A stretch of 64,000 nucleotides of DNA from a bacterium (GTDB lineage Bacteria > UBA8248), in assembly GCA_965261085.1 (NCBI GenBank), contig OZ253442.1, positions 4,160,001 through 4,224,000 on the forward strand, read 5' to 3'. The number at the start of each line of letters is the position of its first letter. Within the stretch, counting starts at the first letter, position 1. The position numbers and the translations under genes are program-made. The notes below the pieces were generated by a model. It was not told the DNA's origin. It made no database searches and saw only the letters and a program-made list of their open reading frames with translations. Positions 1 through 64,000 of this stretch are shown piece after piece.

Positions 1-913
1 AAACGCGCCCGCCACGGTGGAGAACATCGCCATAAACGCCGTGATGGCGGGGTGTAAGCCTGAATACCTGCCCGTGCTCATCGCCGCCGTGCAGGCCATG
101 ACGGAGCCCGCCTACAACCTCTACGGCCGCCAGACGACCACCCACCCGGGCGCGCACCTGATGATCGTCCACGGGCCTGCCCGGAACGAACTGGAAGTCA
201 ACTGCCGCCAGAACGTGTTCGGCCAGGGCCGGCGCGCCAACGCGACGCTCGGGCGCGCGGTGAGGCTCCTGATGATGAACGTGGGCGGCGGCATCCCCGG
301 CGTGACGGACATGGCCACACACGGGCATCCGGGCAAATACTCCTACACCATCGGCGAAGACGAGGAGGGAAGCCCCTGGCCGGCCTTTCACGTCGACAGG
401 GGGCTTGCGCCCGACATCTCCGCCGTCACCATGCTCTGCGCCGAGTCGCCCCACAACGTCAACGATCTGGTGAGCAAGACGGCCCATAAGTATCTCGGCA
501 CCGCGGCTTCGGCCATGAGTCACTTAGGCGCGAACGGCGTCTACCGGAGCGGGCTGCCGAGCGAGCAGATGCTCGTCCTGACCGCCGAGGCGGCCACATG
601 GCTTTCGGATCAGGGGTGGACGAAGGCCGACGTATCCCAGTTCATCTTCGAGACGGCGCGCCAGCCGATTCGCCTCATGCGTGATCGCGGCGGCTTCGAC
701 ATGACGCCGCTCGCTCCTTTCGTGAACATCGAGGAGGATGAAGACATGGCCCCCATCGTCCCGAGGCCGGAAGACATCCTCATCGTCATAGCCGGCGGCC
801 ACGGACGCCACATGCAGGCCGTCCTCACGGCGAGCTACAACCTGAGCGTCACCAAGCCCATCACCAGAAAAGACGGAACGCCGGTGGGCTCGGTGCGGGA
901 GTTCGTGGATTGA
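1..913 (+). CDS. 5'-truncated conserved hypothetical protein (ATVEKIAINAVMAGC family, often near thioredoxin-like/UGSC proteins)
   Basis: Frame is open from the window edge (NAPATVENIAINAVMAGCKPEYLPV); conserved RANATLGRA and GHPGKY motifs. Confidence 0.7.
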   Translation, partial: NAPATVENIAINAVMAGCKPEYLPVLIAAVQAMTEPAYNLYGRQTTTHPGAHLMIVHGPARNELEVNCRQNVFGQGRRANATLGRAVRLLMMNVGGGIPGVTDMATHGHPGKYSYTIGEDEEGSPWPAFHVDRGLAPDISAVTMLCAESPHNVNDLVSKTAHKYLGTAASAMSHLGANGVYRSGLPSEQMLVLTAEAATWLSDQGWTKADVSQFIFETARQPIRLMRDRGGFDMTPLAPFVNIEEDEDMAPIVPRPEDILIVIAGGHGRHMQAVLTASYNLSVTKPITRKDGTPVGSVREFVD

Positions 914-931
914 GGGGTACAAGCCTTCGGC

Positions 932-1423
932 TTACTCATAAGGGAGCATATGCGTCTGGATGACCTCGATGTCGAAGTATCGCTCCATCTGTTTAATCCC
1001 CTGATCATCGGAGTAAATCGTACTTTCATTTTCAGCGAGAGCTACGGCGAGGATTTGCCTGTCGTATTTGAGTTGCGCCTTGGTGAACGGAGACTGGGAT
1101 TCGAATATTCGGTTGTCGTGAATTTTCTGTGTGACATGGACGAGTTTTTTGACGGCGTCTATATCAAAATCCACAATCTGAAAGTGGCGGGACTGCTGCA
1201 GCATAGATATCCATTCGTCTATCTGTCCTTTCGCAATAACCAGAACTTCGGCCAATGCGGGGGTGGGTATAACGATTGTTTGAGATTTGGATTCAATATC
1301 CCGGATGAGACGTTCAATCCGCTGGCTGACATTGGCGAGCGGCTCTCCGGTGGCGGGGTCATTGGGAGGCTTGGCGTTCGGCTGCACCAAAAACATGAGA
1401 GTCGTTGAATCGAATTCCGGCAT
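932..1423 (-). CDS. PIN-domain (VapC-like) toxin
   Basis: FDSTTL N-terminal Asp, IVIPTPALAEVL, KYDRQILAVA and IYSDD acidic motifs; lower GC than flanks. Confidence 0.75.
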   Translation of the reverse strand: MPEFDSTTLMFLVQPNAKPPNDPATGEPLANVSQRIERLIRDIESKSQTIVIPTPALAEVLVIAKGQIDEWISMLQQSRHFQIVDFDIDAVKKLVHVTQKIHDNRIFESQSPFTKAQLKYDRQILAVALAENESTIYSDDQGIKQMERYFDIEVIQTHMLPYE

Positions 1424-1641
1424 TACTTTTTGATCTCGACGCCTCGTTCCCTCATGAGTTCGGTATACGGGTCATCGACGCCATCGAACAACCCCAGGTC
1501 TCTCATTTTGTTGACTACCGAATCGAGCGATTCTTCGGCGGATTCAGGCCCGATGTTCATATTTCCATTTTCTTGAATGTAGTCTTCGTTCTCAGCGACA
1601 AATTCAAGATTCGTTTTTTCTTCCCGATTTTTATCGTCCAT
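1423..1641 (-). CDS. Small acidic protein, probable antitoxin partner of the PIN gene
   Basis: AAGGAG RBS before ATG 1641; TAATG overlap with the PIN gene start. Confidence 0.55.
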   Translation of the reverse strand: MDDKNREEKTNLEFVAENEDYIQENGNMNIGPESAEESLDSVVNKMRDLGLFDGVDDPYTELMRERGVEIKK

Positions 1642-1749
1642 CGCCCTCTCCTTGAACTCGATTATCCAGGAAACGGGAAACTCATTCAAGTGAGAGATTT
1701 TTTGCGTTCTACGTCAACCGGGCTCCTTTTCGAATTAAATTCATCCCCC

Positions 1750-3123
1750 CTACCCCCCCAGCTTCATGCCGAACTGGCTCGCGATGTGGGTGATGAGCTT
1801 GCCTGCGGCCTCATCGCTCACCCAGCCGCGCGCGGTCGCCGTTTCGAGCGCGGTGCTCACGCGCAAAAGCGCCTGGGATATCTTCTCGGTATCGCGGACG
1901 GATATCTCCGGCATAACGGGGGAGACGCCCGAGCGCAGCGCCTCTTCGGGCAACACGCCCGCGCGGTGGGCTTCCTCTAACTGCTTGTCGGCCATGGCCT
2001 GTAGAATGTGGCGCACGGTGCGCTGGCGGCGCGTCATCTTCTTGAGCGTGGGCTGATCCATCGATTCGGCGGAGGCGCGGTTCACGTCCTCTCCCTGGGC
2101 GAACCAGTGGGAAGGGATGCCCACGCCACCCAGGAGAAGGCCCCGCATCATCTTGGCGATGCCCTGCGCGCCGGTTTCTCCACCTTTCAAATCAGGCGAG
2201 ACGGCCTGCCACTCCTCTTTTTCGTTGTGTACGCGCACGCTCGAGGGCTTGGGCGCGACGCCGTTCTCGGAAAGCCACTCGGCTATCTTCTCGGGGCCTG
2301 CGCCTTTTAAGGTGACGTCGTAGATGAAGCTGTTCTGGAGGCGCGCGCGCTCCACGGCGTCGAAGATGAAGCGCTCATAGGTGTCTATCCAGTCGATGGC
2401 GGCGAGCAGGTCCGATGCCCCGCGAGCGGCGTCACTCGCCTTGTTGATCTGGAACAAAAACGCCTCCCCGTCCGTAAAGCGCGCACGCTCCCTCTGGGCG
2501 GATGCGCTCAGATAACCGCGCGGGTCGCCGCCAAGGACCGTCCTGACCCGCTTGCCCTTGCGCGCCGCCCCGCCCGGTCCTTCGGCGCGCAGGACGACCC
2601 CGATGGGCAAGGCGCAGTTGTCCGGATCCATCACCACCTCTTCTATCAGGCGGGGGCTGACGTAGCCCAGCCGGACGCGCCCCTCGAAGCGCGAGACGGC
2701 GACCGGCAGGAGAAGTTCACCGAAAATGCCGAGTTCAGAGACCAGCCGCTCGAAGCGGATATCCATCTGGTTCACGGGATCGCCCCAGAACGCCTTCACG
2801 ACGCGCAGGGCGCGCTCATCCTCCCCGTGCCAGCTTATTCCCTCGCCCACGACGTGATCGGTCACGATTTCGATCAGGCGCTGGCCCATCAGGTTGGTGA
2901 GCCACAATTCGTGCGCCAAGGCCTGCATGCGCGCGTGCGTGTGGGGAGATACACCGCCCCGCCCCTCACCCAGGGGCCGCCAGATTCTCTCATCCGGATC
3001 TATCTCGGCGCTCATGCGCCCTGAACGCTGCGCGGCCGCTTTCACTCGCGCCGCATCCCCTTTGTTCCCGGATCCCCTCTCCCGCCTGGGAGCCTTCACG
3101 CTCTTTGCTTTCTCCATCTTCAT
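1750..3123 (-). CDS. Phage portal protein
   Basis: About 455 aa directly after terminase; portal-type motifs (IFGELLLPV, RGASDLLAAIDWID, GIPSHWF, VNRASAESM). Real start may be ATG 3117 by RBS spacing. Confidence 0.8.
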   Translation of the reverse strand: MKMEKAKSVKAPRRERGSGNKGDAARVKAAAQRSGRMSAEIDPDERIWRPLGEGRGGVSPHTHARMQALAHELWLTNLMGQRLIEIVTDHVVGEGISWHGEDERALRVVKAFWGDPVNQMDIRFERLVSELGIFGELLLPVAVSRFEGRVRLGYVSPRLIEEVVMDPDNCALPIGVVLRAEGPGGAARKGKRVRTVLGGDPRGYLSASAQRERARFTDGEAFLFQINKASDAARGASDLLAAIDWIDTYERFIFDAVERARLQNSFIYDVTLKGAGPEKIAEWLSENGVAPKPSSVRVHNEKEEWQAVSPDLKGGETGAQGIAKMMRGLLLGGVGIPSHWFAQGEDVNRASAESMDQPTLKKMTRRQRTVRHILQAMADKQLEEAHRAGVLPEEALRSGVSPVMPEISVRDTEKISQALLRVSTALETATARGWVSDEAAGKLITHIASQFGMKLGG

Positions 3124-3767
3124 CTCCTCCTGAGCATCCGCTGATCAAAAGACTGCGGAACCACCGTTCCCCCGGCGAGGGGGGCCAGTATTCCCTCGCT
3201 CCGCGCCAGGGATTCGGCCAGCCGCGCATAGGCGCAGGCGAAGCCGAAGTGGTTCTCGTTTCGCTCATACGCCAGCACCGTCTCCCCGGAGGAGCGGATG
3301 CGCGGCTTTTTCCTCAAATTCATCAGATGACGCTCCACCTCGTTCAGGAGCGCCTCCTCATTGGTGTCCTTTGGATTCGGCAGCAAGACCCGCCCGGCCC
3401 CCTCATGGAACTCCTCCACGAGGTGATCGAGAAGGTCCTCGCGGTTCATCCGCACATGGCGGCGCTCGACGCCCAAAAACGAGACGTCCTTGGTCTGCAT
3501 TTCGCCCTCGGTGTGCCGCCAGATGAAGCCGCCCTCGGGGTTCAAGTCGTACACCGCGCGCGCGGCCTGGGTGTGGGGTCCGCCGTCGACCACGAACGCC
3601 TCCACGCCCAAGCCAGAAAATATCGCGCGGCACCGCTCGATGAGCCGCTCGATGGGCGGCGCCTCAAAATAAATCCACCTGGCGTGCCGGTACTCCCCGC
3701 GCTCGCGCACCGCGACCGCGCAAACATCCCCCGTATCGATACCGCAGAAGCGATGGCGCGCGCTCAT
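3120..3767 (-). CDS. Terminase large subunit, C-terminal nuclease domain as a separate ORF
   Basis: FCGIDTGD, FVVDGGP and ENHFGFACAY RNase H-like terminase motifs; GGAGG-7nt-ATG; ATGA overlap with the upstream ORF. Confidence 0.75.
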   Translation of the reverse strand: MSARHRFCGIDTGDVCAVAVRERGEYRHARWIYFEAPPIERLIERCRAIFSGLGVEAFVVDGGPHTQAARAVYDLNPEGGFIWRHTEGEMQTKDVSFLGVERRHVRMNREDLLDHLVEEFHEGAGRVLLPNPKDTNEEALLNEVERHLMNLRKKPRIRSSGETVLAYERNENHFGFACAYARLAESLARSEGILAPLAGGTVVPQSFDQRMLRRR

Positions 3768-4840
3768 GCGGGCGCCTCCGCCAGGCGATAGGGCGCGGCG
3801 TCGCGCAGCGTTCTGAGCAATTCGCGGGAGATCGGCTGGGTATCGCCCGCATCGGGGGTGGCGAGCGTGGAGCAGCGAAAGCGCGCCTTTTCGCTCGGAA
3901 GACCGGCGGCGGCCCATTTCGCCGTGATCCGATCGAGGCGCACCGCGCCGACCGCAAGCTGGGAGAGGCGATAGCTCCTGTGCCGGGGCTTCACTCGCGC
4001 GGCCTCCCACCGCCCCGCTCCCCTGTCGAGCGCGCCGCCACAGTCCGGGCACGCGAGGCCGCCTGCGCGCAGGATACCGGGCCAGTTCTCCTCCATGACG
4101 CTCTCTTTTCGGCACGCGGGACACCTCACATGCCAGCGCCTCCGGTCCCCGCCCTCGTACATGGCGTGAATGCCCGCGCCGGGGGTTCTCCCCACGGCGA
4201 GATTGAGCGTCAGGGCGAGGGGCGAGGCGTCGATGCGGTCGTTCGACCACTTGAGATTATCCGGCGGGAGATCGTCCACCTCGTCTCTGATCAGGACGTC
4301 GAGCGGAATCGAGATGGCGTTGCCGATGTCCTTGAGACCCAGAATGTACAAAAACCGCGAGCCCCCGCGGCCGGGGAACTCCTTTAAGCCCTTGGGCGAT
4401 GCGCCCCGGTATTTCCCCTCGCGCATGATTGAAGCGATTCTTTCGCCCCTGAGCGCCGGGCGCACGCGCGTCTGATCGAAGCGGTCGGCGAAATCCTGAT
4501 CGGGCAGAAAATAGCCCACGTTCAGGCGGTGGACGATGACGCAGTAAAACGCAAAGCCTATTGCGAGGGTTGTCATGCCCACCTGCGCGCCCTTCAAGAC
4601 GCTGATGGTCTGATCGGGCGTGCGGTTTTTCAGAACTTCATCGAGGACGGCAGTGGGTTCTGAGAGCGCCTCTCTGCCTTCGAAGGTGAACACGCCCTTG
4701 TCGGTCGACATCTCGCTCGCAAGAAATCGCCCCAGCCCGCGCCCCTCCCCCGAAAAGCGCGAAGACCCCCCGGCGGCGAGGACCATGCCGGGCGTTCGGA
4801 TGATTTTTCGGGGCTTGCGCAAAACCGGAACTCCTCCCAC
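3764..4840 (-). CDS. Terminase large subunit ATPase domain (lambda GpA-like)
   Basis: KGAQVGMTT (GpA-type Walker A), LIRDEVD Walker B, GDRRRWHVRCPAC and CPDCG Zn motifs. Start uncertain (4840/4822/4786). Confidence 0.8.
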   Translation of the reverse strand: MGGVPVLRKPRKIIRTPGMVLAAGGSSRFSGEGRGLGRFLASEMSTDKGVFTFEGREALSEPTAVLDEVLKNRTPDQTISVLKGAQVGMTTLAIGFAFYCVIVHRLNVGYFLPDQDFADRFDQTRVRPALRGERIASIMREGKYRGASPKGLKEFPGRGGSRFLYILGLKDIGNAISIPLDVLIRDEVDDLPPDNLKWSNDRIDASPLALTLNLAVGRTPGAGIHAMYEGGDRRRWHVRCPACRKESVMEENWPGILRAGGLACPDCGGALDRGAGRWEAARVKPRHRSYRLSQLAVGAVRLDRITAKWAAAGLPSEKARFRCSTLATPDAGDTQPISRELLRTLRDAAPYRLAEAPA

Positions 4841-4873
4841 TCGAGGATGCCATACGCATCCTCATGGGGGAGG

Positions 4874-4925
4874 AATATAGGGGATGGGACCTGTGAACCT
4901 CGCCGCGCAAATGCGGGGAAATGCG
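4874..4925 (-). promoter_or_regulatory. Shared phage-module promoter, copy A (upstream of terminase)
   Basis: Minus strand CGCATTTCCCCGCAT-N31-TATATT; same spacing as copies at 20404 and 22200. Confidence 0.65.
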
Positions 4926-4935
4926 CGCTCAGGCT

Positions 4936-5421
4936 TTAATCGCGCATGTTCTCGAACTGGAGCGCGAACTTCAGGTTCAGCCCCCGGCAGAGGGACATCA
5001 CCTCCTGGAGGTCGTCCCGCTTCTTGCCGCTCACTCTCAGCTGATCCCCTTGAATCGCGACTTGAACCTTCATTTTCGTCGCCTTCACCTTCTTTACGAT
5101 CTCACGCGCCGCGTCCTGGTCCACCCCTTGCTGCACGATGAGGGTCTGCCTGAGCGCCCCGCCCGAGGCGGATTCCGGCTCCTTGAATTCAATGGCGCGC
5201 AGGTCCACCTTCCGCCTCGTGAAATAGGTGTTCACCAGATCGTGCATCTGCCTGAGCTTGAAGTCATCATCGGCCAGCAGGGTGATGACCTCTTCTTTTC
5301 GCTCCAGCGCGCATTTCGACCCCTTGAAATCGAAACGCTGGGTAATCTCCCGGCGCACGCCGTTGATCGCATTGTCGACTTCCTGTAAATCCGTCCTTGA
5401 AACGATGTCGAATGAAGGCAT
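4936..5421 (-). CDS. yajQ: YajQ family nucleotide/c-di-GMP-binding protein
   Basis: MPSFDIVS...RFDFKGSK...IQGDQLRVSGKKRDDLQ signature. Confidence 0.95.
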   Translation of the reverse strand: MPSFDIVSRTDLQEVDNAINGVRREITQRFDFKGSKCALERKEEVITLLADDDFKLRQMHDLVNTYFTRRKVDLRAIEFKEPESASGGALRQTLIVQQGVDQDAAREIVKKVKATKMKVQVAIQGDQLRVSGKKRDDLQEVMSLCRGLNLKFALQFENMRD

Positions 5422-5631
5422 ATGGTTCGCAAAGCTCCTCTAGAAATCGGGCGCATGCTACACACCCGGGGCTACTGATGGTATAGTGAGGGGGTACACT
5501 TATCCAACGCCCAGGATTGTTCTGGAGACGATTTAGGGATTCTTCCTCCATGAAGAATCCCTATTTTCCTTGACTCAATAGCTGGCTCCGACGCCCTCCG
5601 GGGCGCGAAACCATCGAACGGAGATTAGTGT

Positions 5632-5769
5632 ATGCGTCGAATCACGGCGATTATCAAGCCCGAAGACGTCGGGAGAGCACCAACCGGGTGCGGCGGCGAT
5701 GATGAAATTTCCATCCACGCGGCGGAAGACGGCATTCGAACCGGCGAGCGCGCGAGGCCGCCGTCTTAA
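5632..5769 (+). pseudogene. glnK: Internally deleted P-II gene relic
   Basis: GGAG RBS; 45-aa ORF MRRITAIIKPEDV...GDDEISIHAAEDGIRTGER joins P-II N- and C-terminal motifs; immediately upstream of amtB. Confidence 0.75.
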
Positions 5770-5829
5770 ATCTGAATCAAAACATTTTTTCGATTCATTA
5801 CCCGATGCACTTAAAGGGAGGTTCAAGAA

Positions 5830-7119
5830 ATGAAACGCTTTTTGTTGGTCCTTTGGGCCACGGCGCTCACCCTGGCTCCGGGGGTCGCATTCGCGGCACA
5901 GGCCCAAAAGCTCGATACCGGGAACACCGCCTGGATTCTGACGTCGACCGCTCTCGTCCTTTTCATGACGCTTCCGGGCCTCTCGCTGTTCTACGGCGGC
6001 CTCGTACGCGCGAAAAATGTTCTCTCGGTGCTGATGCAGTGCTTCACCATCGCCTGCGCCGTTTCCATCGTCTGGCTCGTCGTCGGCTACAGCCTGGTGT
6101 TCGAGGCCGGCAACGCCTTCATCGGCGGACTGGGCAAGGCGTTTTTCGCGGGCGTGGGCGTGGATTCGCTCTCGGGCAACATTCCCGAGACGGTCTTCGC
6201 CATGTTCCAGCTTACCTTCGCCATCATAACGCCCGCGCTGATCGTGGGCAGCTTCGCCGAGCGGATGCGCTTCTCCGCCCTTCTGATTTTCTCCGTCGTC
6301 TGGGTCGTGGTCGTCTACGCCCCCGTGGCCCACTGGGTGTGGGGCGGGGGATGGCTCGGCGCGATGGGCGCGCTCGATTTCGCGGGCGGCACCGTGGTGC
6401 ACATCAACTCAGGCATCGCTGCTCTGGTGGCCGCCATGCTGATCGGCCAGAGACACGGCTTTCCCAACACGGCCATACTGCCCCATAACCTGCCCATGGC
6501 GGTGACGGGCGCGGGCATCCTGTGGGTGGGCTGGTTCGGCTTCAACGCAGGCAGCGCGCTGGCGGCCGACGGCACGGCGGGCATGGCCATGCTCGTGACC
6601 CACATCTCCTCGGCAGCCGGCGCCCTCGCGTGGATGTGCGCCGAATGGATAAAACACGGAAAAGCGAGCGTACTCGGCATCGCCACGGGCATGGTGGCGG
6701 GCCTCGTCGGCATCACGCCAGCATCGGGCTTCGTGGGGCCGATGGGCGCGCTGCTGCTCGGCGCGATAGCGGGCCTGGGCTGCTACGCCGCCACCAACTA
6801 CATGAAGCAGGTGCTTAAGATAGACGACTCACTCGACGTGTTCACCGTGCACGGCGTCGGCGGTATCATCGGCGCGATACTCACCGGCGTATTCGCCGCC
6901 AAGGGATTCGGCGGCGTCGGCTTCGCCGATGGCGTCAGCATGGGCGGGCAGGTCTGGGTTCAGATAATCAGCGTCGTCGCCACGCTCGTCTATTCGGGCG
7001 TCGTCTCCTTCATCCTGCTCAAAATCGTGGACGCCATGGTGGGCTTGAGGGCCGACGCCAACGAGGAATCGGGCGGTCTCGACCTCACGATGCACAACGA
7101 ATCGGCCTACGAACGCTAG
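5830..7119 (+). CDS. amtB: Ammonium transporter
   Basis: DTGNTAW, FYGGLVR, DFAGGTVVH, WFGFNAGS and DDSLDVFTVHG motifs; GGAGG RBS. Confidence 0.97.
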   Translation: MKRFLLVLWATALTLAPGVAFAAQAQKLDTGNTAWILTSTALVLFMTLPGLSLFYGGLVRAKNVLSVLMQCFTIACAVSIVWLVVGYSLVFEAGNAFIGGLGKAFFAGVGVDSLSGNIPETVFAMFQLTFAIITPALIVGSFAERMRFSALLIFSVVWVVVVYAPVAHWVWGGGWLGAMGALDFAGGTVVHINSGIAALVAAMLIGQRHGFPNTAILPHNLPMAVTGAGILWVGWFGFNAGSALAADGTAGMAMLVTHISSAAGALAWMCAEWIKHGKASVLGIATGMVAGLVGITPASGFVGPMGALLLGAIAGLGCYAATNYMKQVLKIDDSLDVFTVHGVGGIIGAILTGVFAAKGFGGVGFADGVSMGGQVWVQIISVVATLVYSGVVSFILLKIVDAMVGLRADANEESGGLDLTMHNESAYER

Positions 7120-7128
7120 GCCGTACAC

Positions 7129-7159
7129 AAAAAGACCCCGGGGCTAAGTCCCCGGGGTC
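7129..7159. terminator. Intrinsic terminator between convergent amtB and cyclase genes
   Basis: GACCCCGGGG-ctaagt-CCCCGGGGTC hairpin preceded by an A-tract (U-tail on minus strand). Confidence 0.75.
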
Positions 7160-7278
7160 GCGCGTTCCCGTGAACGTGCAACTTCCCCGAGAGGGGGAGG
7201 CGCGAAAAACCCTCTACGGAATTCCGATTGAAAAGATGATTCCCGGCGGCGGCCAGAAGCCGCATCAGAAGCCTCGGC

Positions 7279-9126
7279 TTATGACGCTGCGGCGGACCCC
7301 CTGATTCGCTCGAAATACGCCTTGGCGTCATCGGGCAGGGAGGTGAAGCGCAGCATCAGCCGTTTCCCGTCCGCCTCCACGACTTTCGCGTAGATATCGG
7401 AAACCTCCGCTTCTTCCGCCACCCGCAGCATCAGGTTCGCGTTCCTCTCAAAGGGGGCTTTCGCCTCCACGTCCATACAGTTCTCTGATGCGCGCTTGAT
7501 TGCCGCGCCCACCGCTTCATCCGACACCGTCTTGCCCTCGACAGCGAACATCCGCACCTCGATCGGCGAGACGAGCTCCACGAACGCCTCGGGCGCGGCT
7601 TCGGGCATCTCGCACGCATAAGGCCCCGACATGCCCCGCACCTCGTATACGCGAACCGGCTCATCCAGCCCCTTGAAACGCAGGTCCTGCGTCTCACCCA
7701 CCTGAACGAATTCCGCCGTCTTGGCGTGCGTCTCGGGACTGATGAGCACCTGCCCGCTCACGGTGTGGGACTCGATGCGGTAGGCCATGTTGATGGCCGT
7801 GCCCATTGCGCCGTACTTGGTGCGCTTCTCCGAACCGATGTTGCCGACGATCACCTCGCCCGTGTTGATGCCGACGCCCATGTGAAGCTCGGCCATGCCG
7901 TGCGCGCCCTGCTCTTCGTTTATCTTTACCAGCGCGCGCTGCATCTCCACGGCGCAGGTCACCGCCCGGGCCGGGTCGTCGGGGGCGGCGAGCGGCGCTC
8001 CGAAAAACGCGAGAATCCCGTCGCCCTGGAACTCGTCCACCGTGCCTTTGTACTTGGTGATGATATCCACCATCGGCTCGAGGAAGCGGTTCACCACCTC
8101 GATGACCTCCGCAGGCGCAAGGCGCGAGGAAAGCGCGGTGAACCCCCTGAGATCCGAAACGAGAAACGTCACCTCGCGCACCTCGCCGCCGAGCTTCAGG
8201 CCATCGGGCGAGTTCAAGAGTTCATCCACTATCTCCTCGCTGATGTAGCGCCCGAAGGTGTCGCGGATGAAATCGCGCTGCTTCAAGCCCTCGATCATGC
8301 CCTCGAAAGAGGTGGCCAGACGGCCCACCTCGTCGTGGCTCCTCTTCGCGGGAAGCGTGACGTCGAGGTTCCCCTGGCTCACTTCTTCCGCCGCGGACGT
8401 CAAGTTTCTGAGCAGGCGCAGCATTCTCGTTGAAGCCACCCAGAAGAGGATGAGGCCCAGGGCGATCAGGATGATCGTGAAGCGGAGCAGTTTGAAGGTG
8501 TTCGTCGCCACCTGTTCGGCCACGAGGTTCGCGACCTTGTTGAGCACCAGGATGGCCACCACCTTGCCGTTCAGCTTGAGCGGCGTGTTGAGTTGTAAGA
8601 ACTTGTCGAACTCGCGGTCCCCCACCTTTCCGCCAAAGAGCCGGGAGCGCATCATCTCGCCTTTGTTCCAGGTATCGTTCGTGGCCTTGTAGGTGGCCGG
8701 AAAAAGCCGGTGGATGTGGGCGTCTTGGCCGATTGCGAACCCGTCGTGCCCGGCGGCGACGTATTCGTAGCTGCCGTTCGGCCGTCTGCGCATGATGATG
8801 GCGTTATCCACGCCTGAGTTTTTCCTGATGCGCCGAAGCGCGGCGAGTACTTCCCTGTACTCGACGGTATTCTTGTCGCTCGGTAGTCTCAGGCTGTGAA
8901 CGGCTTCCGCGTCTATCAGAACGGCACCGCGCTCGGCGATGAACTCGAGCTTGGCCGACAGTACGTTGAGTTCGTAATTGTAGCTCGACTGATAGTACCT
9001 GTAGGACATCGGAACGATAGCGACGATGAGAATAATCAAGACAAGGATAAGGCTCTTGAAGACGATCGAACAGTAAAAACGCTGCTTTGCCTGGGTGCTC
9101 GACTCGGGATTGCTGGATTGGGACAT
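7279..9126 (-). CDS. Membrane adenylate/guanylate cyclase (TM-sensor-TM-HAMP-cyclase, C-terminal PilZ-like extension)
   Basis: HAMP (DEVGRLATSF), SDLRGFT, EFQGDGILAFFGAP, GNIGSEKRTKY, NMAYRIE. Start at MSQSS assumed. Confidence 0.9.
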   Translation of the reverse strand: MSQSSNPESSTQAKQRFYCSIVFKSLILVLIILIVAIVPMSYRYYQSSYNYELNVLSAKLEFIAERGAVLIDAEAVHSLRLPSDKNTVEYREVLAALRRIRKNSGVDNAIIMRRRPNGSYEYVAAGHDGFAIGQDAHIHRLFPATYKATNDTWNKGEMMRSRLFGGKVGDREFDKFLQLNTPLKLNGKVVAILVLNKVANLVAEQVATNTFKLLRFTIILIALGLILFWVASTRMLRLLRNLTSAAEEVSQGNLDVTLPAKRSHDEVGRLATSFEGMIEGLKQRDFIRDTFGRYISEEIVDELLNSPDGLKLGGEVREVTFLVSDLRGFTALSSRLAPAEVIEVVNRFLEPMVDIITKYKGTVDEFQGDGILAFFGAPLAAPDDPARAVTCAVEMQRALVKINEEQGAHGMAELHMGVGINTGEVIVGNIGSEKRTKYGAMGTAINMAYRIESHTVSGQVLISPETHAKTAEFVQVGETQDLRFKGLDEPVRVYEVRGMSGPYACEMPEAAPEAFVELVSPIEVRMFAVEGKTVSDEAVGAAIKRASENCMDVEAKAPFERNANLMLRVAEEAEVSDIYAKVVEADGKRLMLRFTSLPDDAKAYFERIRGSAAAS

Positions 9127-9268
9127 CTCGCGTCTCCGGGGCGGCTCCTCAGGCCAGTATACACCAGCGGCGCGGGAGGAAAAGCCGAAAACGAGGAGGA
9201 TATCCACCTCTGGAAACAGGCGGCGAGGCGGCGCTCCTCACCGTTCCAAGACGCCGCAGAAGACCGTC

Positions 9269-10279
9269 TTACGTCGTCCGCTTTTTCCCCACGTAGTCGA
9301 GCAGCACCGCCAGGATGATGATCCCGCCGACGGCCAGCAGTTGCCAGTCGGCGGCGATGCCCAGCAGGTTCAGCCCGTTCCTGATACACGCGATGATGAG
9401 CGTGCCGATGACGGTGCCGATGACGCGCCCCTCGCCGCCCAGCAGCGAGGCGCCGCCGATGACGACCGCGGCGATCACGTCCATCAGGTCGAACATGCCC
9501 ATGATGGCCTGTGCGGCCATGAGGCGTGAGGCCATCACCACGCCCGCGAGCGCGCCGCAAAAGCCGCTGAAGACGAGCACGAACAGCTTGACGGCGAAGA
9601 CGTTCACGCCGGCGACGCGGGCGGCCTCCTTGTTGCCGCCGACGGCGTAGATGTTCGTGCCCAAAACGGTGCGCGAGAGGATGAGGTGCGCGGCCAGAAA
9701 GACGACGGCCATGATGACGGCGGCCATGGGAAACGGACCCAAGTAGCCCTGCCCCACCACGCTGAACGCCTCGGGCAGGCCGTAGATGGACTGCTCGCCG
9801 GTGAGGATGAGCGCGCCGCCGCGCGCGAGGCTGTCCATCGCCAGCGTGAGGATGAAGGCGGGAATCGCGAACCAGCCCACGAACACCCCGCTGACCCCGC
9901 CCAAAATCACTCCAAGAAGCAGGGCGGCGAGCACCGCCGGGACGATGGGCACGCCGTAGTTTTTAAGCAGCAGGGCGACGACCACCGCGCCCATCGACTG
10001 GATGGAGGCCACCGAGAGGTCGATCTCCGCGCAGATGATGACGAGCGTGAGGCCCGCCGCCATGATGCCGATGTTGGCAGACTGGAGCAGGATGTTCATC
10101 ATGTTCGAGACGGTGAAGAAGTTCTCCGCCGTGATGGAGAGAAAGACGACCAACAAGATGAGCGCCAGGATAAGGCCGTACTTGGAAAAGCCCGACGCGA
10201 TGAGAGAGGAGATGCTGTATCCCCCGCTCGCACCGGCGACGGGGCCTCGCCCGCTATCCGATTTCACCTCATTGCTCAT
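9269..10279 (-). CDS. Monosaccharide-type ABC transporter permease (RbsC family)
   Basis: IDLSV, YAVGGNKEAARVAGVNV, IAAVVIGGASLLGG. Confidence 0.92.
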   Translation of the reverse strand: MSNEVKSDSGRGPVAGASGGYSISSLIASGFSKYGLILALILLVVFLSITAENFFTVSNMMNILLQSANIGIMAAGLTLVIICAEIDLSVASIQSMGAVVVALLLKNYGVPIVPAVLAALLLGVILGGVSGVFVGWFAIPAFILTLAMDSLARGGALILTGEQSIYGLPEAFSVVGQGYLGPFPMAAVIMAVVFLAAHLILSRTVLGTNIYAVGGNKEAARVAGVNVFAVKLFVLVFSGFCGALAGVVMASRLMAAQAIMGMFDLMDVIAAVVIGGASLLGGEGRVIGTVIGTLIIACIRNGLNLLGIAADWQLLAVGGIIILAVLLDYVGKKRTT

Positions 10280-10304
10280 CGTCCCCTCCGTTACCGCACG
10301 CTTC

Positions 10305-11891
10305 TTACGCCGCTGTGCTCGTCGCGTAGCGCATGATGGTCTCGGCGTCGGCGTCTTCTCTTAGAACCTCACCGGTGATGCGGCCTTCGTTCATCACGAT
10401 GATCCGGTTGCAGATCGCCGTGACCTCGGGCAGTTCCGAGGATATCACGATAATCGCCACCCCGAGTTGGGCCAGTTCCTCGAGTATGCGGTAGATCTCC
10501 ACCTTGGCGCCCGCGTCGACGCCCTTGGTCGGCTCATCCAGGATGACGATGCGCGCGCCCGTGGATATTCCCCGCGCGAGCAGCACCTTCTGCTGGTTCC
10601 CGCCGCTTAACTGCGCGATCTGATCCGTCAAGGAGGCGACCTTAATGCTCAGCCTCTCCACGTAGTCGCGCGAGAGGCTGTCCGCGCCCGAGCCGTTGAT
10701 GCAGCCGAGCAAGCGCGTGAGCTTTCGAGAGCGGCTTTCCCGACCGAAGTTAAACAGGGTGATCAGCAGATTCTCCAGCACCGAGAGGAGCGGGAAAACG
10801 CCCTGGTTCTTGCGATCCTCGGTCAGGAAGGAAAGCCCGTGGCGTATGGCGTCGCGGGGTTTTCGTATCCTCACCCTATTACCGTCGATGAACACCTCAC
10901 CGGCATCGGGCAGCTCTAAGCCGAAGAGCGCGCGGAACAAATCCGTCCGCCCCGCGCCGACGAGGCCTGCAAAACCGAGGATCTCACCCTGCCTGACGCG
11001 GAAACTCACGTCGCTGAACACCCCTGTTCTCGTGAAATTCCTGACTTCCAGAACTTCCTCGCCTATCTTGCCCGAAATCCTGGGGTAGCGCTCGCTGAAG
11101 GTGCGCCCCGTCATCATGCGGATCAAGGTGTCGATGCCGGTGTTTTCCGCGCCGATGGTCCCGACGTGGCGTCCGTCGCGCAGGACAGAGATGCGATCTC
11201 CGATAGCGAGGCAATCCTCCAGGGTGTGGGAGACGTAGACCACCCCGATGCCGCGCGCTGTCAAGCGTTCGATGACGCTAAAGAGCGCTTCCTTCTCCCC
11301 GGGACCCAGGGACGAGGTGGGCTCGTCCATCAGGATGACTTTCGCATCGAAGGCCACCGCTTTGGCGATCTCGAGAAACTGCATGTCCGACAGACTCAGA
11401 GCCAACACCCCGGCGTTCGGGTCGATATCTATACCGAGTTCGGTGAATATCTCGCGGCAGCGCCGTTCCATCGCCACCTCATCCCGCACGCCCAACCGTC
11501 CGAGCAGCCGGTTCCGCACTCTCAAATCGCGGCCCAGGAAGAGATTGCTCTTCACGTCCATCAGCCGCACGAGGCTCAACTCCTGATGGATCACGCTGAT
11601 CCCGAGCTCCCGCGTGAGCGCGGGGGAGCACTTCCCGACGGTGTGGCCTTCGAACACCATCTCTCCGGTATCTTTTTCGACGACGCCCGAGATGATCTTG
11701 ATGAGGGTCGACTTGCCGGCGCCGTTTTCGCCCAGGAGCACGTGGACCTCACCGGGCCGCACGCTGAAATCCACGTCATCGAGCGCCACGACGCCCGGAA
11801 ACTCCTTGCCGACCCCGCGCATGTCGAGAATGAGGCGCTCGGCCGCGTCCTCGGGGTGAGATTCGGATGGATTGGAGGGGGATGACGTCAT
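10305..11891 (-). CDS. Monosaccharide-type ABC ATP-binding protein (RbsA family, tandem NBD)
   Basis: GENGAGKST, MDEPTSSL, LSGGNQQKV, DEPTKGVD. Confidence 0.93.
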   Translation of the reverse strand: MTSSPSNPSESHPEDAAERLILDMRGVGKEFPGVVALDDVDFSVRPGEVHVLLGENGAGKSTLIKIISGVVEKDTGEMVFEGHTVGKCSPALTRELGISVIHQELSLVRLMDVKSNLFLGRDLRVRNRLLGRLGVRDEVAMERRCREIFTELGIDIDPNAGVLALSLSDMQFLEIAKAVAFDAKVILMDEPTSSLGPGEKEALFSVIERLTARGIGVVYVSHTLEDCLAIGDRISVLRDGRHVGTIGAENTGIDTLIRMMTGRTFSERYPRISGKIGEEVLEVRNFTRTGVFSDVSFRVRQGEILGFAGLVGAGRTDLFRALFGLELPDAGEVFIDGNRVRIRKPRDAIRHGLSFLTEDRKNQGVFPLLSVLENLLITLFNFGRESRSRKLTRLLGCINGSGADSLSRDYVERLSIKVASLTDQIAQLSGGNQQKVLLARGISTGARIVILDEPTKGVDAGAKVEIYRILEELAQLGVAIIVISSELPEVTAICNRIIVMNEGRITGEVLREDADAETIMRYATSTAA

Positions 11892-11984
11892 GGGCGAGTT
11901 CTTTCAGTCAGGTCGGTAAGGCGATGCAAGCGGCCGCCGCGTTCGCTTCGATCTCTAGCGCGAAAATCCTCCCCAGGCTCGGCG

Positions 11985-13190
11985 CTATATCTCGAGCGGC
12001 TCCCTCGGGAAGGACGTAAAGGAGACGCCGCCTTCTTTCGTGACGTGCACCATGTCCTCGTTGCCGAACAAATAGGTGTTGTCGACGGCGATTCGCGGCT
12101 CCACCGCGAGCACCATGTTCTCCTCGAGCGGCAACTCCTCGATTCCCATGTCCGGGCGCTCGTGGATGTCCCACCCCAGGCCGTGGCCCAGGAACCTGTC
12201 CCACAAATCGAACCCGGCGTCGCGGGCCATCGCCTCGGCCATGTCGACGAGCCTGCTGGCCAGGATTCCCGGCTTCGCCTTCTCGATGACCGTCCGCTGA
12301 ATTTCCAGAATCGCCTCATAAGCGCGCCGGTGGGTATCCGTCACTTGGCCCATGGCGCGGGTGCGCGAGGAGTCGACCGGATAGCCCTCAAACCTCATGC
12401 AGATGTCCCAGTGCACGACGTTGCCGCGCTCGATGGCATTGGCCGGGCTGGGCATGTGCAACAGCGCGCCCGCCACCGGATAGCCGCTGCAAATCAGGCT
12501 CGGCGAAGAGCTGCACGAATCCTCATAAATCGGGTCGGCGGAGCGCATCGCGTGCTCGGCGGCGCGGATGAGTTCCAGTTCGGTCGTGCCGACGCCCTCC
12601 GCACCCAGGATGGCGACGACGGTCTCGTGGCCCAAGTCCGCCACGCGGCCCGCCTTGCGCATCATCTCGAGATCAAAATCGCTCTTCACCATCCGGAGTT
12701 CCTCCACGATGGTCGAGCGTTCGATTTCGAGATCCGGGAACGTCTCCCTCATCCCGGCGTAGAGCGGGGCCGGAAACTTATCGAACGTCTCGATACCGAC
12801 GCGACGCACGTTCCCTGCGTCGAGAATCAGCATCTCCAGGTTCTCGACGGACAGCCCATCGCCCTTTTTCGCCGAAAACCCCTCCCCGGCCACGATGCGC
12901 GGGACGCAGACTTCGCGCGTCGGCATGAGGCCCGGATCGACCATGAGCGCAGGATCGTCCTTTTGCGTGATGAAGACCGCGCCCCCGTCTACGATGGCGG
13001 TCTCCGTGGGCGTGAGGCTTATCCAGCCCGCCCGGTCGGGAAAGTAATCGGTGAGATAGCGCAGGCTGCCGGAGAGCTTGTTGTTGCCGTACACGATGAG
13101 GGCGTCGTATTCACGCTCCGCCATCATCTGCCGGGTCTTCGCCAGCCGCCTGTCGATTTCGGCCTGAAGCACGTCGCGTGGAATGGGCAT
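11985..13190 (-). CDS. M24 family (Xaa-Pro/creatinase-like) peptidase
   Basis: DSSRT, GHGLGWDIHERP, VEP and NED pita-bread metal ligands. Confidence 0.88.
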   Translation of the reverse strand: MPIPRDVLQAEIDRRLAKTRQMMAEREYDALIVYGNNKLSGSLRYLTDYFPDRAGWISLTPTETAIVDGGAVFITQKDDPALMVDPGLMPTREVCVPRIVAGEGFSAKKGDGLSVENLEMLILDAGNVRRVGIETFDKFPAPLYAGMRETFPDLEIERSTIVEELRMVKSDFDLEMMRKAGRVADLGHETVVAILGAEGVGTTELELIRAAEHAMRSADPIYEDSCSSSPSLICSGYPVAGALLHMPSPANAIERGNVVHWDICMRFEGYPVDSSRTRAMGQVTDTHRRAYEAILEIQRTVIEKAKPGILASRLVDMAEAMARDAGFDLWDRFLGHGLGWDIHERPDMGIEELPLEENMVLAVEPRIAVDNTYLFGNEDMVHVTKEGGVSFTSFPREPLEI

Positions 13191-13273
13191 GTGCGTCCCC
13201 TTAGGCGAGCGGACGCGCGCAGAGACGGGGAATCAATACCCCGCCTCCGCCGCGCGGCCTCGCGCGTGATTTC

Positions 13274-14230
13274 CTACTTGACCCCGGCTTTTAAGCTCTT
13301 ACCGACCGCCTGGAGCAGCTTCGTCTCGAGCGGAATCGTTCCGGTGTCGATCGTGTACTTGGATTTATCGTCCCGGTCCATCGCCACGTCGACCCCCGTG
13401 CGGACGAGTTGCTTGCCGACGGAATCACAAAAAGTCAGCACGGTCGCCAGCATGTTTCCGCGATAGACTTCCTGCACCGCCTCCTCGACGCCGTTAAAGC
13501 CCGTGACGATGATCTTGCCCAGCTTGCCGCGCGCCTTGACGGCCTGCAGCGCGCCAAGGGCCATGTCGTCGTTCACGGCGATGATGGCCGAGATATCCGG
13601 ATGCGCCGTCAGGATGTCCTCCGCCTTCTTGAGTCCCTGTGCGCGATCCCAGTTGGCCGCCCAGGTGCCGACCACCTTGATGCCCTTGTACTTGGCCAGC
13701 GTGTCTTTCGCGCCCCTTTTCCGCAGGATGCTGGACATGTTGCCCGGCACGCCTTCCATGAGCGCGACCTTGCCCTTGCCGCCCAATTCCTCGGCGGCGG
13801 CCCTGGCGACCGCGGACTGCCCGTAATACTGATCCGGACCGACGAAATGCCGCGCCACCTTCTTCGCCAGATCGTCGGAATGAATCAGCACGCGGATGCC
13901 GCTTTTCTGCACCTTCTTGACCGTCTGCACCATCGCGTTCGGGTCGATGGCGCTGAAGGCGAGGACGTGCACGCGCTTCTGGATCATGTCGTCGATCATC
14001 TTGGTCACGCCGATGAGGTCGGTGCCCAGGGCGCCGCTCAATACCGTGAGCTTGACGTTGGGATGCTTCTTGGCTTCCGCCTCGGCGGAGCGTTTGAGAC
14101 ACGCGAAGTAGGGGTTCCCCAGTGTTTCCACCACGATGCCGATCTTGATGTCCTTCGCGAACGCGGGCGACGTGAACCCGGCGAACGCGACTGCCACTGC
14201 TACGATAACGATGCCGATCATGCGCTTCAT
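13274..14230 (-). CDS. Sugar-type ABC substrate-binding protein (RbsB family)
   Basis: Signal peptide MKRMIGIVIV...AFA; NPYF, ANWDR, NDDMALGA, VTGFNG. Confidence 0.9.
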   Translation of the reverse strand: MKRMIGIVIVAVAVAFAGFTSPAFAKDIKIGIVVETLGNPYFACLKRSAEAEAKKHPNVKLTVLSGALGTDLIGVTKMIDDMIQKRVHVLAFSAIDPNAMVQTVKKVQKSGIRVLIHSDDLAKKVARHFVGPDQYYGQSAVARAAAEELGGKGKVALMEGVPGNMSSILRKRGAKDTLAKYKGIKVVGTWAANWDRAQGLKKAEDILTAHPDISAIIAVNDDMALGALQAVKARGKLGKIIVTGFNGVEEAVQEVYRGNMLATVLTFCDSVGKQLVRTGVDVAMDRDDKSKYTIDTGTIPLETKLLQAVGKSLKAGVK

Positions 14231-14383
14231 AGGCTTTCCTCCCCGGTGAGATCTATGGACCAGTGTGCAATCGTATTCTCTGAAATGTGTTGATGGGAAA
14301 ATCATCACACACAGGCTTCGGCCCGTCAAGAAAGGAGACCGGCGGCGGGCGTGGGTGGACAATCCGCCGCCGGTGGAAACTCC

Positions 14384-16129
14384 CTACTTCGGCGGAATGA
14401 TCGGCAAGAGCACGTGGGAGGGATACTCGGGGCCGGTATGGATGGTCACGTCGCCGCGGAACACCTCCGGGGGCCTGTCGACCGGATCGTTGTGCCTAAA
14501 GGGCCCCACGCCCGAGAATACGGCGGGCATGTTCGGAAGCCCCTTGGCGACGCCGCCCGGGTAGACGTAATCACAGCCGCGCACGCTGAGCGCCAGGCGG
14601 TAGCCCCTGGGCACCACGACGCAGGTGGGCCATATCTCGACGTCCAGTTCGTATATCTCGCCCGGCGTCAGGGACTGCGCCTCGTCGTGCGTGTGGTAGG
14701 GCCTATAAGGGAGCGTGCGTTTTTCATCCAGCTTCCGGTGCGAAGCCCTCAACCAGCCCTGGGCGACCGGGGTTTTGGGGTCGAGCGCCCCCTGGAAGGT
14801 GACTTCCTTGAAATCGGGCGTGAAGACTCTCAGGACGAGGAACAGATCGGCATCCTCGGTTGCTGAGGACACCCACAGCCTGGACGCCAGGGGGCCCGTG
14901 AGCTCGGTTTCCCGCTTCAGGGGAGGCGAGACGAACGTCACCCCATCGCTCAGACCCGCATAGGTGGCCGAACCCGCCTCGGCGGGCGCGGCCTCGCCGA
15001 GCAGGTGTCCCTCGCTCTGGAGAAAGAGCTTCGTCCACTGCGTGCGCGCGATGGGCCACTCATCCTCCGCGCGCTCCACGAATTTTTCCCCGGGGTGGCG
15101 CACCTGGAGCAGGACCCGAGGCTGATCCTTCCAGCCCGTGTCCTCGCCTTTTAAGAAATGGCCAAAGAATTTCTTCTGAAGCGCCACGCCGTAATCGGTG
15201 TAAAACTCCGTCCAGTGCTCGATGCCGTGGCTCTCCAGCCATTTTTCTTCTGAGGCCGCATTCATGAAGGCTTCGCAGTTGCCCCTCGGGTGAAGACCCT
15301 GGCCGCCCCAGTTGTTCGAGGAGAGAAACGGAACCTCGATTTGGGACCAGTCGGGCGTTTTCGTCTTCCAGTATTCATCATCGAGGGGATGCGCGCGCAT
15401 CTTCGCTCCCAGACGGCAGCGGTTCGCCCCGAGTTCTTCTTCGCTCAAGGTATCCGGCCCCGAGACCCAATCGCCCGTCACCCGGCTCTTGTAGCCGCGC
15501 TCACCGAGACCATGCTGTTTGGAGCACGCCCTTCGCTCATACCAGTTCTCGGTGAACGTGCAGTAGATGCCCCCGTGGTAGTTCATGTCGCGGTAGAAAT
15601 CCGCCGCCCCCTCCCAGGCGCACATGGCGGCGAGGTGCGGGGGTTTAAGGCACGCGACCTGCCACTGGTTGATGGCGTAATACGAAATGCCGTTGATGCC
15701 GACCTTCCCGTTGCTCCAGGGCTGCACCCCCGCCCACTCGATGCAATCGTAAAAATCTTTGGCCTCACGATCCGAGAAGGGGTCCATATATCCCGGCGAG
15801 CGGCCAGCGCCTCTGGAGTCCACCCGCAGGCAGACGTAGCCGTCCGGCACCCATTTCTCCGGGTCCACGACCTCCCAGTTCTGGTATTTGTTGGAGGAGC
15901 CGGCGGCGACGTCGGGGTGTTGCTCCACCATGCGGCGCCACTGCTCGGGGTAGCCGTCCTCGAAGTGGAGCCACTTTCCGTAAATCCCGTAAGTGATCAG
16001 AACGGGATAGCGGCCCTCCTCGATGGGCCGGTAGACGTCGCAGCGCAGCACGACGCCGTCATCCATTTCGATGGAAACCTCCCAGTCGATCCGCATGCCG
16101 TCCGCTATTTCTGATTTACGCCCTCTCAT
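14384..16129 (-). CDS. CocE/NonD family serine hydrolase, paralog 1
   Basis: LRCDVYRP, VDSRGAGRSPG, WSNGKVG, GISYY nucleophile elbow, GWLRASHRKLD. Confidence 0.9.
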   Translation of the reverse strand: MRGRKSEIADGMRIDWEVSIEMDDGVVLRCDVYRPIEEGRYPVLITYGIYGKWLHFEDGYPEQWRRMVEQHPDVAAGSSNKYQNWEVVDPEKWVPDGYVCLRVDSRGAGRSPGYMDPFSDREAKDFYDCIEWAGVQPWSNGKVGINGISYYAINQWQVACLKPPHLAAMCAWEGAADFYRDMNYHGGIYCTFTENWYERRACSKQHGLGERGYKSRVTGDWVSGPDTLSEEELGANRCRLGAKMRAHPLDDEYWKTKTPDWSQIEVPFLSSNNWGGQGLHPRGNCEAFMNAASEEKWLESHGIEHWTEFYTDYGVALQKKFFGHFLKGEDTGWKDQPRVLLQVRHPGEKFVERAEDEWPIARTQWTKLFLQSEGHLLGEAAPAEAGSATYAGLSDGVTFVSPPLKRETELTGPLASRLWVSSATEDADLFLVLRVFTPDFKEVTFQGALDPKTPVAQGWLRASHRKLDEKRTLPYRPYHTHDEAQSLTPGEIYELDVEIWPTCVVVPRGYRLALSVRGCDYVYPGGVAKGLPNMPAVFSGVGPFRHNDPVDRPPEVFRGDVTIHTGPEYPSHVLLPIIPPK

Positions 16130-16156
16130 CGCACACCTCTCGTCTTTTGTCGGGAA

Positions 16157-17893
16157 TTATCCTTTCGGGGGAATCACCGGCAGCACCACGTGGGATGGAT
16201 GCGCCGGGCCGGTGTGCAGCGTCACCTTGCCGCCGAACAGTTCCGTCGGCCTGTCCTCTTTCAAGTCATGCTTGAAGGGCCCCACGCCGTAATAGACGCG
16301 ACCCGATATCTTCGCCGCGGAAGGCTCGTAGCCCGGCCAGACGTAATCGCGCCCGCGAACGCTCAAGGCGAGGCGGTATTCCCTGGGGATCACGATGGAA
16401 GTCGGCCAGATCTCGACGTCCAGTTCGTATATCTCACCGGGCGTCAGCGGCTGAATCTCATCGTGCGTGTGGTATGGCCTATAGGGCAGCGTGAGATTTT
16501 CATCCAGCTTTCTGTGCGAGGCCCTGAGCCACCCGATGGCCACGGGCGTATGCGGGTCGTTCGCGCCCCGGTAGACGATCTCCGTCATGTCCGGCGTGAA
16601 TACGCGCAGGTTGAGGAACAAATCGGCATCCTCCGTATCCGAGGAGACGAACAGCTTGGCCGCCACGGGGCCCGTGATCTCCGTTTCCTCGGCGAAAGGC
16701 GGCGAGACGTAGATTAAGCCGTCTCCCAGGGCGTCATAGGTTTTCTCCCGCTCGTTCGTCTGGGGATCGGCCCGGAAGGCGCCGGAACCTGAATGCAGGT
16801 AATACTTCGTCCACTGCGTGCGCGCGATGGGCCACTCGCTTTCCGCGCGCGCCACGAATTTCTCGCCCGGATGCCGCACCTGGAGCAGGACCTTGGGCTG
16901 CTCCTCCCAGCCGGTATCCTCGCCTTTCAGGAAATGGCCAAAGAATTTCTTTTGAAGCGCGACGCCGTAATCGGTATAAAAATGCGTGAAATGCTCGAGC
17001 CCGTGCATCTCGAGCCATTTCTCCTCGGTGGCCGATTGCACGAAGCCCTCCGTGTTGCCCCTGGGATGCAGGCCCACGCCGCCCCAGTTTCCCGCCGATA
17101 AGAGCGGCACGTTGATTTTCGAGTAATCGGGCATGCGCGCGCGCCAGTAATCGTCATCAAGGGGATGATCCAGTATGTCGCGCCCGTAATCGCTCCTGTT
17201 CGAGGCCAGTTCTTCTTCGCTCAGGTTCGCGGGGCCGGATATCCAGTCGCCGTTCATGCGGCTCTTGATGCCGCGATGGCCCTTGCCGTGCTGGCGGGGC
17301 ACGACGGCCTCCCGGTGCCAGGTGTCCGGGAAGCGGCAGGCGATGCCCCCGTGGTGGGCCAGATCGCGGTAGAAATCCGCCGCTCCCTCCCAGACGCACA
17401 TGGCGGCCAGGTGCGGCGGCTGGAGCGATGCCACCTGCCACTGGTTCATCCCGTAGTAGGAGATGCCGTTCAGCCCCACCTTCCCGTTGCTCCAGGACTG
17501 CCCTCCCGCCCATTCGATGCAGTCGTGAAAATCCCTGGCCTCGCGCGGCGACCACACCTCGAGATAACCCGGCGAGCGGCCCGCACCCCTTGAATCCACC
17601 CGCACGCAGGCGTAGCCGTCCGGCACCCATTTTTCGGGGTCCACGAGCTCCCAGTTCTGGTATTTGTTGCTCGTCCCCATGATGGTCTCGGGATAATCGT
17701 TCACCATCAGGCTCCACTGGTGGGGATAGCCGTCCTGTAAATGGAGCCACTTGGCGTAGGGGCCGTAGCTCATGATGACGGGATAATGCCCATCATCGTC
17801 GGGCCTATAGACATCGCAGCGCAGCACCACGCCGTCGTCCATCTCGATGGGTACGTCCCAGTCGATGCGCATCCCGTCTCTTGCCTCGCTCAT
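16157..17893 (-). CDS. CocE/NonD family serine hydrolase, paralog 2
   Basis: Same motifs; colinear and highly similar to the adjacent paralog. Confidence 0.9.
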   Translation of the reverse strand: MSEARDGMRIDWDVPIEMDDGVVLRCDVYRPDDDGHYPVIMSYGPYAKWLHLQDGYPHQWSLMVNDYPETIMGTSNKYQNWELVDPEKWVPDGYACVRVDSRGAGRSPGYLEVWSPREARDFHDCIEWAGGQSWSNGKVGLNGISYYGMNQWQVASLQPPHLAAMCVWEGAADFYRDLAHHGGIACRFPDTWHREAVVPRQHGKGHRGIKSRMNGDWISGPANLSEEELASNRSDYGRDILDHPLDDDYWRARMPDYSKINVPLLSAGNWGGVGLHPRGNTEGFVQSATEEKWLEMHGLEHFTHFYTDYGVALQKKFFGHFLKGEDTGWEEQPKVLLQVRHPGEKFVARAESEWPIARTQWTKYYLHSGSGAFRADPQTNEREKTYDALGDGLIYVSPPFAEETEITGPVAAKLFVSSDTEDADLFLNLRVFTPDMTEIVYRGANDPHTPVAIGWLRASHRKLDENLTLPYRPYHTHDEIQPLTPGEIYELDVEIWPTSIVIPREYRLALSVRGRDYVWPGYEPSAAKISGRVYYGVGPFKHDLKEDRPTELFGGKVTLHTGPAHPSHVVLPVIPPKG

Positions 17894-18071
17894 GTCTCGC
17901 CTTTCTAAAAAAAGGTGGAATCACCGTCGGTGACATATTTTGGGATGAGGGGAAATATAACCGAGCGGCGGTGCGGCGTCCAGATGTGGGGGGTGTTTCT
18001 TATGTCGGGAGGGGGGTTGAAGCTCTAGTCAAACTTGATGATGCAAAGCATTTCATACGTCGTGATGCGCG

Positions 18072-18209
18072 TTACAAAGAGGCCAGGAGATCGTCCACGG
18101 AATCGTAACTTTTAATCCTGCCCTCTCTGTAATCATCATCCGCCTCGTCTTCCATCGCCTGCCATTCATCGGAATAAAACCAAGAGAGGTCCTCTTGCAT
18201 AGTATCCAT
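18072..18209 (-). CDS. 45-aa acidic antitoxin-like peptide (not in ORF track)
   Basis: GAGGG RBS; MDTMQEDLSWFYSDEWQAMEDEADDDYREGRIKSYDSVDDLLASL resembles the WF...EWQ..E.EAD.D...GR....SV..L tail of AbrB/RelB-type antitoxins. Confidence 0.55.
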   Translation of the reverse strand: MDTMQEDLSWFYSDEWQAMEDEADDDYREGRIKSYDSVDDLLASL

Positions 18210-18437
18210 GGTGCCCTCGTAATTATGAACTGGCGGTTTTGTCTGCTACATTTTGGGTGAATATGAAGCGCAGTATTATCGAACCTATCACAAGATGATC
18301 CGAAAGCGCCTGAGACATTACGTGGTGCAGTCTGGAACCACCATAATTTGCGTCCCATGCATACCATTATTCAGATGGAGTTATTGGCAAAGGGTTTTAA
18401 TGGCAAGCAGCTTTCGTGGAAAATTCTCATGGCGTAA

Positions 18438-18632
18438 TCAAATCTTATCATCTATCCCAGCCGACTTGAGGATTCCGTTTGCTGTATGCTTGGATTTTGT
18501 GCTTTTAGGGACACTTACATGAACACTCGTATCAATACTGACCCATATTTCGTGGGATCCTTTGCCTTCTCGCCAAAACACAAAATTTGAGTCCTTGAGT
18601 TTCTGGGTCAATTTTCTGTAAATGTCTGTCAT
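18438..18632 (-). CDS. hicA: HicA family toxin
   Basis: 64 aa basic protein; GKGSHEIW, VSVP, TANGILKSAGI. Confidence 0.88.
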   Translation of the reverse strand: MTDIYRKLTQKLKDSNFVFWREGKGSHEIWVSIDTSVHVSVPKSTKSKHTANGILKSAGIDDKI

Positions 18633-18904
18633 TGAGCAAAAACTTCACGGGTCGGACGTTCCTCATTGAATGGACGTTCCCAAACTACAGTTGAAAACAA
18701 GTCTTTAATCTTTCTCGTGGTGAACTCAGGGCCTTGAATATGGTTAGCGACTATAAGATCGCCAACGAGATCATTCATTACCTCTTCAAATTCATCTATT
18801 GTTTTTGCTTCAATATGCAGTCCCTTGATATTACTTTCAGAAACAAAAACTTCAGCCTCTTCGTCCCATGCAGTTTTTACAAAGAAGGTCATATTCGAAC
18901 TCAT
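18629..18904 (-). CDS. DUF1902/HicB-like antitoxin
   Basis: AWDEEAEVFV.ES.IKGL.IEA.T.DE; ATGA-coupled to hicA. Confidence 0.78.
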   Translation of the reverse strand: MSSNMTFFVKTAWDEEAEVFVSESNIKGLHIEAKTIDEFEEVMNDLVGDLIVANHIQGPEFTTRKIKDLFSTVVWERPFNEERPTREVFAQ

Positions 18905-19278
18905 GATTTTCTCCCTCGAACAACAAATACGGGTTCAATTCCCTCCACGGCCTCCCCATCTATTTATTTGACGTGGATATCTTCTTATCCGCCGCTCTAA
19001 AGATGGTTTTTTCAATTTTTCGTGGCGTAGCTGGTATCAGATAAACTACGCTCCTCACCGGACGCCCCGGTGATTTGGAACCCATGGTTTCCCCTGTGAT
19101 ATTTAGTGTAGGCGACTGTCAACAGAAATATCGCCCCATGTAACGGAAATGTCAATGTTCCGCATATGGAACGAAAACAATTTTGATGGCCGCCACTATT
19201 TTGGCGTGCCAAGTTACGCATATAATTCCCACTTATTCATTTCTTTAAATCGAGGCGATTAAAGTCACTCCCCCACCC

Positions 19279-19851
19279 TCACTCGATGCGCTCCTCGAGC
19301 GTTCGCGTTGACTCCTCGACGATTTCGCACACCTTGTCCATCACCTCGGGATGCTCGCGGAAAGATTCGCGCACTTCCTTGACGATCGCCATCTTGGCGG
19401 CGGCGAAGCCATCCTCGTACTGGAGCCTCAGCCGCTCGGCCGATATGCGGCTGCGCTCGAGCGCGTTCACCATCTGCGCGAGTTTCTCGGGCGTCAAGCC
19501 CTCGAAGGATTCTTTCCCCATCTGCGAGACGGCCTCGACCGCCTGGGCCATCAGCATCCGCCGCGCGGCGGCGGCCACCTTCTCGCCCGGGTCCCTGCCC
19601 TCGCCGTCATAGGCCATAACCTCCTCAATCAACTCATCCACCATGGCTTCCACCCGCTTGGTCTTGCGGATGCCCTCGAGCAGGCGGTTGTTGCGCGCGC
19701 CCACGGAGCCGAGCGCTATCTTCTCCCCGGTGGCCTCCTCGAAGGCCTCGGCCACCTCCTTGTAGGTTTTCCCCTCGGCGAGCAGAGGGTCGACGATTTT
19801 CTCGGCGCCATATTCCACTACTTTCGACCTCCGTCCCCGCCTCCTCTCCAT
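19279..19851 (-). CDS. Mu gp27-like (DUF3486) protein, putative small terminase
   Basis: N-terminal GRRSKV...LL...TY.EV...IALGSVGAR HTH followed by helical region; directly follows a gp26-like gene as in Mu-like phages. Confidence 0.7.
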   Translation of the reverse strand: MERRRGRRSKVVEYGAEKIVDPLLAEGKTYKEVAEAFEEATGEKIALGSVGARNNRLLEGIRKTKRVEAMVDELIEEVMAYDGEGRDPGEKVAAAARRMLMAQAVEAVSQMGKESFEGLTPEKLAQMVNALERSRISAERLRLQYEDGFAAAKMAIVKEVRESFREHPEVMDKVCEIVEESTRTLEERIE

Positions 19852-20183
19852 CAGAGATCTCCCACGAGGATGTCTGGAGAGGCGGAGACGGCTCCTTCGA
19901 GCAGGCCGCGCCCCTTGCGGGTCAGGTGCGCCTCATAATCCGTCAACAGGCGCCCGAAACCGCCCGGGGTGCGCTTTTCCACCAAACCCCGCTCCGCCAG
20001 ATCGTCCACGAAGGCCTCGAGCGTCTCACGGCCCAAGGGCGCGCCGTCTTCATGGTGGCCCGCCTCGCGCAGCGCACTCCAAAGGAGAAGGCTGCCCACG
20101 CACGATTTCACCTGAAAGGCTTCCTGATAATAGAGCGTCTTCAATATGTCGCCGCGCAGGACGCGGGCCGCCAACTCGTTCAC
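19851..20183 (-). CDS. Mu gp26-like winged-helix protein
   Basis: RGDILKTL...LAERGLVE...AHLTRKGRGLLEG...PDI pattern; GGAGGT RBS; TGATG overlap with gp27-like gene. Confidence 0.65.
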   Translation of the reverse strand: MNELAARVLRGDILKTLYYQEAFQVKSCVGSLLLWSALREAGHHEDGAPLGRETLEAFVDDLAERGLVEKRTPGGFGRLLTDYEAHLTRKGRGLLEGAVSASPDILVGDL

Positions 20184-20191
20184 AATGAAAC

Positions 20192-20355
20192 ACCTCCTCG
20201 ATGACTTTCATACCGGTGCGCCGGACGCCGCTCGCCGAAATCCAGGCCTCTTCCAAGCACTGAACTACCTCCTCGATGACTTTCATACCGGTGCGCCGGA
20301 CGCCACTCGCCGAAATCCAGGCCTCTTCCAAGCACTGAACTACCTCCTCCATGAC
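20192..20355. repeat. 75-bp tandem repeat (2 copies plus 14-bp partial)
   Basis: Units start at 20192, 20267 and 20342 (acctcctcgatgac...); the two full units differ at one base. Confidence 0.9.
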
Positions 20356-20403
20356 ATTGATACTGAAATACCAAAGACCCCCGCGCGCGGCGGAAACTCA
20401 CCC

Positions 20404-20455
20404 AATATAGAACGCGGCGCAGGTTCGGGCGGCACGGAAAATGCGGGGAAATGCG
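20404..20455 (-). promoter_or_regulatory. Shared phage-module promoter, copy B (upstream of gp26/gp27-like genes)
   Basis: CGCATTTCCCCGCAT-N31-TATATT; motif identical to copy A. Confidence 0.65.
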
Positions 20456-20518
20456 GACTCGGGCGCGTTGAGAAAAGAATTTCGGAGTTGCACAATGCCG
20501 CCAGAGGAGGAGGCTTCG

Positions 20519-20911
20519 ATGCGCTCGAGTATCTGGATATTCGCCGCACTCGCCACATTCGCGCTGTGGTTCGCGTGGCTGCCCGACGCGCCGGCCCTGG
20601 GCCACGGGGAGGAGGAAATCCTCCTGTTCGCCTATCTGGCGGAAGAGCGCAACCTCCTGAGAATCTCGACCGCCATCGTGGGCGGCATCATCCTGGCGAT
20701 GGGCGCCTTCATCACCCAGCAATCGCGCGCCGAGGCGAGAGAGCACGCGGGACCTGAATTCTCCGGCTTCAAGGTGATGATGCCGGGGCTGCTCGTCACC
20801 TCCCTGGGCGTCGCCGTGCTGTTCACGGCCGCCTTCATCCTGCCCGAGCAGATCAAGATCTTGCACGATCATCCCCTGGAGCATATCGAGACGAAAACCA
20901 CGGAAAAATAG
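20519..20911 (+). CDS. Hypothetical membrane protein
   Basis: GGAGG RBS, TTGAGA-N17-CACAAT promoter, three hydrophobic segments. Confidence 0.7.
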   Translation: MRSSIWIFAALATFALWFAWLPDAPALGHGEEEILLFAYLAEERNLLRISTAIVGGIILAMGAFITQQSRAEAREHAGPEFSGFKVMMPGLLVTSLGVAVLFTAAFILPEQIKILHDHPLEHIETKTTEK

Positions 20912-20939
20912 GAACGGCCCGCGAGCCGCCCTCGTCCCC

Positions 20940-21362
20940 TCACCGCGTCTTTCCCGTCAATTTCTCGACGGTGCGAAGCGCGCCCAGACCCAGCATCCCC
21001 AGGGTGAGTTCCAACAATCCCTCCGCCGAGACGGGATAGGGCACGAGCTCACCGCTCATCAGCACCTGCCGCGTCCAGAGCCATGCGCCCAGGGCGTACT
21101 GGGGGATGAAGTAAAAGGCGAGCGAGACGCCGCAGGTCCACAGGATGAACGGCCTGCCCCCGGCGACGAAGGCGCTTCGGTGGGCGGCCTCTATCTTGTT
21201 GATCTCGTTCTGGGCTTCGGCGGGGCGCATCATCAGCTTTTGTTTTATCGCCTCCGCCGCGCGTCTCTCATCAGGCGTCTCGACGAACTTGTCGATGACG
21301 TTGGCGACACCCTCCGCCGCCGTGATGACGCCGCCGCCGATGAGGTTTTCCAAAAAGGCCAT
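20940..21362 (-). CDS. 3TM-type holin (GTA_holin_3TM/DUF3154-like)
   Basis: IDKF...EIN..EA.H.S.FVAG.RPFI.W...LGMLGLG.LRT.EK..G signature; TGATG overlap with lysozyme. Confidence 0.82.
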   Translation of the reverse strand: MAFLENLIGGGVITAAEGVANVIDKFVETPDERRAAEAIKQKLMMRPAEAQNEINKIEAAHRSAFVAGGRPFILWTCGVSLAFYFIPQYALGAWLWTRQVLMSGELVPYPVSAEGLLELTLGMLGLGALRTVEKLTGKTR

Positions 21363-21775
21363 CACGCGCTCCTCATGCTCTCGGCGACCCTGCCCGCCCG
21401 GGCCGGCAGTTCCCTCGCGTAATCGGAATCGAGCGCCTCCACAGCCGCGCGCTCGTAATCGCCCTCTCTCAGCGCGGCCCACATTCTCTTGAAACCCAGA
21501 AGGCTCGGCACGCCCATGTTGTAGGCCATGTTCAAAACCGCGCGCTGCGCGAGGGGTCTCAGATTTTTATACACCTCGCCGACGCGGGAGCGCTCGAGTT
21601 CTCCGGCCATCAGGCCGAGCCGATGCCGGAGGAGCAGTTCCGCTTCGGCTTGCGATATGCCGTCTTCCAGCAGCGTTCCGTAGCCGATGGTCTTCTTGCG
21701 CTTGCCGTCGAGATACACTTTCGCGACGAAACCCTCCTCGCGCTTGATATCCTCTACGAGTTCGTCCGTGAGCAT
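21362..21775 (-). CDS. Phage lysozyme (GH24 endolysin)
   Basis: EEG...Y.D......TIGYG, NMAYNMG...L.GF..M..AL, A.E.LDS.YA...RA.R. Confidence 0.88.
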   Translation of the reverse strand: MLTDELVEDIKREEGFVAKVYLDGKRKKTIGYGTLLEDGISQAEAELLLRHRLGLMAGELERSRVGEVYKNLRPLAQRAVLNMAYNMGVPSLLGFKRMWAALREGDYERAAVEALDSDYARELPARAGRVAESMRSA

Positions 21776-21993
21776 CCCTCACCCTCCCCTTCAGGCAAGT
21801 CCCCGGCCTCACCCACCTCTTGCATCAGTCGCCGGAGCGCCGCCGCGCCCTTTCGAGCGCTCGCACGATGCGCATAGGCCTGGCTCGACGCCAGGATGCG
21901 TCCGTTCCTCGCTCGCACACGGAAGCGATGCCGCCCGGATTTATCCCTGAAAATATCGACGGGGCGATATTTGGCTCTCTTTACGGCCTGCAT
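21754..21993 (-). CDS. YegP/DUF1508 family protein
   Basis: FRDKSGRHRFRVRARNGRILASSQAY. Confidence 0.8.
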   Translation of the reverse strand: MQAVKRAKYRPVDIFRDKSGRHRFRVRARNGRILASSQAYAHRASARKGAAALRRLMQEVGEAGDLPEGEGEGCSRTNS

Positions 21994-22130
21994 ACGAAAC
22001 CCCCCAGGAAAAAGCCCAACACCACGAGGCATGCGCCCGCAACGATCAGGCGCAAGACAGTGCGCTTTCCCCCAGCCCAGCGCGATAGCATGGCGTCCGT
22101 TTTTCCTTCGAATTCATTTTTCTCAGACAT
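21981..22130 (-). CDS. 49-aa single-TM protein, first gene of lysis cassette (not in ORF track)
   Basis: GAGG RBS; MSEKNEFEGKTDAMLSRWAGGKRTVLRLIVAGACLVVLGFFLGGFVCRP; overlaps the next gene start. Confidence 0.6.
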   Translation of the reverse strand: MSEKNEFEGKTDAMLSRWAGGKRTVLRLIVAGACLVVLGFFLGGFVCRP

Positions 22131-22199
22131 TGCTTTCCTCTCTTTCCGGTAGCGAAATCCCGCGCGTCGCCCGCGAGCGATGCGCCTTCTATGCGGGAG

Positions 22200-22261
22200 A
22201 GTTTATGTCTTGATAGCGCGCGCCCTATGACGGAAAATGCGGGCAACTGCGGGGTGATGCG
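22200..22261 (-). promoter_or_regulatory. Shared phage-module promoter, copy C (upstream of lysis cassette)
   Basis: CGCAT-CACCC-CGCAG-TTGCC-CGCAT-N31-TAAACT: three repeats at 10-bp period, same spacing to the -10 box. Confidence 0.6.
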
Positions 22262-22401
22262 CCCCTGATTCCCCATGCGCGCGGAAAACATCGAAAACGG
22301 CGTTTCAACCGGCCGGAAAGGGGTGATAAAATGCGCATCGCCCAAAGTCGTTTGATATAATGCGCGACGCAGCGCATGCCGCCACACAAAGGAGACGAAC
22401 A

Positions 22402-22890
22402 ATGAAAAAACTGACGGCCACCCTCCTCATCGCCGTATTCAGCCTGGGGCTCGCCGGGTGCCGCACGGACGGAAGCATGGACAAACAGACCGGCGGAGCG
22501 ATTCTGGGCGGAATCGCGGGCGGCCTGCTCGGCTCGCGGGTCGGCAAGGGCCGGGGACGCCAGGCGGCGACCATCGCGGGCGCCGTTCTCGGCAGTCTCG
22601 TAGGCAGTTCCATCGGAAAACAACTCGACGAGCGCGACCGCCTGCTGATGGGGCGCAGAACGCAAACAACGCTCGCGCGCGGCAAGTCGGGCGTGGCCGG
22701 CACATGGGTGAACCCGGATTCGGGAAACCGGGGCACCATCACGCCCAAGCGCACCTACCAGGTGAGAAGAGGCGCGACAAGCACCTATTGCCGCGAGTTC
22801 CAGCAGACCATCACCGTGGGCGGCAAGACAGAGCGCGCCTATGGCCGCGCCTGCCGCCAGCCCGACGGTAGCTGGAAGATAGTCAACTAG
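22402..22890 (+). CDS. 17-kDa surface antigen-like glycine-zipper lipoprotein
   Basis: Lipobox LAGC, GGxxGG zipper, WVNPDSG, YCREFQQTITVGG...ACRQPDGSW. Confidence 0.9.
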   Translation: MKKLTATLLIAVFSLGLAGCRTDGSMDKQTGGAILGGIAGGLLGSRVGKGRGRQAATIAGAVLGSLVGSSIGKQLDERDRLLMGRRTQTTLARGKSGVAGTWVNPDSGNRGTITPKRTYQVRRGATSTYCREFQQTITVGGKTERAYGRACRQPDGSWKIVN

Positions 22891-23010
22891 GCGCGAACCG
22901 CGCCATCGGCGCACATCGTAAATGCTCCTCGACCACGCCGGGAAATCCGCCCGCCTGGAGTCCGCACTTCTTGAGGGATATAATCCGGGTTCACCCACAA
23001 GGGGCGTCTC

Positions 23011-23409
23011 ATGAAAAGACACATCTGCGCGGGCGTGGCGTTCATGTTCTTCGTATCCGGGTGTGCGGGCTCGGGACCCATTCCGGTGGTGCAATTCGTA
23101 CCCGGAGACAAGAAACGCAACTGCGCGTCGCTCCAGGCGGAAATCAAGGCCAACAAGAAGGAAATCGAAAAGAAGACCACCGAGCGAACGAACAAGACGT
23201 TCAAGAACTTAGGCCTCGGAGCGACGGGCGTGTTCCTCATCGCGCCGTGGTTTTTCATGGATTTAAAGGGCAAGGAAGCGGACGAGACGAAGGCGCTAGA
23301 GCGGCGAAACGCCGCACTTCGCCGCATCGCCTTCGTCAAGGGCTGCAACGCGCCGACTCCCATCGTCACTCACCAGAGAAAACAGAAAGCGGGAGAGAAA
23401 GTGAAATAG
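23011..23409 (+). CDS. Hypothetical lipoprotein
   Basis: Lipobox VSGC; GD...C..L..EI...WFFMDLK pattern. Confidence 0.7.
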   Translation: MKRHICAGVAFMFFVSGCAGSGPIPVVQFVPGDKKRNCASLQAEIKANKKEIEKKTTERTNKTFKNLGLGATGVFLIAPWFFMDLKGKEADETKALERRNAALRRIAFVKGCNAPTPIVTHQRKQKAGEKVK

Positions 23410-23568
23410 CACCGAGAATCACGACAAATCGAGCCGATCATGGACTTAACAAACCGCACCATCTGGAACTTCCGCCTAGCAAGGAATATAATCCATATTT
23501 AAGCAAATTCATCGACCAAATAGATCAGAAAGTGGTCGAGAAGCATTTCAACACCTAGGATCAATAAT

Positions 23569-24540
23569 GTGAATACCAATACAACCATTCGCGAGCCAAG
23601 CGCTAACGTCACGAAGGAGGCGCCTTGCCGCCAAACACGGTATCCATCACCCGCTCCAATCAGTTATGTCAGGATCAACGAACTTGAAAGACCGCCCTTT
23701 GAAACCATAGATCGGTCACTACTCATATACGGGGATGCCCATCAAGCGCTTGACTTGTTGCCGGATGAATCCGTGCAAACTGTTGTTACGTCCCCGCCGT
23801 ACTGGTCGCTTCGAGATTACGAAGTAGAAGAGCAGCTCGGTTGCGACGATGCCTTGGAGGATTACGTAGAAAGCATCGTGAAAACTTTCGAGAAAATTAG
23901 GCGCGCTCTTCGGCCTGATGGAACGGTGTGGCTAAATATTGGGGACGCGTACACGTCTGGAAACCGCCGCTACCGGGCACCGGACAGAAAGAATCGCGCT
24001 CGTGCGATGAAAGTCAGGCCGCCGACTCCAAGCGGACTGAAGCCGAAAGACCTGATAGGTGTCCCGTGGCGATTGGCGTTCGCGTTTCAAAAAGCCGGAT
24101 GGTGGCTTCGCTCGGAAGTGATCTGGCACAAGCCGAACGCACATCCGGAATCTGTTCGGGACCGCCCCACGAAAGCGCACGAGACATTGTTTCTACTATC
24201 AAAAAACCAAAACTACTATTACGATGTTGGAGCCGTCCGGGGGCCGAACGATCGGAGGCTACGCACTGTCTGGGATATTCCAACAGAGCCCAGAAAGAAT
24301 GGACAAGTCGACGAGCACCCAGCGATTATGCCAATGTCGCTAGCAAGCAGATGCGTCAACATTACCACCAAGCCAGAAAGCGTTGTCCTCGATCCATATG
24401 CGGGCTCGGGAACAACTTTACTCGCTGCGCAAAAACTCGCGCGAAAATGGGTGGGTGTTGAACTCAAAGCCTCATTCGTGAACCTGATCGAGCGACGAAT
24501 GAACAGTAAATGGCTCTCCAAGAGCTTAAATCCAAACTAG
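23569..24540 (+). CDS. Beta-class N4-cytosine DNA methyltransferase (M.SmaI/Cfr9I-like)
   Basis: TSPPY before DPYAGSGTT; GLKPKDLIGVPWRLAFA. Confidence 0.85.
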   Translation: MNTNTTIREPSANVTKEAPCRQTRYPSPAPISYVRINELERPPFETIDRSLLIYGDAHQALDLLPDESVQTVVTSPPYWSLRDYEVEEQLGCDDALEDYVESIVKTFEKIRRALRPDGTVWLNIGDAYTSGNRRYRAPDRKNRARAMKVRPPTPSGLKPKDLIGVPWRLAFAFQKAGWWLRSEVIWHKPNAHPESVRDRPTKAHETLFLLSKNQNYYYDVGAVRGPNDRRLRTVWDIPTEPRKNGQVDEHPAIMPMSLASRCVNITTKPESVVLDPYAGSGTTLLAAQKLARKWVGVELKASFVNLIERRMNSKWLSKSLNPN

Positions 24541-25255
24541 ACCAGCTATCACCAGTCAAAGTGCAGTTCGTGGCGAAGGTTATCGAAGCCCTATCCAATC
24601 CGCCACAAGTAAGCATCAAAAAGGGAACATGGATTACTCGCTCCGCGGATTGGATAGAGTATTTCGGCCTCGCGCTTTCATTACATCACGGAACAACCAC
24701 AGAACCTCTGGACCGGACCATGTTCGAGACAGTATTCAGGAATGCCTGTACTTCCATGAACTGGAAAGTCGATGAACCGGGAAGCCCGACCAGGCGCTTT
24801 TCGATCTTGAAGTTCAAGCAGGCAATGAGCCCAAAAGACGAATTTCGTTGAAATCGACCTCTGCAAAAAACTTGTCAGAAACGAGAGCGCATATTTCCAA
24901 ACTGACCGAAGCGGCATGGATACAGGATCTGCGCAGAGCGCAAGAACGACGCAACCAAACGCTCAGTTTGTTCAATGACTATACGAACGCCGAAGATGCA
25001 ATCGTTATGTTGAGGGCTTTTAGAGAGGGAAACAATATCCCGCATCGCTACCAGCTTATCGAGATTCCAACTGCGATCTTTGAGCCGGTTCAGGAAGCTC
25101 CGGTAGAAATTTTCAGGAATGACGCGCCAGTTATCGTATACAATATGAGAGGAAATACCGTCGCTCGGGTCGCGATAGATCGTTCCGATGCAAAAATTAC
25201 AATCCGTAGCATCCTCCTGAGTGCGTGCGTTGTTCATGCGGAATGGCTTACCTGA
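24510..25255 (+). pseudogene. SmaI-like restriction endonuclease with a 1-nt frameshift near 24800
   Basis: Two overlapping ORFs join as ...PTRRF/DLEVQAGNEPKRRISLKSTSAKN...; HH.....L....FE..F, LK...AKN...H.SK..E, YQL.EIP and C.VH..W resemble R.SmaI as recalled. Confidence 0.7.
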
Positions 25256-25329
25256 CCAAACCTACGTGTTAGCCAGTAAAAAATACTTAACGCATCGCCT
25301 CGCCGCCGCATTTCGCAAAGGGTCACGCC

Positions 25330-26181
25330 ATGGCGAAAAGACGCACAAGATATCTTCTCATCAGATCACTCCTCATCGCCGCCCTGGGCGTCTGCTTTGT
25401 GAGCGTCCCTCGCGCGAATGCCAGAGAATGCTCCTTTGGCCCCTACACCGGACGCTGCCGCGACATCCGGCTCATGCGCTCGGTCAAGGGCGACGCGGAA
25501 AAACTCGTCTCGGCGCTCTCGATCCTCTGGGTCGAGGCGGGTTATCTCTCGACAGATGAGGCGAGCGATTTACACCAAAGGATAGACGCAGGGATTAAAG
25601 CCGTGGAGAAGTTTCTTGACCTTCCGTTCTCACGCGCGGCCTACGGGCAGGAGAAAATCGAGTTCTTCGTCCACGGCAGGCGTGCTCCTTCGCACACCAT
25701 CACGGCCTACAGCCCGCGAAAATACATGCACCCCGTCGTGTTCCTCTCCTTCGCCAAAGAAGGGAGATCGCCCTATCTGCATGAGACGGTCCACGTCATC
25801 GCGTGGGATTGGAACACCCTTTGGCTGAAAGAAGGACTGGCCGTTCACTTGAACGATCGCTTAAGCGGCTACGCCGCCTTTCCCAATTTCGGCGAATCAA
25901 TCGACGCTTTCGCCGGCCGGGTGTTGAGACGCGAGTTCCCTCCCGCGATAGAGGCGCTCGATCTGGTGGGCGAAAACGGCATCCCCAGATTCGAGGACAG
26001 GCGCGTTCGGCGCATGTTCTACATTCTCGCGGGCTCCTACGCCGGCTATCTCCTGCGCGAGTGGGGCGTCAAAAAACTCATGCGGGTCTACGCCGCAAAG
26101 GACACCAATGCCGCGATTCAAAAAGAGACGGGAAAACCCGCCTGGCGATGGAAGGAGGCATGGCTGGGTGAGGTGAGGTAG
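25330..26181 (+). CDS. Secreted HExxH (peptidase MA-like) protein
   Basis: Signal peptide; LHETVH...WLKEGLA gluzincin pattern. Confidence 0.65.
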   Translation: MAKRRTRYLLIRSLLIAALGVCFVSVPRANARECSFGPYTGRCRDIRLMRSVKGDAEKLVSALSILWVEAGYLSTDEASDLHQRIDAGIKAVEKFLDLPFSRAAYGQEKIEFFVHGRRAPSHTITAYSPRKYMHPVVFLSFAKEGRSPYLHETVHVIAWDWNTLWLKEGLAVHLNDRLSGYAAFPNFGESIDAFAGRVLRREFPPAIEALDLVGENGIPRFEDRRVRRMFYILAGSYAGYLLREWGVKKLMRVYAAKDTNAAIQKETGKPAWRWKEAWLGEVR

Positions 26182-26259
26182 ATTCTTTGGCGTCTGTTGT
26201 GTGGGAATGGTAGCAAAACCGGTAAAGACCTTACATTGACGACATAAAATCAAAACAGA

Positions 26260-27192
26260 TCATTTTAAGTCGTAAAATTTTAGAGCTGACTCAGTCAATA
26301 ATCGCGTCGCGACCGAAACGCCAACTTTCCATGTACCGTTTGCCGCTTTTTTTATGTTTTCGGCAAACCATTCTTTCGCCTTTGCTCCAAATGGTTCCTC
26401 TGCGCTCCCCGACTCCTCGGTCGAGAGGATATCGGCAAATTCTTCCATATCGGCTTGTGGCAGACCTTTGGACACAAGAAATTCGACGAAAGCATCTTTG
26501 TCATCTTTGCCAATGGAGACGCTAAGATTGGCTCCTTCGCCATAGTTTGTAACTGAAGTTAGATTACCGACATCACCGTGAATAGTTTGATTGTAAATCT
26601 GAGTCACCTTCTCTGCGCTCCCCATATCGGACTTTCCGGGCTTTTCAAGACTAACTTCAGCAGCAACTGGTACAGATTTCTCAAGCTGAATGGTTAATTC
26701 GAGCACCCGAACTCGAACCGCGTGCTGAATTTCCACGAGTGCTGCGCGCGATACAGTACCTACGACGCTATTACAAGCATAACCTTCATAGATCTTGCCC
26801 TGTAAAAATAGAATCAGATTGGACGCATCGATTTGCAAGGATCCATTATCAGGCGATCTTCCGATGAGGTCATCAATTGCAGCGACATTTAGTCTAATTT
26901 CGAAATCCGTCCATTTGTCGCCAGCGAATTTTTCGACGAGGTATCCAGGTATCGGAACGTTCCTAAGTTCACTTCCGAAAGGACCAAAGAACGTCCCACG
27001 ATACGAAACGGGGATTCTACGATAATCTGGAAGTTCCACGCCTTCCGGATAGCCTTCCGACTCGTATTTCACCCATTCTTCCAAAGGGCCGCTTCCAAGC
27101 CTCGCCGCAAGTAGGCGCAACTTGAGAAGAATGGGCGCAATACTCTGTTCGCTTTCAATGATGGATGTCTGTATGTCGCGAAGTAGGCTCAT
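26260..27192 (-). CDS. AbiTii-domain protein
   Basis: N-terminal L..IQ.......ILLK..LLA..L....L.EWV..E..GY......PDYR motif; low GC. Confidence 0.75.
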   Translation of the reverse strand: MSLLRDIQTSIIESEQSIAPILLKLRLLAARLGSGPLEEWVKYESEGYPEGVELPDYRRIPVSYRGTFFGPFGSELRNVPIPGYLVEKFAGDKWTDFEIRLNVAAIDDLIGRSPDNGSLQIDASNLILFLQGKIYEGYACNSVVGTVSRAALVEIQHAVRVRVLELTIQLEKSVPVAAEVSLEKPGKSDMGSAEKVTQIYNQTIHGDVGNLTSVTNYGEGANLSVSIGKDDKDAFVEFLVSKGLPQADMEEFADILSTEESGSAEEPFGAKAKEWFAENIKKAANGTWKVGVSVATRLLTESALKFYDLK

Positions 27193-27290
27193 TGGTGTCT
27201 AGCAATGGGCGAGGAAACTCGGTAACCCAAAACCTAAAGGCGGTAAGATAGTAAGTCAATCGGAGTTATAATCTCCCCGCTATACTCCTA

Positions 27291-27325
27291 GTAGACGAAG
27301 GGCGGTTCACGAACCGCCCCTACGG
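27291..27325 (-). repeat. REP-like palindrome (GTAG type)
   Basis: Minus strand GTAGGGGCGGTTCGTGAACCGCCCT. Confidence 0.7.
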
Positions 27326-27451
27326 ATGAGATTGACTCCTGCATTCGTCGGTGGCGGTGAAATTTCGAGGTTGGGTATCGTGCCCGTGAGGCTGTTGTCG
27401 CCGCAAGTTTCCCACGTGCGAATTGTCCAGCCCGAAACAACCGGGCAAAAG

Positions 27452-27481
27452 AAAAGCCCCCCGGGTTTCTCCGGGAGGCTT
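27452..27481 (-). terminator. Intrinsic terminator, copy 1
   Basis: AAGCCTCCCGGAGAAACCCGGGGGGCTTTT. Confidence 0.8.
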
Positions 27482-27502
27482 GATTTCGTTTCAGGCTTGC
27501 TG

Positions 27503-27538
27503 CTAGAAGCCGGGGTCCTCGTCGTGTGTATGAAACAT
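27503..27538 (-). CDS. 11-aa peptide MFHTHDEDPGF
   Basis: AGGAG-8nt-ATG...TAG; conserved second copy at 29032-29067. Confidence 0.6.
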   Translation of the reverse strand: MFHTHDEDPGF

Positions 27539-27588
27539 CGCTTGGTCTCCTTTCAGCGGCTAGGTAATTACAAAACCACCTAAGTGGT

Positions 27589-28197
27589 TCAATTATCCCA
27601 TTTCCGGCATAGATTTTCAAGACCTTTATATAGTCGGTTGCCCCTTCGGTTTCTCAGGTCCGCAATCCACGGCTCGAATACGTCATAGTAGCGTAAAACA
27701 TTTGTCTGGAACAGTTCGCGAATGATGTCTTCGTTGACGAAGCCTTTATCGACCAACACCGCCAAGTCTTCCAGGTAATTCAAAACATTCGTAATGTTCA
27801 GTTCCAGAATGTCATCGCCTTTGATTTTCTCTTGTATAATCCTCAGCCTCTCCTCCCTCGGTTTGGCGGCTATGGGTTTTATTAGCCCGATGACGGCTTT
27901 TTTAGAGTCGAAAAAACTTGCGGTATTCCATTCGGAGGTAAGAGACATCGTGCGGGTCATTTGCTCGGATTCCACATTCGCATAAACGCTTTGAGCAATG
28001 TAAAAAGCGCTGACGATCGCGGCTGCGGCGCCAACGGCAATGGCGATAAACGTCGCCAACTCCTTATGGGCAGGCAAGAAGAAATGCACGCCGACTATCA
28101 AGCCGACGAAGATGATGGCGACCACGCCAATATGAACCGTGAACCTGCGCTCGAATTTAAGATTGAAATCGAATGCTTTGGAAAAATCTCTCGCCAA
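27589..28197 (-). CDS. DUF4760-like membrane-anchored protein
   Basis: Two N-terminal TMs; VLNYLEDLAVLV..G...E.I...F....L......PWI...R......Y..LE.L...W; GGAGGT RBS with TTG start. Confidence 0.75.
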   Translation of the reverse strand: MARDFSKAFDFNLKFERRFTVHIGVVAIIFVGLIVGVHFFLPAHKELATFIAIAVGAAAAIVSAFYIAQSVYANVESEQMTRTMSLTSEWNTASFFDSKKAVIGLIKPIAAKPREERLRIIQEKIKGDDILELNITNVLNYLEDLAVLVDKGFVNEDIIRELFQTNVLRYYDVFEPWIADLRNRRGNRLYKGLENLCRKWDN

Positions 28198-28233
28198 TTT
28201 CAGACCTCCACGCGAACTCGACCACCCTTCGAT

Positions 28234-28302
28234 TCACTTGGGGTCCCCTGGCGACTCGTTTGAGTGGTTAAACGTTCGCCAAATATACCTCTTTCCACTC
28301 AT
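28234..28302 (-). CDS. 22-aa peptide MSGKRYIWRTFNHSNESPGDPK
   Basis: GAGGT-6nt-ATG; shares F-x3-[DN]-E-x-P-G with the 11-aa peptides. Confidence 0.45.
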   Translation of the reverse strand: MSGKRYIWRTFNHSNESPGDPK

Positions 28303-28428
28303 ATCTCAACCTCATCCTGCATTGCTCCGCCCGGTAGTGATGAAAGGGTTTCTTGCTTCCCCTCCTCGGTCGAAAGCGCAGGCTTCCCCTCCTCGGGAAA
28401 GCCTGACCTGATCAGTCGGAATCGACCC

Positions 28429-28809
28429 CTACTCCCGCATCCCGCCGAATTTCCATTCCAGATCGATCGGAAAATCCTCCTGCATCTTCTCGACGTAGGC
28501 GAGCACGTCCTCGCGGCGAAAGCGCGCGCTCTTAAACGAGGGATGGTTCTCGGGCTGGCGGACGCCGGCGCGCGGGGGCGGGCGGCGCAGATAGACGGGC
28601 CGGAGGCAGGGCGCATCGCTCGAGCAGTCCTCGGCGATGATGGCGTCGAGCGTGCGGTAGCTCTTATAGCCGAGCACCTTGGCGAGCATGGGTTTGGTGA
28701 GAAACGCTTCTTCCTCGAGAATCCGGCGCGGCGTTCTCGGGTCGGGCGGGGCCTGTTTCTTGCTCCTCTCGCGCCTCTCGCTCCCTCGGGTATTCTTTGC
28801 GGGCGGCAT
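28429..28809 (-). CDS. Xis/MerR-like (HTH_17-type) DNA-binding protein, copy 1
   Basis: FLTKPMLAKVLGYKSYRTL...ARFRREDVLAYV; GAGG RBS. Confidence 0.65.
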   Translation of the reverse strand: MPPAKNTRGSERRERSKKQAPPDPRTPRRILEEEAFLTKPMLAKVLGYKSYRTLDAIIAEDCSSDAPCLRPVYLRRPPPRAGVRQPENHPSFKSARFRREDVLAYVEKMQEDFPIDLEWKFGGMRE

Positions 28810-28979
28810 CAGCAAAGCGCCTCGGCGAGCGGGAGGACGGACACGTCGTGGCGGGATACTCGTAACAGAGACTTTATCAACATAAGCCGGAGGGGGCGGA
28901 TACGTCAATTCATGAAGCGGGGAGATAGCGTATCGAATTCCCGGCGAGGATTGTCCGCCCGAGATGACCGAACCTAAAG

Positions 28980-29009
28980 AAAAGCCCCCCGGGTTTCCCC
29001 GGGAGGCTT
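28980..29009 (-). terminator. Intrinsic terminator, copy 2
   Basis: AAGCCTCCCGGGGAAACCCGGGGGGCTTTT. Confidence 0.8.
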
Positions 29010-29031
29010 TATTTCGTTTCAGGCTCCATTG

Positions 29032-29067
29032 CTAGAAGCCGGGGTCCTCGTCGAGTGTATGGAACAT
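29032..29067 (-). CDS. 11-aa peptide MFHTLDEDPGF
   Basis: TAAGGAG RBS overlapping the upstream stop codon, 8-nt spacer. Confidence 0.6.
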   Translation of the reverse strand: MFHTLDEDPGF

Positions 29068-29079
29068 CGCTCGTTCTCC

Positions 29080-29652
29080 TTAGTATAGATGATGTCCTCT
29101 GGCTTTCGCGGTGGCGAGTTCGACATTGAGCAGTTCAATTCTTTCCCTGGCTACGCTCAAACTCTTGAGCATTTTCTCACGCGCTCTCAGATAAATGGCG
29201 ATGACACCAACGACCGCTATCGTCATCGGAGAAATCAGGACCATGTGCGCCGCCATGATTTTAGATATTTCACTTCTGAACGCATAAATTCTGTTTCTCG
29301 TCTCTTCGTTTTCGATGCGCTCGGTCCGCTCCCGCCATTCGGCGTAGTCGTTCGCTACATGTGAATTCCCGGAACGCGCGAGGCTGACCATGCTCATGAC
29401 GATTCTCCAGATCGTAACGCGGTGCCCGTAACGAATCAGCGCATTGATGAGCAGCCTGAGGTCCGTATATGCGGGATGGGTGAACTCTAAGTGGCCTGCG
29501 TTCGCGTATTCAAACAATTCATCCCTGAGCTTGAACAGTCTTTGCCTGAAATAATCGACGCGGTACGGAATCCAGAACTGATACCAAATCAGCCAGGCGA
29601 TGAACAACACCAAGCAGAACCTCAAGACGTGAAGAGCGTCTTCTCCAATCAT
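29080..29652 (-). CDS. Hypothetical membrane protein
   Basis: N- and C-terminal hydrophobic segments; YRVD.FRQRLF.LRDELF...HPAY..LR..IN..IR; GGAGG RBS. Confidence 0.7.
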   Translation of the reverse strand: MIGEDALHVLRFCLVLFIAWLIWYQFWIPYRVDYFRQRLFKLRDELFEYANAGHLEFTHPAYTDLRLLINALIRYGHRVTIWRIVMSMVSLARSGNSHVANDYAEWRERTERIENEETRNRIYAFRSEISKIMAAHMVLISPMTIAVVGVIAIYLRAREKMLKSLSVARERIELLNVELATAKARGHHLY

Positions 29653-29656
29653 TCGT

Positions 29657-30058
29657 CTAATCCTCCGGCCTGGATTGACCCTGTCGGGTGAGGCGGCTGG
29701 AATTGCGATTCGCGTCTATCAATTTCTCATACTTTTCACGGATATCGTGAAATTGCTCTATCGTTTTTCGCCTGAGAGACCTCTCAAATCGCCATCCCAC
29801 AAGAGCGATAATCAACGCAAGGACCAGAAAACCTTCCAGCTTCCCGGAAACAACGCGGGCTATCGCCTTGATTCCAATATCGAGTATTGTTGATTTGCCT
29901 GCAATGGAGTCTAGCGCAAGATAGATGAACCAAACAATAACCGTCAAAAACACCCATTTTGTTTGGGAAATCGTATGGTGCCATATATCGAGTTTTCGAT
30001 TCTGGATGAGGAAATCGCGCTGTTCCTGACGCTCACGAGGTGACGGTCGTCTGCTCAT
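29657..30058 (-). CDS. Hypothetical 2-TM protein
   Basis: Two TMs then RRKTIE...EK.ID.NR.SS.LT..G..RPED. Start may extend to 30124. Confidence 0.65.
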   Translation of the reverse strand: MSRRPSPRERQEQRDFLIQNRKLDIWHHTISQTKWVFLTVIVWFIYLALDSIAGKSTILDIGIKAIARVVSGKLEGFLVLALIIALVGWRFERSLRRKTIEQFHDIREKYEKLIDANRNSSRLTRQGQSRPED

Positions 30059-30169
30059 AACTTTCTCAGTGACGCATGATCCTCGTGGTGCAATATTCAT
30101 AGAACATCCGATGAATCCATGCAACTCGCTTTGGCATAAAGCGATGCCTCCCCTCCCCGTCGGAACTGC

Positions 30170-30550
30170 CTACTCCCGCATCCCGCCGAATTTCCATTCC
30201 AGATCGAGCGGAAAATCCTCCTGCATCTTCTCGACGTAGGAGAGCACGTCCTCGCGGCGAAAGCGCGCGCTCTTAAACGAGGGATGGTTCTCGGGCTGTT
30301 TGACGCCGGCGCGCGGGGGCGGGCGGCGCAGATAGACGGGCCGGAGGCAGGGCGCGTCGCTCGAGCAATCCTCGGCGATGATGGCGTCGAGCGTGCGGTA
30401 GCTCTTATAGCCGAGCACCTTGGCGAGCATGGGTTTGGTGAGAAACGCTTCTTCCTCGAGAATCCGGCGCGGGGTTCTCGGGTCGGGCGGGGCCTGTTTC
30501 TTGCTCCTCTCGCGCCTCTTGCGCCCTCGGGTATTCTTTGCGGGCGGCAT
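30170..30550 (-). CDS. Xis/MerR-like DNA-binding protein, copy 2
   Basis: About 10 nt and 5 aa differences from copy 1 by manual comparison; TGATG-coupled to the upstream gene. Confidence 0.65.
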   Translation of the reverse strand: MPPAKNTRGRKRRERSKKQAPPDPRTPRRILEEEAFLTKPMLAKVLGYKSYRTLDAIIAEDCSSDAPCLRPVYLRRPPPRAGVKQPENHPSFKSARFRREDVLSYVEKMQEDFPLDLEWKFGGMRE

Positions 30551-30831
30551 CAGCAAAGCGCCTCGGTGAGCGGGGTGACGGACACGTCGCGGCGGCGGGC
30601 TCTCTTGGCCCGGACGAGCGCATCGGCGCGCGCTCGCGCGGAGGCGAGATTCGGGAAGATGAGACTCACGCGCCTCTCGCGGGTGAGATCGCGGTAGACG
30701 AGCAGTGCGGCTTCTTCGGGCACGCCGAAGCCCTCATCCATGAGATCGGAGAGCGTGCGCTCATGGGTTCCGATGAAAGAGGCGGCCTCGTTCATGACGT
30801 ACCTCCCGGACATGCGCATGGTGATTCGCAT
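30550..30831 (-). CDS. Hypothetical phage-like early protein
   Basis: AAGGAGG RBS; coupled to the HTH gene. Confidence 0.65.
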   Translation of the reverse strand: MRITMRMSGRYVMNEAASFIGTHERTLSDLMDEGFGVPEEAALLVYRDLTRERRVSLIFPNLASARARADALVRAKRARRRDVSVTPLTEALC

Positions 30832-31141
30832 GGCGCCTCCTTGATGAGAAGTGATACATGCCCGGATGACCCGCGTGGTCTTGAAGGTGCAATGGACTCG
30901 GAAGGGGGCGCCTCGCGGGCGGTTCGAGGCGCCGTTTTCGGTGGGGAAGATGGTGGGGTGTCGCGGGACGGATCATCCGGGCAAGCTGAATTCCTGAAAA
31001 TATCGATAAATTTAGATAAATTGACGGGGTTTTTCGATAAATTCATGGAATTTCCTTTTTTCTTCATAAAGTCAATAATATCAATCAAATAACTCATTCA
31101 TCCGTTTGTGTGCGATCTGCTCGTTCGCACATCAAGCACCC

Positions 31142-31172
31142 TGAATATATCTATATATATTCATATTGTCAA
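31142..31172 (-). promoter_or_regulatory. Near-consensus sigma70 promoter overlapped by a palindromic operator
   Basis: TTGACA-N17-TATATT; TGAATATAT-ctat-ATATATTCA inverted repeat at 31142-31163. Confidence 0.7.
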
Positions 31173-31252
31173 TAAAAATATATATAAATAATTATATCTG
31201 GAGGTATGTCCGTACAAACTATTGATAGGAAAGGAGTTGCGGAAAGGTTGCG

Positions 31253-32137
31253 CTAGTCGATATCCCTGCCCAGAAGCTCGATGAAGCGCTTTACGCCGCC
31301 GTGGAGCTGCTTGTCGCGTCTGTGGATGAGACCCAGGGGCCGGATGATGCGCTCCCCCTCGAAGGGCAGCACCGCCAGCGTGTTCATGGCCCTTTCGTTG
31401 TGAACGGCCGAGCCGGGCAGAATGCTCACCCAGGTGTCGATGAAGAGCGCCTCTTTGATGCTCTCCACGTTGTCGAACTCCATCACGACGTCCACGCTCA
31501 CGCCCGCTTTGCGCAAGACCCTGTCTATGGCGTTGCGAATGGAGAGATCGCCGTCGAACGCCACGAAGGGCTCCCCCGCGAGGTCGGAAACCCTTACCGC
31601 GTGGCGAAAGGCAAGTTGATGCCCCGGATGAGAGACGAAGAACATGGGCTCATCCTTGAAGGGCACGACCCGCAGCGCCTTGTCGCGCGGGGGGTAGGAG
31701 AGAATCCCGACGTCGGCCGTATCGTCCAGAACCGATTGCACCACCTTCTCCGGATGCAGACATTCCAGACGAACCCGCGCCTGGGGATACAGGGTGCGGA
31801 ACCGCTGCATGTAAGCGCCCATCTGGTGAAGACCCACCGAGTAGATGGCGGCGACGCGCACCTGCCCATGCACCTCGCCGATGCCGTGTGATATCTCCGC
31901 GCAGACCTGGTCGAATTCCCCCAGCATCTTGCGGCAAGCCTCATAAAACCGGGCGCCTTCTTCGGTGATGCCGAAAGGCCGCTTGCTCCTGTCGAGCAGC
32001 TCGACGCTCAAATCCCCCTCGAGCTGGCGAAGCGCCTGACTCGCTGCGGACTGGGTCACGCCGCTTTGGGCGGCTCCCTTGGAAAAACTTCTCTCCTGGA
32101 TGATGCGGCAATAGAGCCGCAAGGTCTCGATGTTCAT
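31253..32137 (-). CDS. LysR family regulator divergent from gltBD
   Basis: SFSKGA...TQSAASQ..RQLE..L...LLDR; MEFDNVESIK. Confidence 0.93.
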   Translation of the reverse strand: MNIETLRLYCRIIQERSFSKGAAQSGVTQSAASQALRQLEGDLSVELLDRSKRPFGITEEGARFYEACRKMLGEFDQVCAEISHGIGEVHGQVRVAAIYSVGLHQMGAYMQRFRTLYPQARVRLECLHPEKVVQSVLDDTADVGILSYPPRDKALRVVPFKDEPMFFVSHPGHQLAFRHAVRVSDLAGEPFVAFDGDLSIRNAIDRVLRKAGVSVDVVMEFDNVESIKEALFIDTWVSILPGSAVHNERAMNTLAVLPFEGERIIRPLGLIHRRDKQLHGGVKRFIELLGRDID

Positions 32138-32344
32138 GAGAAAAGGCTACAACATAATCTATTCTAATGCAATATATTAAAAATTTTAGTTTGTCTTATT
32201 TTCATAGTCATGTTATAGTCTGGATTCTGTTGTATGGAAATCACCACACGATATCCATAAGACGCATTCAGAAGTTCCCTCGTACCATGGGAAGACGGGG
32301 AACTTGCCGAGAGAGATACTCTGAGAGAGAAAGTTGGTGAAACA

Positions 32345-35300
32345 ATGAGAAAACCCTTACAAAAACAGGGTCTGTATGATCCTGCCTTCGAGCACGACGC
32401 ATGCGGCGTGGCTTTCGTCGTGGACATCAAGGGGCGCAAATCCCACGACATCGTCCAGAAATCCCTCACCATTCTCCGCAACCTCGCCCACCGTGGCGCT
32501 ACGGGGTCTGAAATCAACACGGGCGACGGGGCGGGAATTTTAATCCAGATACCCGACAAGTTCTTGCGCAAGGCTTGTGAGGCCGAAAAATTCAGGATTC
32601 CGGCGGAAGGCCGCTACGGGGTGGGTTCGGTGTTTCTCCCCAAATCCTCGAGCCGGGCGAATGAGTGCGAACAAATCTTCGAGTCCATCGTGTACGAGGA
32701 GGGAGCCGTCGTTCTCGGCTGGAGGCCGGTGCCGAACGATCTCTCCTCGGTCGGGCCCACGGCGCGCGAAACCGCGCCGCAATTTCGCCAGGTCTTCATC
32801 GGCGGATTCGATGACTCCCTCGACGCCATGGGGATAGAACGTAGGCTCTACGTCATCAGAAAGCGCGTGGAGCACGCGATTCGCGAATCGGACATAAGGG
32901 ACGAGTTCTTCATCCCCTCGCTCTCCGCGCGCACGATGGTCTACAAGGGAATGCTCACCGCAACACAACTCGAAGACGTATTTCCGGATCTGAGCGACCC
33001 GGACATGGAATCGGGACTGGCGCTCATCCACTCGCGCTTCTCCACCAATACGTTCCCCTCCTGGCCCCTGGCGCACCCGTACCGGTGCCTCGCCCACAAC
33101 GGGGAGATAAACACCCTGCGCGGCAACATCAACTGGATGCGCGCCCGGGAGGTGTTCTGCAAATCTCCGCATCTGCCCGATCTGGAGAAAATCCTGCCCA
33201 TCATCGTCGAGGGCGGAAGCGATTCCGCCATCTTCGACAACGTGCTGGAATTTCTCTACATGGCCGGCCGGGAATTGCCCCATGCCGTGTTGATGATGAT
33301 TCCCGAGCCCTGGGTGGGCCATGAGTCCATGAGCGCGGAGTTAAAGGCGTTTTACGGGTTCCACGCCAGCCTCATGGAGCCGTGGGACGGCCCCGCCTGC
33401 ATCACGTTCACCGATGGTTCGGTCATCGGCGCCGCGCTGGACAGAAACGGCTTGCGGCCCGCCAGATACTACGTCACGCACGACGACCTGCTCGTCATGG
33501 CGTCCGAGGTGGGCGTTCTCGACATCCCGCCCGAGAACGTAAAGCTCAAAGAACGCCTCCACCCGGGACGAATCCTTCTCGTGGACACCGAAGAAGGCCG
33601 CATCGTCGACGATGAGGAAATCAAGTCGCGCTATGCTTCGGAGCATCCATACAAGGAGTGGCTGGAGGCGCATCTACTGCACCTGAACAGGCTGCCGGAC
33701 GCTTCGGAACTTCCCGAACCCGACCACCAGACCATCCTCAAAAGACAAAAAGTCTTTGGATACACGCAGGAAGATCTGCGGTTTTTCATCGGCCCCATGG
33801 TGAACCTGAAAAACGATCCCACGGGTTCGATGGGCAACGACGCGGCGCTCGCCGTCCTCTCGAATCGGCCGCGCCTTTTGTACGATTATTTCAAGCAGTT
33901 GTTCGCCCAGGTGACGAACCCGCCCATCGACGCCATTCGCGAAGAAATCGTCACGCAGCTATCCTCCACCGTAGGCCCGCAGAAAAACCTGCTGGCCTCG
34001 GAACCGGACTCCTGCCAGCAAGTGAAGCTCGATTCCCCCATTCTCAGCAACGGGGATCTCCACAAACTCGCTCGCATCGATCAGCCGGGTCTGAGAGCGG
34101 TCACCCTGCCCATTCTCTTCTGGGCCGAAGATGGCCCCGAGGGCCTCAAGCAGGCGATGGAGGAGTTATGCAGAAAGGCCAGCCGCGCCATCAAGCAGGG
34201 CTATAGCTTCATCATCCTCTCGGATAGAGGGGTATCGAAAGAGTACGCCCCGATCCCCGCCCTTCTGGCCACCGCCGGCGTTCATCACCATCTCGTGCGG
34301 GAGGGAACCAGAACGCGCATCGGGCTTATCCTCGAAACGGGCGAAGCGCGCCAAGTGCATCACCTGTGCCTGTTGCTCGGCTTCGGGGCCGCGGCCATCA
34401 ACCCGTATCTCGTTTTTGAAACCATCGACGACATGATCAGAAACGGGCTTCTCAACGACATCGACCCCGACACGGCCAGGAAGAACTACATTGCCGCGCT
34501 CAACAAGGGCATCCTCAAGGTGATGTCCAAGATGGGCATCTCGACCATCCAGTCGTATCGCGGCGCGCAGATATTCGAGGCCATCGGCTTGAAGCGCGAT
34601 TTCGTCAAAAAATATTTCACCTGGACGGCCTCGCGCATCGGTGGGATCGGCATCGACGTCGTGGCCCAGGAAACCCTGAAGCGGCTCAAAAACGCCTTCC
34701 CCGAAAGGCCCGTCGGCTCTCAGGAACTCGAAGGCGGCGGAGACATCCAGTGGCGCAGGGACGGGGAATTCCACCTGTTCAACCCCGAGACCGTGTTCAA
34801 GCTGCAGCACGCCACGATGTCGGGGCGGTATGAGATTTTCAAGGAATACACCGGCAAGGTGGACAACCAGAACAAGCATCTGGCCACGCTGCGCGGTCTT
34901 CTGGATTTCAGGACGGCGGAAAACCCCATTCCTCTCGAGGAGGTGGAGCCCGCCGAGGAAATCATGAAGCGCTTCAGCACGGGCGGCATGTCCTACGGGG
35001 CCTTGAGCTCCGAGGCCCACGAAACGCTGGCCATCGCCTTAAACCGCATCGGCGGAAAATCCAACTCGGGCGAGGGCGGAGAGGACTCGAAGCGCTATAC
35101 GCCCGATGAGAACGGCGACTTCAGGCGAAGCGCCGTGCACCAGGTGGCGTCTGGACGCTTCGGGGTAACGAGCGAGTATCTGGTCAACTGCACCGACCTG
35201 CAGATAAAAATGGCGCAAGGCGCCAAACCCGGAGAAGGGGGCCAGCTCCCCGGCCACAAGGTCTATCCCTGGATAGCCAAGACGAGGCACTCCACGCCCG

Positions 35301-36895
35301 GGGTGGGGCTCATATCCCCGCCGCCGCACCACGACATCTATTCGATTGAAGATCTGGAGCAGTTGATATACGACCTCAAAAACTCGAATCCGCAAGCGGG
35401 TGTTCACGTGAAGCTCGTCTCCGAGGTGGGCGTCGGCACCGTGGCGGCGGGAGTCTCCAAGGCCCATGCCGATACCATTCTCATCTCGGGCCACGACGGC
35501 GGAACCGGCGCGTCTCCCATCACGAGCATCCTCCATGCGGGCACCCCCTGGGAACTGGGGCTTGCGGAAACCCAGCAGGTCCTCGTGCTCAACAGGCTGC
35601 GCGACCGGGTGGCCGTCCAGGTGGACGGGCAGATGAAGACCGGTCGCGACGTCATAGTGGGCGCCCTTCTGGGTGCGGATGAATACGGCTTTTCCACCGC
35701 GCCGCTCGTCGTCATGGGCTGCATCATGATGCGCGTGTGTCATCTCAACACCTGCCCCGTCGGCGTCGCCTCCCAGGACCCGAAACTTCGCGAGAAGTTC
35801 GACGGGAAGCCCGAGTTCGTGGAGAACTTCTTCCGCTTCGTCGCCGATGAAGTACGCGAATACATGGCCATGCTGGGCTTCCGCACGATGGGGGAGATGA
35901 TTGGGCGCGTGGACAGGCTCGACACCAAAAAGGCGGTGAACCACTGGAAGGCGAAGGGCCTTGATTTCTCGGCCATCCTCCATAAGCCGGACGCCGGACC
36001 CGACGCGGCGATTCACCAGATCACCAAGCAAGACCACGGACTCGAACACTCGCTCGACATGCGGGAGCTCCTGCCCAGGTGCAAGGATGCGATTGAAAAC
36101 AAAACGCCGGTAGCCTTCGAACTCCCCATCCGCAACACCCACAGGACGGTGGGCACCATCACGGGCTCGGAGATAACGCGCAAGTATGGCGGGGAGGGCC
36201 TGCCGGAGGACACCATCCGCATTCACTTCACCGGCTCCGCCGGGCAGAGCTTCGGCGCCTTCATCCCGAAGGGAATGAGCCTGACGCTCGAAGGCGACGC
36301 CAACGACTACATGGGCAAGGGTCTCTCGGGCGGAAAATTGATCGCCTATCCCCCGAAAGGGGCCGGCTTCGTGCCGGAGGAGAACATCATCATCGGTAAC
36401 GTGGCGCTCTTCGGGGCCACCTCGGGTGAGGCGTATTTCCGGGGCGTGGCCGGCGAGAGGTTCTGCGTGAGAAACAGCGGCGCGTATACGGTGGTGGAGG
36501 GCGCGGGAGACCACGGATGCGAATACATGACGGGCGGCCGCGTCGTCATCCTGGGAAAGACGGGCAGGAACTTCGCCGCAGGCATGTCGGGCGGCGTCGC
36601 CTACGTGCTCGATGAAGCGGGCGACTTCTCCAGGCGCTGCAACATGGAAATGGTGGACGTCGAGCCGCTGCAGGCGCCCGACGACGTCGAGGAAGTGAAA
36701 GACCTCATCAAGAAGCATATCGAATATACGGACAGCGCGCGGGCCAGGGATATCCTCGACGCCTGGGATGAGAACCAGCCCCGCTTCGCAAAGGTGATGC
36801 CCAGAGACTACAAGCGCGCGCTGGCGGCCATCGAAGAGGCGAAAGAAAAAGGCATACCGTGGGAAGAAGCCGTCATGGAGGGAGCCCATGGGTAA
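32345..36895 (+). CDS. gltB: Glutamate synthase large subunit
   Basis: [48 protein letters not shown]. Confidence 0.98.
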
Positions 36896-38339
36896 GCCGA
36901 CGGGTTTTGTGGAATTCGGAAGAGAAGCGCCCAAAACGAGGCCCGTGGAAGAACGCGTCCACGACTGGGGCGTGGTCTATCTCCCCACGCCACACGAGAC
37001 ACTCCAGCGCCAGGGCGCGCGGTGCATGGACTGCGGCATTCCCTTCTGTCATCAGGGGTGCCCGCTGGGAAACCTGATTCCGGACTGGAACGATCTGGTC
37101 TACAAGGATTTGTGGAAAGACGCCATCGATCGGCTCCATGCGACGAACAATTTCCCCGAGTTCACCGGCTGGCTCTGCCCGGCTCCGTGCGAGGATTCCT
37201 GCGTTCTCACGATCAACGACTCTCCGGTGACGATCAAGGAGATCGAAAAATCCATCATCGAACACGCTTTCGAGCAGGGCTGGGTGAAGGCGACTCCACC
37301 CGCGGTCCGCACCGGGAAGAAAGTCGCCGTCGTGGGCTCGGGCCCTGCGGGTCTGGCCGCCGCCCAGCAACTCAACTGGGCGGGACACTATGTGACCGTG
37401 TTCGAGCGCGACGACAAGCTCGGCGGGCTCATGCGCTACGGAATACCGGATTTCAAGATGGACAAGACCTATATCGACCGGCGCACCCAGCAGATGGAAG
37501 AAGAGGGTGTGGCGTTCCACGTGAACGCGAACGTCGGCGTCGACCCCAAGATGTCAGAATTACAGGAAGAATTCGACGCCATCGTGCTGGCCGCAGGCGC
37601 CCTGCAGCACAGGGATTTACAGATTCCGGGCCGTGAGATGGAAGGCATCTACTTCGGCATGCAGTATCTCACCATGCAGAACCGAAGGCTCGCGGGCGAG
37701 GACATACAGGATGAGGAGTTTATTACCGCGAAGGACAAGCGCGTGGTCGTCATCGGAGGCGGCGACACGGGGGCGGACTGCGTGGGCACCGCGCACAGGC
37801 AAGGGGCCAAATCCGTCCGGCAGTTCCAGTACCACCCTCGTCCCCCGGATACGAGAGACCCGCTGAGCGACCCCTGGCCGAACTACGCGAACATTTTCCG
37901 CACCCCGCCGATCTATGAAGAAGGCGGTAAGCGCATCTTCCAGATCCAGACCCGCCGGTTTATGGGCGAAACCGGCCACGCCAAAAAAATCGACACCGTG
38001 CGGGTGGACGAAACCCAGGATGAGAACGGAAGGGTCGTATTCACCGAGATCCCGGGTACGGAAGAGGAAATCGACGCGGACCTCGTTCTCCTGGCGATCG
38101 GCTTTCAGGGACCCGACTGCCACCCGCTGATGGACGAGTTGGCGCTCGAGCGCACCGGGCACGGCGCGGTGAGCCGCGACGAGCGATGGATGACGAGCAC
38201 GCCCGGCGTCTTCGTGGCGGGCGACATGATGCGCGGCGCATCCCTGGTCGTCTGGGCGATTGCGGACGGACGCTCCTGCGCCCGCGCCGTGGATGAATAC
38301 CTGATGGGAGAATCCTACCTGCCTGCTCCGCTGGATTAG
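36888..38339 (+). CDS. gltD: Glutamate synthase small subunit
   Basis: [33 protein letters not shown]. Confidence 0.98.
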
Positions 38340-38511
38340 GGGCGCAGACTCTACCCACCCCGCCAAATCCCCTCTCGTAACTGCACCTCCAAGGCGCTCA
38401 AAGGGTTTGATTATTGAACGGACGGACAAAATAGTTGACACCGCCGGGATTCCCGTATATTGTTTGTGTAATGCGAATGCAATACGTATATTATGCGAAT
38501 GGAGTGTCATC

Positions 38512-38799
38512 ATGAGCCAAGAAATTCTCACCGCTATCGCCAAGCTGGACGAAAAAACAACCACCGCTATCGCCAAACTGGACGAAAAAACAACTACCGC
38601 TATCGCCAAACTGGATAAAAAAACAACCAAGGCCGTTTCAGAAATAAGAAACAAAATCGCCTCTTTCAGGGAAGAAACCAACCAGCGATTCGACAAACTT
38701 GAATCAGAGATGAGCGATGGTTTCGAAAAACTCGACGGCCGCATGGTGAGTTTGGAGGCGCAAGTAGAGGCCCTGAAAGAAAACAAGGAGTGGGAGTAA
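38512..38799 (+). CDS. Coiled-coil hypothetical protein with 11-aa repeats
   Basis: GGAG RBS; (TAIAKLDEKTT)x3 encoded by 33-nt repeats at 38530-38628. Confidence 0.65.
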   Translation: MSQEILTAIAKLDEKTTTAIAKLDEKTTTAIAKLDKKTTKAVSEIRNKIASFREETNQRFDKLESEMSDGFEKLDGRMVSLEAQVEALKENKEWE

Positions 38800-38971
38800 G
38801 TAAATGCACTGCGTAGTTATGGGCTTTAAGTACGCCATACGGCAGCCTTATTGACGTATCAAGACTGCCGTTGTAAAGCAAGTTGCAAAAATTAATATTG
38901 TAACTAGGCACCTTCGCCTGAGGTGAGTAGCCGCCCATGAAGAGTACCTATCACCATCTGGGGGAAAAACG

Positions 38972-39265
38972 ATGAACCTTTCGGCAGTTTTACTCAAACG
39001 AGACGTAATGAGCGAATGGACTGCTCAGTGTCTCGAATATGATATCGCCGCTCAAGGCAAGACAATTCAAGAAGCTATTAAAGCGTTATATACCCTCCTA
39101 TCAAGATATGTGAACGAGCGAGAGGGTGGATTGGAAGGCATCCCGCCAGCACCTGACTTTTATCGCAAAGATTTCCGCAAAGGTGCTCCAATGGAAATGC
39201 AGAAAATCACGTGGAGGAAGAAACCTAAAACCCCCCAATTTGAATTATTGGCAAGAGCAGTCTAA
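38972..39265 (+). CDS. HicB-like protein (IS passenger)
   Basis: WTAQCLEYDIAAQGKTIQEA. Confidence 0.65.
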   Translation: MNLSAVLLKRDVMSEWTAQCLEYDIAAQGKTIQEAIKALYTLLSRYVNEREGGLEGIPPAPDFYRKDFRKGAPMEMQKITWRKKPKTPQFELLARAV

Positions 39266-39499
39266 GTGGCACCCCCATATCCTTTTGCTAAGATGCCGAC
39301 GCTGGAGGAATTTGTACGTCGCTCTTGCGAGGAATACGAATGCGAGTATTATGAAGATGATCGGCGTTTAGTTTCACCAAACTCGGATATTTTCATTCAG
39401 GATATGCCGAATAATCGAGTATTGACCCCTGATGTTTTGAGAAGCTACTGCAACCTTTTGGGCATACCAACGGGTGCATTTGGATTGCATCTAGGTTAA
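39266..39499 (+). CDS. Divergent HicA-like partner (IS passenger)
   Basis: Abuts the HicB-like stop; LTPDVLRSYCNLLGI resembles the HicA C-terminal helix. Confidence 0.45.
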   Translation: MAPPYPFAKMPTLEEFVRRSCEEYECEYYEDDRRLVSPNSDIFIQDMPNNRVLTPDVLRSYCNLLGIPTGAFGLHLG

Positions 39500-39503
39500 T
39501 CCC

Positions 39504-41123
39504 TTACCCCATTCTCCGCACTCCGGGAAGCGTAGGTTGTGCAAGCCCTCTCCCCGCAACGCTGGGCGTATGAAATCGCTTTCCTTCAATAATCTCATCA
39601 ATAGTCAAAATCTGCATCCGGGCATAATCGATCCCGTTTATCACTAAATCACCAGCCCCGCCCATGAACTGGCGAAAATTCCGCTCTTTCACTTCGCCTA
39701 GCGGCTCCATTATTATCAATCCGGCCATGAGCGCGGCATCGTTGTCTAATACGCCTTTTAGGGCGCGTAGGGCAGTAATGTTGACGTTCTTTCCACCCTT
39801 CACCTCGATTGCCATGCTTTGAAGATCGCGTTCATCCGGGATGGAAAAGTAGAGCCTCCCGTCAATTCCGCCATCCGCCGTTCGTTTGGTGGTCACAAAG
39901 CCGTCCACTTCCTCGACGGCCCACTTCTGAAAGTGGTATTTATCACGCTCCCAAAGGTCTTTTGCGCCTTCTATGTTTCTGGGAACGCCGTCAATCACAA
40001 AATCCTGCCCATCAATTAAACCAAGACGCTCTTGCAATCTTACCCTGGCAACGCGCTTGATAGCATGAATGGCAATGTCGATTCCGATCCATTTGCGACC
40101 AAGACTTTGCGCTGCCTCCATCGTAGTGGCGCATCCACAGAATGGGTCGAGAACCACGTCGCCTTCGTTCGATGACGACCTGATAATTCGCTCAAGAAGC
40201 GCAAGGGGTTTTTGGGTAGCGTAGCCTAGTCGCTCCTTTGCGCGCGAATTTATCGGGGGAATGTCAGTCCACACATCATTAAGGGATAAGCCTTTCATCT
40301 CATCCAAATAGCGCTTGATACGAATCCCGCCTTTGGAAGTGAAATACAAGCGATTATCAGCATCTAGCTCTTGCATTTTATCAAGCGAAACCCGCCACAG
40401 AGATTTTTTACCTTTGTATTCATACTCGTATCCGCCACCGCTCAGGCCCTTGGCTGTCAAATTATCATCCATCCATCGTCGGCCGTCAGGGTCTTTGTGC
40501 TTATATCTTCGGTTTATATAGGATTTTTCATATTGAAGATGCTGTTGATTATGGGTGAATTTATCTGTTTTCGTGTAATGCAGGATTGTATCGTGAACCG
40601 AACCAAGAGTCTTAGAATCACTATGCCCTGACGTTCTTTTCCAGATTATTTCACTTCTAAAATTGGTATGCCCGAATATGCCGTCCATCATCACCTTGAT
40701 GTAATGGCTGGCGGTGGGGTCGCAATGAAGGTAGACGCTCCCGGTAGGCTTTAGGATGGACTTCATTTGAAGCAACCGCTCTACCATGTAGGAGAGATAT
40801 GCGAGAAGGCGCGGTTGCGTGTTTCGCAGGGCATTCATCCACAATTTCCAAAACTCCGCCACCTCATCTTCAATGCCAGCCTCTCGCATCAAAACCGGCA
40901 TGGTTCGGATGGCCCGCTCACGTTCCTCATCCAGCGTCCACAAATCACAAAACGCTTCAATCTGGTCTGGCAATGGCCGCCCGGTTTCATCCTCATAAAT
41001 GGCGTTATATTCGCGATTCGAGTTGAACGGCGGGTCGAGATAAATCAGGTCTACGCCACCAGAGCGCATCCCTTGCATAATGGTGAGGCAATCGCCGTAA
41101 TAGAGTTGGTTCGGGCCGTTCAT
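39504..41123 (-). CDS. Beta-class adenine DNA methyltransferase with C-terminal Mrr-like PD-(D/E)xK domain
   Basis: YLDPPFNS, YATQKP, DPFCGCATT, ADGGIDG...IEVKGG; ATGA-coupled to the transposase. Confidence 0.85.
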   Translation of the reverse strand: MNGPNQLYYGDCLTIMQGMRSGGVDLIYLDPPFNSNREYNAIYEDETGRPLPDQIEAFCDLWTLDEERERAIRTMPVLMREAGIEDEVAEFWKLWMNALRNTQPRLLAYLSYMVERLLQMKSILKPTGSVYLHCDPTASHYIKVMMDGIFGHTNFRSEIIWKRTSGHSDSKTLGSVHDTILHYTKTDKFTHNQQHLQYEKSYINRRYKHKDPDGRRWMDDNLTAKGLSGGGYEYEYKGKKSLWRVSLDKMQELDADNRLYFTSKGGIRIKRYLDEMKGLSLNDVWTDIPPINSRAKERLGYATQKPLALLERIIRSSSNEGDVVLDPFCGCATTMEAAQSLGRKWIGIDIAIHAIKRVARVRLQERLGLIDGQDFVIDGVPRNIEGAKDLWERDKYHFQKWAVEEVDGFVTTKRTADGGIDGRLYFSIPDERDLQSMAIEVKGGKNVNITALRALKGVLDNDAALMAGLIIMEPLGEVKERNFRQFMGGAGDLVINGIDYARMQILTIDEIIEGKRFHTPSVAGRGLAQPTLPGVRRMG

Positions 41124-42001
41124 ACCAAGGCTGCCCGCTTGATGAATGCCGAGAACAAGTCGGGTTGCTTCCGTGTGTTGTACTTGAAGCAAGCCTCCTG
41201 AATGTAGGCGTCCGCATGCTTGAGAGTGTATTTGTGATGGGAGCCGTACCATGCCCGTTTTAGGATGCTCCAGAAGCCCTCAATCGTGTTCGTATGCTTA
41301 TAGCCTTCCGCATACTGGACTTTATGATTGATGACCGCGTGGGGCATCAGTTTTTCGAGGCGGCGATAGGCGGGATATTCGTCCGTGATAAGCAAAGAGC
41401 CTTTGGGGTCAACGGCCTTTTCAATGAAATTCAGAATCCCTTTACCGGATACGTTTTCTGCAACCTTTGCCACTACGGATGCACCGCGCTCCACCGCGCC
41501 GATGACGGGCATTTTATCCGTCCCGCGCCCGCGTTTATTGCCCTTTGGATCGTCATCATCACGTTTGTTGCGCTTGCGGGGCTTCCCGCCTATGTAGCAC
41601 TCATCCGCCTCAATGATACCCTGTAGCAGATCGCCTTCAAGCGTCATGGCCTTGCGGATTCTCATCGCCATATACCATGCCGTCTTGTGGTTGATCCCCA
41701 GGTCGCGCCCGAGTTGATGCGATGATACGCTTTTCTTGGCGTTTAAAAGAATCCCGATTGCCAGAAACCATACCTGCAGGTCGATTTTCGTTTTTTGAAA
41801 TATGGTCTTTGAGAGAACATTGAATGAGGATTTACAATCATGGCAATTCCACCGACCTATGCGATCTCCGTCCGCCTTCCCTGCGACCTGTATACCTGCG
41901 CAATTCGGGCAATACGGGTCATCGCCAAAGCGGACTTTCTCAAGATGCTCGATGCAGGATTCGTGGTCTGGGAAGCGTCTGAAAATCGTTACCAAATCCA
42001 T
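41120..42001 (-). CDS. IS1595 family transposase
   Basis: CPNC...CHDC Zn ribbon; EADECYIGGK, ITDE, NH, HTNTIEGFWS. Confidence 0.95.
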   Translation of the reverse strand: MDLVTIFRRFPDHESCIEHLEKVRFGDDPYCPNCAGIQVAGKADGDRIGRWNCHDCKSSFNVLSKTIFQKTKIDLQVWFLAIGILLNAKKSVSSHQLGRDLGINHKTAWYMAMRIRKAMTLEGDLLQGIIEADECYIGGKPRKRNKRDDDDPKGNKRGRGTDKMPVIGAVERGASVVAKVAENVSGKGILNFIEKAVDPKGSLLITDEYPAYRRLEKLMPHAVINHKVQYAEGYKHTNTIEGFWSILKRAWYGSHHKYTLKHADAYIQEACFKYNTRKQPDLFSAFIKRAALV

Positions 42002-42477
42002 TTTGTATCCCCCTGTTTGATATGATACTTACAATATAGTGCATGGGGGATGATTTGTCAAGCCCATAACTACGCAGTGCGTAAGTAAATATCCTCCAAA
42101 ACGACGTCAGAGAACCGTAAAAAAGATATGAAGCCCATATCGCATAGCAGGGGAATCAAGGCCCTATTCGATATTTTGCTCGGGCGGCGTGTATCGCAAA
42201 GAGAACAAAGACGAGAAGAAATCTAACAAGCGATTACACACCTCAGAGAAACACATAAGGAAATCATGTCCAGGAAATAATGCACCCACCATGACGCGAA
42301 CCCGGATATTCCCAATCGAGGGGAGGCGAAAACCTCCTCTCTTTTTTGTCGCTTCCGATGATTCGACAATCTAGCCAGATAATTACTGGAGGAACGAACC
42401 CGGCAAAACGCACCTTTGCCGGGCTTGTTGCTTAATCGCCTTGCTGCTACGGAACCGCCTGTAAAAACCGAAACTCC

Positions 42478-43482
42478 CTAATTCGCCAGCGCCTTGTTCT
42501 TGATGGGCCGGATGTCGAATACCGCAGGCTTGTTCGTATTCACCATTACCTCCACGGCGTGCATGTGCTTGGCGCCGAAGACCTCGAGGGCGAGGACGTT
42601 GGGCGCTTTTTTCGGGAGTGGGCGCGTGATCTGGTATTTGTGGCTGTCGCCATAGATCAGCAGGACCGGCTTTTTGAACGAGGCGGCCTTGCGGATAAAT
42701 GCGTCGCCGAACCGCTTGAAGCCCGATGCGCCCGAGAACGCCTCTTTTTTCGACCTGAAGAATCCGGGCGTGAACATATCGGCGTGAATCGCGAGCACGA
42801 TCGCCTTGGCCTTCGCGGCGATGGCCTCATCGAAACTCGCGTTCAGCCAGGCGACGTTCGCCGCATCACGCGCGAAGAACTCCGCGATGGCGCGCCGGTC
42901 GCGCACCTCGAAGTTGTTGTTCGAACCCACCACGTGCGCCGTCACGAAATGGACGCCCTCTTTCACGAAGCGCGCGTTCTCAGTGTACTTGGCGAATTTC
43001 TTCATCATGTCCGGCTGGCGCACGAGCTTCATCGTGGCCTTGCCGAGCGAGCGCGGGCCGTGTGCAAAGAACGTGCGCCGCACGAAAGCGAGCCTCTCGA
43101 GCGGATCGAAGCGGCCGGCTTTGTTGCGGTGGCAGTCGGTCCATTCGTTGTCACCGGGCGTGTAAACGAGAGGATTCTCGAAAGAATTCATGAAATCGAG
43201 CTGATCGCGCAGCATCTTGTCCGAGCACGGGGTGGAGCCCGATTTGATATCCCCGATATGTATCGTGAAGGCGGGTTTCAGGGCGTTTACCTGGCCGATC
43301 AGCGTCTTGAACGGCGCGTAGACTTTCGCGGGCTTCCCGTAAGGCATGTCGCCGAGGGCCACGAACGTGAACGGCTTATCGGCCGAGGCGGCCCCCTCCG
43401 TCAGTATGAGGAGCGCCAGCGCGCAGAACAATGCGCCGAACCATTTGTGCAAGGGTGAAGCGGAATATTTCATCGAACCCAT
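42478..43482 (-). CDS. Secreted metallophosphoesterase
   Basis: GDMPY, HIGDIKSG, PGDNEWTDC, GDSH. Confidence 0.85.
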   Translation of the reverse strand: MGSMKYSASPLHKWFGALFCALALLILTEGAASADKPFTFVALGDMPYGKPAKVYAPFKTLIGQVNALKPAFTIHIGDIKSGSTPCSDKMLRDQLDFMNSFENPLVYTPGDNEWTDCHRNKAGRFDPLERLAFVRRTFFAHGPRSLGKATMKLVRQPDMMKKFAKYTENARFVKEGVHFVTAHVVGSNNNFEVRDRRAIAEFFARDAANVAWLNASFDEAIAAKAKAIVLAIHADMFTPGFFRSKKEAFSGASGFKRFGDAFIRKAASFKKPVLLIYGDSHKYQITRPLPKKAPNVLALEVFGAKHMHAVEVMVNTNKPAVFDIRPIKNKALAN

Positions 43483-43732
43483 CCCATCGATCTCCTATGC
43501 ATATCACAATGAAAGATGTGGCATCTCTTATCAACAAACAAAGACACCAGAAACAGCGGGAGAGACACACCCATTCCGAGGCCCGAGTTTCCGCTCGTGA
43601 CCTGCAACAAGGAGGAATATAGAGAAAATATCCAGGAGAGGTGTTACAAACAAGTGGCGATTCCATGTTTTTTCGATAAATCCAAACCGGTGGACTGAGC
43701 CGCCGCACATCACCCGCACAGCGGGGCGAAAC

Positions 43733-44611
43733 TTACCTGCGCCAGCCCAGCCTCTCTGCGATGCGCAGAATGATGTCCGAGCGGTTGAGCGCGTAGATGT
43801 GGAAATGCCTGACGCCCATCGTCATCAATTCCTGAATCTGGGCCGCTGCCAAGTCTGCTGATTTTTCCTGAAACGCCTCAGGCTCGTTCTCATACGGCGC
43901 GAGAGCGTCGACGACACTCCCGGGCACGCTCGCCCCGCATTTTTCCGCAAAACGCTGAACCTGCGCCACATCCCGGATGGGCAGGATGCCCGGCGCAAGG
44001 GGTACGCGCACGCCTCTTTTTTTCATCTGCTCCAAAAACCGCTCCCAGACCCCCGCCTCAAAGAAGAACTGGGAAGCCGCGTAATCGGCCCCCTCGTTCA
44101 CTTTCCGGACGAAGTAATCCATGTCCTCGTCCTTATCGGGCGTTTCGGGGTGGCCTTCGGGATAACAGGCCACGCCGATGGAGGAGAATCCGCCGAGAGC
44201 CTTAAGCCAGCGCACCAGATCTGCGGCGTAGCGGAATCCGCCGGCCACGGCCTCATCGCGCGTCATTTCTTCGGGGATATCCCCCCTGAGCGCGAGAATA
44301 TCGCGCATCCCGTTTTCCTGATAAACCGCCATCAAACGCGAGATTTCGGCCTCGTTCGCACCCACGCAGGTGAGATGCGCCACCACGCGCCCCGGGTAGC
44401 GCCTCTCCAGTTCGAGCACGAGTTCGAGCGTACCCTCTTGCGTGGAGCCACCCGCCCCGTACGTCACCGAAGTAAAGGCGACGTCCATCACCTCCTGAAT
44501 CGCGGCCACCTCGCGCAGCGCGCGCTCCACGGCCTTCCGGCCCTTGGGCGGATAGAGCTCGATGGAAACGCTGACCTCATGAGAGCAGATGCTCTCGATA
44601 ATCGCCGACAA
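43733..44611 (-). CDS. metF: Methylenetetrahydrofolate reductase
   Basis: SIELYPPK, SVTYGAGGS, AHLTC, LALRGD, YPEGHPE; AGGAG-7nt-TTG start. Confidence 0.93.
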   Translation of the reverse strand: MSAIIESICSHEVSVSIELYPPKGRKAVERALREVAAIQEVMDVAFTSVTYGAGGSTQEGTLELVLELERRYPGRVVAHLTCVGANEAEISRLMAVYQENGMRDILALRGDIPEEMTRDEAVAGGFRYAADLVRWLKALGGFSSIGVACYPEGHPETPDKDEDMDYFVRKVNEGADYAASQFFFEAGVWERFLEQMKKRGVRVPLAPGILPIRDVAQVQRFAEKCGASVPGSVVDALAPYENEPEAFQEKSADLAAAQIQELMTMGVRHFHIYALNRSDIILRIAERLGWRR

Positions 44612-44664
44612 TCCACTACTCCTGCGCGACGCCCTCACCCGGGCGCCGGGAGAATGAGAGACGT

Positions 44665-44701
44665 AAAAAAACGGGCGCGGGGCAAATCCGCCCCGCGCCC
44701 G
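44665..44701 (-). terminator. Intrinsic terminator after sod-prx
   Basis: CGGGCGCGGGGC/GCCCCGCGCCCG hairpin with an A7 tract. Confidence 0.8.
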
Positions 44702-44730
44702 GCAACACGAAATTCAAAAACGAGACTAGC

Positions 44731-45192
44731 CTATAGACCCTCGATAGCCGCGAAGAGTTTCTCATCGTCCGGCTTCTCGGGCGGAGCGGCCGTCTCCTCC
44801 ATGTAGGCGACGTTCCCGTCTTTGTTGACGAGAACCACCGCGCGGTTGCTGAAGCCCTTGGCATTCAGCAAACCGTAGGCCGCACACGTTTCCTTGCCGA
44901 AGAAATCGCTCAGCAGCGGAAATTCGATGCCGTATTTCTCAGCCCAGGCGGCGTGCGCGAAAGGGCTGTCCACACTGATGCCGATAACCTCGCAGTCGGC
45001 GGCGTCGAATTTCGCCTTCTCCGCCTGATAGGCGGGCAACTGTTCGCTGCACACGGAGGAGAAATCGAACGGGTAGAAGCAAAGAAGAACGTTTTTCTCT
45101 CCGCGAAAATCACTCAGCTTCACCGTATCCCCCTCGGCGAGGGTTCTCGGCAGTTCAAAATCTGGTGCTGCATCACCTACGCTCAAAGCCAT
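44731..45192 (-). CDS. Peroxiredoxin (AhpE/BCP-like)
   Basis: [23 protein letters not shown]. Confidence 0.9.
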
Positions 45193-45204
45193 GATATCGC
45201 CCCC

Positions 45205-45792
<588 letters not shown>

Positions 45793-46043
45793 TTCGTTTT
45801 CTCCTTGATGGGAATGGGATGTTCCTATTCACATGGTAAAAATAAAACCAATGAAGCCGCGGCCTCGTAAATCCTCCCAAAAACCGCCAAATCAGGTGAG
45901 CGGCGAATGACGAGACGCTGCGGAGAAGTTTTCATTTTTACGCAAACTTGAATCTCTGCTCCTGGTTCACAAGAGGCCGCATTCTACTTTTAGGGATTGG
46001 CCCGCGTCAAATCTCATCCTGAAGGCATCGGCCCGCCTTTTGC

Positions 46044-46943
46044 CTATTCGGGCGCGTCCATTTTCTGGATTTGGTCGAAATCACGGTAGAGAAGCGATAA
46101 ATCCTCTTCGATCATTCCCCGCGCGACGGCTTTTTTCAAAAACGAGAGCGTGCCTTCGGCCAACTGGACGTCCGCGCCGCGCTTTTTCCCGATGCCGACG
46201 GCGATGCCGACATCCTTTTGCAGGTTGTAGATGCGCGCCTGCCCGTTCCAAGTGCCCGAGAGGATGTTGTTCGGAAAGCGGTGGCGGCTGGCGTAGCTAT
46301 AAGCCGTCGATGCGTTGAAGATGTCTATCATGTCCTCGACGCGCATTCCGAGGCGCTCGACGAGACGCGCTCCCTCGCAAGTCGCCAGGAACATCGTGTG
46401 GAGCACCATGTTGTGGATGAGCTTCATGGTGTGGCCGGAGCCCTGCGCTCCCAGGTGGAAGGTGTTCTCGACGAAGGGTTTGAGGTATTTCCTCGTGCGC
46501 TTGAGAAGCCTCTCATCTCCGCCGATCATGAGCGTCAGCTTCCCCTCGAGGATGCCGGCCGGCCCGCCGCTCATCCCTGCATCGAGATAGCCCACCCCCC
46601 CGCGCTCGGCGCGCTTCGCGAGACGCTTCGTCTTCGCCGGGTCCGAGGTCGTGAGGTCGTAGACGACGAGCCCTTTTCGCGCGTTTTTGAGCAGGCCGTC
46701 TTTCCCTTTGAAGCACGCCGCTATCTCGTCCGATGAGGGCACGACGAAGAAAACGACCGCGCAGGATTTCGCTATCTCACCGGGCGGTGCGATAGTTACG
46801 CCCTTTGTTTTCTCGAACGGCCTGCGCGCGGCCTCTGAGACGTCCCAGACCATCAGGGGCATCTTCGCCCCGATGAACCTCTGCGCCACGGGATTCCCCA
46901 TGCGTCCCAAACCGATGACGCCTACGCTGTTTCGTTTCGCCAC
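46044..46943 (-). CDS. Beta-hydroxyacid (3-hydroxyisobutyrate-type) dehydrogenase
   Basis: GLGRMG, DAGMSGG, KLIHN, KD. Confidence 0.88.
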   Translation of the reverse strand: MAKRNSVGVIGLGRMGNPVAQRFIGAKMPLMVWDVSEAARRPFEKTKGVTIAPPGEIAKSCAVVFFVVPSSDEIAACFKGKDGLLKNARKGLVVYDLTTSDPAKTKRLAKRAERGGVGYLDAGMSGGPAGILEGKLTLMIGGDERLLKRTRKYLKPFVENTFHLGAQGSGHTMKLIHNMVLHTMFLATCEGARLVERLGMRVEDMIDIFNASTAYSYASRHRFPNNILSGTWNGQARIYNLQKDVGIAVGIGKKRGADVQLAEGTLSFLKKAVARGMIEEDLSLLYRDFDQIQKMDAPE

Positions 46944-46980
46944 GTAACACCTCGGAGGAATATCCGGACAATGGATTCTT

Positions 46981-47057
46981 TGGAGCCGACGACCGGAGTT
47001 GAACCGGTGACCTGCTGATTACGAATCAGCTGCTCTACCTGTCTGAGCTACGTCGGC
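46981..47057 (-). tRNA. tRNA-Thr (CGT)
   Basis: Cloverleaf; anticodon arm GCTGA-TTCGTAA-TCAGC; GGTTCAACTCC; CCA end. Confidence 0.96.
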
Positions 47058-47241
47058 TGAAAGAGCATGGAACCCTGGTGAGGCTCGCGTTCCCCATGAG
47101 GGTGGTATTGAACACGCCGCTCCCCCCTTCGTCAAGCCGTGAGGCGGCGAGACGGCGCGAAATTTGCGATTTCCCGCCACTTGTGGTTTCATTCGGAGGC
47201 TTGACTTGCGAGACGACGCATCGTAAACATCTTTTCTCTTT

Positions 47242-47317
<76 letters not shown>

Positions 47318-47426
47318 CAAATCACCCCGAACCCCGTTCGGGTTTCATGCAATTTCTCACAGGAACGGCCCCTCCCCTCCATCTTTTCGGTGGGGACGGC
47401 ATCCTCCCCGGAAGGCGGGCCGGTTC

Positions 47427-47555
47427 GTGAGCCGTGGCGCCACCGAGGATGAGATATTCGAGGCCGTGCAATGCCTGATCTTTCCCGCAGGCGGCCCCTC
47501 GCTGATGATGGGTATCAAGTGCCTGCGCGCCGTCCTGGAGGAGCGCAAGACTTAG
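47427..47555 (+). pseudogene. 3' remnant of a carboxymuconolactone decarboxylase (CMD) family gene
   Basis: RGATEDEIFEAVQCLIFPAGGPSLMM...* matches the CMD C-terminal GAT.EEI.EA...GGP motif. Confidence 0.55.
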
Positions 47556-47589
47556 GACTCATTTTTTTCATATCCCTAGGGGACACCGC

Positions 47590-48327
47590 ATGGACAGAAG
47601 CATCTGGGCGACCTGGTACGACCTGCCGAAAGAAGATGAAGAAGAGTACAACGACTGGCTCCACCACACGCACATAAAAGACGCGCTCAAACGCCCCGGC
47701 TACATGTGGGCGGCCCACTATGAACTCGTGGACAGGGAATCGCCCAAATCAAAGAAAAAAGACCACTTGGCCTACACGGACGACCCCTCGATCCCCAGCG
47801 GCACGGAGTTTCTGCTCCTGTTCGGGGCGGCGAGCGCGGAGGTTTTCTTAAGCCCCAACCCCGCCCAACTCGCGGAGACGTACTCTGATGAGACGAAGGC
47901 GATGACCGCCAAGAGAATCGGCGAGCGCACCGGCATATTCACCGAAGTCGACAGGGTGAACGGCCCGGACGCAGCCACCCGCGCGGTGGGCGGCGTGCCC
48001 GCGCCGATAGTCCAGATGGGCACGTTCAACTGCTTCACGCCCGAGGACGATTTTGATCTCAGTTCCTGGTACGCGCAGGACCGCCTGCCCGCGATGAAGT
48101 ACATGCGCGGCTGCGTGGGCACGCGCAAGCTGGTCTCCGTGGCGGGATGGGCGAAGCACTCCATCTTTTATGAATTCGCCTCGCTCGAGAAAGTCCTCGC
48201 GCACTTCCCGCGCGCGGACAAGCTCTTCCCCGGCGAGAACGACTGGTCGTATCACGTATGCCAGCGCCTGCTCCATGCGCCCGGCTCGCCCACTCGCGGC
48301 AAGCGCATCTGGCCGCCGGTGGAATGA
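47590..48327 (+). CDS. Tandem EthD/DUF4286-like barrel protein
   Basis: Internal repeat EEEYNDW...H...L.RPG / EDDFD..WY...LP.M...G. Confidence 0.6.
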   Translation: MDRSIWATWYDLPKEDEEEYNDWLHHTHIKDALKRPGYMWAAHYELVDRESPKSKKKDHLAYTDDPSIPSGTEFLLLFGAASAEVFLSPNPAQLAETYSDETKAMTAKRIGERTGIFTEVDRVNGPDAATRAVGGVPAPIVQMGTFNCFTPEDDFDLSSWYAQDRLPAMKYMRGCVGTRKLVSVAGWAKHSIFYEFASLEKVLAHFPRADKLFPGENDWSYHVCQRLLHAPGSPTRGKRIWPPVE

Positions 48328-48343
48328 GTAAGGGGGCGTAAGA

Positions 48344-49024
48344 ATGAGTTATATGAAACCCATCCCCGTCGAGGAAGCGGAAGGCGAAGCCACGAAACTA
48401 TTCGCAGGCGTGACGAAGATGCTCGGCCGCGTGGCGAATTCCTTCGCCGTCATGGCCTATCAGCCCCACGTCGCCAAGGTCATACTGCCGCTCACCGTCA
48501 CGCTCATGCGCGAGGGGCTGGGCACGGTGCTTCCCACCAAAATCAAGGAAATCTCAGTCATCAAGACGAGCCACCTGAACGGGTGTGAATACTGACTCGG
48601 GCACAACACGGCGCTCGGTCGAGACGCCGGGGTCACCGAAAAGCAAGTGCGCGAGATCTGCTCGGACGCCTATATGGACTCCCCTACGATGAGCCCAAGA
48701 GAGAAAGCCGCCGTCCTGTGGGCGGAGCACGTGACGCGCAACACCGCCAAGACGCGCGACGACGTGTTCCAAGAGGTGAGGCGTCATTATGATGATCGCG
48801 AATTCGTCGAGCTCACCATGGTCATCACCTATTTCAACATGAGAAACCGCTTTCAGGACGCCCTGCGCATTCCGCTGGATGAACCTAAAACGATATCGGG
48901 CATCACCCTCGGGCGCAGGCAGGACCCCGAAAACCTCAAAACCTATCTCGAAGAGGTGGCGGCGGAGTGGCCCGAGAGTTTTCCGGGGCCGGATGAAGAC
49001 GATAAAGGGGAGCGTCACGCATGA
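48344..49024 (+). CDS. AhpD/CMD family selenoprotein (CxxU, Sec at TGA 48593-48595)
   Basis: Two track ORFs are in one frame: NGCEY-U-LGHN; SECIS-like hairpin at 48609-48629. Confidence 0.88.
48609..48629 (+). promoter_or_regulatory. Bacterial SECIS-like element
   Basis: CGGCG-CTC-[GGTC]-GAG-a-CGCCG; loop G lies 22 nt after the UGA. Confidence 0.75.
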
Positions 49025-49464
49025 GCGAGAAGCCCGATTTCGTCTGGGAGAATTTACAAGTCGGCATGACCATCGGTGAGCGCAGCCTCACGGTGACGCA
49101 AGAGATGGTGGATGCGCACTGCGACGCCGTGGGCGCAAAGCGGGAATGGTATGCGGGCGAATCGCCCGCAGGCGGGTCCATCGCGCCGCCGATGATATTC
49201 ATCAACGACCTGCTCGCCATTTATGATGAGAACTACAAGCGCTTCGGCACCATCCACGCGAAGCTCGGCTACCGCTTTCACCGGCCCGTGCGAGTCGGTG
49301 AGACGGTGCGCCAGAAAGTCATTGTCAAGGACTTATACGTGAAGCGCGAGAAGGGCTGGATAGTGAGCGAACTCAGCGTTGCGAACGAGGCGGGCGAGTT
49401 GCTCTTGACCTCCTCGCACACGTCGGTCTTAAGCCTCACGAGAAAGCACCAGGATAATGACTGA
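49021..49464 (+). CDS. MaoC/hotdog-fold dehydratase subunit
   Basis: IAPP, IHAK..Y.F.RPV.VGE, YVKR.K. Confidence 0.78.
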   Translation: MSEKPDFVWENLQVGMTIGERSLTVTQEMVDAHCDAVGAKREWYAGESPAGGSIAPPMIFINDLLAIYDENYKRFGTIHAKLGYRFHRPVRVGETVRQKVIVKDLYVKREKGWIVSELSVANEAGELLLTSSHTSVLSLTRKHQDND

Positions 49465-49888
49465 CTCACTACTTAAAAACATGGAAATCGGCGACGCTCT
49501 GCCCGAGCGGACACACAAAGTGGACTGGGAGGATATTCTCAAATTCAACCGCTACGTCACCGGCGGCGTGGATACCAAGAACATTCACACCGACGATGAG
49601 GTGGCCCGAAAGGCGGGCCTGCCCCGGGCGGTGGCGACGGGCCGCCACCCGGTGTCCTTCATCACCGAACTCATGGTCGATCATCTGGGCATGGGCTTCA
49701 TCACGGGCGGAGAGATTGATGTCTCCTTCGTGAAGCCTATTTTCCCGGGCGACGTTTTAAGCCTTTCGGCGACGCTCAAGGAGAAATCTTCGGACGATGG
49801 CGCGAAGAACTATCTGTTCGACGTTTCGCTCACGAACCAGGACGGCGCCGCCGTCACGCTCGGCACCGCCGGCGGACGCATCAACTAG
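49457..49888 (+). CDS. MaoC family dehydratase
   Basis: NIHTDDEVARKAGLPRAVATG, FVKPIFPGD. Confidence 0.85.
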   Translation: MTDSLLKNMEIGDALPERTHKVDWEDILKFNRYVTGGVDTKNIHTDDEVARKAGLPRAVATGRHPVSFITELMVDHLGMGFITGGEIDVSFVKPIFPGDVLSLSATLKEKSSDDGAKNYLFDVSLTNQDGAAVTLGTAGGRIN

Positions 49889-49899
49889 CCTCAGGCCCC

Positions 49900-52005
49900 A
49901 TGAACGCACGAAAATCCCTAAAAAGCCTCTTTCACCCGAAATCCTTCGCCGTAGTGGGCGCAGCCTCGAACCTGAACCGCTTAGGCGGTATCCCCCTGCG
50001 TCTCACGATGAAATACGGCTTTCCCGGCCCCATCTACCCCATCAACCCGAGGCGTGAGGAGATAGCGGGGCTTAAGTGCTATCCCGACATCGCCTCTCTG
50101 CCGGAAGCGCCCGAATTCGCGCTCATCTGCACGCCGAGAGAAGACGTGCTCCCCGCCCTCGCACAATGCGCGGAACGCGGAGTAAAGGCCGCCGCCGTCA
50201 TCACCTCCGGCTTCGCGGAAACGGGCGCAGAGGGAGTCGCGCTTCAAGAGAAGATTCTCGCACTTCGCGACGCATCGGGGATGCGGGTGCTCGGCCCCAA
50301 CTGCATGGGCGTGGTGCACGTGCGCTCACGCCTCATGGCCACGTTTACGATATCCATCAGGGATGACGACCCGCTCATTCCAGGGGCCGTGGCCATCGTC
50401 ACCCAGAGCGGGGCCATGGGGGCCTGCATGCTCACGGGCTTTCAGGAGAGTGGTTCAGGCATCAGCAGCCTCGTGAGCCTCGGCAACGAGGTGGACGTTG
50501 ATTTCGCGGAATGCGTCGAATACTTTCTGGACGACCCGCACACGCGCGTCATTTGCGGGTATCTGGAATCCGTGCGCAATGGCAAGCGTTTGAAACGCGC
50601 CGCCCGGCGCGCCTTGGAGCTTGGGAAACCCATCGTCCTGCTCAAGGGCGGTAAGACCGAAGAGGGAGCCCGCGCCGCGCGCAGCCACACCGCCGCCATC
50701 ACGACCTCAAGCGATGTTTTTGACGCCTTCGCCGAACAATACGGCGTTCAGGTGCTGGGCTCCATGGATGAGTTCATCGAAATAGCGGATTTCCTCGCGC
50801 GCACAAAGCCGATTCAAGGAAACGGGGTGGGGATTTTAAGTTTCTCGGGCGGGCTGGGCGCGCTGGCCGCAGACTTAAGCACGGACGCAGGTCTCAGGCT
50901 TCCCGTCCTCGGCGAGAAAACGCAAGAAAAGCTCGCTGCCGTGCTGCCCGACTACGCGCCCAAGGACAATCCGGTGGACCTCGTATCCCTAATGGTCAGC
51001 CAACCCGAGAGCCAGCCGCTCAAAACCGCAGGGGAAGCGGTGGCATCGGATGAGAGCGTAGACGCCCTGCTCTTCCTCATGGGCATTTATCACCACGTGG
51101 GCGAGCAGATAGCCGAAGAAGTGAAGGCGCTGTTCAAATCCTCGGAAATCCCCATCGCCTTCGCCTGGCTCACGGGGCCGCGAGAGTACATACATGCGCT
51201 CAGGAAAGCCGACGTACCCGTTTTTGGCGATTATTCACGCGCGATTCGCGGCCTGGAATCCCTCTTATCCCTCGAACACGCGCGCGAGACCGCCTCGTCT
51301 CAGCACTTCTCGAAAAACCACACAAGGAAGGAGGCGGCCAGGCGAAGCATAAAGCGGGGCCGCGCATCGGCCGATGGTTTTCTGCCGCCTGAAACCTGCG
51401 CCGAAATTTTGGACCTCTACGGTATCCCGAGACCACGGGAAATTCTGGTCGATACGGCGGATGAAGCACGCAAGACGTGGGAGGAGTATCAAACCCCCGT
51501 TGCGCTCAAACTGGTATCGGAGAGCCTCTCGCACAAGACCGAGGCGGGCGGCGTGATCCTGTATCTCGATACACCCGAGGAGGTGCTGGCCGGAGCCGAA
51601 AAATTGCTTACTCTCACGGATGACGCGCGCCTTCTGGTGCAGGAGATGGTCGGAGGCGGCATAGAGCTTCTGGTCGGCATATCGCGGGATGAGACGTTCG
51701 GGCCGTGCGTCACGGCGGGGCTGGGCGGGGTGTATGTGGAGGCGCTGGGCGACGTGGCCCGCCTGCTGCCGCCTTTTGACGCCGCACAGGCCGAAAGGGC
51801 GCTATCGGGCCTTCGCTCGCGCGTCATATTCGATGGCTTCCGGGGCGGTCCCAAAGTTCAAATCTCGCGCATATCCGATATAATGGTCAAAATATCGAGG
51901 CTGGCGCTGGAGTTGAGACACGAGATCGCCGAGATGGACCTGAACCCGCTCATCGCCACGGCTAAGGGCTGCATCGCCGTGGACGTTCGGATAAAAAGGA
52001 CCTGA
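49900..52005 (+). CDS. ADP-forming acyl-CoA synthetase (acetate-CoA ligase family, fused alpha/beta)
   Basis: PKSFAVVGA, GPNCMG, TQSGA, SHTAA, NPVD, HKTEAGGV, DLNPL. Confidence 0.92.
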   Translation: MNARKSLKSLFHPKSFAVVGAASNLNRLGGIPLRLTMKYGFPGPIYPINPRREEIAGLKCYPDIASLPEAPEFALICTPREDVLPALAQCAERGVKAAAVITSGFAETGAEGVALQEKILALRDASGMRVLGPNCMGVVHVRSRLMATFTISIRDDDPLIPGAVAIVTQSGAMGACMLTGFQESGSGISSLVSLGNEVDVDFAECVEYFLDDPHTRVICGYLESVRNGKRLKRAARRALELGKPIVLLKGGKTEEGARAARSHTAAITTSSDVFDAFAEQYGVQVLGSMDEFIEIADFLARTKPIQGNGVGILSFSGGLGALAADLSTDAGLRLPVLGEKTQEKLAAVLPDYAPKDNPVDLVSLMVSQPESQPLKTAGEAVASDESVDALLFLMGIYHHVGEQIAEEVKALFKSSEIPIAFAWLTGPREYIHALRKADVPVFGDYSRAIRGLESLLSLEHARETASSQHFSKNHTRKEAARRSIKRGRASADGFLPPETCAEILDLYGIPRPREILVDTADEARKTWEEYQTPVALKLVSESLSHKTEAGGVILYLDTPEEVLAGAEKLLTLTDDARLLVQEMVGGGIELLVGISRDETFGPCVTAGLGGVYVEALGDVARLLPPFDAAQAERALSGLRSRVIFDGFRGGPKVQISRISDIMVKISRLALELRHEIAEMDLNPLIATAKGCIAVDVRIKRT

Positions 52006-52012
52006 CGAGAGG

Positions 52013-52453
52013 ATGCGCATGAGCAAGAGAATCACGCCCGAAATCCGCGCCCTGGTGGGGCGAAAGCACGGCCCCTACAGAGTAAAAGTCGAGCAGGGCG
52101 CGATCGAAAAATTCGCAGACGCCATCGGCGACCCGAACCCGGCCTACCGGGGAGTCGACGCCATCGCGCCCCCCACCTTCCCGACCACCTTCAGGACAAA
52201 GGACGCCTTTCCCGATCTGCCGCCTGATTTCGGTGACGTGGGCCTCCACGCTTCGCAAGCCTATGAGGTGGAGCGACCCATCCGTGCGGGCGATGAGCTG
52301 GATGTTTCCTTCACCATCTTGGGCATCACCGAAAAATCGGGCCGCACGGGCGATCTGGTCTTCGTAGAGCGAGAATACGAATTTCTGGACGCGCGCGACG
52401 GCTCCCGCGTGGGCGGGGGCAAGTGGGTATCGCTCAGGCGATTCAGGAACTAA
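52013..52453 (+). CDS. MaoC_dehydrat_N-like protein
   Basis: VEQGAIEKFADAIGDPNPAY, APPTF, LHASQ.YE..RPI.AGD. Confidence 0.85.
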   Translation: MRMSKRITPEIRALVGRKHGPYRVKVEQGAIEKFADAIGDPNPAYRGVDAIAPPTFPTTFRTKDAFPDLPPDFGDVGLHASQAYEVERPIRAGDELDVSFTILGITEKSGRTGDLVFVEREYEFLDARDGSRVGGGKWVSLRRFRN

Positions 52454-52463
52454 AGGAGAGGCG

Positions 52464-52865
52464 ATGCGCTACAGACATGGCGATAAACTCCCCGAACTCG
52501 TAAAGGAACCCGTATCGCGGACACAGCTCGTGAAATACGCAGGATCCAGCGGGGATTACAACCCGATTCACTATGACGACGAGGCGGCGCGGGCGGGCGG
52601 TCTCGAGGGCGTCATCGCCCACGGGATGCTATCGATGGGCTTTTTGGGGCATTTCATTGAGAACACCTTCGGCGCGGGAAGCTGCAAAAGGCTCGAAGTC
52701 CGCTTTCAGGGCATGGTGAAGCTCGGCGAGGTCATCACCTGCCGGGGCGTCGTCACCGACATCACGCAAGAGAAGAACCGATCATACGCCACCTGCGAGA
52801 TCGAGGCGGTAGACTCAAGCGGCCGCGTCGTCACCAGGGGCTGCGCCCAGGCCTGGCTGGACTGA
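52464..52865 (+). CDS. MaoC family dehydratase
   Basis: YAGSSGDYNPIHYD...IAHGML. Confidence 0.9.
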   Translation: MRYRHGDKLPELVKEPVSRTQLVKYAGSSGDYNPIHYDDEAARAGGLEGVIAHGMLSMGFLGHFIENTFGAGSCKRLEVRFQGMVKLGEVITCRGVVTDITQEKNRSYATCEIEAVDSSGRVVTRGCAQAWLD

Positions 52866-52893
52866 ATCCATAGAATAGAAAGAGAGGAATTCC

Positions 52894-53637
52894 ATGAGAC
52901 TGAAAAACAAGAACGCCATCGTCACCGGCGCCGCCCAGGGCATCGGCCGCTCGGTTTGTGTGCGCTTCGCAGAAGAAGGGGCGAAGGTGCTCGTCGTCGA
53001 CATGAACGAGGAGGGCGGCGAGGAGACGGCGCGCCTGATTCGAGAGGCGGGCGGCGAGGCCATCTCCCACAAGGCCGACGTGAGCAAACTCCAGGAAGTA
53101 GAGGGCGCGCTCGACGTTTCCGAAGCCGCGCACGGCCCCATCAACGTCATGGTGAACAACGCAGGCATCGTGCGCGCGGCCATGCTCCACAAGATGACCG
53201 AAGAGCAATGGGACTCCGTGATCGCCGTTCACTTGAAGGGCACCTGGACGGGAATTCACGCGGCGGCCAAGCGCATGATCCCCCGAAAAGAGGGCCGCAT
53301 CATCAACGTCACCTCCGGCGCGGGGCTTCGCGGCACCATCGGCCAGATCAACTATTCCTCCGCCAAGATGGGCATCGTCGGCGCGACGCAAAGCGCCGCG
53401 CGCGAACTGGGACGCCACAACATCACCGTGAACTGCGTCTCGCCCGCGGCCATCACCCCGATGACGGAGACGATTCGCACCGATGAGCGCTTTGAATCCA
53501 AATACCTGGAGCGCATCTGCCTGGGCAGGTGGGGAGAACCCGAGGAGATGGCGGCTGGCTTCGTGTTCCTCGCATCGGACGAGGCGAGCTACGTGACGGG
53601 CATCGTGCTCAGAATCGACGGCGGGCTGGGGATGTAG
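52894..53637 (+). CDS. SDR, 3-oxoacyl-reductase-like
   Basis: TGAAQGIG, NNAGI, YSSAK. Confidence 0.92.
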   Translation: MRLKNKNAIVTGAAQGIGRSVCVRFAEEGAKVLVVDMNEEGGEETARLIREAGGEAISHKADVSKLQEVEGALDVSEAAHGPINVMVNNAGIVRAAMLHKMTEEQWDSVIAVHLKGTWTGIHAAAKRMIPRKEGRIINVTSGAGLRGTIGQINYSSAKMGIVGATQSAARELGRHNITVNCVSPAAITPMTETIRTDERFESKYLERICLGRWGEPEEMAAGFVFLASDEASYVTGIVLRIDGGLGM

Positions 53638-53640
53638 GCT

Positions 53641-53909
53641 CTGGATTCCGGAATTCGCCGGGATGACAAGCAAAGGGAATATCACTCCCCCCTTGAGGGG
53701 GAGTCGCAGAAGCCGAGCCCCTTTGGGCGAAGGCTGATGCGGTGGGGGGCAAGGTTCTAAAATAAAAGCTCCCCCCACCGGCACGACTGCGGGCTTCGCC
53801 CTTGCCTTGCCGACTCCCCCTCAAGGGGGGAGTAATTTCGCATATCTCGTTTTATCGTCTCGACGACATTCCCTCCCTCATCGGTCGGGAATGACCCTCA
53901 AGGGGGGAG
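53641..53909. repeat. REP/REPIN-MITE-like palindromic cluster
   Basis: Perfect 23-bp IR (53684-53706 / 53811-53833); inner IR 53739-53748 / 53771-53780; partial third copy at 53895-53909. Confidence 0.8.
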
Positions 53910-54052
53910 CAAAGGCGAGCGGACACACAAGTCCTCCCTTACGAGACAACCACCACCCCCAAAATACTCACCCCCATCTGGCGTCGCCACCACGGGACTG
54001 ATAGAATCGCCCCGGATGCGACCCCGAAAACAACGAAACGGAGGAACCGCCC

Positions 54053-55081
54053 ATGAAGGCCATGATCCTCAAACAATTCGGCCAGCCCCTCGCCTACGAG
54101 GAAGCGCCCGAACCCAAGATCGGCCCACACCAGGTTCTGGTGGAATCGAAGGCGAACGGCCTGTGCGCCACGGACCTCAAAATCGTGGACGGAAACGTCA
54201 AGTCGGCCCCCACGCCCTTGATGCTCGGCCATGAGAATTCGGGAATAGTGCTCGAAGTGGGCTCGGAGGTCGATTCCTTCTCTCCGGGCGATCGCGTGGT
54301 CGTCGTGAGCAAGCAGACCTGCGGGCGCTGCCGCATGTGCCGCCTGGGCCATGAGGAGATGTGCCTGAACTCGCCGGGACGCTTAGGCATCGAGATAGAC
54401 GGCGGCTTCGGCCAACTCGTCGCGGCCTCTGAGCGAAACCTCGTCAAAATCGGGGACAACGTATCGCTCGCAGCGGCCTCCCTCATCGGCGGGACGCTCG
54501 GCTCCCCGCTCCACGCCATCCGCATGGCGCGGCCCGAACTAGGGGAGTGCGCCGTCATCTTCGGGGTCGGGGGACTGGGACTGCACGCTCTTCAACTCCT
54601 CCGCCACCTGGGCGCGAACATCATCGCCGTGGACGTGAAGGACGAAAAACTCGCCAAGGCGCGCGAACTCGGCGCGTTCGAGACCGTGAACGCGATGGAG
54701 ACCGACCCGGTCAAGGCCGTGATGGACATCACGAACGGATTCGGGGCGGACATCGCGCTCGAGATCGTCGGCGGTGCCGCCGTGCCGCCCGTGCTCCAGC
54801 AGTGTCTCGACCTGCTCCGGCCCGGCGGACGCCTCATCGTCCTGGGCTACGTCTTCGGCCAGAAAATGGAAATCGAACCCGCGCAGCTCATTACCAAGTG
54901 GATACAGATCATCGCGTCGCACAACCACACGGTGCGCGACGTGACCGATGCCGCGAGCCTGGTGAACGATGGCCGCGTGCGCGCCGTCATCACCGAGGAG
55001 GCGCCTATGCCCGACGCCAATGACGCCCTGGCCGCCCTGCGCGCAGGCGACCCGGTGGGCCGCATCGTGCTCACCTGGTGA
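54053..55081 (+). CDS. Zn-dependent alcohol dehydrogenase
   Basis: LCATD, GHE, CGRCRMC...C, GVGGLG. Confidence 0.92.
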   Translation: MKAMILKQFGQPLAYEEAPEPKIGPHQVLVESKANGLCATDLKIVDGNVKSAPTPLMLGHENSGIVLEVGSEVDSFSPGDRVVVVSKQTCGRCRMCRLGHEEMCLNSPGRLGIEIDGGFGQLVAASERNLVKIGDNVSLAAASLIGGTLGSPLHAIRMARPELGECAVIFGVGGLGLHALQLLRHLGANIIAVDVKDEKLAKARELGAFETVNAMETDPVKAVMDITNGFGADIALEIVGGAAVPPVLQQCLDLLRPGGRLIVLGYVFGQKMEIEPAQLITKWIQIIASHNHTVRDVTDAASLVNDGRVRAVITEEAPMPDANDALAALRAGDPVGRIVLTW

Positions 55082-55186
55082 GTTGGGGCGCGTTTCAGGA
55101 ATCGCTATCACGGGGCAACAACCAACCAGATGAGACCATAGGACCAAGACCGACAAAATCTTTACAACGCATCCGCAGGAGGCAAC

Positions 55187-56578
55187 ATGGCGTATCGAAT
55201 CGAAACGGACAGTATGGGCGAGATCGAGGTCCCCGAGGACAAATACTACGGCGCGCAGACCGCGCGCTCGCTCGTTCACTTCAAGATAGGCGGCGACCGC
55301 TTCCCTCGTGAGATCATCCGCGCGCTTGGCATCTTGAAGAAAGCCGCGGCCATGACGAACGAGGAACTGGGAATCTTAAGTTCCGATAAGGCCGCGCTCA
55401 TCATCCAGGCGGCGGATGAGGTGATCGCGGGCGATCTGGACGAGCATTTCCCGCTCGTCGTCTGGCAGACCGGCAGCGGAACGCAGACGAACATGAACGC
55501 GAATGAGGTCATCGCGAACCGCGCCATCGAACTCACAGGCGGCGAGATGGGTTCCAAAGACCCGATCCATCCCAACGACGACGTGAACAAGGCGCAGTCC
55601 TCGAACGATACTTTCCCCACGGCGATGCACATCGCAGCGGGGGAGCAGATGACGAAGAAACTCATCCCCGCCGTGGAAGCGCTTAAAGATACGCTCGCGG
55701 CGAAGGCGAAGGATTTCGAGACGATAATCAAGATCGGCCGCACGCACCTGATGGACGCCGTTCCCTTGACGCTGGGCCAGGAATTCTCGGGCTACGCTCA
55801 ACAACTCGAAAACGGCATTGCGCGCGTCAAGATGTCGCTGGACGGCATCTATGAGCTGGCGCTTGGCGGTACGGCGGTGGGCACGGGCTTGAACACGCAT
55901 CCCGACTTCGCGGACAAGGCCGCCGCCAGAATCGCCGATATGACGGGGCTTCCCTTCCGCTCGGCGCCCAACAAGTTCGAGGCCCTCGCCGCGCACGATG
56001 CGGTCGTCTTCGCGAGCGGGGCGGTAAAGACCCTGGCGGCGTCCTTGATGAAGATAGCCAACGATATCCGTATGCTGGCCTCGGGCCCCCGGTGCGGCGT
56101 GGGCGAGCTCCTCATCCCCGAGAACGAGCCAGGAAGCTCCATCATGCCCGGCAAGGTGAACCCCACCCAGAGCGAGGCGATGACGATGGTGTGCGCCCAG
56201 GTGATGGGCAACGACGTGGCCGTGAACATAGGGGGCGCTACGGGGCATTTCGAATTAAACGTCTTCAAGCCCGTGATGATCTTCAACCTGCTGAACTCGG
56301 TGCGCCTGCTGGCCGATGCGTGCGTATCGTTCAACGAGCATTGCGCGGTGGGCATCGAACCCAACCGGCCGGCGATAGACGCATACCTTCAGAACTCACT
56401 CATGCTGGTAACGGCGCTAAACCCCGTCATCGGGTATGACAACGCGGCCAAGGTGGCGAAAAAGGCCTTCTCAGATGGCGGCTCCCTGCGCGACGCGGCT
56501 CTCGCGCTGGACCTGCTCACGGGCGAGGAATTCGATGCGGCGGTAAAGCCCGAGAACATGATCGGGCCCAAGGGGTGA
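55187..56578 (+). CDS. fumC: Class II fumarate hydratase
   Basis: [25 protein letters not shown]. Confidence 0.97.
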
Positions 56579-56588
56579 AGGTGTGCTT

Positions 56589-57365
56589 TTATAAAGAGAG
56601 ACAATCCTCGATAAAGCGCGATATCCTTTCTCGATTGGCGGTGAGACTCGAAAACTGATTTTCACAGACATCGCTGAAACGCGCCAACACCTTGCGATTG
56701 ATCGATTCCTGATCTTCGAAGATCGCAAGAGAACGAAAAGACATGTCCCATTTCTCGAACTGAAGTAGTGTGATCGTAGCGTCGCGGACCTTGTCGTCAT
56801 TTGACAACGCATGAATAAAGAGCGGGCGAGGCATGCCGTTAACACGGCAGTCTACAGAATATCTGCCTTCCGGATCGCGCTCTGGATCAAACCAATCGAA
56901 ATTTCTCCGTTCTTCGAGCATTGATACGGCGAGAAAATTTCGGAAATCATCGTTGAAAGTGGAACGGACTCTCTCTCGTGACAAGTAGGACACGTCGGCG
57001 ATTTTGAGAATACCCTGCACAAAAGAGAAAAGCGCGTCCCCGTATTGTTCGTCCGGTACGGGGAGGATGAGTTCTCCATCACGATCTTCGATCCGAAAAG
57101 CAGAGAGTGTGTTGGTGATGATTTTCTGGCGTGTCCCACGTTGAAGATCGGTTTCGTCAATGTCGTAGGTGAGGTGCATGAAAGTATGCGCCTCGTCCGA
57201 CAACACCCATGCCAGCCCTTCCCGTTTCAAAACGACCGCAAGATGATCTCCATCCTCGAATAGAAATGGTGTAAACACACGAAATCGCTCAATGCCTTCT
57301 GCAATGAGCCGGATCTCTTGAGACACTTTTTCATGGAAGTCGCGTTCAATCGTAGCGATAGACAT
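56589..57365 (-). CDS. DUF1828-like protein
   Basis: VFTPFLFEDGDHL...WVLSDE..T; low GC. Confidence 0.7.
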   Translation of the reverse strand: MSIATIERDFHEKVSQEIRLIAEGIERFRVFTPFLFEDGDHLAVVLKREGLAWVLSDEAHTFMHLTYDIDETDLQRGTRQKIITNTLSAFRIEDRDGELILPVPDEQYGDALFSFVQGILKIADVSYLSRERVRSTFNDDFRNFLAVSMLEERRNFDWFDPERDPEGRYSVDCRVNGMPRPLFIHALSNDDKVRDATITLLQFEKWDMSFRSLAIFEDQESINRKVLARFSDVCENQFSSLTANRERISRFIEDCLSL

Positions 57366-57367
57366 AT

Positions 57368-57850
57368 TTAAACCTCCCGAAAAAGACCGAGTTGATCGTC
57401 AGTGGGAGCGCCGAGATTCATGTCCTCAATAAAACAGCGAAGCGCACTACTATAATCCCCGTATTTGTTAGTTATTTCCGCATAAGCGTCCTCACGGGTT
57501 CCCATTTCCTGATATCGCTCCGTGGCCATATGAATATGGAATCCGTAAAAGCTGTTGCTTTCTATATGATTCTTATGTTCGTGGCTCTTCCCGTTATATC
57601 GTTGCAGGCGAAAGAGTTGACTTGATTTCGGCACGCGCACTGCTAGGATAATCGAGAAATCGAGAATATTCACCATACTCCGCCGGAGAATGACACGAAA
57701 CTCGTTGCCCACATCGCTTGTGAGATCGAGTTCCCGCTCTTCATGACCCCGTTTTGGACGAAGACGCATCTGGTCACGCCATTTTGGTGGAAGGGGTTTC
57801 CGTTCGGCAATAAGCTCCTCGATTTCGCTATCGGAATACGTTCTCGACAT
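57368..57850 (-). CDS. Hypothetical protein paired with DUF1828 (DUF6978-like)
   Basis: L.RYNG..H.H.N......HIH.ATERY; 2 nt from the next gene. Confidence 0.6.
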   Translation of the reverse strand: MSRTYSDSEIEELIAERKPLPPKWRDQMRLRPKRGHEERELDLTSDVGNEFRVILRRSMVNILDFSIILAVRVPKSSQLFRLQRYNGKSHEHKNHIESNSFYGFHIHMATERYQEMGTREDAYAEITNKYGDYSSALRCFIEDMNLGAPTDDQLGLFREV

Positions 57851-58107
57851 GTGAAATTCCCATCCAGATCAGCCTGCCTGTCATATCCATCGCGTTTCGT
57901 CCTAAGGATTTTTCGATAGTCTGTCTACCAAAATACCCCGTTGCCATTATACTGTCATCCGGTAGCGCAATTCACGAACCGTGGGCGAACCCCTTCACCC
58001 CAATACCCTCAAACGCCGCCGGTATCTGCTGGACGTCCTGGATGATATCAGGCGGCGGGTCTTCCCCTACGAGAAGCGGTTCACGATTGGCGGGTCTGGA
58101 CGTTCGT

Positions 58108-59241
58108 TTACGAAACCAGGCTTAAGAGCCGCTCCCAGAGGTATTCCGCGTCCTCATCGGTGAGCGGGTCGGGCGAGATGTAGATTTCCGATTCGCCCGA
58201 TACGCCTATCTGTATCCGCACCTCGCACTCCCAGAGCGCATCGGCGACCTCATCGCGCGATTTCCCGAGTGATTTCTCGTCGATTTCGATCACGACTTCC
58301 GGCAAATCCTGCCCCAGGGTGTTGGGGCGTCTGAGGCGGGGCGAGAGTCCTTTCATCCCGGTTGTGCGTTCCATGAAGAACTCGCACCACCGCTCATTGT
58401 GGGCGTACTGGGCGGTCTCGCCGGCGTCCAGATAATGCGCAAGCGCCGCGAGCAGGCCCACGATGACGTCGCGTCCCGCCTTCATGGGCCGGCCGATGGC
58501 GTACCTGGGGCTTCCCATCATGGCGCAGGCTTCGATGATCTCCTTTTTGCCCAGGATGATGCCTGTGTTCTGCGGCCCGCCGATGCTTTTTCCCCCGCTG
58601 AAGATGGCGGCGTCGGCCCCCAACTCCTTCGTGTAGCGCCAGAGATTGGAGGATGGGGGAAGCTGCGCCGCGGCATCCACGACCACGGGCACGTTTTTGC
58701 CGTGCGAAATCTCGATGATGGTCTCGAGCTTGAGGATGTTCCGGCCCGCATACTGACCCGGGAAATAGAAGACGGCCGCCGTTTTCTCGCCGATGGCGTC
58801 TTCGAGTTCCCAGGGGTGGGTCTGGCGGTGAGAGCCTATCTCCACGAGCCGCGCCCCCGCCTGGCGGATGTTGATGTCGTAATGGTTTCTCTGAAAGCGG
58901 TGGATGACGATCTCGTTCTTCAAGCCGTCCGTAAACGGGAGCTTGTCCATGAGGGCCGGATTTCCGCCCGTGATGCAGGCCGCCGCACTCAGCACGAGGC
59001 CGGCGGCGGAGCCGCTCGTGACGTAGGCCGCCTCGTTTTGCGTCATCTGTGCGATGCGCGCGCCCGCTTTTGCGTGCAGTTCGGTCATTTCCACCTGGGC
59101 GGCGTTCGCCTCCTGCATGGCGGCCCATACCTCGGGCCTCAGCTTCGCGCCGCCCATGCGGGTCTGGCGGGTGCGCGCGCTGATGACGCGGCGGACTCCG
59201 AGGTTTTTGAGGAATTTGGGGTTTTGAGGGGATTCGTTAAT
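58108..59241 (-). CDS. SelA-like/DgaE family PLP-dependent enzyme
   Basis: LGVRRVI, VDAAA, FSGGK..GPQ..G, IGRPMK. Best RBS points to ATT at 59241; alternative ATG at 59301. Confidence 0.85.
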   Translation of the reverse strand: MNESPQNPKFLKNLGVRRVISARTRQTRMGGAKLRPEVWAAMQEANAAQVEMTELHAKAGARIAQMTQNEAAYVTSGSAAGLVLSAAACITGGNPALMDKLPFTDGLKNEIVIHRFQRNHYDINIRQAGARLVEIGSHRQTHPWELEDAIGEKTAAVFYFPGQYAGRNILKLETIIEISHGKNVPVVVDAAAQLPPSSNLWRYTKELGADAAIFSGGKSIGGPQNTGIILGKKEIIEACAMMGSPRYAIGRPMKAGRDVIVGLLAALAHYLDAGETAQYAHNERWCEFFMERTTGMKGLSPRLRRPNTLGQDLPEVVIEIDEKSLGKSRDEVADALWECEVRIQIGVSGESEIYISPDPLTDEDAEYLWERLLSLVS

Positions 59242-59252
59242 CGCCTTACTCC

Positions 59253-60002
59253 TTAGCCAGGGGTGGAGAATCCGAGTTCGCTCACGTTTTTGAGGATGGT
59301 CCATGAGGCGTCTTCCGTATTTCCGCATAGGGAAAGGGTGTGAAAGCCCTCCTCCTTGCGGTAGAAGCGCCTCTCGATATCGAGTTTGAAAGCCTGTGTC
59401 GTCTCACGAGGCATGATCTCCAAATCAGTGGATTCCGGCGGCGCGCCATCCGTGCCGACGCCAAACAGGAGCGGCGAGGCGGCTCCCTCGTGCGCCACTT
59501 CTCCCTCGATTTCGAGATGGGCCGCCTCCTCTCCCCATACGAGAAAAGAAACGCTCATACCGGGCGATACCTCGCGCCACCCGCCCGGTGAAATCGCCGC
59601 ATCCACGCGCAGGCGTTGCCTCCACTTGCGGGACTTTCGGTTGTGATGGCTCAGGATGAATTTTCTGTGCTCGGGCCTGTCCGCCCAGTGGTAGTGCCCG
59701 GGCCTGCTCTCATAGGGCCTTCCCATGCCGACGAGCAGGGCTGCCGGATCGCCGCGCATCACCTCTTCTCCGTCTATGGCTTCATGGTCCGTCGTCGAGG
59801 CGATGAGCTTCACGCGCTCTCGACGCTCATCCCACGTCGCGTAGACGTACTGCACCGTGTCGATTGGGGGCCGCGAGGTCACGTTGGGCGGCGGTTCCTG
59901 CAAGGTGCGCGGCCCCCCGCCGACGCGGATTTGCTCGCCTGCGTGGCGCACGAGTTCCAGTTGATGAAAGCCCCGGTATTCCAGACGGCATGGTTGGGAC
60001 AT
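59253..60002 (-). CDS. Hypothetical protein
   Basis: GGAGG RBS before MSQPC; stop overlaps the RBS of the next gene. Confidence 0.6.
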   Translation of the reverse strand: MSQPCRLEYRGFHQLELVRHAGEQIRVGGGPRTLQEPPPNVTSRPPIDTVQYVYATWDERRERVKLIASTTDHEAIDGEEVMRGDPAALLVGMGRPYESRPGHYHWADRPEHRKFILSHHNRKSRKWRQRLRVDAAISPGGWREVSPGMSVSFLVWGEEAAHLEIEGEVAHEGAASPLLFGVGTDGAPPESTDLEIMPRETTQAFKLDIERRFYRKEEGFHTLSLCGNTEDASWTILKNVSELGFSTPG

Positions 60003-60141
60003 GACGCCTCCTCCTGCACTCGGCTTGAGCATGTGCTCGATGCGGCCATGGTATCACGATGTGCCGCGGCTTGGGATCATGTATCATGCGCCGCGCAGCC
60101 TCCCGGGCGGCATCTTTTTTTCCACTTACAGGAGCTACGAC

Positions 60142-61188
60142 ATGCGCATCGTGACCACCCTTCCGATGGATGATCTGAAAAAAGCGGGCCCCGCCGCCCA
60201 GGCGCTCGAATCTGCGGGCTATGACGGCGTGATGACCATGGAAAACGCGCACCACCCGTTTCTGCCCTTGGCGGTGGCGGCGGTGGCGACGGAGCGCGTG
60301 GAACTTCTCACCGCCGTGGCCATCGCCTTCCCGAGAAGTCCCATGGTGTGCGCGAACGCAGGCTGGGATTTACAAGAAGGCTCGGGCGGGCGGTTCGTCC
60401 TGGGCTTAGGCCCCCAGATCAGGGCGCATAACGTGCGGCGCTTCAGCGTGCCCTGGACGGCGCCCGCCGCCCGGATGCGCGAATACGTGGAATCACTGCG
60501 CGCGATATGGCGTTCTTGGAGAAACGGGGAAAAACTCGACTATCAGGGCGAACACTACCAGTTCACCCTCATGACGCCCGCCTTCACACCGCCCTCGAGC
60601 GGTGCGCCCATGGCGCCCGTCACCATCGCGGCGGTGGGGCCTGGGATGCTCAAAGTGGCGGGACGTACTTGTGACGGCGTAAGGCTCCACCCTTTCTGCA
60701 CGAGAAAGTATTTCGAGGAATTCTGCACGGGGAAGATTGAGGAGGGCTTGCGCGAGAACGAGATTTCGCGCGAGAACTTCGAGATCACGGGCGGGGGCTA
60801 CATCGTCACCGGAGTGGATGAGGAGGCGCTGCGCCGGGGGATGGATGAGGTCAAAGTGCGCTTGGGCTTTTACGGCTCCACGCCCGATTACTGGCCGGTG
60901 CTCGAGATGCACGGCTACGGCGATCTGGGACGTAAACTCAGACAGATGACGCGCGAGGGCAAATGGGACGCCCTCGCGGATGAGATTCCGGACGACCTCG
61001 TGCGCCTTTTCGCCGCAGTGGGCGTGCACGGAGAGGTAAAAAAGGCGATAGAGGCGCGCTTCGGCGGCGGGGTCGATACCCTCTACGGGGGGATGCTGCC
61101 CACGGCGGATAAGGATCTGCCGCCCGATTTGATTCAGGATATCCAGACGATACCGGCGGCGTTTACGGGGTATGCCGAGAGGGCGTAG
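60142..61188 (+). CDS. LLM-class (probably F420-dependent) oxidoreductase
   Basis: E..H.PFL, AIAFPRSP, LGLGPQIRAH, YQFTLMTP.F, FYGSTP.Y; AGGAG RBS. Confidence 0.9.
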   Translation: MRIVTTLPMDDLKKAGPAAQALESAGYDGVMTMENAHHPFLPLAVAAVATERVELLTAVAIAFPRSPMVCANAGWDLQEGSGGRFVLGLGPQIRAHNVRRFSVPWTAPAARMREYVESLRAIWRSWRNGEKLDYQGEHYQFTLMTPAFTPPSSGAPMAPVTIAAVGPGMLKVAGRTCDGVRLHPFCTRKYFEEFCTGKIEEGLRENEISRENFEITGGGYIVTGVDEEALRRGMDEVKVRLGFYGSTPDYWPVLEMHGYGDLGRKLRQMTREGKWDALADEIPDDLVRLFAAVGVHGEVKKAIEARFGGGVDTLYGGMLPTADKDLPPDLIQDIQTIPAAFTGYAERA

Positions 61189-61255
61189 GGACAGGCCCCC
61201 GCAAACCCATCACGCCCCGGGACTGTCATGCTCCCAGGGTTGTCAACTACCCCCC

Positions 61256-63964
<2,709 letters not shown>

Positions 63965-64000
63965 CGTTCACCTCTTTTGGGCGGTAGCGCCGCTTCCCCC

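What the first reader, a model, noticed from the sequence alone, without database searches (positions are those of the whole stretch)
1750..31256. Dispersed, colinear Mu-like phage modules interleaved with host genes: candidate domesticated GTA-like system
Seen: four phage-type modules, all on the minus strand and in phage order: early HTH genes (30831-28429), lysis (22130-20940), gp26/gp27-like (20183-19279), terminase plus portal (4840-1750). They are separated by host genes; about 14 kb (yajQ, amtB, cyclase, ABC, CocE) lies between gp27 and TerL. The ORFs look intact, have RBSs and coupled overlaps, and have host-like GC. No integrase, Mu transposase, capsid or tail gene is in the window. 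Known: lysis-gp26-gp27-TerL-portal is contiguous in Mu-like phages, and GTAs such as RcGTA are split over several loci. Inference: a phage-derived packaging/lysis system kept by the host, with remaining modules elsewhere in the genome.
Basis: partly seen in the sequence, partly recalled or inferred. Interest (0 to 1): 0.9.

Follow-up and report, generated by a model that had tools for sequence, protein, structure and literature searches.

The report
Scattered, host-kept phage particle genes
An uncultured bacterial lineage has kept the lysis, DNA-packaging, head and tail genes of an ancient Mu-like phage, scattered among its own genes and wired to one shared promoter, which looks like a new, independently evolved gene-transfer-agent-like system.

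Summary
The modules are real. Pfam/PHROG confirm holin, endolysin, a gp27/TerS-like gene, large terminase and portal on the minus strand in Mu-like order. Two corrections: the terminase is two coupled genes (ATPase 3764-4840, nuclease 3120-3767, ATGA overlap), and the "early HTH" block is unconfirmed and partly a strain-specific island.

The predicted missing modules exist. A protease-capsid fusion, neck and tail-tube module lies 7-13 kb left of the window. A tail module with a probable tape measure lies about 260 kb away.

Six markers occur in the same 20 of 22 genus species and are absent together in G009 and G010, whose host backbone is intact. Pairwise dN/dS is 0.05-0.39, like flanking host genes. 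Six transcription units carry one 20-bp direct-repeat promoter motif.

Best reading: a domesticated Mu-like siphophage making DNA-packaging particles, GTA-like. Particles, cargo and transfer are untested.

The parts
1750..3123 (-). portal protein gene (457 aa)
   Evidence: phrog_10963, 2.2e-46. 39% identity to the portal-position gene of Mu-like Microcystis phage Mae-JY22. Found in 20 of 22 genus species at 83-96% identity. dN/dS 0.09-0.21.
3120..3767 (-). TerL nuclease-domain gene (215 aa), a separate ORF starting at ATG 3767
   Evidence: Matches phrog_675 positions 354-547. ATGA overlap with the ATPase gene, with GGAGG 7 nt upstream. Motifs FCGIDTGD, DGGPH and NHFGFA are kept in 23-24 of 24 loci. 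dN/dS 0.12-0.25.
3764..4840 (-). TerL ATPase-domain gene (up to 358 aa; the true start may be the in-frame TTG at 4822)
   Evidence: PF05876, 8.4e-18; phrog_675 positions 26-341. Walker A LKGAQVG[ML]TT and Walker B RDEVDD are kept in 23 of 23 aligned loci. dN/dS 0.17-0.26.
4874..4925 (-). promoter of the TerL/portal unit: 20-bp direct-repeat motif (4906-4925), 26-nt spacer, TATATT (4874-4879)
   Evidence: Exact copy of CGCATTTCCCCGCATTTGCG. Same position with at most 1 mismatch in 19 of 24 related loci. Invariant block in the 7-genome alignment.
19279..19851 (-). gp27-like / small-terminase-like gene (190 aa)
   Evidence: PF11985 at 27.5 bits (cut-off 28); phrog_426, 1.3e-7. Found in 20 of 22 genus species. 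dN/dS 0.12-0.33.
19851..20183 (-). gp26-position gene (110 aa), function unknown
   Evidence: No family hit. Conserved at 83-98% in 4 of 6 genus genomes and 73% in G048. dN/dS 0.05-0.18.
20404..20455 (-). promoter of the gp26-gp27 unit: motif with 2 mismatches (20436-20455), 26 nt, TATATT
   Evidence: An equivalent site lies upstream of gp26 in G021 (coordinates).
20940..21482 (-). holin (3-TM type); the true start is probably internal
   Evidence: PF11351, 9.2e-12; phrog_3427, 1.3e-23. dN/dS 0.15-0.30.
21362..21775 (-). endolysin (phage lysozyme)
   Evidence: PF00959, 7.8e-10; phrog_7, 3.6e-16. dN/dS 0.20-0.26.
21754..22130 (-). DUF1508 gene (21754-22032) and a 49-aa ORF (21981-22130) at the head of the lysis unit
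   Evidence: PF07411, 2.9e-10. dN/dS 0.37-0.47 and 0.23-0.34. Detected in only 3 of 6 genus genomes.
22200..22261 (-). degenerate copy of the promoter motif upstream of the lysis unit
   Evidence: Two overlapping copies with 4 mismatches each, and a weak -10. Better copies occur at the same place in G002, G021, G007 and G001.
30170..30831 (-). two small conserved genes (93 aa and 128 aa), candidate DNA-binding regulators of the element
   Evidence: No Pfam or PHROG hit. The 128-aa gene is in 20 of 22 genus species and is absent exactly where the modules are absent. dN/dS 0.12-0.42. The excisionase/MerR-like helix-turn-helix is my reading; the AlphaFold model is poor, pLDDT 50.
30832..31252 (-). 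conserved leader / regulatory region of the two small genes
   Evidence: Contains TTGACA-N17-TATATT, three AATTTATC[GT]A boxes and a long inverted repeat, all conserved in 5 genomes. Holds one copy (31015-31041, + strand) of a 27-nt core repeated 74 times in the genome.
28429..28908 (-). extra paralogue of the 128-aa gene, inside a strain-specific island
   Evidence: 95% identical second match in G000 only. Both ORFs hit one locus in relatives.

Best explanation
This is what remains of a Mu-like siphophage that entered the chromosome of an ancestor of this bacterial family. MAG records of the lineage are labelled Nitrospinota, Nitrospinaceae or Candidatus Tectomicrobia. The element has been domesticated. 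Only the late functions survive:
- lysis (holin, endolysin);
- packaging (gp27/TerS-like gene, a two-piece large terminase, portal);
- head (protease-scaffold-capsid fusion);
- neck, tail tube, chaperone-position gene, a probable tape measure and about seven distal tail genes;
- two small, possibly DNA-binding genes.

In this genome they form at least five loci separated by host operons: 3.886-3.894 Mb, 4.147-4.153 Mb, and window 1.7-4.9 kb, 19.3-22.3 kb and 30.2-31.3 kb.

Proposed working. An unidentified activator recognises the 20-bp direct repeat CGCATTT[C/G]CCCGCATTTGC[C/G]. The repeat sits 26 nt upstream of a -10 box, with no -35, in front of six units: capsid, terminase/portal, gp26-27, lysis, distal tail and tape measure. 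These units are switched on together in some cells. Heads and tails assemble. The TerS-like protein and the ATPase plus nuclease halves of terminase fill heads through the portal. Holin and endolysin release the particles.

The gene set spans about 300 kb and has no recognisable transposase or replication genes, so the particles cannot carry the element itself. They would carry host DNA, as gene transfer agents do.

Shown: homology of the parts, dispersal, vertical conservation, purifying selection, joint loss, shared promoter motif.
Inferred: co-regulation, particle formation, DNA cargo, transfer.
For: Families.

Missing modules found. The head, neck and tube module is at G000 4147046-4152619(-), through homology to Mae-JY22. 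The tail module T1-T8 is at 3886622-3894208(+), found behind two copies of the promoter motif. In three other genera its homologues lie directly after tube and chaperone, in the order tape measure - T1 - T2 - T3 - T4. T8 looks like tape-measure families in the protein atlas and gives a weak tblastn hit to a phage tape measure.

Synteny. The same interleaved order occurs in 5 of 6 complete genus genomes. The sixth, G011, breaks after amtB. TerL and portal lie between the same host genes in the genus loci among 24 independent records.

Selection. dN/dS is 0.05-0.33 for portal, both TerL halves, capsid, tube, gp27, gp26, holin and lysozyme; up to 0.57 for the gp10-like gene; and 0.08-0.39 for T1-T4. 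Host flanks give 0.06-0.39, and dS is similar.

Phyletic pattern. Portal, capsid, gp27, the 128-aa gene, T3 and T8 each occur in the same 20 of 22 genus species. In the family, counting G000: portal 32 of 42 at E<=1e-10 (rows), capsid 34 of 42, gp27 33 of 42, the 128-aa gene 33 of 42, T3 32 of 42.

Joint loss. G009 and G010 keep the host backbone (cofE, DAC through LLM, amtB through CocE, LysR, gltB; G010 also x913), but none of the module genes was detected there; G010 keeps short low-identity remnants. Their gltB identity to G000 is 85% and 91%, which suggests two separate losses. G047, the four small genomes of genus g22, and G054 also lack the markers or keep only remnants.

Promoter. In 84 kb around the window, the only 5 matches with up to 5 mismatches (4 sites; two copies overlap) all lie upstream of modules on the coding strand. 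The site before TerL is kept in 19 of 24 loci.

Terminase. Catalytic motifs and the coupled junction are conserved.

No close free-phage relative. One phage record out of 50,697 matches the portal, at 39%. IMG/VR gives none.
Against: - No particle, cargo or transfer data exist.
- RNA evidence is weak. Short metatranscriptome contigs at 90-99% likeness cover parts of portal and TerL as well as host genes. They may be DNA carry-over or come from relatives.
- A split terminase could be a crippled one, and I found no described precedent.
- The distal tail genes have no recognisable phage family. 8 tail/head families gave 0 hits. tblastn gave none for T1 and T3. PDB sequence searches gave nothing. 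The T3 model was poor. The tail assignment therefore rests on synteny plus atlas look-alikes.
- A MuF-type head protein was not found.
- The promoter motif is not specific to the element. There are 80 sites genome-wide with up to 3 mismatches, many inside short dispersed repeats.
- Some lineages show decay: portal in pieces in G016 and G023, TerL fragmented in G048, partial marker sets in G049, G056 and G057. Some of this may be assembly error.
- The absence of a transposase rests on tblastn with the ORFs of two Mu-like phages. The Pfam search for it had a silent control.
Confidence: 0.6

Rival explanations
1. The element makes phage-like particles that the host keeps for a purpose other than gene transfer. 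Examples would be killing competitors, releasing DNA or cell contents by controlled lysis of a subpopulation, or acting as decoys against related phages.
For: The same conservation, joint loss and shared-promoter evidence applies. None of it speaks to cargo or to uptake by recipients. Tail-tip homologues in one genus are fused to LamG-type binding domains (4 of the 42 hits), which would suit any adsorbing particle.
Against: Bacteriocin-type particles known to me (recalled) lack capsid, portal and terminase. Here these packaging genes are among the best conserved: portal dN/dS 0.09-0.21, and the terminase catalytic motifs are invariant. That argues that filling heads with DNA matters.
Confidence: 0.17
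2. The modules are retained independently. Each gene or small group has been co-opted for a separate cellular job, and no particle is made.
For: The modules are physically separate and the gaps differ between genera. The promoter motif also drives many unrelated sites. TerL is fragmented in G048 while capsid and portal look intact there.
Against: Six markers from five loci are present or absent together in the 22 genus species. They are lost together in at least two genus lineages with the backbone intact. The retained set is exactly a morphogenesis, packaging and lysis set.
Confidence: 0.1
3. It is still a selfish element: a defective or satellite-like phage that spreads with the help of an unseen helper phage, or an inducible prophage scrambled only in appearance.
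For: Lysis and packaging genes are complete. The TerS-like gene could recognise a specific site. Dispersed repeats sharing sequence with the element's regulatory region exist only in genomes that have the element.
Against: The loci span about 300 kb in G000 and up to about 1.7 Mb in G008. No transposase, integrase or replication gene was found. The element sits at the same chromosomal sites across a family, with host-like dS. No close relative occurs in phage or viral-contig collections.
Confidence: 0.05
4. It is a decaying fossil prophage with no present function, or an assembly artefact.
For: There are broken copies in a few species (G016, G023, G048) and some in-frame stops in matches.
Against: dN/dS is 0.05-0.39 at dS up to about 1. 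Frames are open in 19-20 species. Identical junctions recur in many independent assemblies, including single-contig genomes.
Confidence: 0.03

Closest known systems
RcGTA of Rhodobacter capsulatus (multilocus gene transfer agent; PMC5026251, abstract and outline read)
   Same: Phage-derived head, tail and lysis genes kept by the host, distributed over about five loci, widespread by descent in a host clade and unable to carry all their own genes. The holin here falls in the Pfam family named after the GTA holin (PF11351).
   Different: The origin is independent. The portal has no Pfam match. The capsid is PF25209 fused to a protease. The terminase is GpA-type and split in two. The ancestor is Mu-like. 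The host is a Nitrospinota/Tectomicrobia-type lineage, not an alphaproteobacterium. The regulator is unknown; the RcGTA regulators GafA and CtrA are recalled or seen only in a listing. Function is untested here.
Mu-like transposable siphophages: Microcystis phage Mae-JY22 (PP438414.1) and Rhodobacter phage RC1 (NC_020839.1)
   Same: Gene order is lysis - small genes - DUF3486/gp27 - TerL - portal - head - neck - tube - tape measure - tail tip. Identity to Mae-JY22 is 39% for portal, 33% for the protease-capsid fusion and 30-32% for neck proteins. The tube is about 30% identical to that of RC1.
   Different: No homologue of their transposase, MuB, Gam or early genes was found by tblastn. No MuF-type head protein was found. 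The modules are separated by host operons, and TerL is unsplit in Mae-JY22 (520 aa). The element here is fixed in the chromosome and inherited vertically.
   Same: Independent domestications of tailed phages into DNA-packaging particles.
   Different: None is, to my recollection, Mu-derived, found in this phylum, or equipped with a two-gene terminase. No sequence comparison was made here.
Capsid-forming phage satellites (cf-PICI); recalled
   Same: A reduced set of head and packaging genes without a full phage genome.
   Different: Satellites are compact, mobile islands with an integrase and depend on helper tails. This element is dispersed, immobile at conserved loci and has its own tube and tail genes.

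Membership tests
Gene transfer agent (functional class) | Phage-derived structural genes inherited vertically under purifying selection | tested here: met
   Conserved synteny. dN/dS 0.05-0.39 with host-like dS. 20 of 22 genus species carry the markers.
Gene transfer agent (functional class) | Particles are produced and released by lysis | not testable with these tools
   Holin and endolysin genes are present and conserved. No particle data exist.
Gene transfer agent (functional class) | Particles package host DNA, and less DNA than is needed to encode the system | not testable with these tools
   There is only an indirect argument. The loci span about 300 kb in G000, far beyond any siphophage head.
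Gene transfer agent (functional class) | No genes for autonomous replication, transposition or integration | tested here: inconclusive
   None was recognised in the window or the head locus. There was no tblastn hit to the transposase or MuB ORFs of RC1 or Mae-JY22. The PF09299 search found nothing, but its control was silent.
Gene transfer agent (functional class) | Expression under cellular control, coordinated across loci | tested here: inconclusive
   A shared motif precedes six units and also occurs at about 75 other sites. The regulator is unknown. RNA contigs are not decisive.
RcGTA-like family (by homology) | HK97-type portal, capsid and terminase homologous to RcGTA genes | tested here: not met
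   The portal has no Pfam hit. The capsid is PF25209. The terminase is PF05876. Only the holin shares a family, PF11351.
Mu-like transposable phage (as a living phage) | DDE transposase A and MuB, Gam, and an early region | tested here: not met
   There was no match to those ORFs of RC1 or Mae-JY22 in the genome. None is in the window.
Mu-like transposable phage (as ancestor) | Late-region order lysis - gp26 - gp27(DUF3486) - TerL - portal - head - tail, with sequence similarity | tested here: met
   Order. Portal 39% and capsid fusion 33% to Mae-JY22. gp27 family at 27.5 bits against a cut-off of 28.
Tailocin / phage-tail bacteriocin | Tail genes without capsid, portal or terminase | tested here: not met
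   Capsid, portal and terminase are present and conserved.
Phage satellite (PICI-type) | Compact mobile island with integrase at variable sites | tested here: not met
   The element is dispersed over at least 5 loci at conserved chromosomal sites, and no integrase was recognised.

The most novel reading that the evidence does not exclude
The system has reshaped the host chromosome for its own use. Two dispersed elements are involved. One is the 20-bp promoter motif, with 28-92 copies per genome. The other is a linked 27-nt core, with 74 copies in G000; one copy sits in the leader of the element's own regulator genes, near what would be the Mu-type left end. Both are found in genomes that carry the particle genes and are absent from the two genus genomes that lost them. 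On this reading they are functional parts of the system. They would be regulator-binding cassettes, or seeded packaging-initiation (pac-like) sites that let the TerS-like protein and the two-piece terminase start headful packaging all around the chromosome. That would make this a GTA whose cargo is set by dispersed recognition sites rather than by loss of specificity.
Probability: 0.15. Interest if true: 0.9.

Novelty: new variant of a known kind. Interest (0 to 1): 0.8.

Why it matters
Only a handful of independent phage-to-GTA domestications are known (recalled). I found none reported for Nitrospinota or Tectomicrobia: the search 'gene transfer agent' + 'Tectomicrobia' gave 0 papers, and 'gene transfer agent' + 'Nitrospin' gave 4 papers that look incidental from title and abstract start.

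If this system makes particles, three things follow.
- It adds a Mu-derived case in an uncultured lineage that has many complete genomes. That lets domestication be followed step by step: contiguous late region in some genera, progressive interleaving with host operons, relocation of the tail module, splitting of the terminase, change of promoter motif between genera, and all-or-none loss.
- It gives a natural test of whether a large terminase works as separate ATPase and nuclease chains.
- It offers a sequence handle (promoter motif plus marker genes) for finding similar hidden systems that prophage finders miss because no locus looks like a prophage.

Tried and rejected
Tail search by known families. 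PF10145, PF13550, PF05709, PF20155 and phrog_9483, 11439, 11633, plus the MuF family phrog_2468, gave 0 matches in the genome. For phrog_11439 and phrog_11633 the controls were silent too, so those two say nothing.

tblastn of every ORF of at least 80 aa from Mae-JY22, RC1 and Alteromonas phage P24 hit, among phage-structural genes, only the already known modules; other hits were to SSB, HU-like, helicase and methylase-type genes.

Large minus-strand ORFs up to 65 kb beyond the tube are host genes.

The tail module was finally found through the promoter motif and through synteny in G048.

tblastn of T1 and T3 against phages gave nothing. PDB sequence searches of T1, T4 and T8 gave nothing meaningful.

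AlphaFold models of T3 (pLDDT 53.5, 15 sequences) and of the 128-aa gene (pLDDT 50.4, 5 sequences) were too poor for a fold search, so none was run. The HTH claim and the tail-tip fold remain open.

Motif sites. None of the 80 lies upstream of a tRNA. 12 sampled sites gave no Rfam match.

RNA. The laid metatranscriptome contigs left the gp27/lysis part almost uncovered and covered TerL and portal thinly. I draw nothing from the uncovered parts. The covered parts do not prove transcription.

The PF09299 (Mu transposase) search was uninformative because its control was silent.

Literature. The searches found no report of a GTA in this lineage and none of a two-gene large terminase. Supplementary files were not consulted. 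Only PMC5026251 was opened (abstract and outline); other papers were seen as listings only.

Rejected ideas. A frameshift error in TerL is contradicted by the same junction in 17 of 24 independent loci. A misassembly is contradicted. A housekeeping UP-element reading of the motif is contradicted by 0 copies in G009, G010 and other genera.

Full report
**What is in the window.** The window is G000:C1:4160001-4224000 of a 4.27-Mb single-contig genome. Related records are MAGs labelled Nitrospinota, Nitrospinaceae, Candidatus Tectomicrobia or simply 'bacterium'.

On the minus strand, Pfam and PHROG confirm these genes:

| Gene | Coordinates | Evidence |
|---|---|---|
| Portal | 1750-3123 | phrog_10963, 2.2e-46 |
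| Large terminase | 3120-4840 | PF05876; phrog_675 |
| gp27/DUF3486-like, TerS-like | 19279-19851 | PF11985 27.5 bits vs cut-off 28; phrog_426 |
| 3-TM holin | 20940-21482 | PF11351; phrog_3427 |
| Lysozyme | 21362-21775 | PF00959 |
| DUF1508 gene | 21754-22032 | PF07411 |

Between them lie ordinary host genes: yajQ, amtB, a HAMP-cyclase, an ABC transporter, an M24 peptidase and two S15 peptidases. The rest of the window is host metabolism plus two small islands.

The order lysis - gp26 - gp27 - TerL - portal is that of Mu-like siphophages such as Microcystis phage Mae-JY22 and Rhodobacter phage RC1. Mae-JY22 is the only phage record of 50,697 that matches the portal, at 39%.

**Corrections to the observation.**
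- The terminase is two genes. The ATPase ORF ends, and the nuclease ORF begins, in ATGA at 3764-3767, with GGAGG 7 nt upstream.
- The same junction stands in 17 of 24 related loci. The Walker A and B motifs, the zinc-ribbon cysteines and three nuclease motifs are kept in 23-24 of 24.
- One distant relative has a fused 661-aa gene. Others are split differently.
- The 'early HTH' block is only partly real. 29080-30124 is absent from relatives, and 28429-28908 is a duplicate. Only 30170-30831 is conserved. No family search supports an HTH, and the model was poor.
- ORFs 20180-20884 and 22225-23094 behave as non-genes. 22360-22890(+) is a host glycine-zipper lipoprotein gene.

**The missing modules.** tblastn with the 61 Mae-JY22 proteins hit, besides the portal, four structural genes just left of the window. 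That locus, G000 4147046-4152619 on the minus strand, encodes:
- a 726-aa protease-scaffold-capsid fusion (PF25209, 2.3e-44; phrog_4523, phrog_133);
- an adaptor-position gene;
- an HK97-gp10-like neck protein (PF04883);
- a further neck protein;
- a tail tube (PF18906).

A conserved 130-aa gene follows in the chaperone position. It is the only capsid of that family in the genome. Nine kilobases of host genes separate it from the portal: a DisA-type cyclase, a deaminase, dehydrogenase-like genes and two luciferase-like monooxygenases.

Known tail families were not found anywhere. The promoter motif described below led to a plus-strand run of eight genes, T1-T8, at 3886622-3894208. In three other genera, homologues of T8, T1, T2, T3 and T4 lie directly behind tube and chaperone, in the phage position of tape measure and tail tip. 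T8 resembles tape-measure families in the protein atlas (22 of the 30 listed hits belong to sets with tape-measure families; scores 0.92-0.94). T1 resembles a viral cluster (score 0.98). T3 relatives exist only in this clade, and 4 of the 42 hits are fused to LamG domains.

**Inheritance and selection.**
- The interleaved order tube..capsid | DAC..x913 | portal-TerL | yajQ-amtB-cyclase(-ABC-CocE) | gp27-gp26-holin-lysozyme | ... | two small genes | LysR-gltB recurs in 5 of 6 complete genus genomes. G011 is rearranged after amtB. The host blocks vary in content.
- TerL and portal lie between the same host genes in the genus loci among 24 records.
- Pairwise dN/dS against six species is 0.05-0.33 for portal, both TerL halves, capsid, tube, gp27, gp26, holin and lysozyme. 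It is up to 0.57 for the gp10-like gene and 0.08-0.39 for T1-T4. Host neighbours give 0.06-0.39 at similar dS.
- In the family, portal, capsid, gp27, the 128-aa gene and T3 occur in 32, 34, 33, 33 and 32 of 42 genomes (rows).
- In the genus, all six markers, including T8, occur in the same 20 of 22 species.
- G009 and G010 lack all six. Their chromosomes keep the host backbone: the cof genes, DAC through LLM (plus x913 in G010), amtB through CocE, and LysR-gltB. None of the module genes was detected at their places; G010 keeps short low-identity remnants.
- gltB identity is 91% for G010 and 85% for G009, which suggests two separate losses.
- G047, four small genomes of genus g22, and G054 also lack the markers or keep only remnants.

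Results against a tidy picture: the portal is broken in G016 and G023; TerL is fragmented in G048, where portal and capsid are only 1.3 kb apart; and marker sets are partial in G049, G056 and G057, which are fragmented assemblies.

**Shared promoter.** Alignments of the upstream regions showed one invariant block before both the capsid gene and TerL: CGCATTT[C/G]CCCGCATTTGCG, then 26 nt, then TAGATT or TATATT, with no -35.
- In 84 kb around the window, the only matches with up to 5 mismatches are upstream of the capsid (exact), TerL (exact), gp26 (2 mismatches) and the lysis genes (two overlapping copies, 4 mismatches each). All are on the coding strand.
- Further copies precede T1 and T8.
- The TerL site is kept in 19 of 24 loci. 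G020 has a diverged copy. Other genera have a different direct repeat at that place.
- The motif is not private to the element. G000 has 80 sites with up to 3 mismatches, against about 0.25 expected by my calculation. Many lie in short repeats.
- Per genome, with up to 1 mismatch, there are 28-92 copies in 18 of 22 genus species, 3 and 2 in G016 and G020, none in G009 and G010, and 0-1 in other genera.
- A 27-nt core (74 copies in G000) lies 80-340 nt downstream of 39 motif sites. One copy lies in the leader of the two small genes.
- The repeat family is abundant in G008 and G002 and missing at the orthologous site in G010, G009 and G007.

**Other evidence.**
- Sixteen runs from 9 studies (kind not on record for most) hold 69-77% of the sampled words of the TerL-portal stretch.
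- Metatranscriptome contigs cover parts of it thinly.
- The TerL leader has a hairpin with 3 compensated pairs.
- No close relative of the portal is in IMG/VR.

**Interpretation.** The facts fit a domesticated Mu-like siphophage whose late genes are kept as a coordinated, host-inherited particle system. RcGTA is the closest analogue: 24 genes in five loci (PMC5026251, abstract). Homology to RcGTA is limited to the holin family, so this is an independent case.

Co-regulation, particle formation, DNA cargo and transfer are inferences. I put 0.6 on a DNA-packaging, GTA-like system. I put about 0.17 on particles with another use, 0.1 on separate co-options, and less on selfish or fossil readings.

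Noticed in passing
genome-wide; window 4906-4925, 20436-20455, 22232-22251 and 31015-31041: A 20-bp direct-repeat promoter motif (80 sites in G000) and a linked 27-nt core (74 copies) form short dispersed repeats. The motif is abundant in 18 of 22 genus genomes and has no copies in the two genomes that lost the phage-derived modules. Other genera have none or one. At one sampled site the repeat is an insertion relative to G010, G009 and G007. No tRNA or Rfam family lies downstream.
   Followed up: partly
window 932-1689: A PIN-domain gene (PF01850, 3.3e-5) with an upstream 88-aa ORF, resembling a VapBC pair, sits right after the portal. It is present in only some species at this spot, for example 1 of the 6 complete genomes (G001).
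   Followed up: partly
window 18000-19250: A low-GC stretch (0.43) with small ORFs that have no counterpart in 5 of 6 relatives. It is a strain-specific insertion between the CocE genes and gp27. One ORF reads like a HicB-type antitoxin by eye only.
   Followed up: partly
window 23500-30150: A variable low-GC island. It carries an N6/N4 DNA methylase (23569-24540), ORFs matching PHROGs of unknown function, and a duplicate of the 128-aa gene. Its content differs in every relative examined.
   Followed up: partly
window 39504-42001: A DNA methylase with a weak Mrr-like C-terminus lies next to an IS1595-family transposase, in another GC dip.
   Followed up: no
window 4936-5421 and loci L012, L015, L017, L019-L022, L030, L031: The host gene yajQ (DUF520) next to TerL is reduced to fragments in many species, while the adjacent terminase and portal stay intact.
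   Followed up: partly
window 4828-4880: The leader of the terminase ATPase gene holds a conserved hairpin (18 pairs, 3 with compensatory changes). Its outer arm pairs with the GGAGG before the likely TTG start at 4822, so it may control translation or serve as an operator.
   Followed up: partly
L034 12620-12880 (G000 4152620-4152880): The capsid promoter shares a 260-bp divergent intergenic region with a DisA-type diadenylate cyclase gene in every genus genome examined. In genus g2 this cyclase also lies between capsid and portal.
   Followed up: no
G048:C1 3125718-3152862 (loci L058-L060): In another genus, portal and capsid are 1.3 kb apart. TerL lies 10 kb away in at least three pieces, and the tail genes are still contiguous with the tube. 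This is a different and partly decayed layout of the same element.
   Followed up: partly
G041-G044: In genus g17 the protease-capsid gene matches as two stretches (about aa 12-247 and 281-726), within one 668-707-aa open frame in three of the four genomes, so the linker between the two parts has diverged.
   Followed up: no

Follow-up and report, generated by a model that had tools for sequence, protein, structure and literature searches.

In the late (C) and middle (Mor) promoters of phage Mu, a -10 element occurs without a -35 and an activator site lies upstream; Alt of TP901-1 binds a series of direct repeats. Activators of the Ltr super-family (RinA, LtrC, ArpU) switch on the packaging, morphogenesis and lysis genes of Gram-positive phages, and their recognition sequence as late activators consists of short direct repeats that lie ahead of the terS promoter, as described in the available part of the source (PMC3753634); the arrangement set out there is a single promoter with three 7-nt repeats beside the activator gene, serving a single late operon. 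In Rhodobacter capsulatus, the particle genes of RcGTA are distributed over several loci (core cluster, head spikes, tail fibre and lysis) that are co-upregulated (PMC6363796), and GafA is a direct activator that binds both the RcGTA cluster promoter and the lysis-cassette promoter (PMC6363796; PMC9638019), according to the accessible portions of these papers. For BaGTA and the Caulobacter GTA, the accessible text describes anti-termination that integrates dispersed or long GTA loci under one signal, by read-through of terminators from few promoters (10.1101/2024.11.20.624540; PMC11150451).

The DNA analysed here, a bacterial stretch of 64,000 nt that we call the window, resembles the Ltr systems in having direct repeats ahead of a TerS operon, and the genome has them ahead of five other operons as well. 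On the evidence of sequence comparison, we consider it probable that one activator-dependent promoter class drives all the separated operons of a vertically inherited, GTA-like gene set. Three promoters of this class, first proposed in the initial annotation of the window, are present at the following positions:

4874..4925, minus strand: promoter A, with CGCATTTCCCCGCAT at 4925-4911, 31 nt, and TATATT at 4879-4874
20404..20455, minus strand: promoter B, with CGCATTTCCCCGCAT at 20455-20441, 31 nt, and TATATT at 20409-20404
22200..22261, minus strand: promoter C, with CGCATCACCCCGCAGTTGCCCGCAT at 22261-22237, 31 nt, and TAAACT at 22205-22200

Each consists of CGCAT-N5-CGCAT, exactly 31 nt and TAnnnT; at promoter C the array extends to three 10-bp units (CGCATCACCC CGCAGTTGCC CGCAT), and promoter A is fitted between the YajQ stop codon, 11 nt away, and the TerL start, 33 nt further on. 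The full pattern CGCA[TG]N5CGCATN31TANNNT matches three times in the window against 0.01 expected, a count attained by none of 100 dinucleotide shuffles, and the 15-mer core by itself matches twice against 0.33 expected. The spacers between repeats and -10 are unrelated among the three sites. Their divergence and the lack of a good -35, both asserted at the outset, are borne out by an information profile of 47 non-redundant sites, in which neither a -35 nor a TGn element is conserved and the information content from -36 to -18 is zero. A sigma-70 -35/-10 promoter with a TTGACA-like hexamer 17 ± 1 bp upstream does not describe these 47 sites.

The genes that follow the promoters are also those originally named: DUF1508, lysozyme and holin after C, a small ORF and TerS after B, and TerL and portal after A. 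The modules in the window are:

20940..22032, minus strand: lysis module, comprising DUF1508 (21754-22032), phage lysozyme (21362-21775) and holin (20940-21482)
20519..20911, plus strand: conserved ORF for a small 3-TM membrane protein, opposite in strand, between the holin and promoter B
19279..20183, minus strand: TerS module, comprising a 110-aa ORF (19851-20183) and the small terminase (19279-19851; phrog_426)
4936..18904, no single strand assigned: host-type genes between TerS and TerL, about 14 kb
3764..4840, minus strand: ATPase half of TerL, 358 aa (phrog_675, E=5.5e-49, profile positions 26-341)
3120..3767, minus strand: nuclease half of TerL, 215 aa (phrog_675, profile positions 354-547)
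932..3123, minus strand: portal (1750-3123) with an 88-aa ORF (1423-1689) and a PIN-like 163-aa ORF (932-1423)

Profile matches in the lysis module are to phrog_7, phrog_3427, PF07411, PF00959 and PF11351, and its holin, present in 19 of the 23 genomes of the genus, is a member of GTA_holin_3TM, the Pfam family named for GTA release. The membrane-protein ORF is the best-conserved tblastx frame against distant species (72-79% identity). TerS, found in 21/23 genus genomes, is fused to the 110-aa ORF in the sister genus, where genome G035 has a single 314-aa ORF. Between TerS and TerL lie two S15 peptidases, a binding protein, an M24 peptidase, an ABC ATPase, a permease, a HAMP-adenylate cyclase, an ammonium transporter (plus strand) and YajQ/DUF520; the distance separating the two terminase genes is 9-20 kb in genus genomes with compared coordinates and about 120 kb in G011. 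The ATPase half of TerL is likewise present in 21 of 23 genus genomes, as an open frame of 357-365 aa in most, and its stop codon overlaps the start of the nuclease half (ATGA, 3767-3764). The portal region matches phrog_10963, phrog_21691 and PF01850.

The shared architecture thus stands ahead of all three modules, but three is not the full count, since the same promoter occurs at no fewer than six operons of the gene set in this genome, three of them beyond the window and two about 260 kb off. Site D, at genome position 4152669, lies 35 nt ahead of a gene for a 726-aa protease-capsid fusion, which is followed by a gp10-like gene and then the tail tube. Site E (3886474) heads a five-gene operon whose first protein resembles tailed-virus proteins and whose orthologues adjoin the tube module in G035, and site F (3892383) heads the gene for a tape-measure-like protein. 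Each of the six module copies points toward its own operon, 33-170 nt from a start codon with a Shine-Dalgarno sequence.

Lysis genes, TerS, split TerL with portal, the genes from protease-capsid to tail tube, a tail-like operon and a tape measure make up the structural set, which is fragmented, with host genes interspersed, and is single-copy and largely intact in 21/23 species, with the same order and spacing. Its dN/dS ranges from 0.03 to 0.34, with a dS similar to that of the host gene aceE, and its flank is syntenic with that in G035. What had been described as late phage modules are, by this distribution, selection and synteny, instead pieces of a domesticated, vertically inherited element; a prophage with late modules was rejected on the grounds of vertical inheritance, purifying selection and fragmentation among host genes. 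As expected of a GTA, phage-derived head, tail, packaging and lysis genes are chromosomal, vertically inherited and under purifying selection. In the module neighbourhoods no replication, integration or lysogeny genes were seen. We regard the set as a putative domesticated, siphovirus-derived, GTA-like element, for which particle production is predicted. Records are labelled Nitrospinota or Candidatus Tectomicrobia, and the genus is sponge-associated.

Module promoters are kept at orthologous positions in 15-21 species. The motif, the N31 (or N30) interval and the -10 persist, with diverged spacers, at all 15 evaluable MCP loci, at 16/16 TerL loci and at 21/21 module-E loci. A C-type site with exactly N31 is found at 17 of 19 holin-bearing loci and a B-type site at 11 of 12 TerS loci in closer species; in four distant species, the region of about 1.1 kb ahead of TerS contained none. 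Beyond the genus, orthologues of MCP carry CGAAT/CGCAT-type repeats, exactly 31 nt, and TAGATT or TACATT. Five of the seven pattern matches in G035 (control 0) fall inside a 37-kb cluster, ahead of TerS, TerL, MCP and two tail modules, and the separated portal of that genome has its own half-site, N31 and TAGGCT; within the genus, an extra promoter copy stands at the separated tape measure in 6/21 species. Conserved orthologous sites, diverged spacers and new copies where modules separate uphold the original suggestion that selection maintains the promoter copies, the one ahead of TerL included. With up to one mismatch allowed, the three matches in G016 are the MCP, TerL and module-E promoters. 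The element-free genomes G009 and G010 have 0 and 2 motif matches, whereas G016 has 3 and the remaining genus genomes scanned have 30-95. G009 and G010 may lack both element and motif through one evolutionary event.

Genome-wide, about 118 arrays were found, 107 of them intergenic by the gene calls of a crude home-made caller; a PWM built from its own matches gave 138 matches against 4 in the reversed genome, its only control. The unit has the consensus CGCATTTSCC, continuing into TTTGCC, in two or three head-to-tail 10-bp copies, and the -10 box is (T/C)AnnnT, 30-31 nt after the last CGCAT. TAnnnT stands at offset 31 in 31 of the 118 arrays and at offset 30 in 12, with 0-5 at each other offset (0-2 bar one), and nAnnnT at offset 30 or 31 in 83. 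Across the 47 non-redundant sites the conserved block spans -58 to -37, in a numbering that assumes a transcription start about 7 nt after the hexamer. The expectation that the motif would be enriched at phage genes rather than common elsewhere formally fails in this genome, where 112/118 arrays are at non-phage loci ahead of unrelated host genes (aceE, mnmA, transaldolase, ridA, integrases), and succeeds in G016 and G035, which lack the repeat expansion.

That expansion concerns a dispersed AT-box repeat, bounded on either side by CGCAT arrays and containing ATCGATAAAT boxes that are inverted in alignments, on which 94/118 arrays ride; each of these 94 has an ATCGATAAAT box no more than 700 nt away, as do 33 of 300 random positions. 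These roughly 94 non-module copies have the form of a miniature dispersed repeat (MITE- or Correia-like), namely many short, intergenic, non-coding units with inverted repeats, and of the 16 promoter-type arrays outside it, six are the module promoters. Because 94 of the 118 arrays sit in one repeat family, their abundance reflects repeat spread and not a curated regulon. In this genus a dispersed intergenic repeat carries about 100 copies of the promoter module. The Correia elements of Neisseria are promoter-carrying miniature repeats, and the likeness lies in some 100 short, intergenic, promoter-carrying repeats beside unrelated genes; unlike them, the repeat here is predicted to carry the activator-dependent promoter of a phage-derived element.

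It could be argued instead that the arrays are a general host promoter class, served at about 100 promoters by a global regulator or an alternative sigma, which the phage-derived operons borrowed. The ~118 arrays (107 intergenic, 83 with a -10 at fixed offset) ahead of diverse host genes, the 30-95 copies in 15 of the 18 other genus genomes scanned and the control of GTAs elsewhere by host regulators, in the available part of PMC6363796, all agree with this, and with 112/118 arrays at non-phage loci a host global regulator explains this genome taken alone equally well. We nevertheless judge it unlikely, as 94/118 arrays belong to one dispersed repeat family, and at the host site examined, that of aceE, both arrays occur in just 8 of the 21 evaluable species and seven have no array, whereas the MCP, TerL and module-E sites are kept throughout. 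Furthermore, the motif is nearly confined to modules in G016 and G035, and loss of the element in G009 and G010 is accompanied by loss of the motif.

Much less probable is a factor-independent UP-element variant in a GC genome, with ATTT cores at about -53 and about -43 bound by two alpha C-terminal domains. UP elements coincide in location with the -58 to -38 interval and have two same-face subsites, and an A/T tract is the conserved core of each unit here, but the CGC and CCC on either side show the same degree of conservation as ATTT. Alpha must persist in G009 and G010, yet these have 0 and 2 sites, and G016 only three; moreover, the unit drifts to CGAAT in parallel at all sister-genus modules, as expected of a co-evolving specific factor. 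A non-regulatory repeat or recombination scar, located at fragment borders owing to rearrangements there, seems less credible still: a composite dispersed repeat that includes inverted AT-rich boxes does contain most of the copies, and the element is fragmented exactly where copies lie, but the six module copies are without the AT-box repeat and share only a 20-nt block and the -10, the exact 30-31 nt spacing and the -10 persist in 21 species and in other genera over diverged spacers, and all of these copies face the following operon at the 33-170 nt given above. Least probable is the Mu-type late promoter served by a Mor/C-family activator that the initial annotation had in mind, which shares the logic of pairing a -10, in the absence of a -35, with an upstream protein site at roughly the position bound by C. 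However, instead of a dyad overlapping the -35 region, as in that transposable phage, the site here consists of direct repeats arranged head to tail with period 10 at -58 to -38, the 4.27-Mb genome has no Mor-family (PF08765) match at E≤0.1, and the module neighbourhoods showed neither a transposase nor other Mu-like early genes.

Co-regulation of the module promoters by one activator, although a prediction, is well supported comparatively. A sequence-specific activator may bind the repeats as a tandem oligomer on one helix face and contact RNA polymerase, substituting for -35 recognition, with the -10 read by the housekeeping sigma; the lysis, TerS, TerL-portal, capsid-to-tube, tail-like and tape-measure operons would then fire jointly despite host genes and up to 260 kb between them. 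We infer the activator, the transcription starts, co-expression and particle production. The search for an Ltr-type activator gene immediately upstream of the repeats covered the ArpU family (TIGR01637), which has no match in the genome, and the upstream neighbours of the promoters are the holin/membrane ORF, YajQ and a DAC-domain protein. Nothing suggestive of an activator gene adjoins the modules. Direct 10-bp repeats at -58 to -38 fit OmpR/PhoB-type geometry, in which tandem sites of about 10-11 bp lie near -40 to -60; the genome has five Trans_reg_C matches, four over the family cut-off, and none adjoins a module.

The Ltr phages differ from this genome, in which at least six promoters, each built of 10-bp units, keep a rigid distance of 30-31 nt to the -10 and have no activator gene adjoining them. 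The likeness to RcGTA consists of scattered phage-derived loci and a holin in the GTA-release family. In contrast to RcGTA, the phylum is labelled Nitrospinota or Candidatus Tectomicrobia, the structural genes include Phage_tube_2, a split TerL and a protease-capsid fusion, the set is broken up much more finely, to the point that TerS, TerL and capsid all stand apart, and a sharp, sequence-defined promoter code is visible, whereas the accessible text of PMC6363796 states no consensus for GafA. Whereas BaGTA and the Caulobacter GTA use read-through, each fragment here has its own promoter copy.

More broadly, and tentatively enough that we would doubt the proposal as a whole, Nitrospinota/Tectomicrobia-labelled bacteria, including a whole genus of sponge symbionts, may carry an unrecognised GTA whose genes, long scattered, are held together only by a dedicated activator reading a code of direct repeat, 31 nt and -10, and from which a miniature repeat spread the promoter to about 100 host loci. 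This would be a candidate GTA in a phylum for which our literature search found none described, and one to which abundant, uncultured symbionts of sponges belong, whose horizontal gene flow is difficult to investigate. If so, the same activator-dependent promoter would stand on every fragment, with new copies arising where evolution cuts an operon, giving access, at the level of sequence, to the means by which a cell keeps a phage-derived machine functional after it has been shattered; the motif could serve as bait for finding the regulator and as a marker with which to detect additional parts of the element in metagenomes. Many host promoters would also be rewired when the particle programme is induced, or would buffer it, and the host copies could be decoy sites that set an all-or-none threshold. 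Secondary dispersal of a particle-programme promoter by a miniature repeat would mean that a domesticated virus had seeded the growth of a host regulon, which would be unusual.

Our analysis confirmed the architecture described in the initial annotation, in which CGCAT units 10 bp apart are followed by a 31-nt gap (N31) and a TAnnnT hexamer, and showed that it reaches well past the window. The full pattern matched three times in the window, where 0.01 matches were expected; none of 100 shuffles gave as many. The spacers of promoters A, B and C showed no mutual relatedness, as had been claimed. These promoters, and the two large-terminase genes that follow A, are as follows.

Window 4925-4874, minus strand: promoter A, two CGCAT units 10 bp apart, N31, TATATT
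Window 20455-20404, minus strand: promoter B, two CGCAT units 10 bp apart, N31, TATATT
Window 22261-22200, minus strand: promoter C, three CGCAT units 10 bp apart, N31, TAAACT
Window 3764-4840, minus strand: large terminase, ATPase gene, in ATGA overlap with the nuclease gene
Window 3120-3767, minus strand: large terminase, nuclease gene, in ATGA overlap with the ATPase gene

Downstream of C lie genes for a DUF1508 protein, a phage lysozyme and a holin whose Pfam family takes its name from GTA release; downstream of B, a 110-aa ORF and then the small terminase (TerS); and downstream of A, the large terminase (TerL) and portal. The ∼14 kb between TerS and TerL consist of ordinary host-type genes (two S15 peptidases, an ABC transport set, an M24 peptidase, a HAMP-adenylate cyclase, an ammonium transporter and YajQ), so the "phage" is interrupted by host genes. 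The idea that TerL is a frameshifted pseudogene was dropped because the split is conserved and the two genes are translationally coupled; the ATPase open frame measures 357-365 aa in most members of the genus, and 560 aa, unsplit, in G034. The last gene of the TerL-portal operon encodes a PIN-like 163-aa protein (phrog_21691, PF01850; window 932-1423, minus strand). Between holin and promoter B, antisense to the modules, is a small membrane protein with three transmembrane segments (window 20519-20911, plus strand), with 72-79% conservation in the genus members furthest removed; roles in lysis regulation or immunity would be guesses.

Three further sites lie outside the window. The first, 7.3 kb before its start, is a perfect copy, CGCATTTCCCCGCAT, followed by 31 nt and TAGATT, and lies 35 nt ahead of the gene for a 726-aa fusion of protease and major capsid protein. 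Genes for a gp10-like connector and a tail tube come next, and the distance from this capsid fragment to the portal fragment, ∼8 kb, is taken up by host-type genes. The fifth site (a 30-nt gap, N30, and TATATT), ∼260 kb distant, precedes a five-gene operon, module E, that has no family matches. Its first protein resembles a cluster with 78% tailed-virus proteins (score 0.98), the orthologues of module E in G035, a genome of the sister genus, directly adjoin the tail-tube module, and an AlphaFold model of its 359-aa protein (17 orthologues) was discarded for its low mean pLDDT of 46. The sixth site (N31, TACACT) lies 37 nt upstream of a 578-aa protein with weak matches to tape-measure PHROGs (best E=1.5e-6) and tape-measure-like neighbours in Atlas.

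Spacer and flanks diverge from species to species, whereas the repeat block, the gap of 30 or 31 nt and the -10 hexamer are retained.

Conservation of the six promoters at orthologous loci
Capsid (MCP) promoter: 11/11 evaluable loci, plus 4/4 in the most distant genus members
TerL promoter: 12/12 loci, plus 4/4 in the most distant genus members
TerS promoter: 11/12 loci in closer species
Lysis promoter: 17/19 loci
Module-E promoter: 21/21 loci, N31 in 15 and N30 in 6
Tape-measure promoter: 6/21 loci, plus a half-site in G034

In four distant species no TerS promoter was found within ∼1.1 kb, and TerS there lies closely behind the lysis genes; in other species the tape-measure gene follows small upstream genes with no intervening promoter. 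Capsid orthologues outside the genus (60-74% identity) extend the comparison: five of these loci (L063, L065, L066, L069 and L072) carry CGAAT- or CGCAT-type units, exactly 31 nt and TAGATT or TACATT. No site is evident at L073, and the sequence of L068 ends too near the capsid gene for evaluation. In G035 the portal lies ∼10 kb from TerL and has its own half-site, 31 nt and TAGGCT, from which we conclude that new copies arise at cut operons. This accords with the earlier proposal that a promoter is maintained on separated fragments.

The initial annotation had spoken of phage modules; comparative evidence argues instead that the element is no prophage. Of the 23 species-level genomes that represent the genus, 21 contain the genes for capsid, TerL, TerS, module E and tape measure, which among the matches listed are almost always single-copy and stop-free; the holin is found in 19 of the 23. 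No module was found in G009 and G010, the sole genomes among the 23 without those five genes. Where coordinates were compared within the genus, the order TerS, 9-20 kb, TerL, 10-14 kb, capsid recurs, with the exception of G011, in which TerS is ∼120 kb away, and wherever contigs permit judgement, module E lies far from the main cluster. Pairwise dN/dS against G000, the genome containing the window, is 0.11-0.20 for capsid, 0.15-0.24 for TerL, 0.03-0.22 for TerS and 0.17-0.34 for module E, compared with 0.07-0.12 for the host gene aceE at similar dS, and G035 and G000 share synteny in the host genes next to the tube side. This recurrence, purifying selection and synteny together indicate a domesticated, GTA-like, vertically inherited gene set for a phage-derived particle. 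A search of IMG/VR for free-phage relatives with the MCP returned one contig, 27% identical; the repeat pattern matched once in each of 40 viral contigs, with no convincing N31/-10 architecture.

Several neighbours of the element deserve mention. Nucleotide-signalling genes lie in or against it (window 7279-9207, minus strand; positions 12880-14175 of sequence L009, plus strand; window 4936-5421, minus strand): the HAMP-adenylate cyclase between TerS and TerL has a homologue in the equivalent G035 interval, a DAC-domain protein (diadenylate cyclase type) is divergent from the capsid promoter, and the stop codon of YajQ/DUF520 is 11 nt from promoter A. This is possibly coincidence. Just upstream of the lysis promoter, a lower-GC stretch (0.49-0.53) at window 23569-28197 holds a defence-type cluster (N6/N4 DNA methylase, AbiTii, DUF4760), and window 32345-36895, plus strand, contains an ORF of 1516 aa that scores strongly as coding.

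A genome-wide scan bore out the presence of the motif at module operons, but arrays of the repeat units also precede diverse host genes, which formally contradicts the expectation of the initial annotation that the motif would not be common at non-phage loci. In G000 the 15-mer has 14 exact occurrences, or 54 at ≤1 mismatch, and a reversed control has none; scanning with a weight matrix yielded 138 sites (4 in the control), which group into 118 arrays. A crude gene call places 107 of these between genes, and 83 have a -10-like nAnnnT at offset 30 or 31. Downstream host genes include ridA, eamA, FMO, SCO1, mnmA, aceE, an SDR gene, a methyltransferase, a transaldolase, an acyl-CoA dehydrogenase, an S41 peptidase, two integrases and an IS110 fragment; an all-against-all BLAST gave one pair among genes downstream of motif sites, and paralogous families were rejected. 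In G000, then, the motif is not phage-specific.

Most arrays belong to a dispersed composite repeat: 94/118 lie ≤700 nt from a ATCGATAAAT box, against 33/300 random positions. Its order is a promoter-type array with -10, a leader rich in GC that sometimes contains tandem repeats of ∼50 nt, inverted ATCGATAAAT boxes flanking an AT-rich core, an A-run, and a second array that lacks a -10 and abuts the starts of unrelated host genes (for example G000:C1:3044157-3044784, 3587262-3587713 and 1615029-1615465). Stand-alone promoter-type arrays number only 16, and six of them are those of the phage-type operons. Near-identical units of ∼130 nt (motif, TATGAT, GC-rich segment, first AT box) occur at unrelated loci, often without a co-directional downstream gene (G000:C1 1091295, 1423300, 1518097, 2292910, 3259105, 3699541 and others). 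Such units may represent genes for small RNAs, or else repeat ends standing alone; an Rfam scan of eight motif loci, some copies of this unit among them, matched no family.

Where the repeat has not expanded, the motif occurs almost exclusively at the element. All three matches with ≤1 mismatch in G016 are the capsid, TerL and module-E promoters, and 5 of 7 pattern matches in G035 are module promoters (control 0). G009 and G010 have 0 and 2 matches, against 3 in G016 and 30-95 in the other scanned genus genomes; their aceE (88% identity) is no more diverged than that of G016, G034, G001 and G007, all of which have element and motif. At aceE, the one host site tested for conservation, only 8 of the 21 species that could be evaluated have both arrays, and 7 have neither. 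On these findings, the most economical account is that the code is the element's own and was later spread by the repeat in part of the genus, its abundance elsewhere in G000 being mostly secondary expansion.

Counting the -10 hexamer as -12 to -7, the conserved block spans ∼-58 to -37, with no TGn and no information at -35, as the claimed lack of a -35 had implied. Two or three units on the same face, at a rigid distance from the -10, would suit a tandemly bound activator contacting RNA polymerase, with the housekeeping sigma reading the -10. A single putative factor would bind CGCATTTSCC repeats, and its G035 orthologue would prefer CGAATTTCC. Units drift from CGCAT to CGAAT in parallel at all sister-genus modules, a pattern better matched by a co-evolving specific factor than by polymerase alpha subunits. 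The genome contains no member of the Mor or ArpU families; none of its five Trans_reg_C (OmpR-type) matches or handful of sigma-region-4 matches adjoins a module or motif; small ORFs in or beside modules have no Pfam match, and the PDB yielded no relative for a protein of 230 aa encoded behind a stand-alone array. In G035, two apparent ORFs behind site 873955 look like wrong-frame translations, and the other non-module site lies ahead of a metabolic operon that has many paralogues; both were rejected as leads to the regulator. Part of the stretch occurs in 18 runs, 11 recorded as RNA, all as assembled contigs that show neither starts nor levels; across window 3000-22900, contigs from four metatranscriptome runs, which carry no level information, cover host genes and almost none of the phage-type modules.

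The likeness to Mu C/Mor promoters drawn in the initial annotation holds only for the general plan of a -10 preceded by an activator site; it does not extend to membership, since the repeat symmetry differs and the protein family is absent here. In cis-logic the closest counterpart is the Ltr family of Gram-positive phages, for which short direct repeats upstream of terS are described as the activator's recognition sequence (PMC3753634). The literature covered, an incomplete set of main texts, yielded no mention of the 15-mer, no description of a GTA in Nitrospinota and nothing relevant on Nitrospinota with sponge and prophage. Functionally, RcGTA with GafA is closest: according to PMC6363796, its particle and lysis genes, dispersed over several loci, are upregulated together, and GafA alone binds the promoters of the cluster and of the lysis genes as well as its own. 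For the element described here, the shared and conserved promoter unit lends good comparative support to the claim of a single activator, and the six operons would be co-regulated by one putative factor.

Follow-up and report, generated by a model that had tools for sequence, protein, structure and literature searches.

Two micro-ORF units in tandem modules

The window analysed here, a stretch of 64,000 nucleotides from the genome of a member of a Nitrospinota genus, contains two copies of a compact unit on its minus strand (27444-27552 and 28971-29081). Each unit consists of an AAGGAGA ribosome-binding site, an 11-codon ORF that starts with ATG, specifies MFHT[H/L]DEDPGF and ends with TAG, and a two-way terminator. 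(All features described below are on the minus strand unless indicated otherwise.) In copy 1 the Shine-Dalgarno sequence (27546-27552) precedes the ORF for MFHTHDEDPGF (27503-27538), orthologues of which are present in 12 other genomes of the genus and in two metagenome contigs. In copy 2 the Shine-Dalgarno sequence (29075-29081) overlaps the TAA of the gene for a 190-aa membrane protein and precedes the ORF for MFHTLDEDPGF (29032-29067). The GGAG of the ribosome-binding site ends 8 nt 5' of the ATG in both copies. The coding regions differ by TTT/TTC and by CAC/CTC (H/L), and the sequences between the Shine-Dalgarno and the ATG, and beyond the stop codon, show substitutions and an indel. The original prediction had described the position of both ORFs, their ribosome-binding sites and terminators, and the differences between the copies, and these points were confirmed.

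The terminator of copy 1 (27444-27481) comprises, on the minus strand, a stem of 11 pairs (27481-27454) and a T-run, and on the plus strand a site at 27462-27482 together with ATTTCGTTTC; that of copy 2 (28971-29010) comprises a stem of 13 pairs (29010-28981) and a T-run on the minus strand and a site at 28991-29009 on the plus strand. Thus on both strands a G+C-rich hairpin is followed by a T-run, which is what defines a Rho-independent terminator. A 23-nt core of the unit occurs twice in the window where 100 shuffles predict no occurrences. No third copy of the micro-ORF was found in the genome, the remaining matches all having E values of at least 0.24, and the genome encodes no other protein in which an acidic stretch leads into a C-terminal PGF. 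Note that the micro-ORF is in frame with the gene for the 190-aa protein but not with the gene for the DUF4760 protein that precedes copy 1, and we therefore rejected read-through fusion to the preceding gene as a general explanation.

There are two copies of the micro-ORF in this genome because two modules lie in tandem. The first begins with a gene for a 128-aa protein (28429-28815) that, judged by eye from its sequence, resembles an excisionase-type HTH protein and is 95-96% identical to its counterpart in the second module; this is followed by a gene for a 202-aa DUF4760 protein with two hydrophobic N-terminal stretches (27589-28197; Pfam PF15956, E 1.6e-24; phrog_2284) and by micro-ORF copy 1. 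The second module contains the other 128-aa HTH-like gene (30170-30556), genes for membrane proteins of 155 aa (29657-30124; phrog_27816, E 7.8e-10) and 190 aa (29080-29652; phrog_13156, E 2.6e-20; a weak PADLOC match to 1TM-TIR, E 8.5e-5), and micro-ORF copy 2. Upstream of the second HTH-like gene lies a backbone gene for a 93-aa protein (30550-30831), and downstream of copy 1 lies a gene for an AbiTii-domain protein (26260-27192; Pfam PF18864, E 4.3e-39; PADLOC AbiTii, E 1.1e-32), an insertion that among the loci compared was seen in this genome only. The HTH-like protein had no match in Pfam or PHROG.

Comparison with related genomes indicated that both modules occupy a phage-derived gene cluster found at one chromosomal place, beside gltB and lysR, across the genus. 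The HTH-like gene is a family-wide backbone gene of this cluster (21 of the 23 genomes of the genus and 12 of the 19 from sister genera), and between it and its terminator lies a variable slot of which the micro-gene is the last cistron. The cargo of the slot is interchangeable and consists of the DUF4760 gene, the pair of genes for the 155-aa and 190-aa membrane proteins, or genes for ClpP-like SDH proteases.

Distribution and coding signature of the micro-ORF

An intact unit is present at the shared locus in 13 of 23 genomes of the genus and on two metagenome contigs, giving 16 intact copies of the micro-ORF in total. When we searched with a back-translated DEDPGF-TAG pattern, 14 of 42 genomes of the family had matches, all within the genus (this genome and 13 of the 22 others), and none of the 19 genomes from 8 other genera did; the reversed pattern, used as a control, gave no matches. 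In a collection of species genomes, 13 of 35 matches to the pattern were the loci of the genus, and in metagenomes 2 of 29 were units of this kind. (Using the HTH-like protein as the query in metagenomes gave no relative.) In sister genera the HTH-like gene is directly followed by a similar terminator, with no micro-ORF between them. The micro-ORF is thus, on the evidence of the genomes and metagenomes searched, confined to one uncultured genus.

The 16 copies share the consensus M-x(4-6)-DEDPGF. Aligned over DEDPGF-TAG, 18 of 21 columns are invariant, and the acidic D-E-D at positions -5 to -3 is present in all 16. Within the six DEDPGF codons, three of the six third positions vary and none of the 12 first and second positions does; the chance of all three variable columns being third positions is 20/816, or 0.025 (hypergeometric). 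To gauge how fast silent sites change at this locus, we used lysR from the same 12 genomes, in which, among columns with an invariant amino acid, the codon is also invariant in 5 of 10 for D, 5 of 16 for E, 1 of 11 for P, 4 of 17 for G and 8 of 15 for F. These rates predict about 2.2 invariant codons in DEDPGF and three were observed, which argues that synonymous sites in the tip change about as fast as in neighbouring lysR. (RNA helices, too, would accommodate third-position changes between C and T.)

The signals for translation are likewise retained. The Shine-Dalgarno sequence is kept in 15 of the 16 aligned copies, G020 having AGGGA, and the ATG in 16 of the 17 copies that bear the DEDPGF-TAG pattern. 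Length changes in the start region involve whole codons. In particular, in two divergent species, G020 and G007, whose upstream sequence is otherwise unalignable, the N-terminal part of the peptide is unrelated and two codons longer (13 codons), yet remains in frame behind a ribosome-binding site. The N-terminal half is in general variable and often basic. The invariance of the TAG carries no weight as a clue, since neighbouring genes keep their stop codons too (p283 in 14 of 14, holin in 14 of 14). Taken together, conservation and codon-position pattern suggest that the micro-ORF is probably a translated, selected micro-gene; the two small ORFs, which the original prediction had placed below the limits of ORF callers, look like real small coding genes missed by gene callers. 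Annotation overlooks genes of this size, and comparative evidence as clean as that obtained here is available for few of them.

We considered whether the ORF might be young and without function, carried along as exchange of cargo recombines at the flanking HTH-like gene and terminator. Homology between the modules begins exactly at the ribosome-binding site and extends through the terminator, the element is restricted to one genus, and sister genera lack it between the same flanks, all as this explanation would have it. However, only silent changes have accumulated in the tip, none of them at a first or second codon position, among species in which most silent sites of lysR differ. In addition, copies released from their cargo decay: in G012 the DUF4760 gene is destroyed and the ATG of the micro-ORF has become ATC, and in G013, which has no cargo, the ribosome-binding site and ATG are lost, PG is replaced by SG and the stop codon TAG by TAC. 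We regard a functionless ORF as very improbable.

An explanation that needs no peptide is that the conserved block belongs to a 3'-UTR, a terminator or a small RNA, with the open frame being incidental. Some features fit: changes in the terminator arms in relatives preserve pairing, the A-rich spacer of the unit also serves as the T-run for the converging gene, and a promoter-like sequence (27620-27592) is present some 40 nt 5' of copy 1. Furthermore, a possible small hairpin holds the stop codon within its loop (in copy 1, tentatively, GGCUU/AAGCC at 27494-27511). Stems of 4-6 pairs can be drawn in all 16 copies, although individually these are non-significant (76 to 1381 of 2000 shuffles do equally well), and there is one two-sided compensatory change, in G007 (GGAUUC/GAAUCC), where a change in the Gly codon is matched by a change downstream. 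The latter implies that some constraint at the level of RNA is also present. Against an element that is RNA only stand the period of three in the variation, the retention of the ribosome-binding site and ATG, and the whole-codon length changes in lineages that cannot otherwise be aligned upstream. Moreover, Rfam covariance models run over positions 24000-33000 had no hit with E <= 1 at the element, and beyond the terminator, which is the sole firm structure (z-scores -0.96 to -2.9), the core of the unit folds no better than shuffles. An incidental open frame is thus quite improbable in our estimation.

Cargo of the slot and the third ORF

The original prediction proposed the small peptides as ligands or antitoxins for the DUF4760 protein. 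The same micro-ORF, however, follows three unrelated types of cargo: DUF4760 genes in eight modules, the membrane-protein pair in three, SDH protease genes in four and a 3' remnant of DUF4760 in one (G022). MFHTHDEDPGF is the commonest form of the peptide and is found with all three types. We also scanned the flanks of DUF4760 homologues, a check confined to the phylum set, in which 9 of 51 genomes have homologues. The sole homologue found outside the genus, in G037, runs into its terminator without a small ORF. Co-occurrence with other cargo and absence after the G037 gene together speak against a DUF4760-specific partner peptide, and on this comparison the product of the micro-ORF is not a dedicated ligand of DUF4760. 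(No relatives of DUF4760 were found in phage records by tblastn or in viral contigs; in the literature searched, DUF4760 appears in one paper, a genomic-island survey.)

A third ORF led by a ribosome-binding site, MSGKRYIWRTFNHSNESPGDPK, had been counted as a member of the same family. This ORF is present (28234-28302) but it is not conserved in relatives: its ATG is kept in none of five relatives with DUF4760 at the same place. Two have TTG at the start, with the frame open in only one of them (L038); there is a stop codon in L041 and L046 and an indel in L039, and L043 is unalignable. Overlapping the start of the ORF is a promoter-like site for DUF4760, TTGAGA-16-TATATT (28282-28309; 10 of 12), the hexamers of which are retained in relatives where the ATG is not. 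Given this lack of conservation, and since it is the promoter-like site that accounts for the letters that relatives do share there, F-x3-[DN]-E-x-P-G, which had been proposed as the motif of the family, is not its signature; the conserved signature is instead DEDPGF followed by a stop codon.

The presence of the micro-ORF nevertheless follows that of cargo as such. The micro-ORF is intact in all 16 modules whose cargo is itself intact and on the same strand; of the nine genomes in which the HTH-like gene lacks such cargo, one has an intact micro-ORF and in eight it is lost or decayed. (These counts come from related genomes with few independent events, and deletions that remove cargo and micro-ORF together could produce the same pattern.) The micro-gene is thus kept while the genes preceding it are swapped, and decays upon their loss. 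This linkage, and the position of the slot among defence-type genes, would suit a short-lived peptide that serves as antidote or ligand for whatever cargo precedes it, silencing a toxic membrane or protease effector until translation stops. Under such a scheme one would not expect a single unvarying tip, and an identical full peptide, to accompany three unrelated cargo types. Nothing co-evolves: the SDH proteases, which are the cargo in the deepest lineages, are 31-37% identical to one another and the tip behind them is constant. In addition, no such ORF accompanies the DUF4760 homologue found outside the genus, and apart from the weak match of the 190-aa protein the cargo proteins, including the DUF4760 protein, match no PADLOC model. 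We consider an antidote decidedly improbable.

In 11 of the 13 loci of relatives with an intact micro-ORF, and on both metagenome contigs, the next gene is p283, which converges on the unit; genes of the same orientation lie behind both copies in this genome only. The product of p283 was rejected as a partner of the peptide, as two genomes (G020 and G007) lack the gene, G017 has a fragment of it, and G004 and G006 have it with no micro-ORF.

Possible modes of action of the peptide

Leader or sensor peptides of attenuators, of the trp and his type or the acidic-proline mgtL type, are very short ORFs led by a ribosome-binding site beside a terminator hairpin, and the micro-ORF resembles them in this respect and in the early position of its acidic residues and proline. 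The mgtL leader is reported to act via its acidic-proline nascent chain. By analogy, the micro-ORF might be a sensor ORF acting in cis, the finished product of which would be unimportant and in which nascent DEDPG destabilises or stalls the ribosome and so alters either how the stop-codon hairpin and the terminator fold or how the cargo mRNA decays. Conservation is focused on the last six codons and the stop codon, the N-terminal part being free, as in nascent-chain regulators, and the possible hairpin around the stop codon would be suitably placed. Stretches of negative charge interrupted by an occasional proline, above all towards the N-terminus, are reported to be ribosome-destabilising (10.1101/2021.02.02.429294, PMC9718836). 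Unlike attenuator leaders, however, the micro-ORF lies at the 3' end of its operon rather than in a 5' leader, and with p283 converging in most genomes there is nothing downstream to regulate. Furthermore, the terminator alone is firm, folding revealed no alternative pairing for the unit and no conserved antiterminator pairing, the stop codon is no more conserved than those of neighbouring genes, and the invariant Gly-Phe would go unexplained. Action in cis therefore seems to us rather unlikely; were it correct, this would be a terminal rather than a leader sensor ORF.

The reading that we tentatively favour, from the sequence comparisons, is that the product is a free peptide mimicking an acidic, Phe-ended protein tail. 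Such a peptide would act through its invariant DEDPGF tip and free carboxylate, with the variable N-terminal half being of little importance. The tip might occupy a docking pocket whose usual occupant is an acidic tail ending in Phe, like the tips of SSB or of phage ssDNA-binding proteins, and the peptide could be a competitor or a cofactor at that pocket. The original prediction had raised mimicry of the SSB tail as an alternative, and the resemblance is in part borne out. Like the tip of SSB, the peptide combines three acidic residues with a short turn and ends in Phe bearing a free carboxylate. The same six residues, DEDPGF, end the 170-aa SSBs of five Aeriscardovia genomes (the one examined matched the Pfam SSB family with E 2.6e-24) and one 300-aa viral RecT, where they follow a long low-complexity linker. 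The SSBs of the genome itself differ, ending in DDDIPF (the main SSB), GEDIPF or GDDIPF; all six full-length ones end in Ile-Pro-Phe and the peptide ends in Pro-Gly-Phe. SSB tips typically have a penultimate Pro in a hydrophobic-Pro-Phe motif, and this Pro is thus missing from the tip of the peptide. The micro-ORF also differs from SSB in specifying a free peptide of 11-13 residues with its own ribosome-binding site and start codon, whereas the tip of SSB is joined by a disordered linker to an OB-fold DNA-binding domain.

Tips of the DDDIPF type are present on many unrelated phage proteins as well. A search of viral contigs for free micro-ORFs with a DDDIPF tip (a narrow test, as the pattern demanded GGAG and ATG) returned 17 matches, none of which was a free micro-ORF: 15 lay in ORFs of at least 128 aa and two were truncated where the available sequence ended. 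Free tail-mimic peptides are therefore without precedent in the viral contigs searched. Similarly, among the matches listed in a literature search on SSB C-terminal tail mimicry and phage, no free tail-mimic peptide is described in the excerpts returned. If the micro-gene does specify a free copy of a docking tail, it would represent a novel means, and a very economical one, of disrupting or tapping into hubs of protein-protein interaction.

A more specific version is that the encoded tail-mimic copies the acidic, Phe-ended docking tip with which SSB-type proteins recruit enzymes of replication and repair, or that its Gly-Phe end copies the loop of a Clp ATPase, and that the peptide forms part of an accessory module that competes for such pockets in phage-host conflict. 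Clp ATPases dock on ClpP by a loop that a Gly-Phe end could copy, and it is the occurrence of ClpP-like proteases as cargo in the deepest lineages that prompts this alternative. We think this version unlikely as a whole. Two further classes of small product fit the peptide poorly. Secreted signalling peptides of the arbitrium AimP type arise from precursors with a signal or export sequence; by contrast, a chain of 11-13 residues with an acidic C-terminal half is too short to accommodate a signal peptide. Type I toxin-like small proteins are hydrophobic, membrane-spanning peptides, and the micro-ORF sequence is instead polar and acidic.

The setting as a whole recalls the accessory ('moron') and defence hotspots that lie between conserved prophage genes, in that conserved flanks enclose a variable slot of unrelated accessory genes and in that AbiTii (here) and restriction-modification-like ORFs (assigned by sequence) stand beside the slot. 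It differs from these hotspots in that the carrier is a vertically inherited phage-derived cluster rather than an active prophage, and in that a conserved micro-gene closes the slot regardless of cargo. (The ORFs beside the slot in relatives are, by sequence, methyltransferase/Vsr-like or ATPase-like.)

Two copies of a unit with a micro-ORF and a terminator

The window contains two copies of a ~110-nt unit (27444-27552 and 28971-29081, both on the minus strand), each laid out as the sequence AAGGAGA, 7 nt, an ATG, ten more codons, a TAG stop codon, a ~23-nt spacer and a G+C-rich stem-loop followed by a T-run. The two 11-codon ORFs originally predicted, each led by a ribosome-binding site and followed by a terminator, are thus both present; they lie behind the DUF4760 gene (27503-27538) and behind a gene for a 190-aa protein (29032-29067), and encode MFHTHDEDPGF and MFHTLDEDPGF, respectively. 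Homology between the copies starts at the ribosome-binding site and stops just beyond the terminator, with identities of 92% and 96% for the two halves reported by a repeat finder, and a 23-nt core occurs twice in the window and in none of 100 shuffles. A DNA search of the whole 4.27-Mb genome found no further copy. Note that both hairpins are terminator-like on the plus strand as well, because the A-rich spacer supplies the T-run for the opposite direction. A promoter-like sequence (TTGAAA-17-GATAAT with a TG, matching the consensus at 10 of 12 positions and identified by that match only) is located within the 3'-terminal part of DUF4760 at 27592-27620 on the minus strand, ~40 nt upstream of the ribosome-binding site, and could give the micro-ORF its own transcript.

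A third ORF (28234-28302, minus strand) had been proposed to belong to the same peptide family. This proposal did not survive comparison: the ATG is lost in all five relatives compared, the frame is open in only one, and the conserved letters coincide with a promoter-like TTGAGA-16-TATATT.

Genomic setting of the modules

Along the minus strand, genes for a 93-aa protein, a 128-aa HTH-like protein and membrane proteins of 155 and 190 aa precede one micro-ORF with its terminator, behind which come another copy of the HTH-like gene, DUF4760, the other micro-ORF with its terminator, and AbiTii. The order is therefore that of two tandem modules, each consisting of an HTH-like gene, cargo (one or more accessory genes), a micro-ORF and a terminator. 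The 128-aa protein has no match in Pfam or PHROG; judged by its sequence, it resembles an excisionase-type HTH. The stretch from the HTH-like gene to DUF4760 (28340-28428, and likewise at loci L038, L039, L041 and L046) contains ~21-nt direct repeats, GACTGATCAGGGAGGG.TTGC-like, whose number varies with the species from one to about four and to which the upstream DNA-binding proteins could bind.

The modules sit in a phage-derived cluster containing a lysozyme, a GTA-type holin and a Mu Gp27-like small terminase subunit, flanked by lysR/gltB on one side and two S15 peptidase genes on the other; within the window it is not followed by genes for capsid or tail. A comparison of 19 loci of the genus (12 + 7; G019 was seen via a short contig only) gave the order gltB, lysR, p93, HTH-like gene, slot, p160, p289, lysozyme, holin, p234, p110, Gp27. 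The cluster (window 19279-31000), with these members from p93 to the Gp27-like gene, keeps its chromosomal place by lysR/gltB throughout the genus (L038-L049, L087-L093, L173-L182), looks vertically inherited and is perhaps domesticated.

The HTH-like gene is present in 21 of the 23 genomes of the genus and, together with p93 and p289, is retained in sister genera; p110 and Gp27 also recur in some sister-genus loci. Cargo and micro-ORF were absent from all ten sister-genus loci examined, and in at least five of these the HTH-like gene runs directly into a hairpin bordered by A- and T-runs, much like that of the window. Cargo and micro-ORF were therefore inserted, in this genus alone, between the HTH-like gene and its old terminator.

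Several further features were seen in the region. A 283-aa protein (25330-26181, plus strand), which has an N-terminal hydrophobic signal-like stretch and a HETVH (HExxH) motif but no match in Pfam or PHROG, is encoded by a gene that converges on the terminator in most genomes of the genus, is missing in G020 and G007 and is fragmentary in G017. The ~165 nt directly behind the copy-2 terminator (28816-28975) recur behind the G008 terminator (L042, ~8290-8440), where they lead into clustered ORFs resembling a cytosine methyltransferase and a Vsr-like nuclease. The stretch appears to be a common left end of further insertions, and accessory and defence-type genes would accordingly form a mosaic in this region. 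G017 (L043, 13966-15183 in the orientation used) has two extra ~44-aa Gp27-like gene fragments, ~91% identical, downstream of the full copy. The window also holds tandem repeats at 20183-20332, within the p234 gene (2 copies of 75 nt, 95%), and at 38529-38627 (3 copies of 33 nt); two S15 X-Pro dipeptidyl-peptidase paralogues side by side (581 and 578 aa; 14384-17893, minus strand; DNA identity ~71-80% over the repeat blocks found); and a 582-aa N6/N4 DNA methylase (39504-42001, minus strand) adjoining an IS1595-family transposase.

Distribution of the micro-ORF and its link to cargo

DNA searches matched the unit in 14 of 22 other genomes of the genus and, outside it, in only two genomes, by the terminator part alone. 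A back-translated DEDPGF-TAG pattern matched 14 of 42 family genomes, all within the genus, and its reversed control matched none of the 42. The pattern also matched 35 stretches in a species-genome collection (13 being this locus), 29 in metagenomes (2 being this locus) and one viral contig; among the matches examined outside the genus, no comparable small ORF ends in DEDPGF plus a stop, with a handful of short frames from the chance matches (such as L105) set aside. The 16 intact copies, 14 in 13 genomes of the genus and 2 on metagenome contigs, carry MFHTH-, MFHTL-, MLHTH-, MFRTH-, MFRTR-, MYRTR-, MYLTR-, MPCIHPT- or MNHRYEK- before DEDPGF.

The original prediction cast the peptides as partners of DUF4760; the wider sample speaks against a specific link, since three unrelated cargo types precede the micro-ORF and the MFHTHDEDPGF form occurs with all three. 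DUF4760 stands directly before it in eight modules (copy 1 of the window's genome, G005, G014, G017, G018, G019, G021 and one metagenome contig), the 155-aa and 190-aa pair in three (copy 2, G003 and G011), and a ClpP-like protease of the SDH type (PF01972, E 5e-9 to 3e-18), in some cases accompanied by small ORFs, in four (G007, G008, G020 and one metagenome contig). Moreover, the sole DUF4760 homologue found outside the genus (G037) is directly followed by a terminator. Identity among the SDH proteases reaches only 31-37%, and thus nothing co-varies with the peptide. Because this cargo occurs in the two deepest peptide-bearing lineages and in the crown of a lysR tree (one gene, midpoint rooting), it may be the oldest.

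What the micro-ORF does track is the presence of cargo. An intact micro-ORF accompanies intact same-strand cargo in 16 of 16 modules; among nine genomes with the HTH-like gene and no such cargo, it is kept in one (G022, where a 3' remnant of DUF4760 is still there), decayed in two (G012 and G013) and absent from six (G001, G002, G004, G006, G015 and G016), counts that overstate independence because the genomes are related. In G006 the terminator is retained and the micro-ORF gone; recombination has left a scar in the slot there, a chimeric frame (L087, ~2766-3257 in the orientation used) in which 58 aa of the 190-aa membrane protein are fused to the C-terminal 116 aa of DUF4760.

Coding capacity and possible role of the DEDPGF end

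In a 16-row alignment, 18 of the 21 DEDPGF-TAG columns are invariant and the three that vary are all third codon positions (GAC/GAT twice, GGC/GGA once), such that variation affects 3 of 6 third positions and 0 of 12 others (chance, by our own arithmetic, 20/816 = 0.025). For lysR in the same 12 genomes, amino acid-invariant columns had an invariant codon in 5/10 (D), 5/16 (E), 1/11 (P), 4/17 (G) and 8/15 (F) cases, from which ~2.2 invariant codons would be expected in the tip and 3 are seen. Thus, silent sites in the tip change about as fast as is usual, whereas replacement sites do not change. Conservation extends to the ribosome-binding site and ATG; in the two species that diverge most, the upstream part is unalignable, yet in frame, two codons further up, there is an ATG preceded by a ribosome-binding site. 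Two copies released from cargo have decayed, with ATG changed to ATC beside a destroyed DUF4760 in G012, and with the ribosome-binding site and ATG lost, PG changed to SG and TAG to TAC in G013. This evidence, all of it comparative and from one genus of uncultured organisms, makes it probable that the micro-ORF is translated and its peptide under selection. What speaks against selection at the protein level only is a small hairpin (GGCUUC / GAAGCC-like) that every copy can form around the stop codon, with both arms changed together in G007; shuffled sequences, however, give stems of this length in 4-69% of cases. RNA folding of the element was unremarkable apart from the terminator, and Rfam gave no match there.

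If translated, the product might act in cis, its acidic-proline nascent chain perturbing the ribosome. This main rival is weakened because most genomes have no gene in the same orientation downstream. At modest odds we prefer a free peptide that would act through its tip as a mimic of the SSB tail, because DEDPGF ends larger proteins elsewhere, an SSB among them: 170-aa proteins of five Aeriscardovia genomes end in DEDPGF, the one tested being an SSB by Pfam (E 2.6e-24), and DEDPGF also terminates a viral RecT-family protein (L129) behind a long low-complexity linker. DEDPGF with a free carboxylate is thus a naturally occurring docking tip of the SSB type. The SSBs of the window's own genome differ in ending with DDDIPF, GEDIPF or GDDIPF, and no other protein of that genome ends as the micro-ORF peptide does. 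A narrow search of viral contigs found no free micro-ORFs with the canonical tip DDDIPF; the tip is present on many unrelated phage proteins, including proteins of 194-878 aa on viral contigs L184, L191, L194, L195 and L196, and the borrowing of SSB-type tips seems to be widespread among phage proteins.
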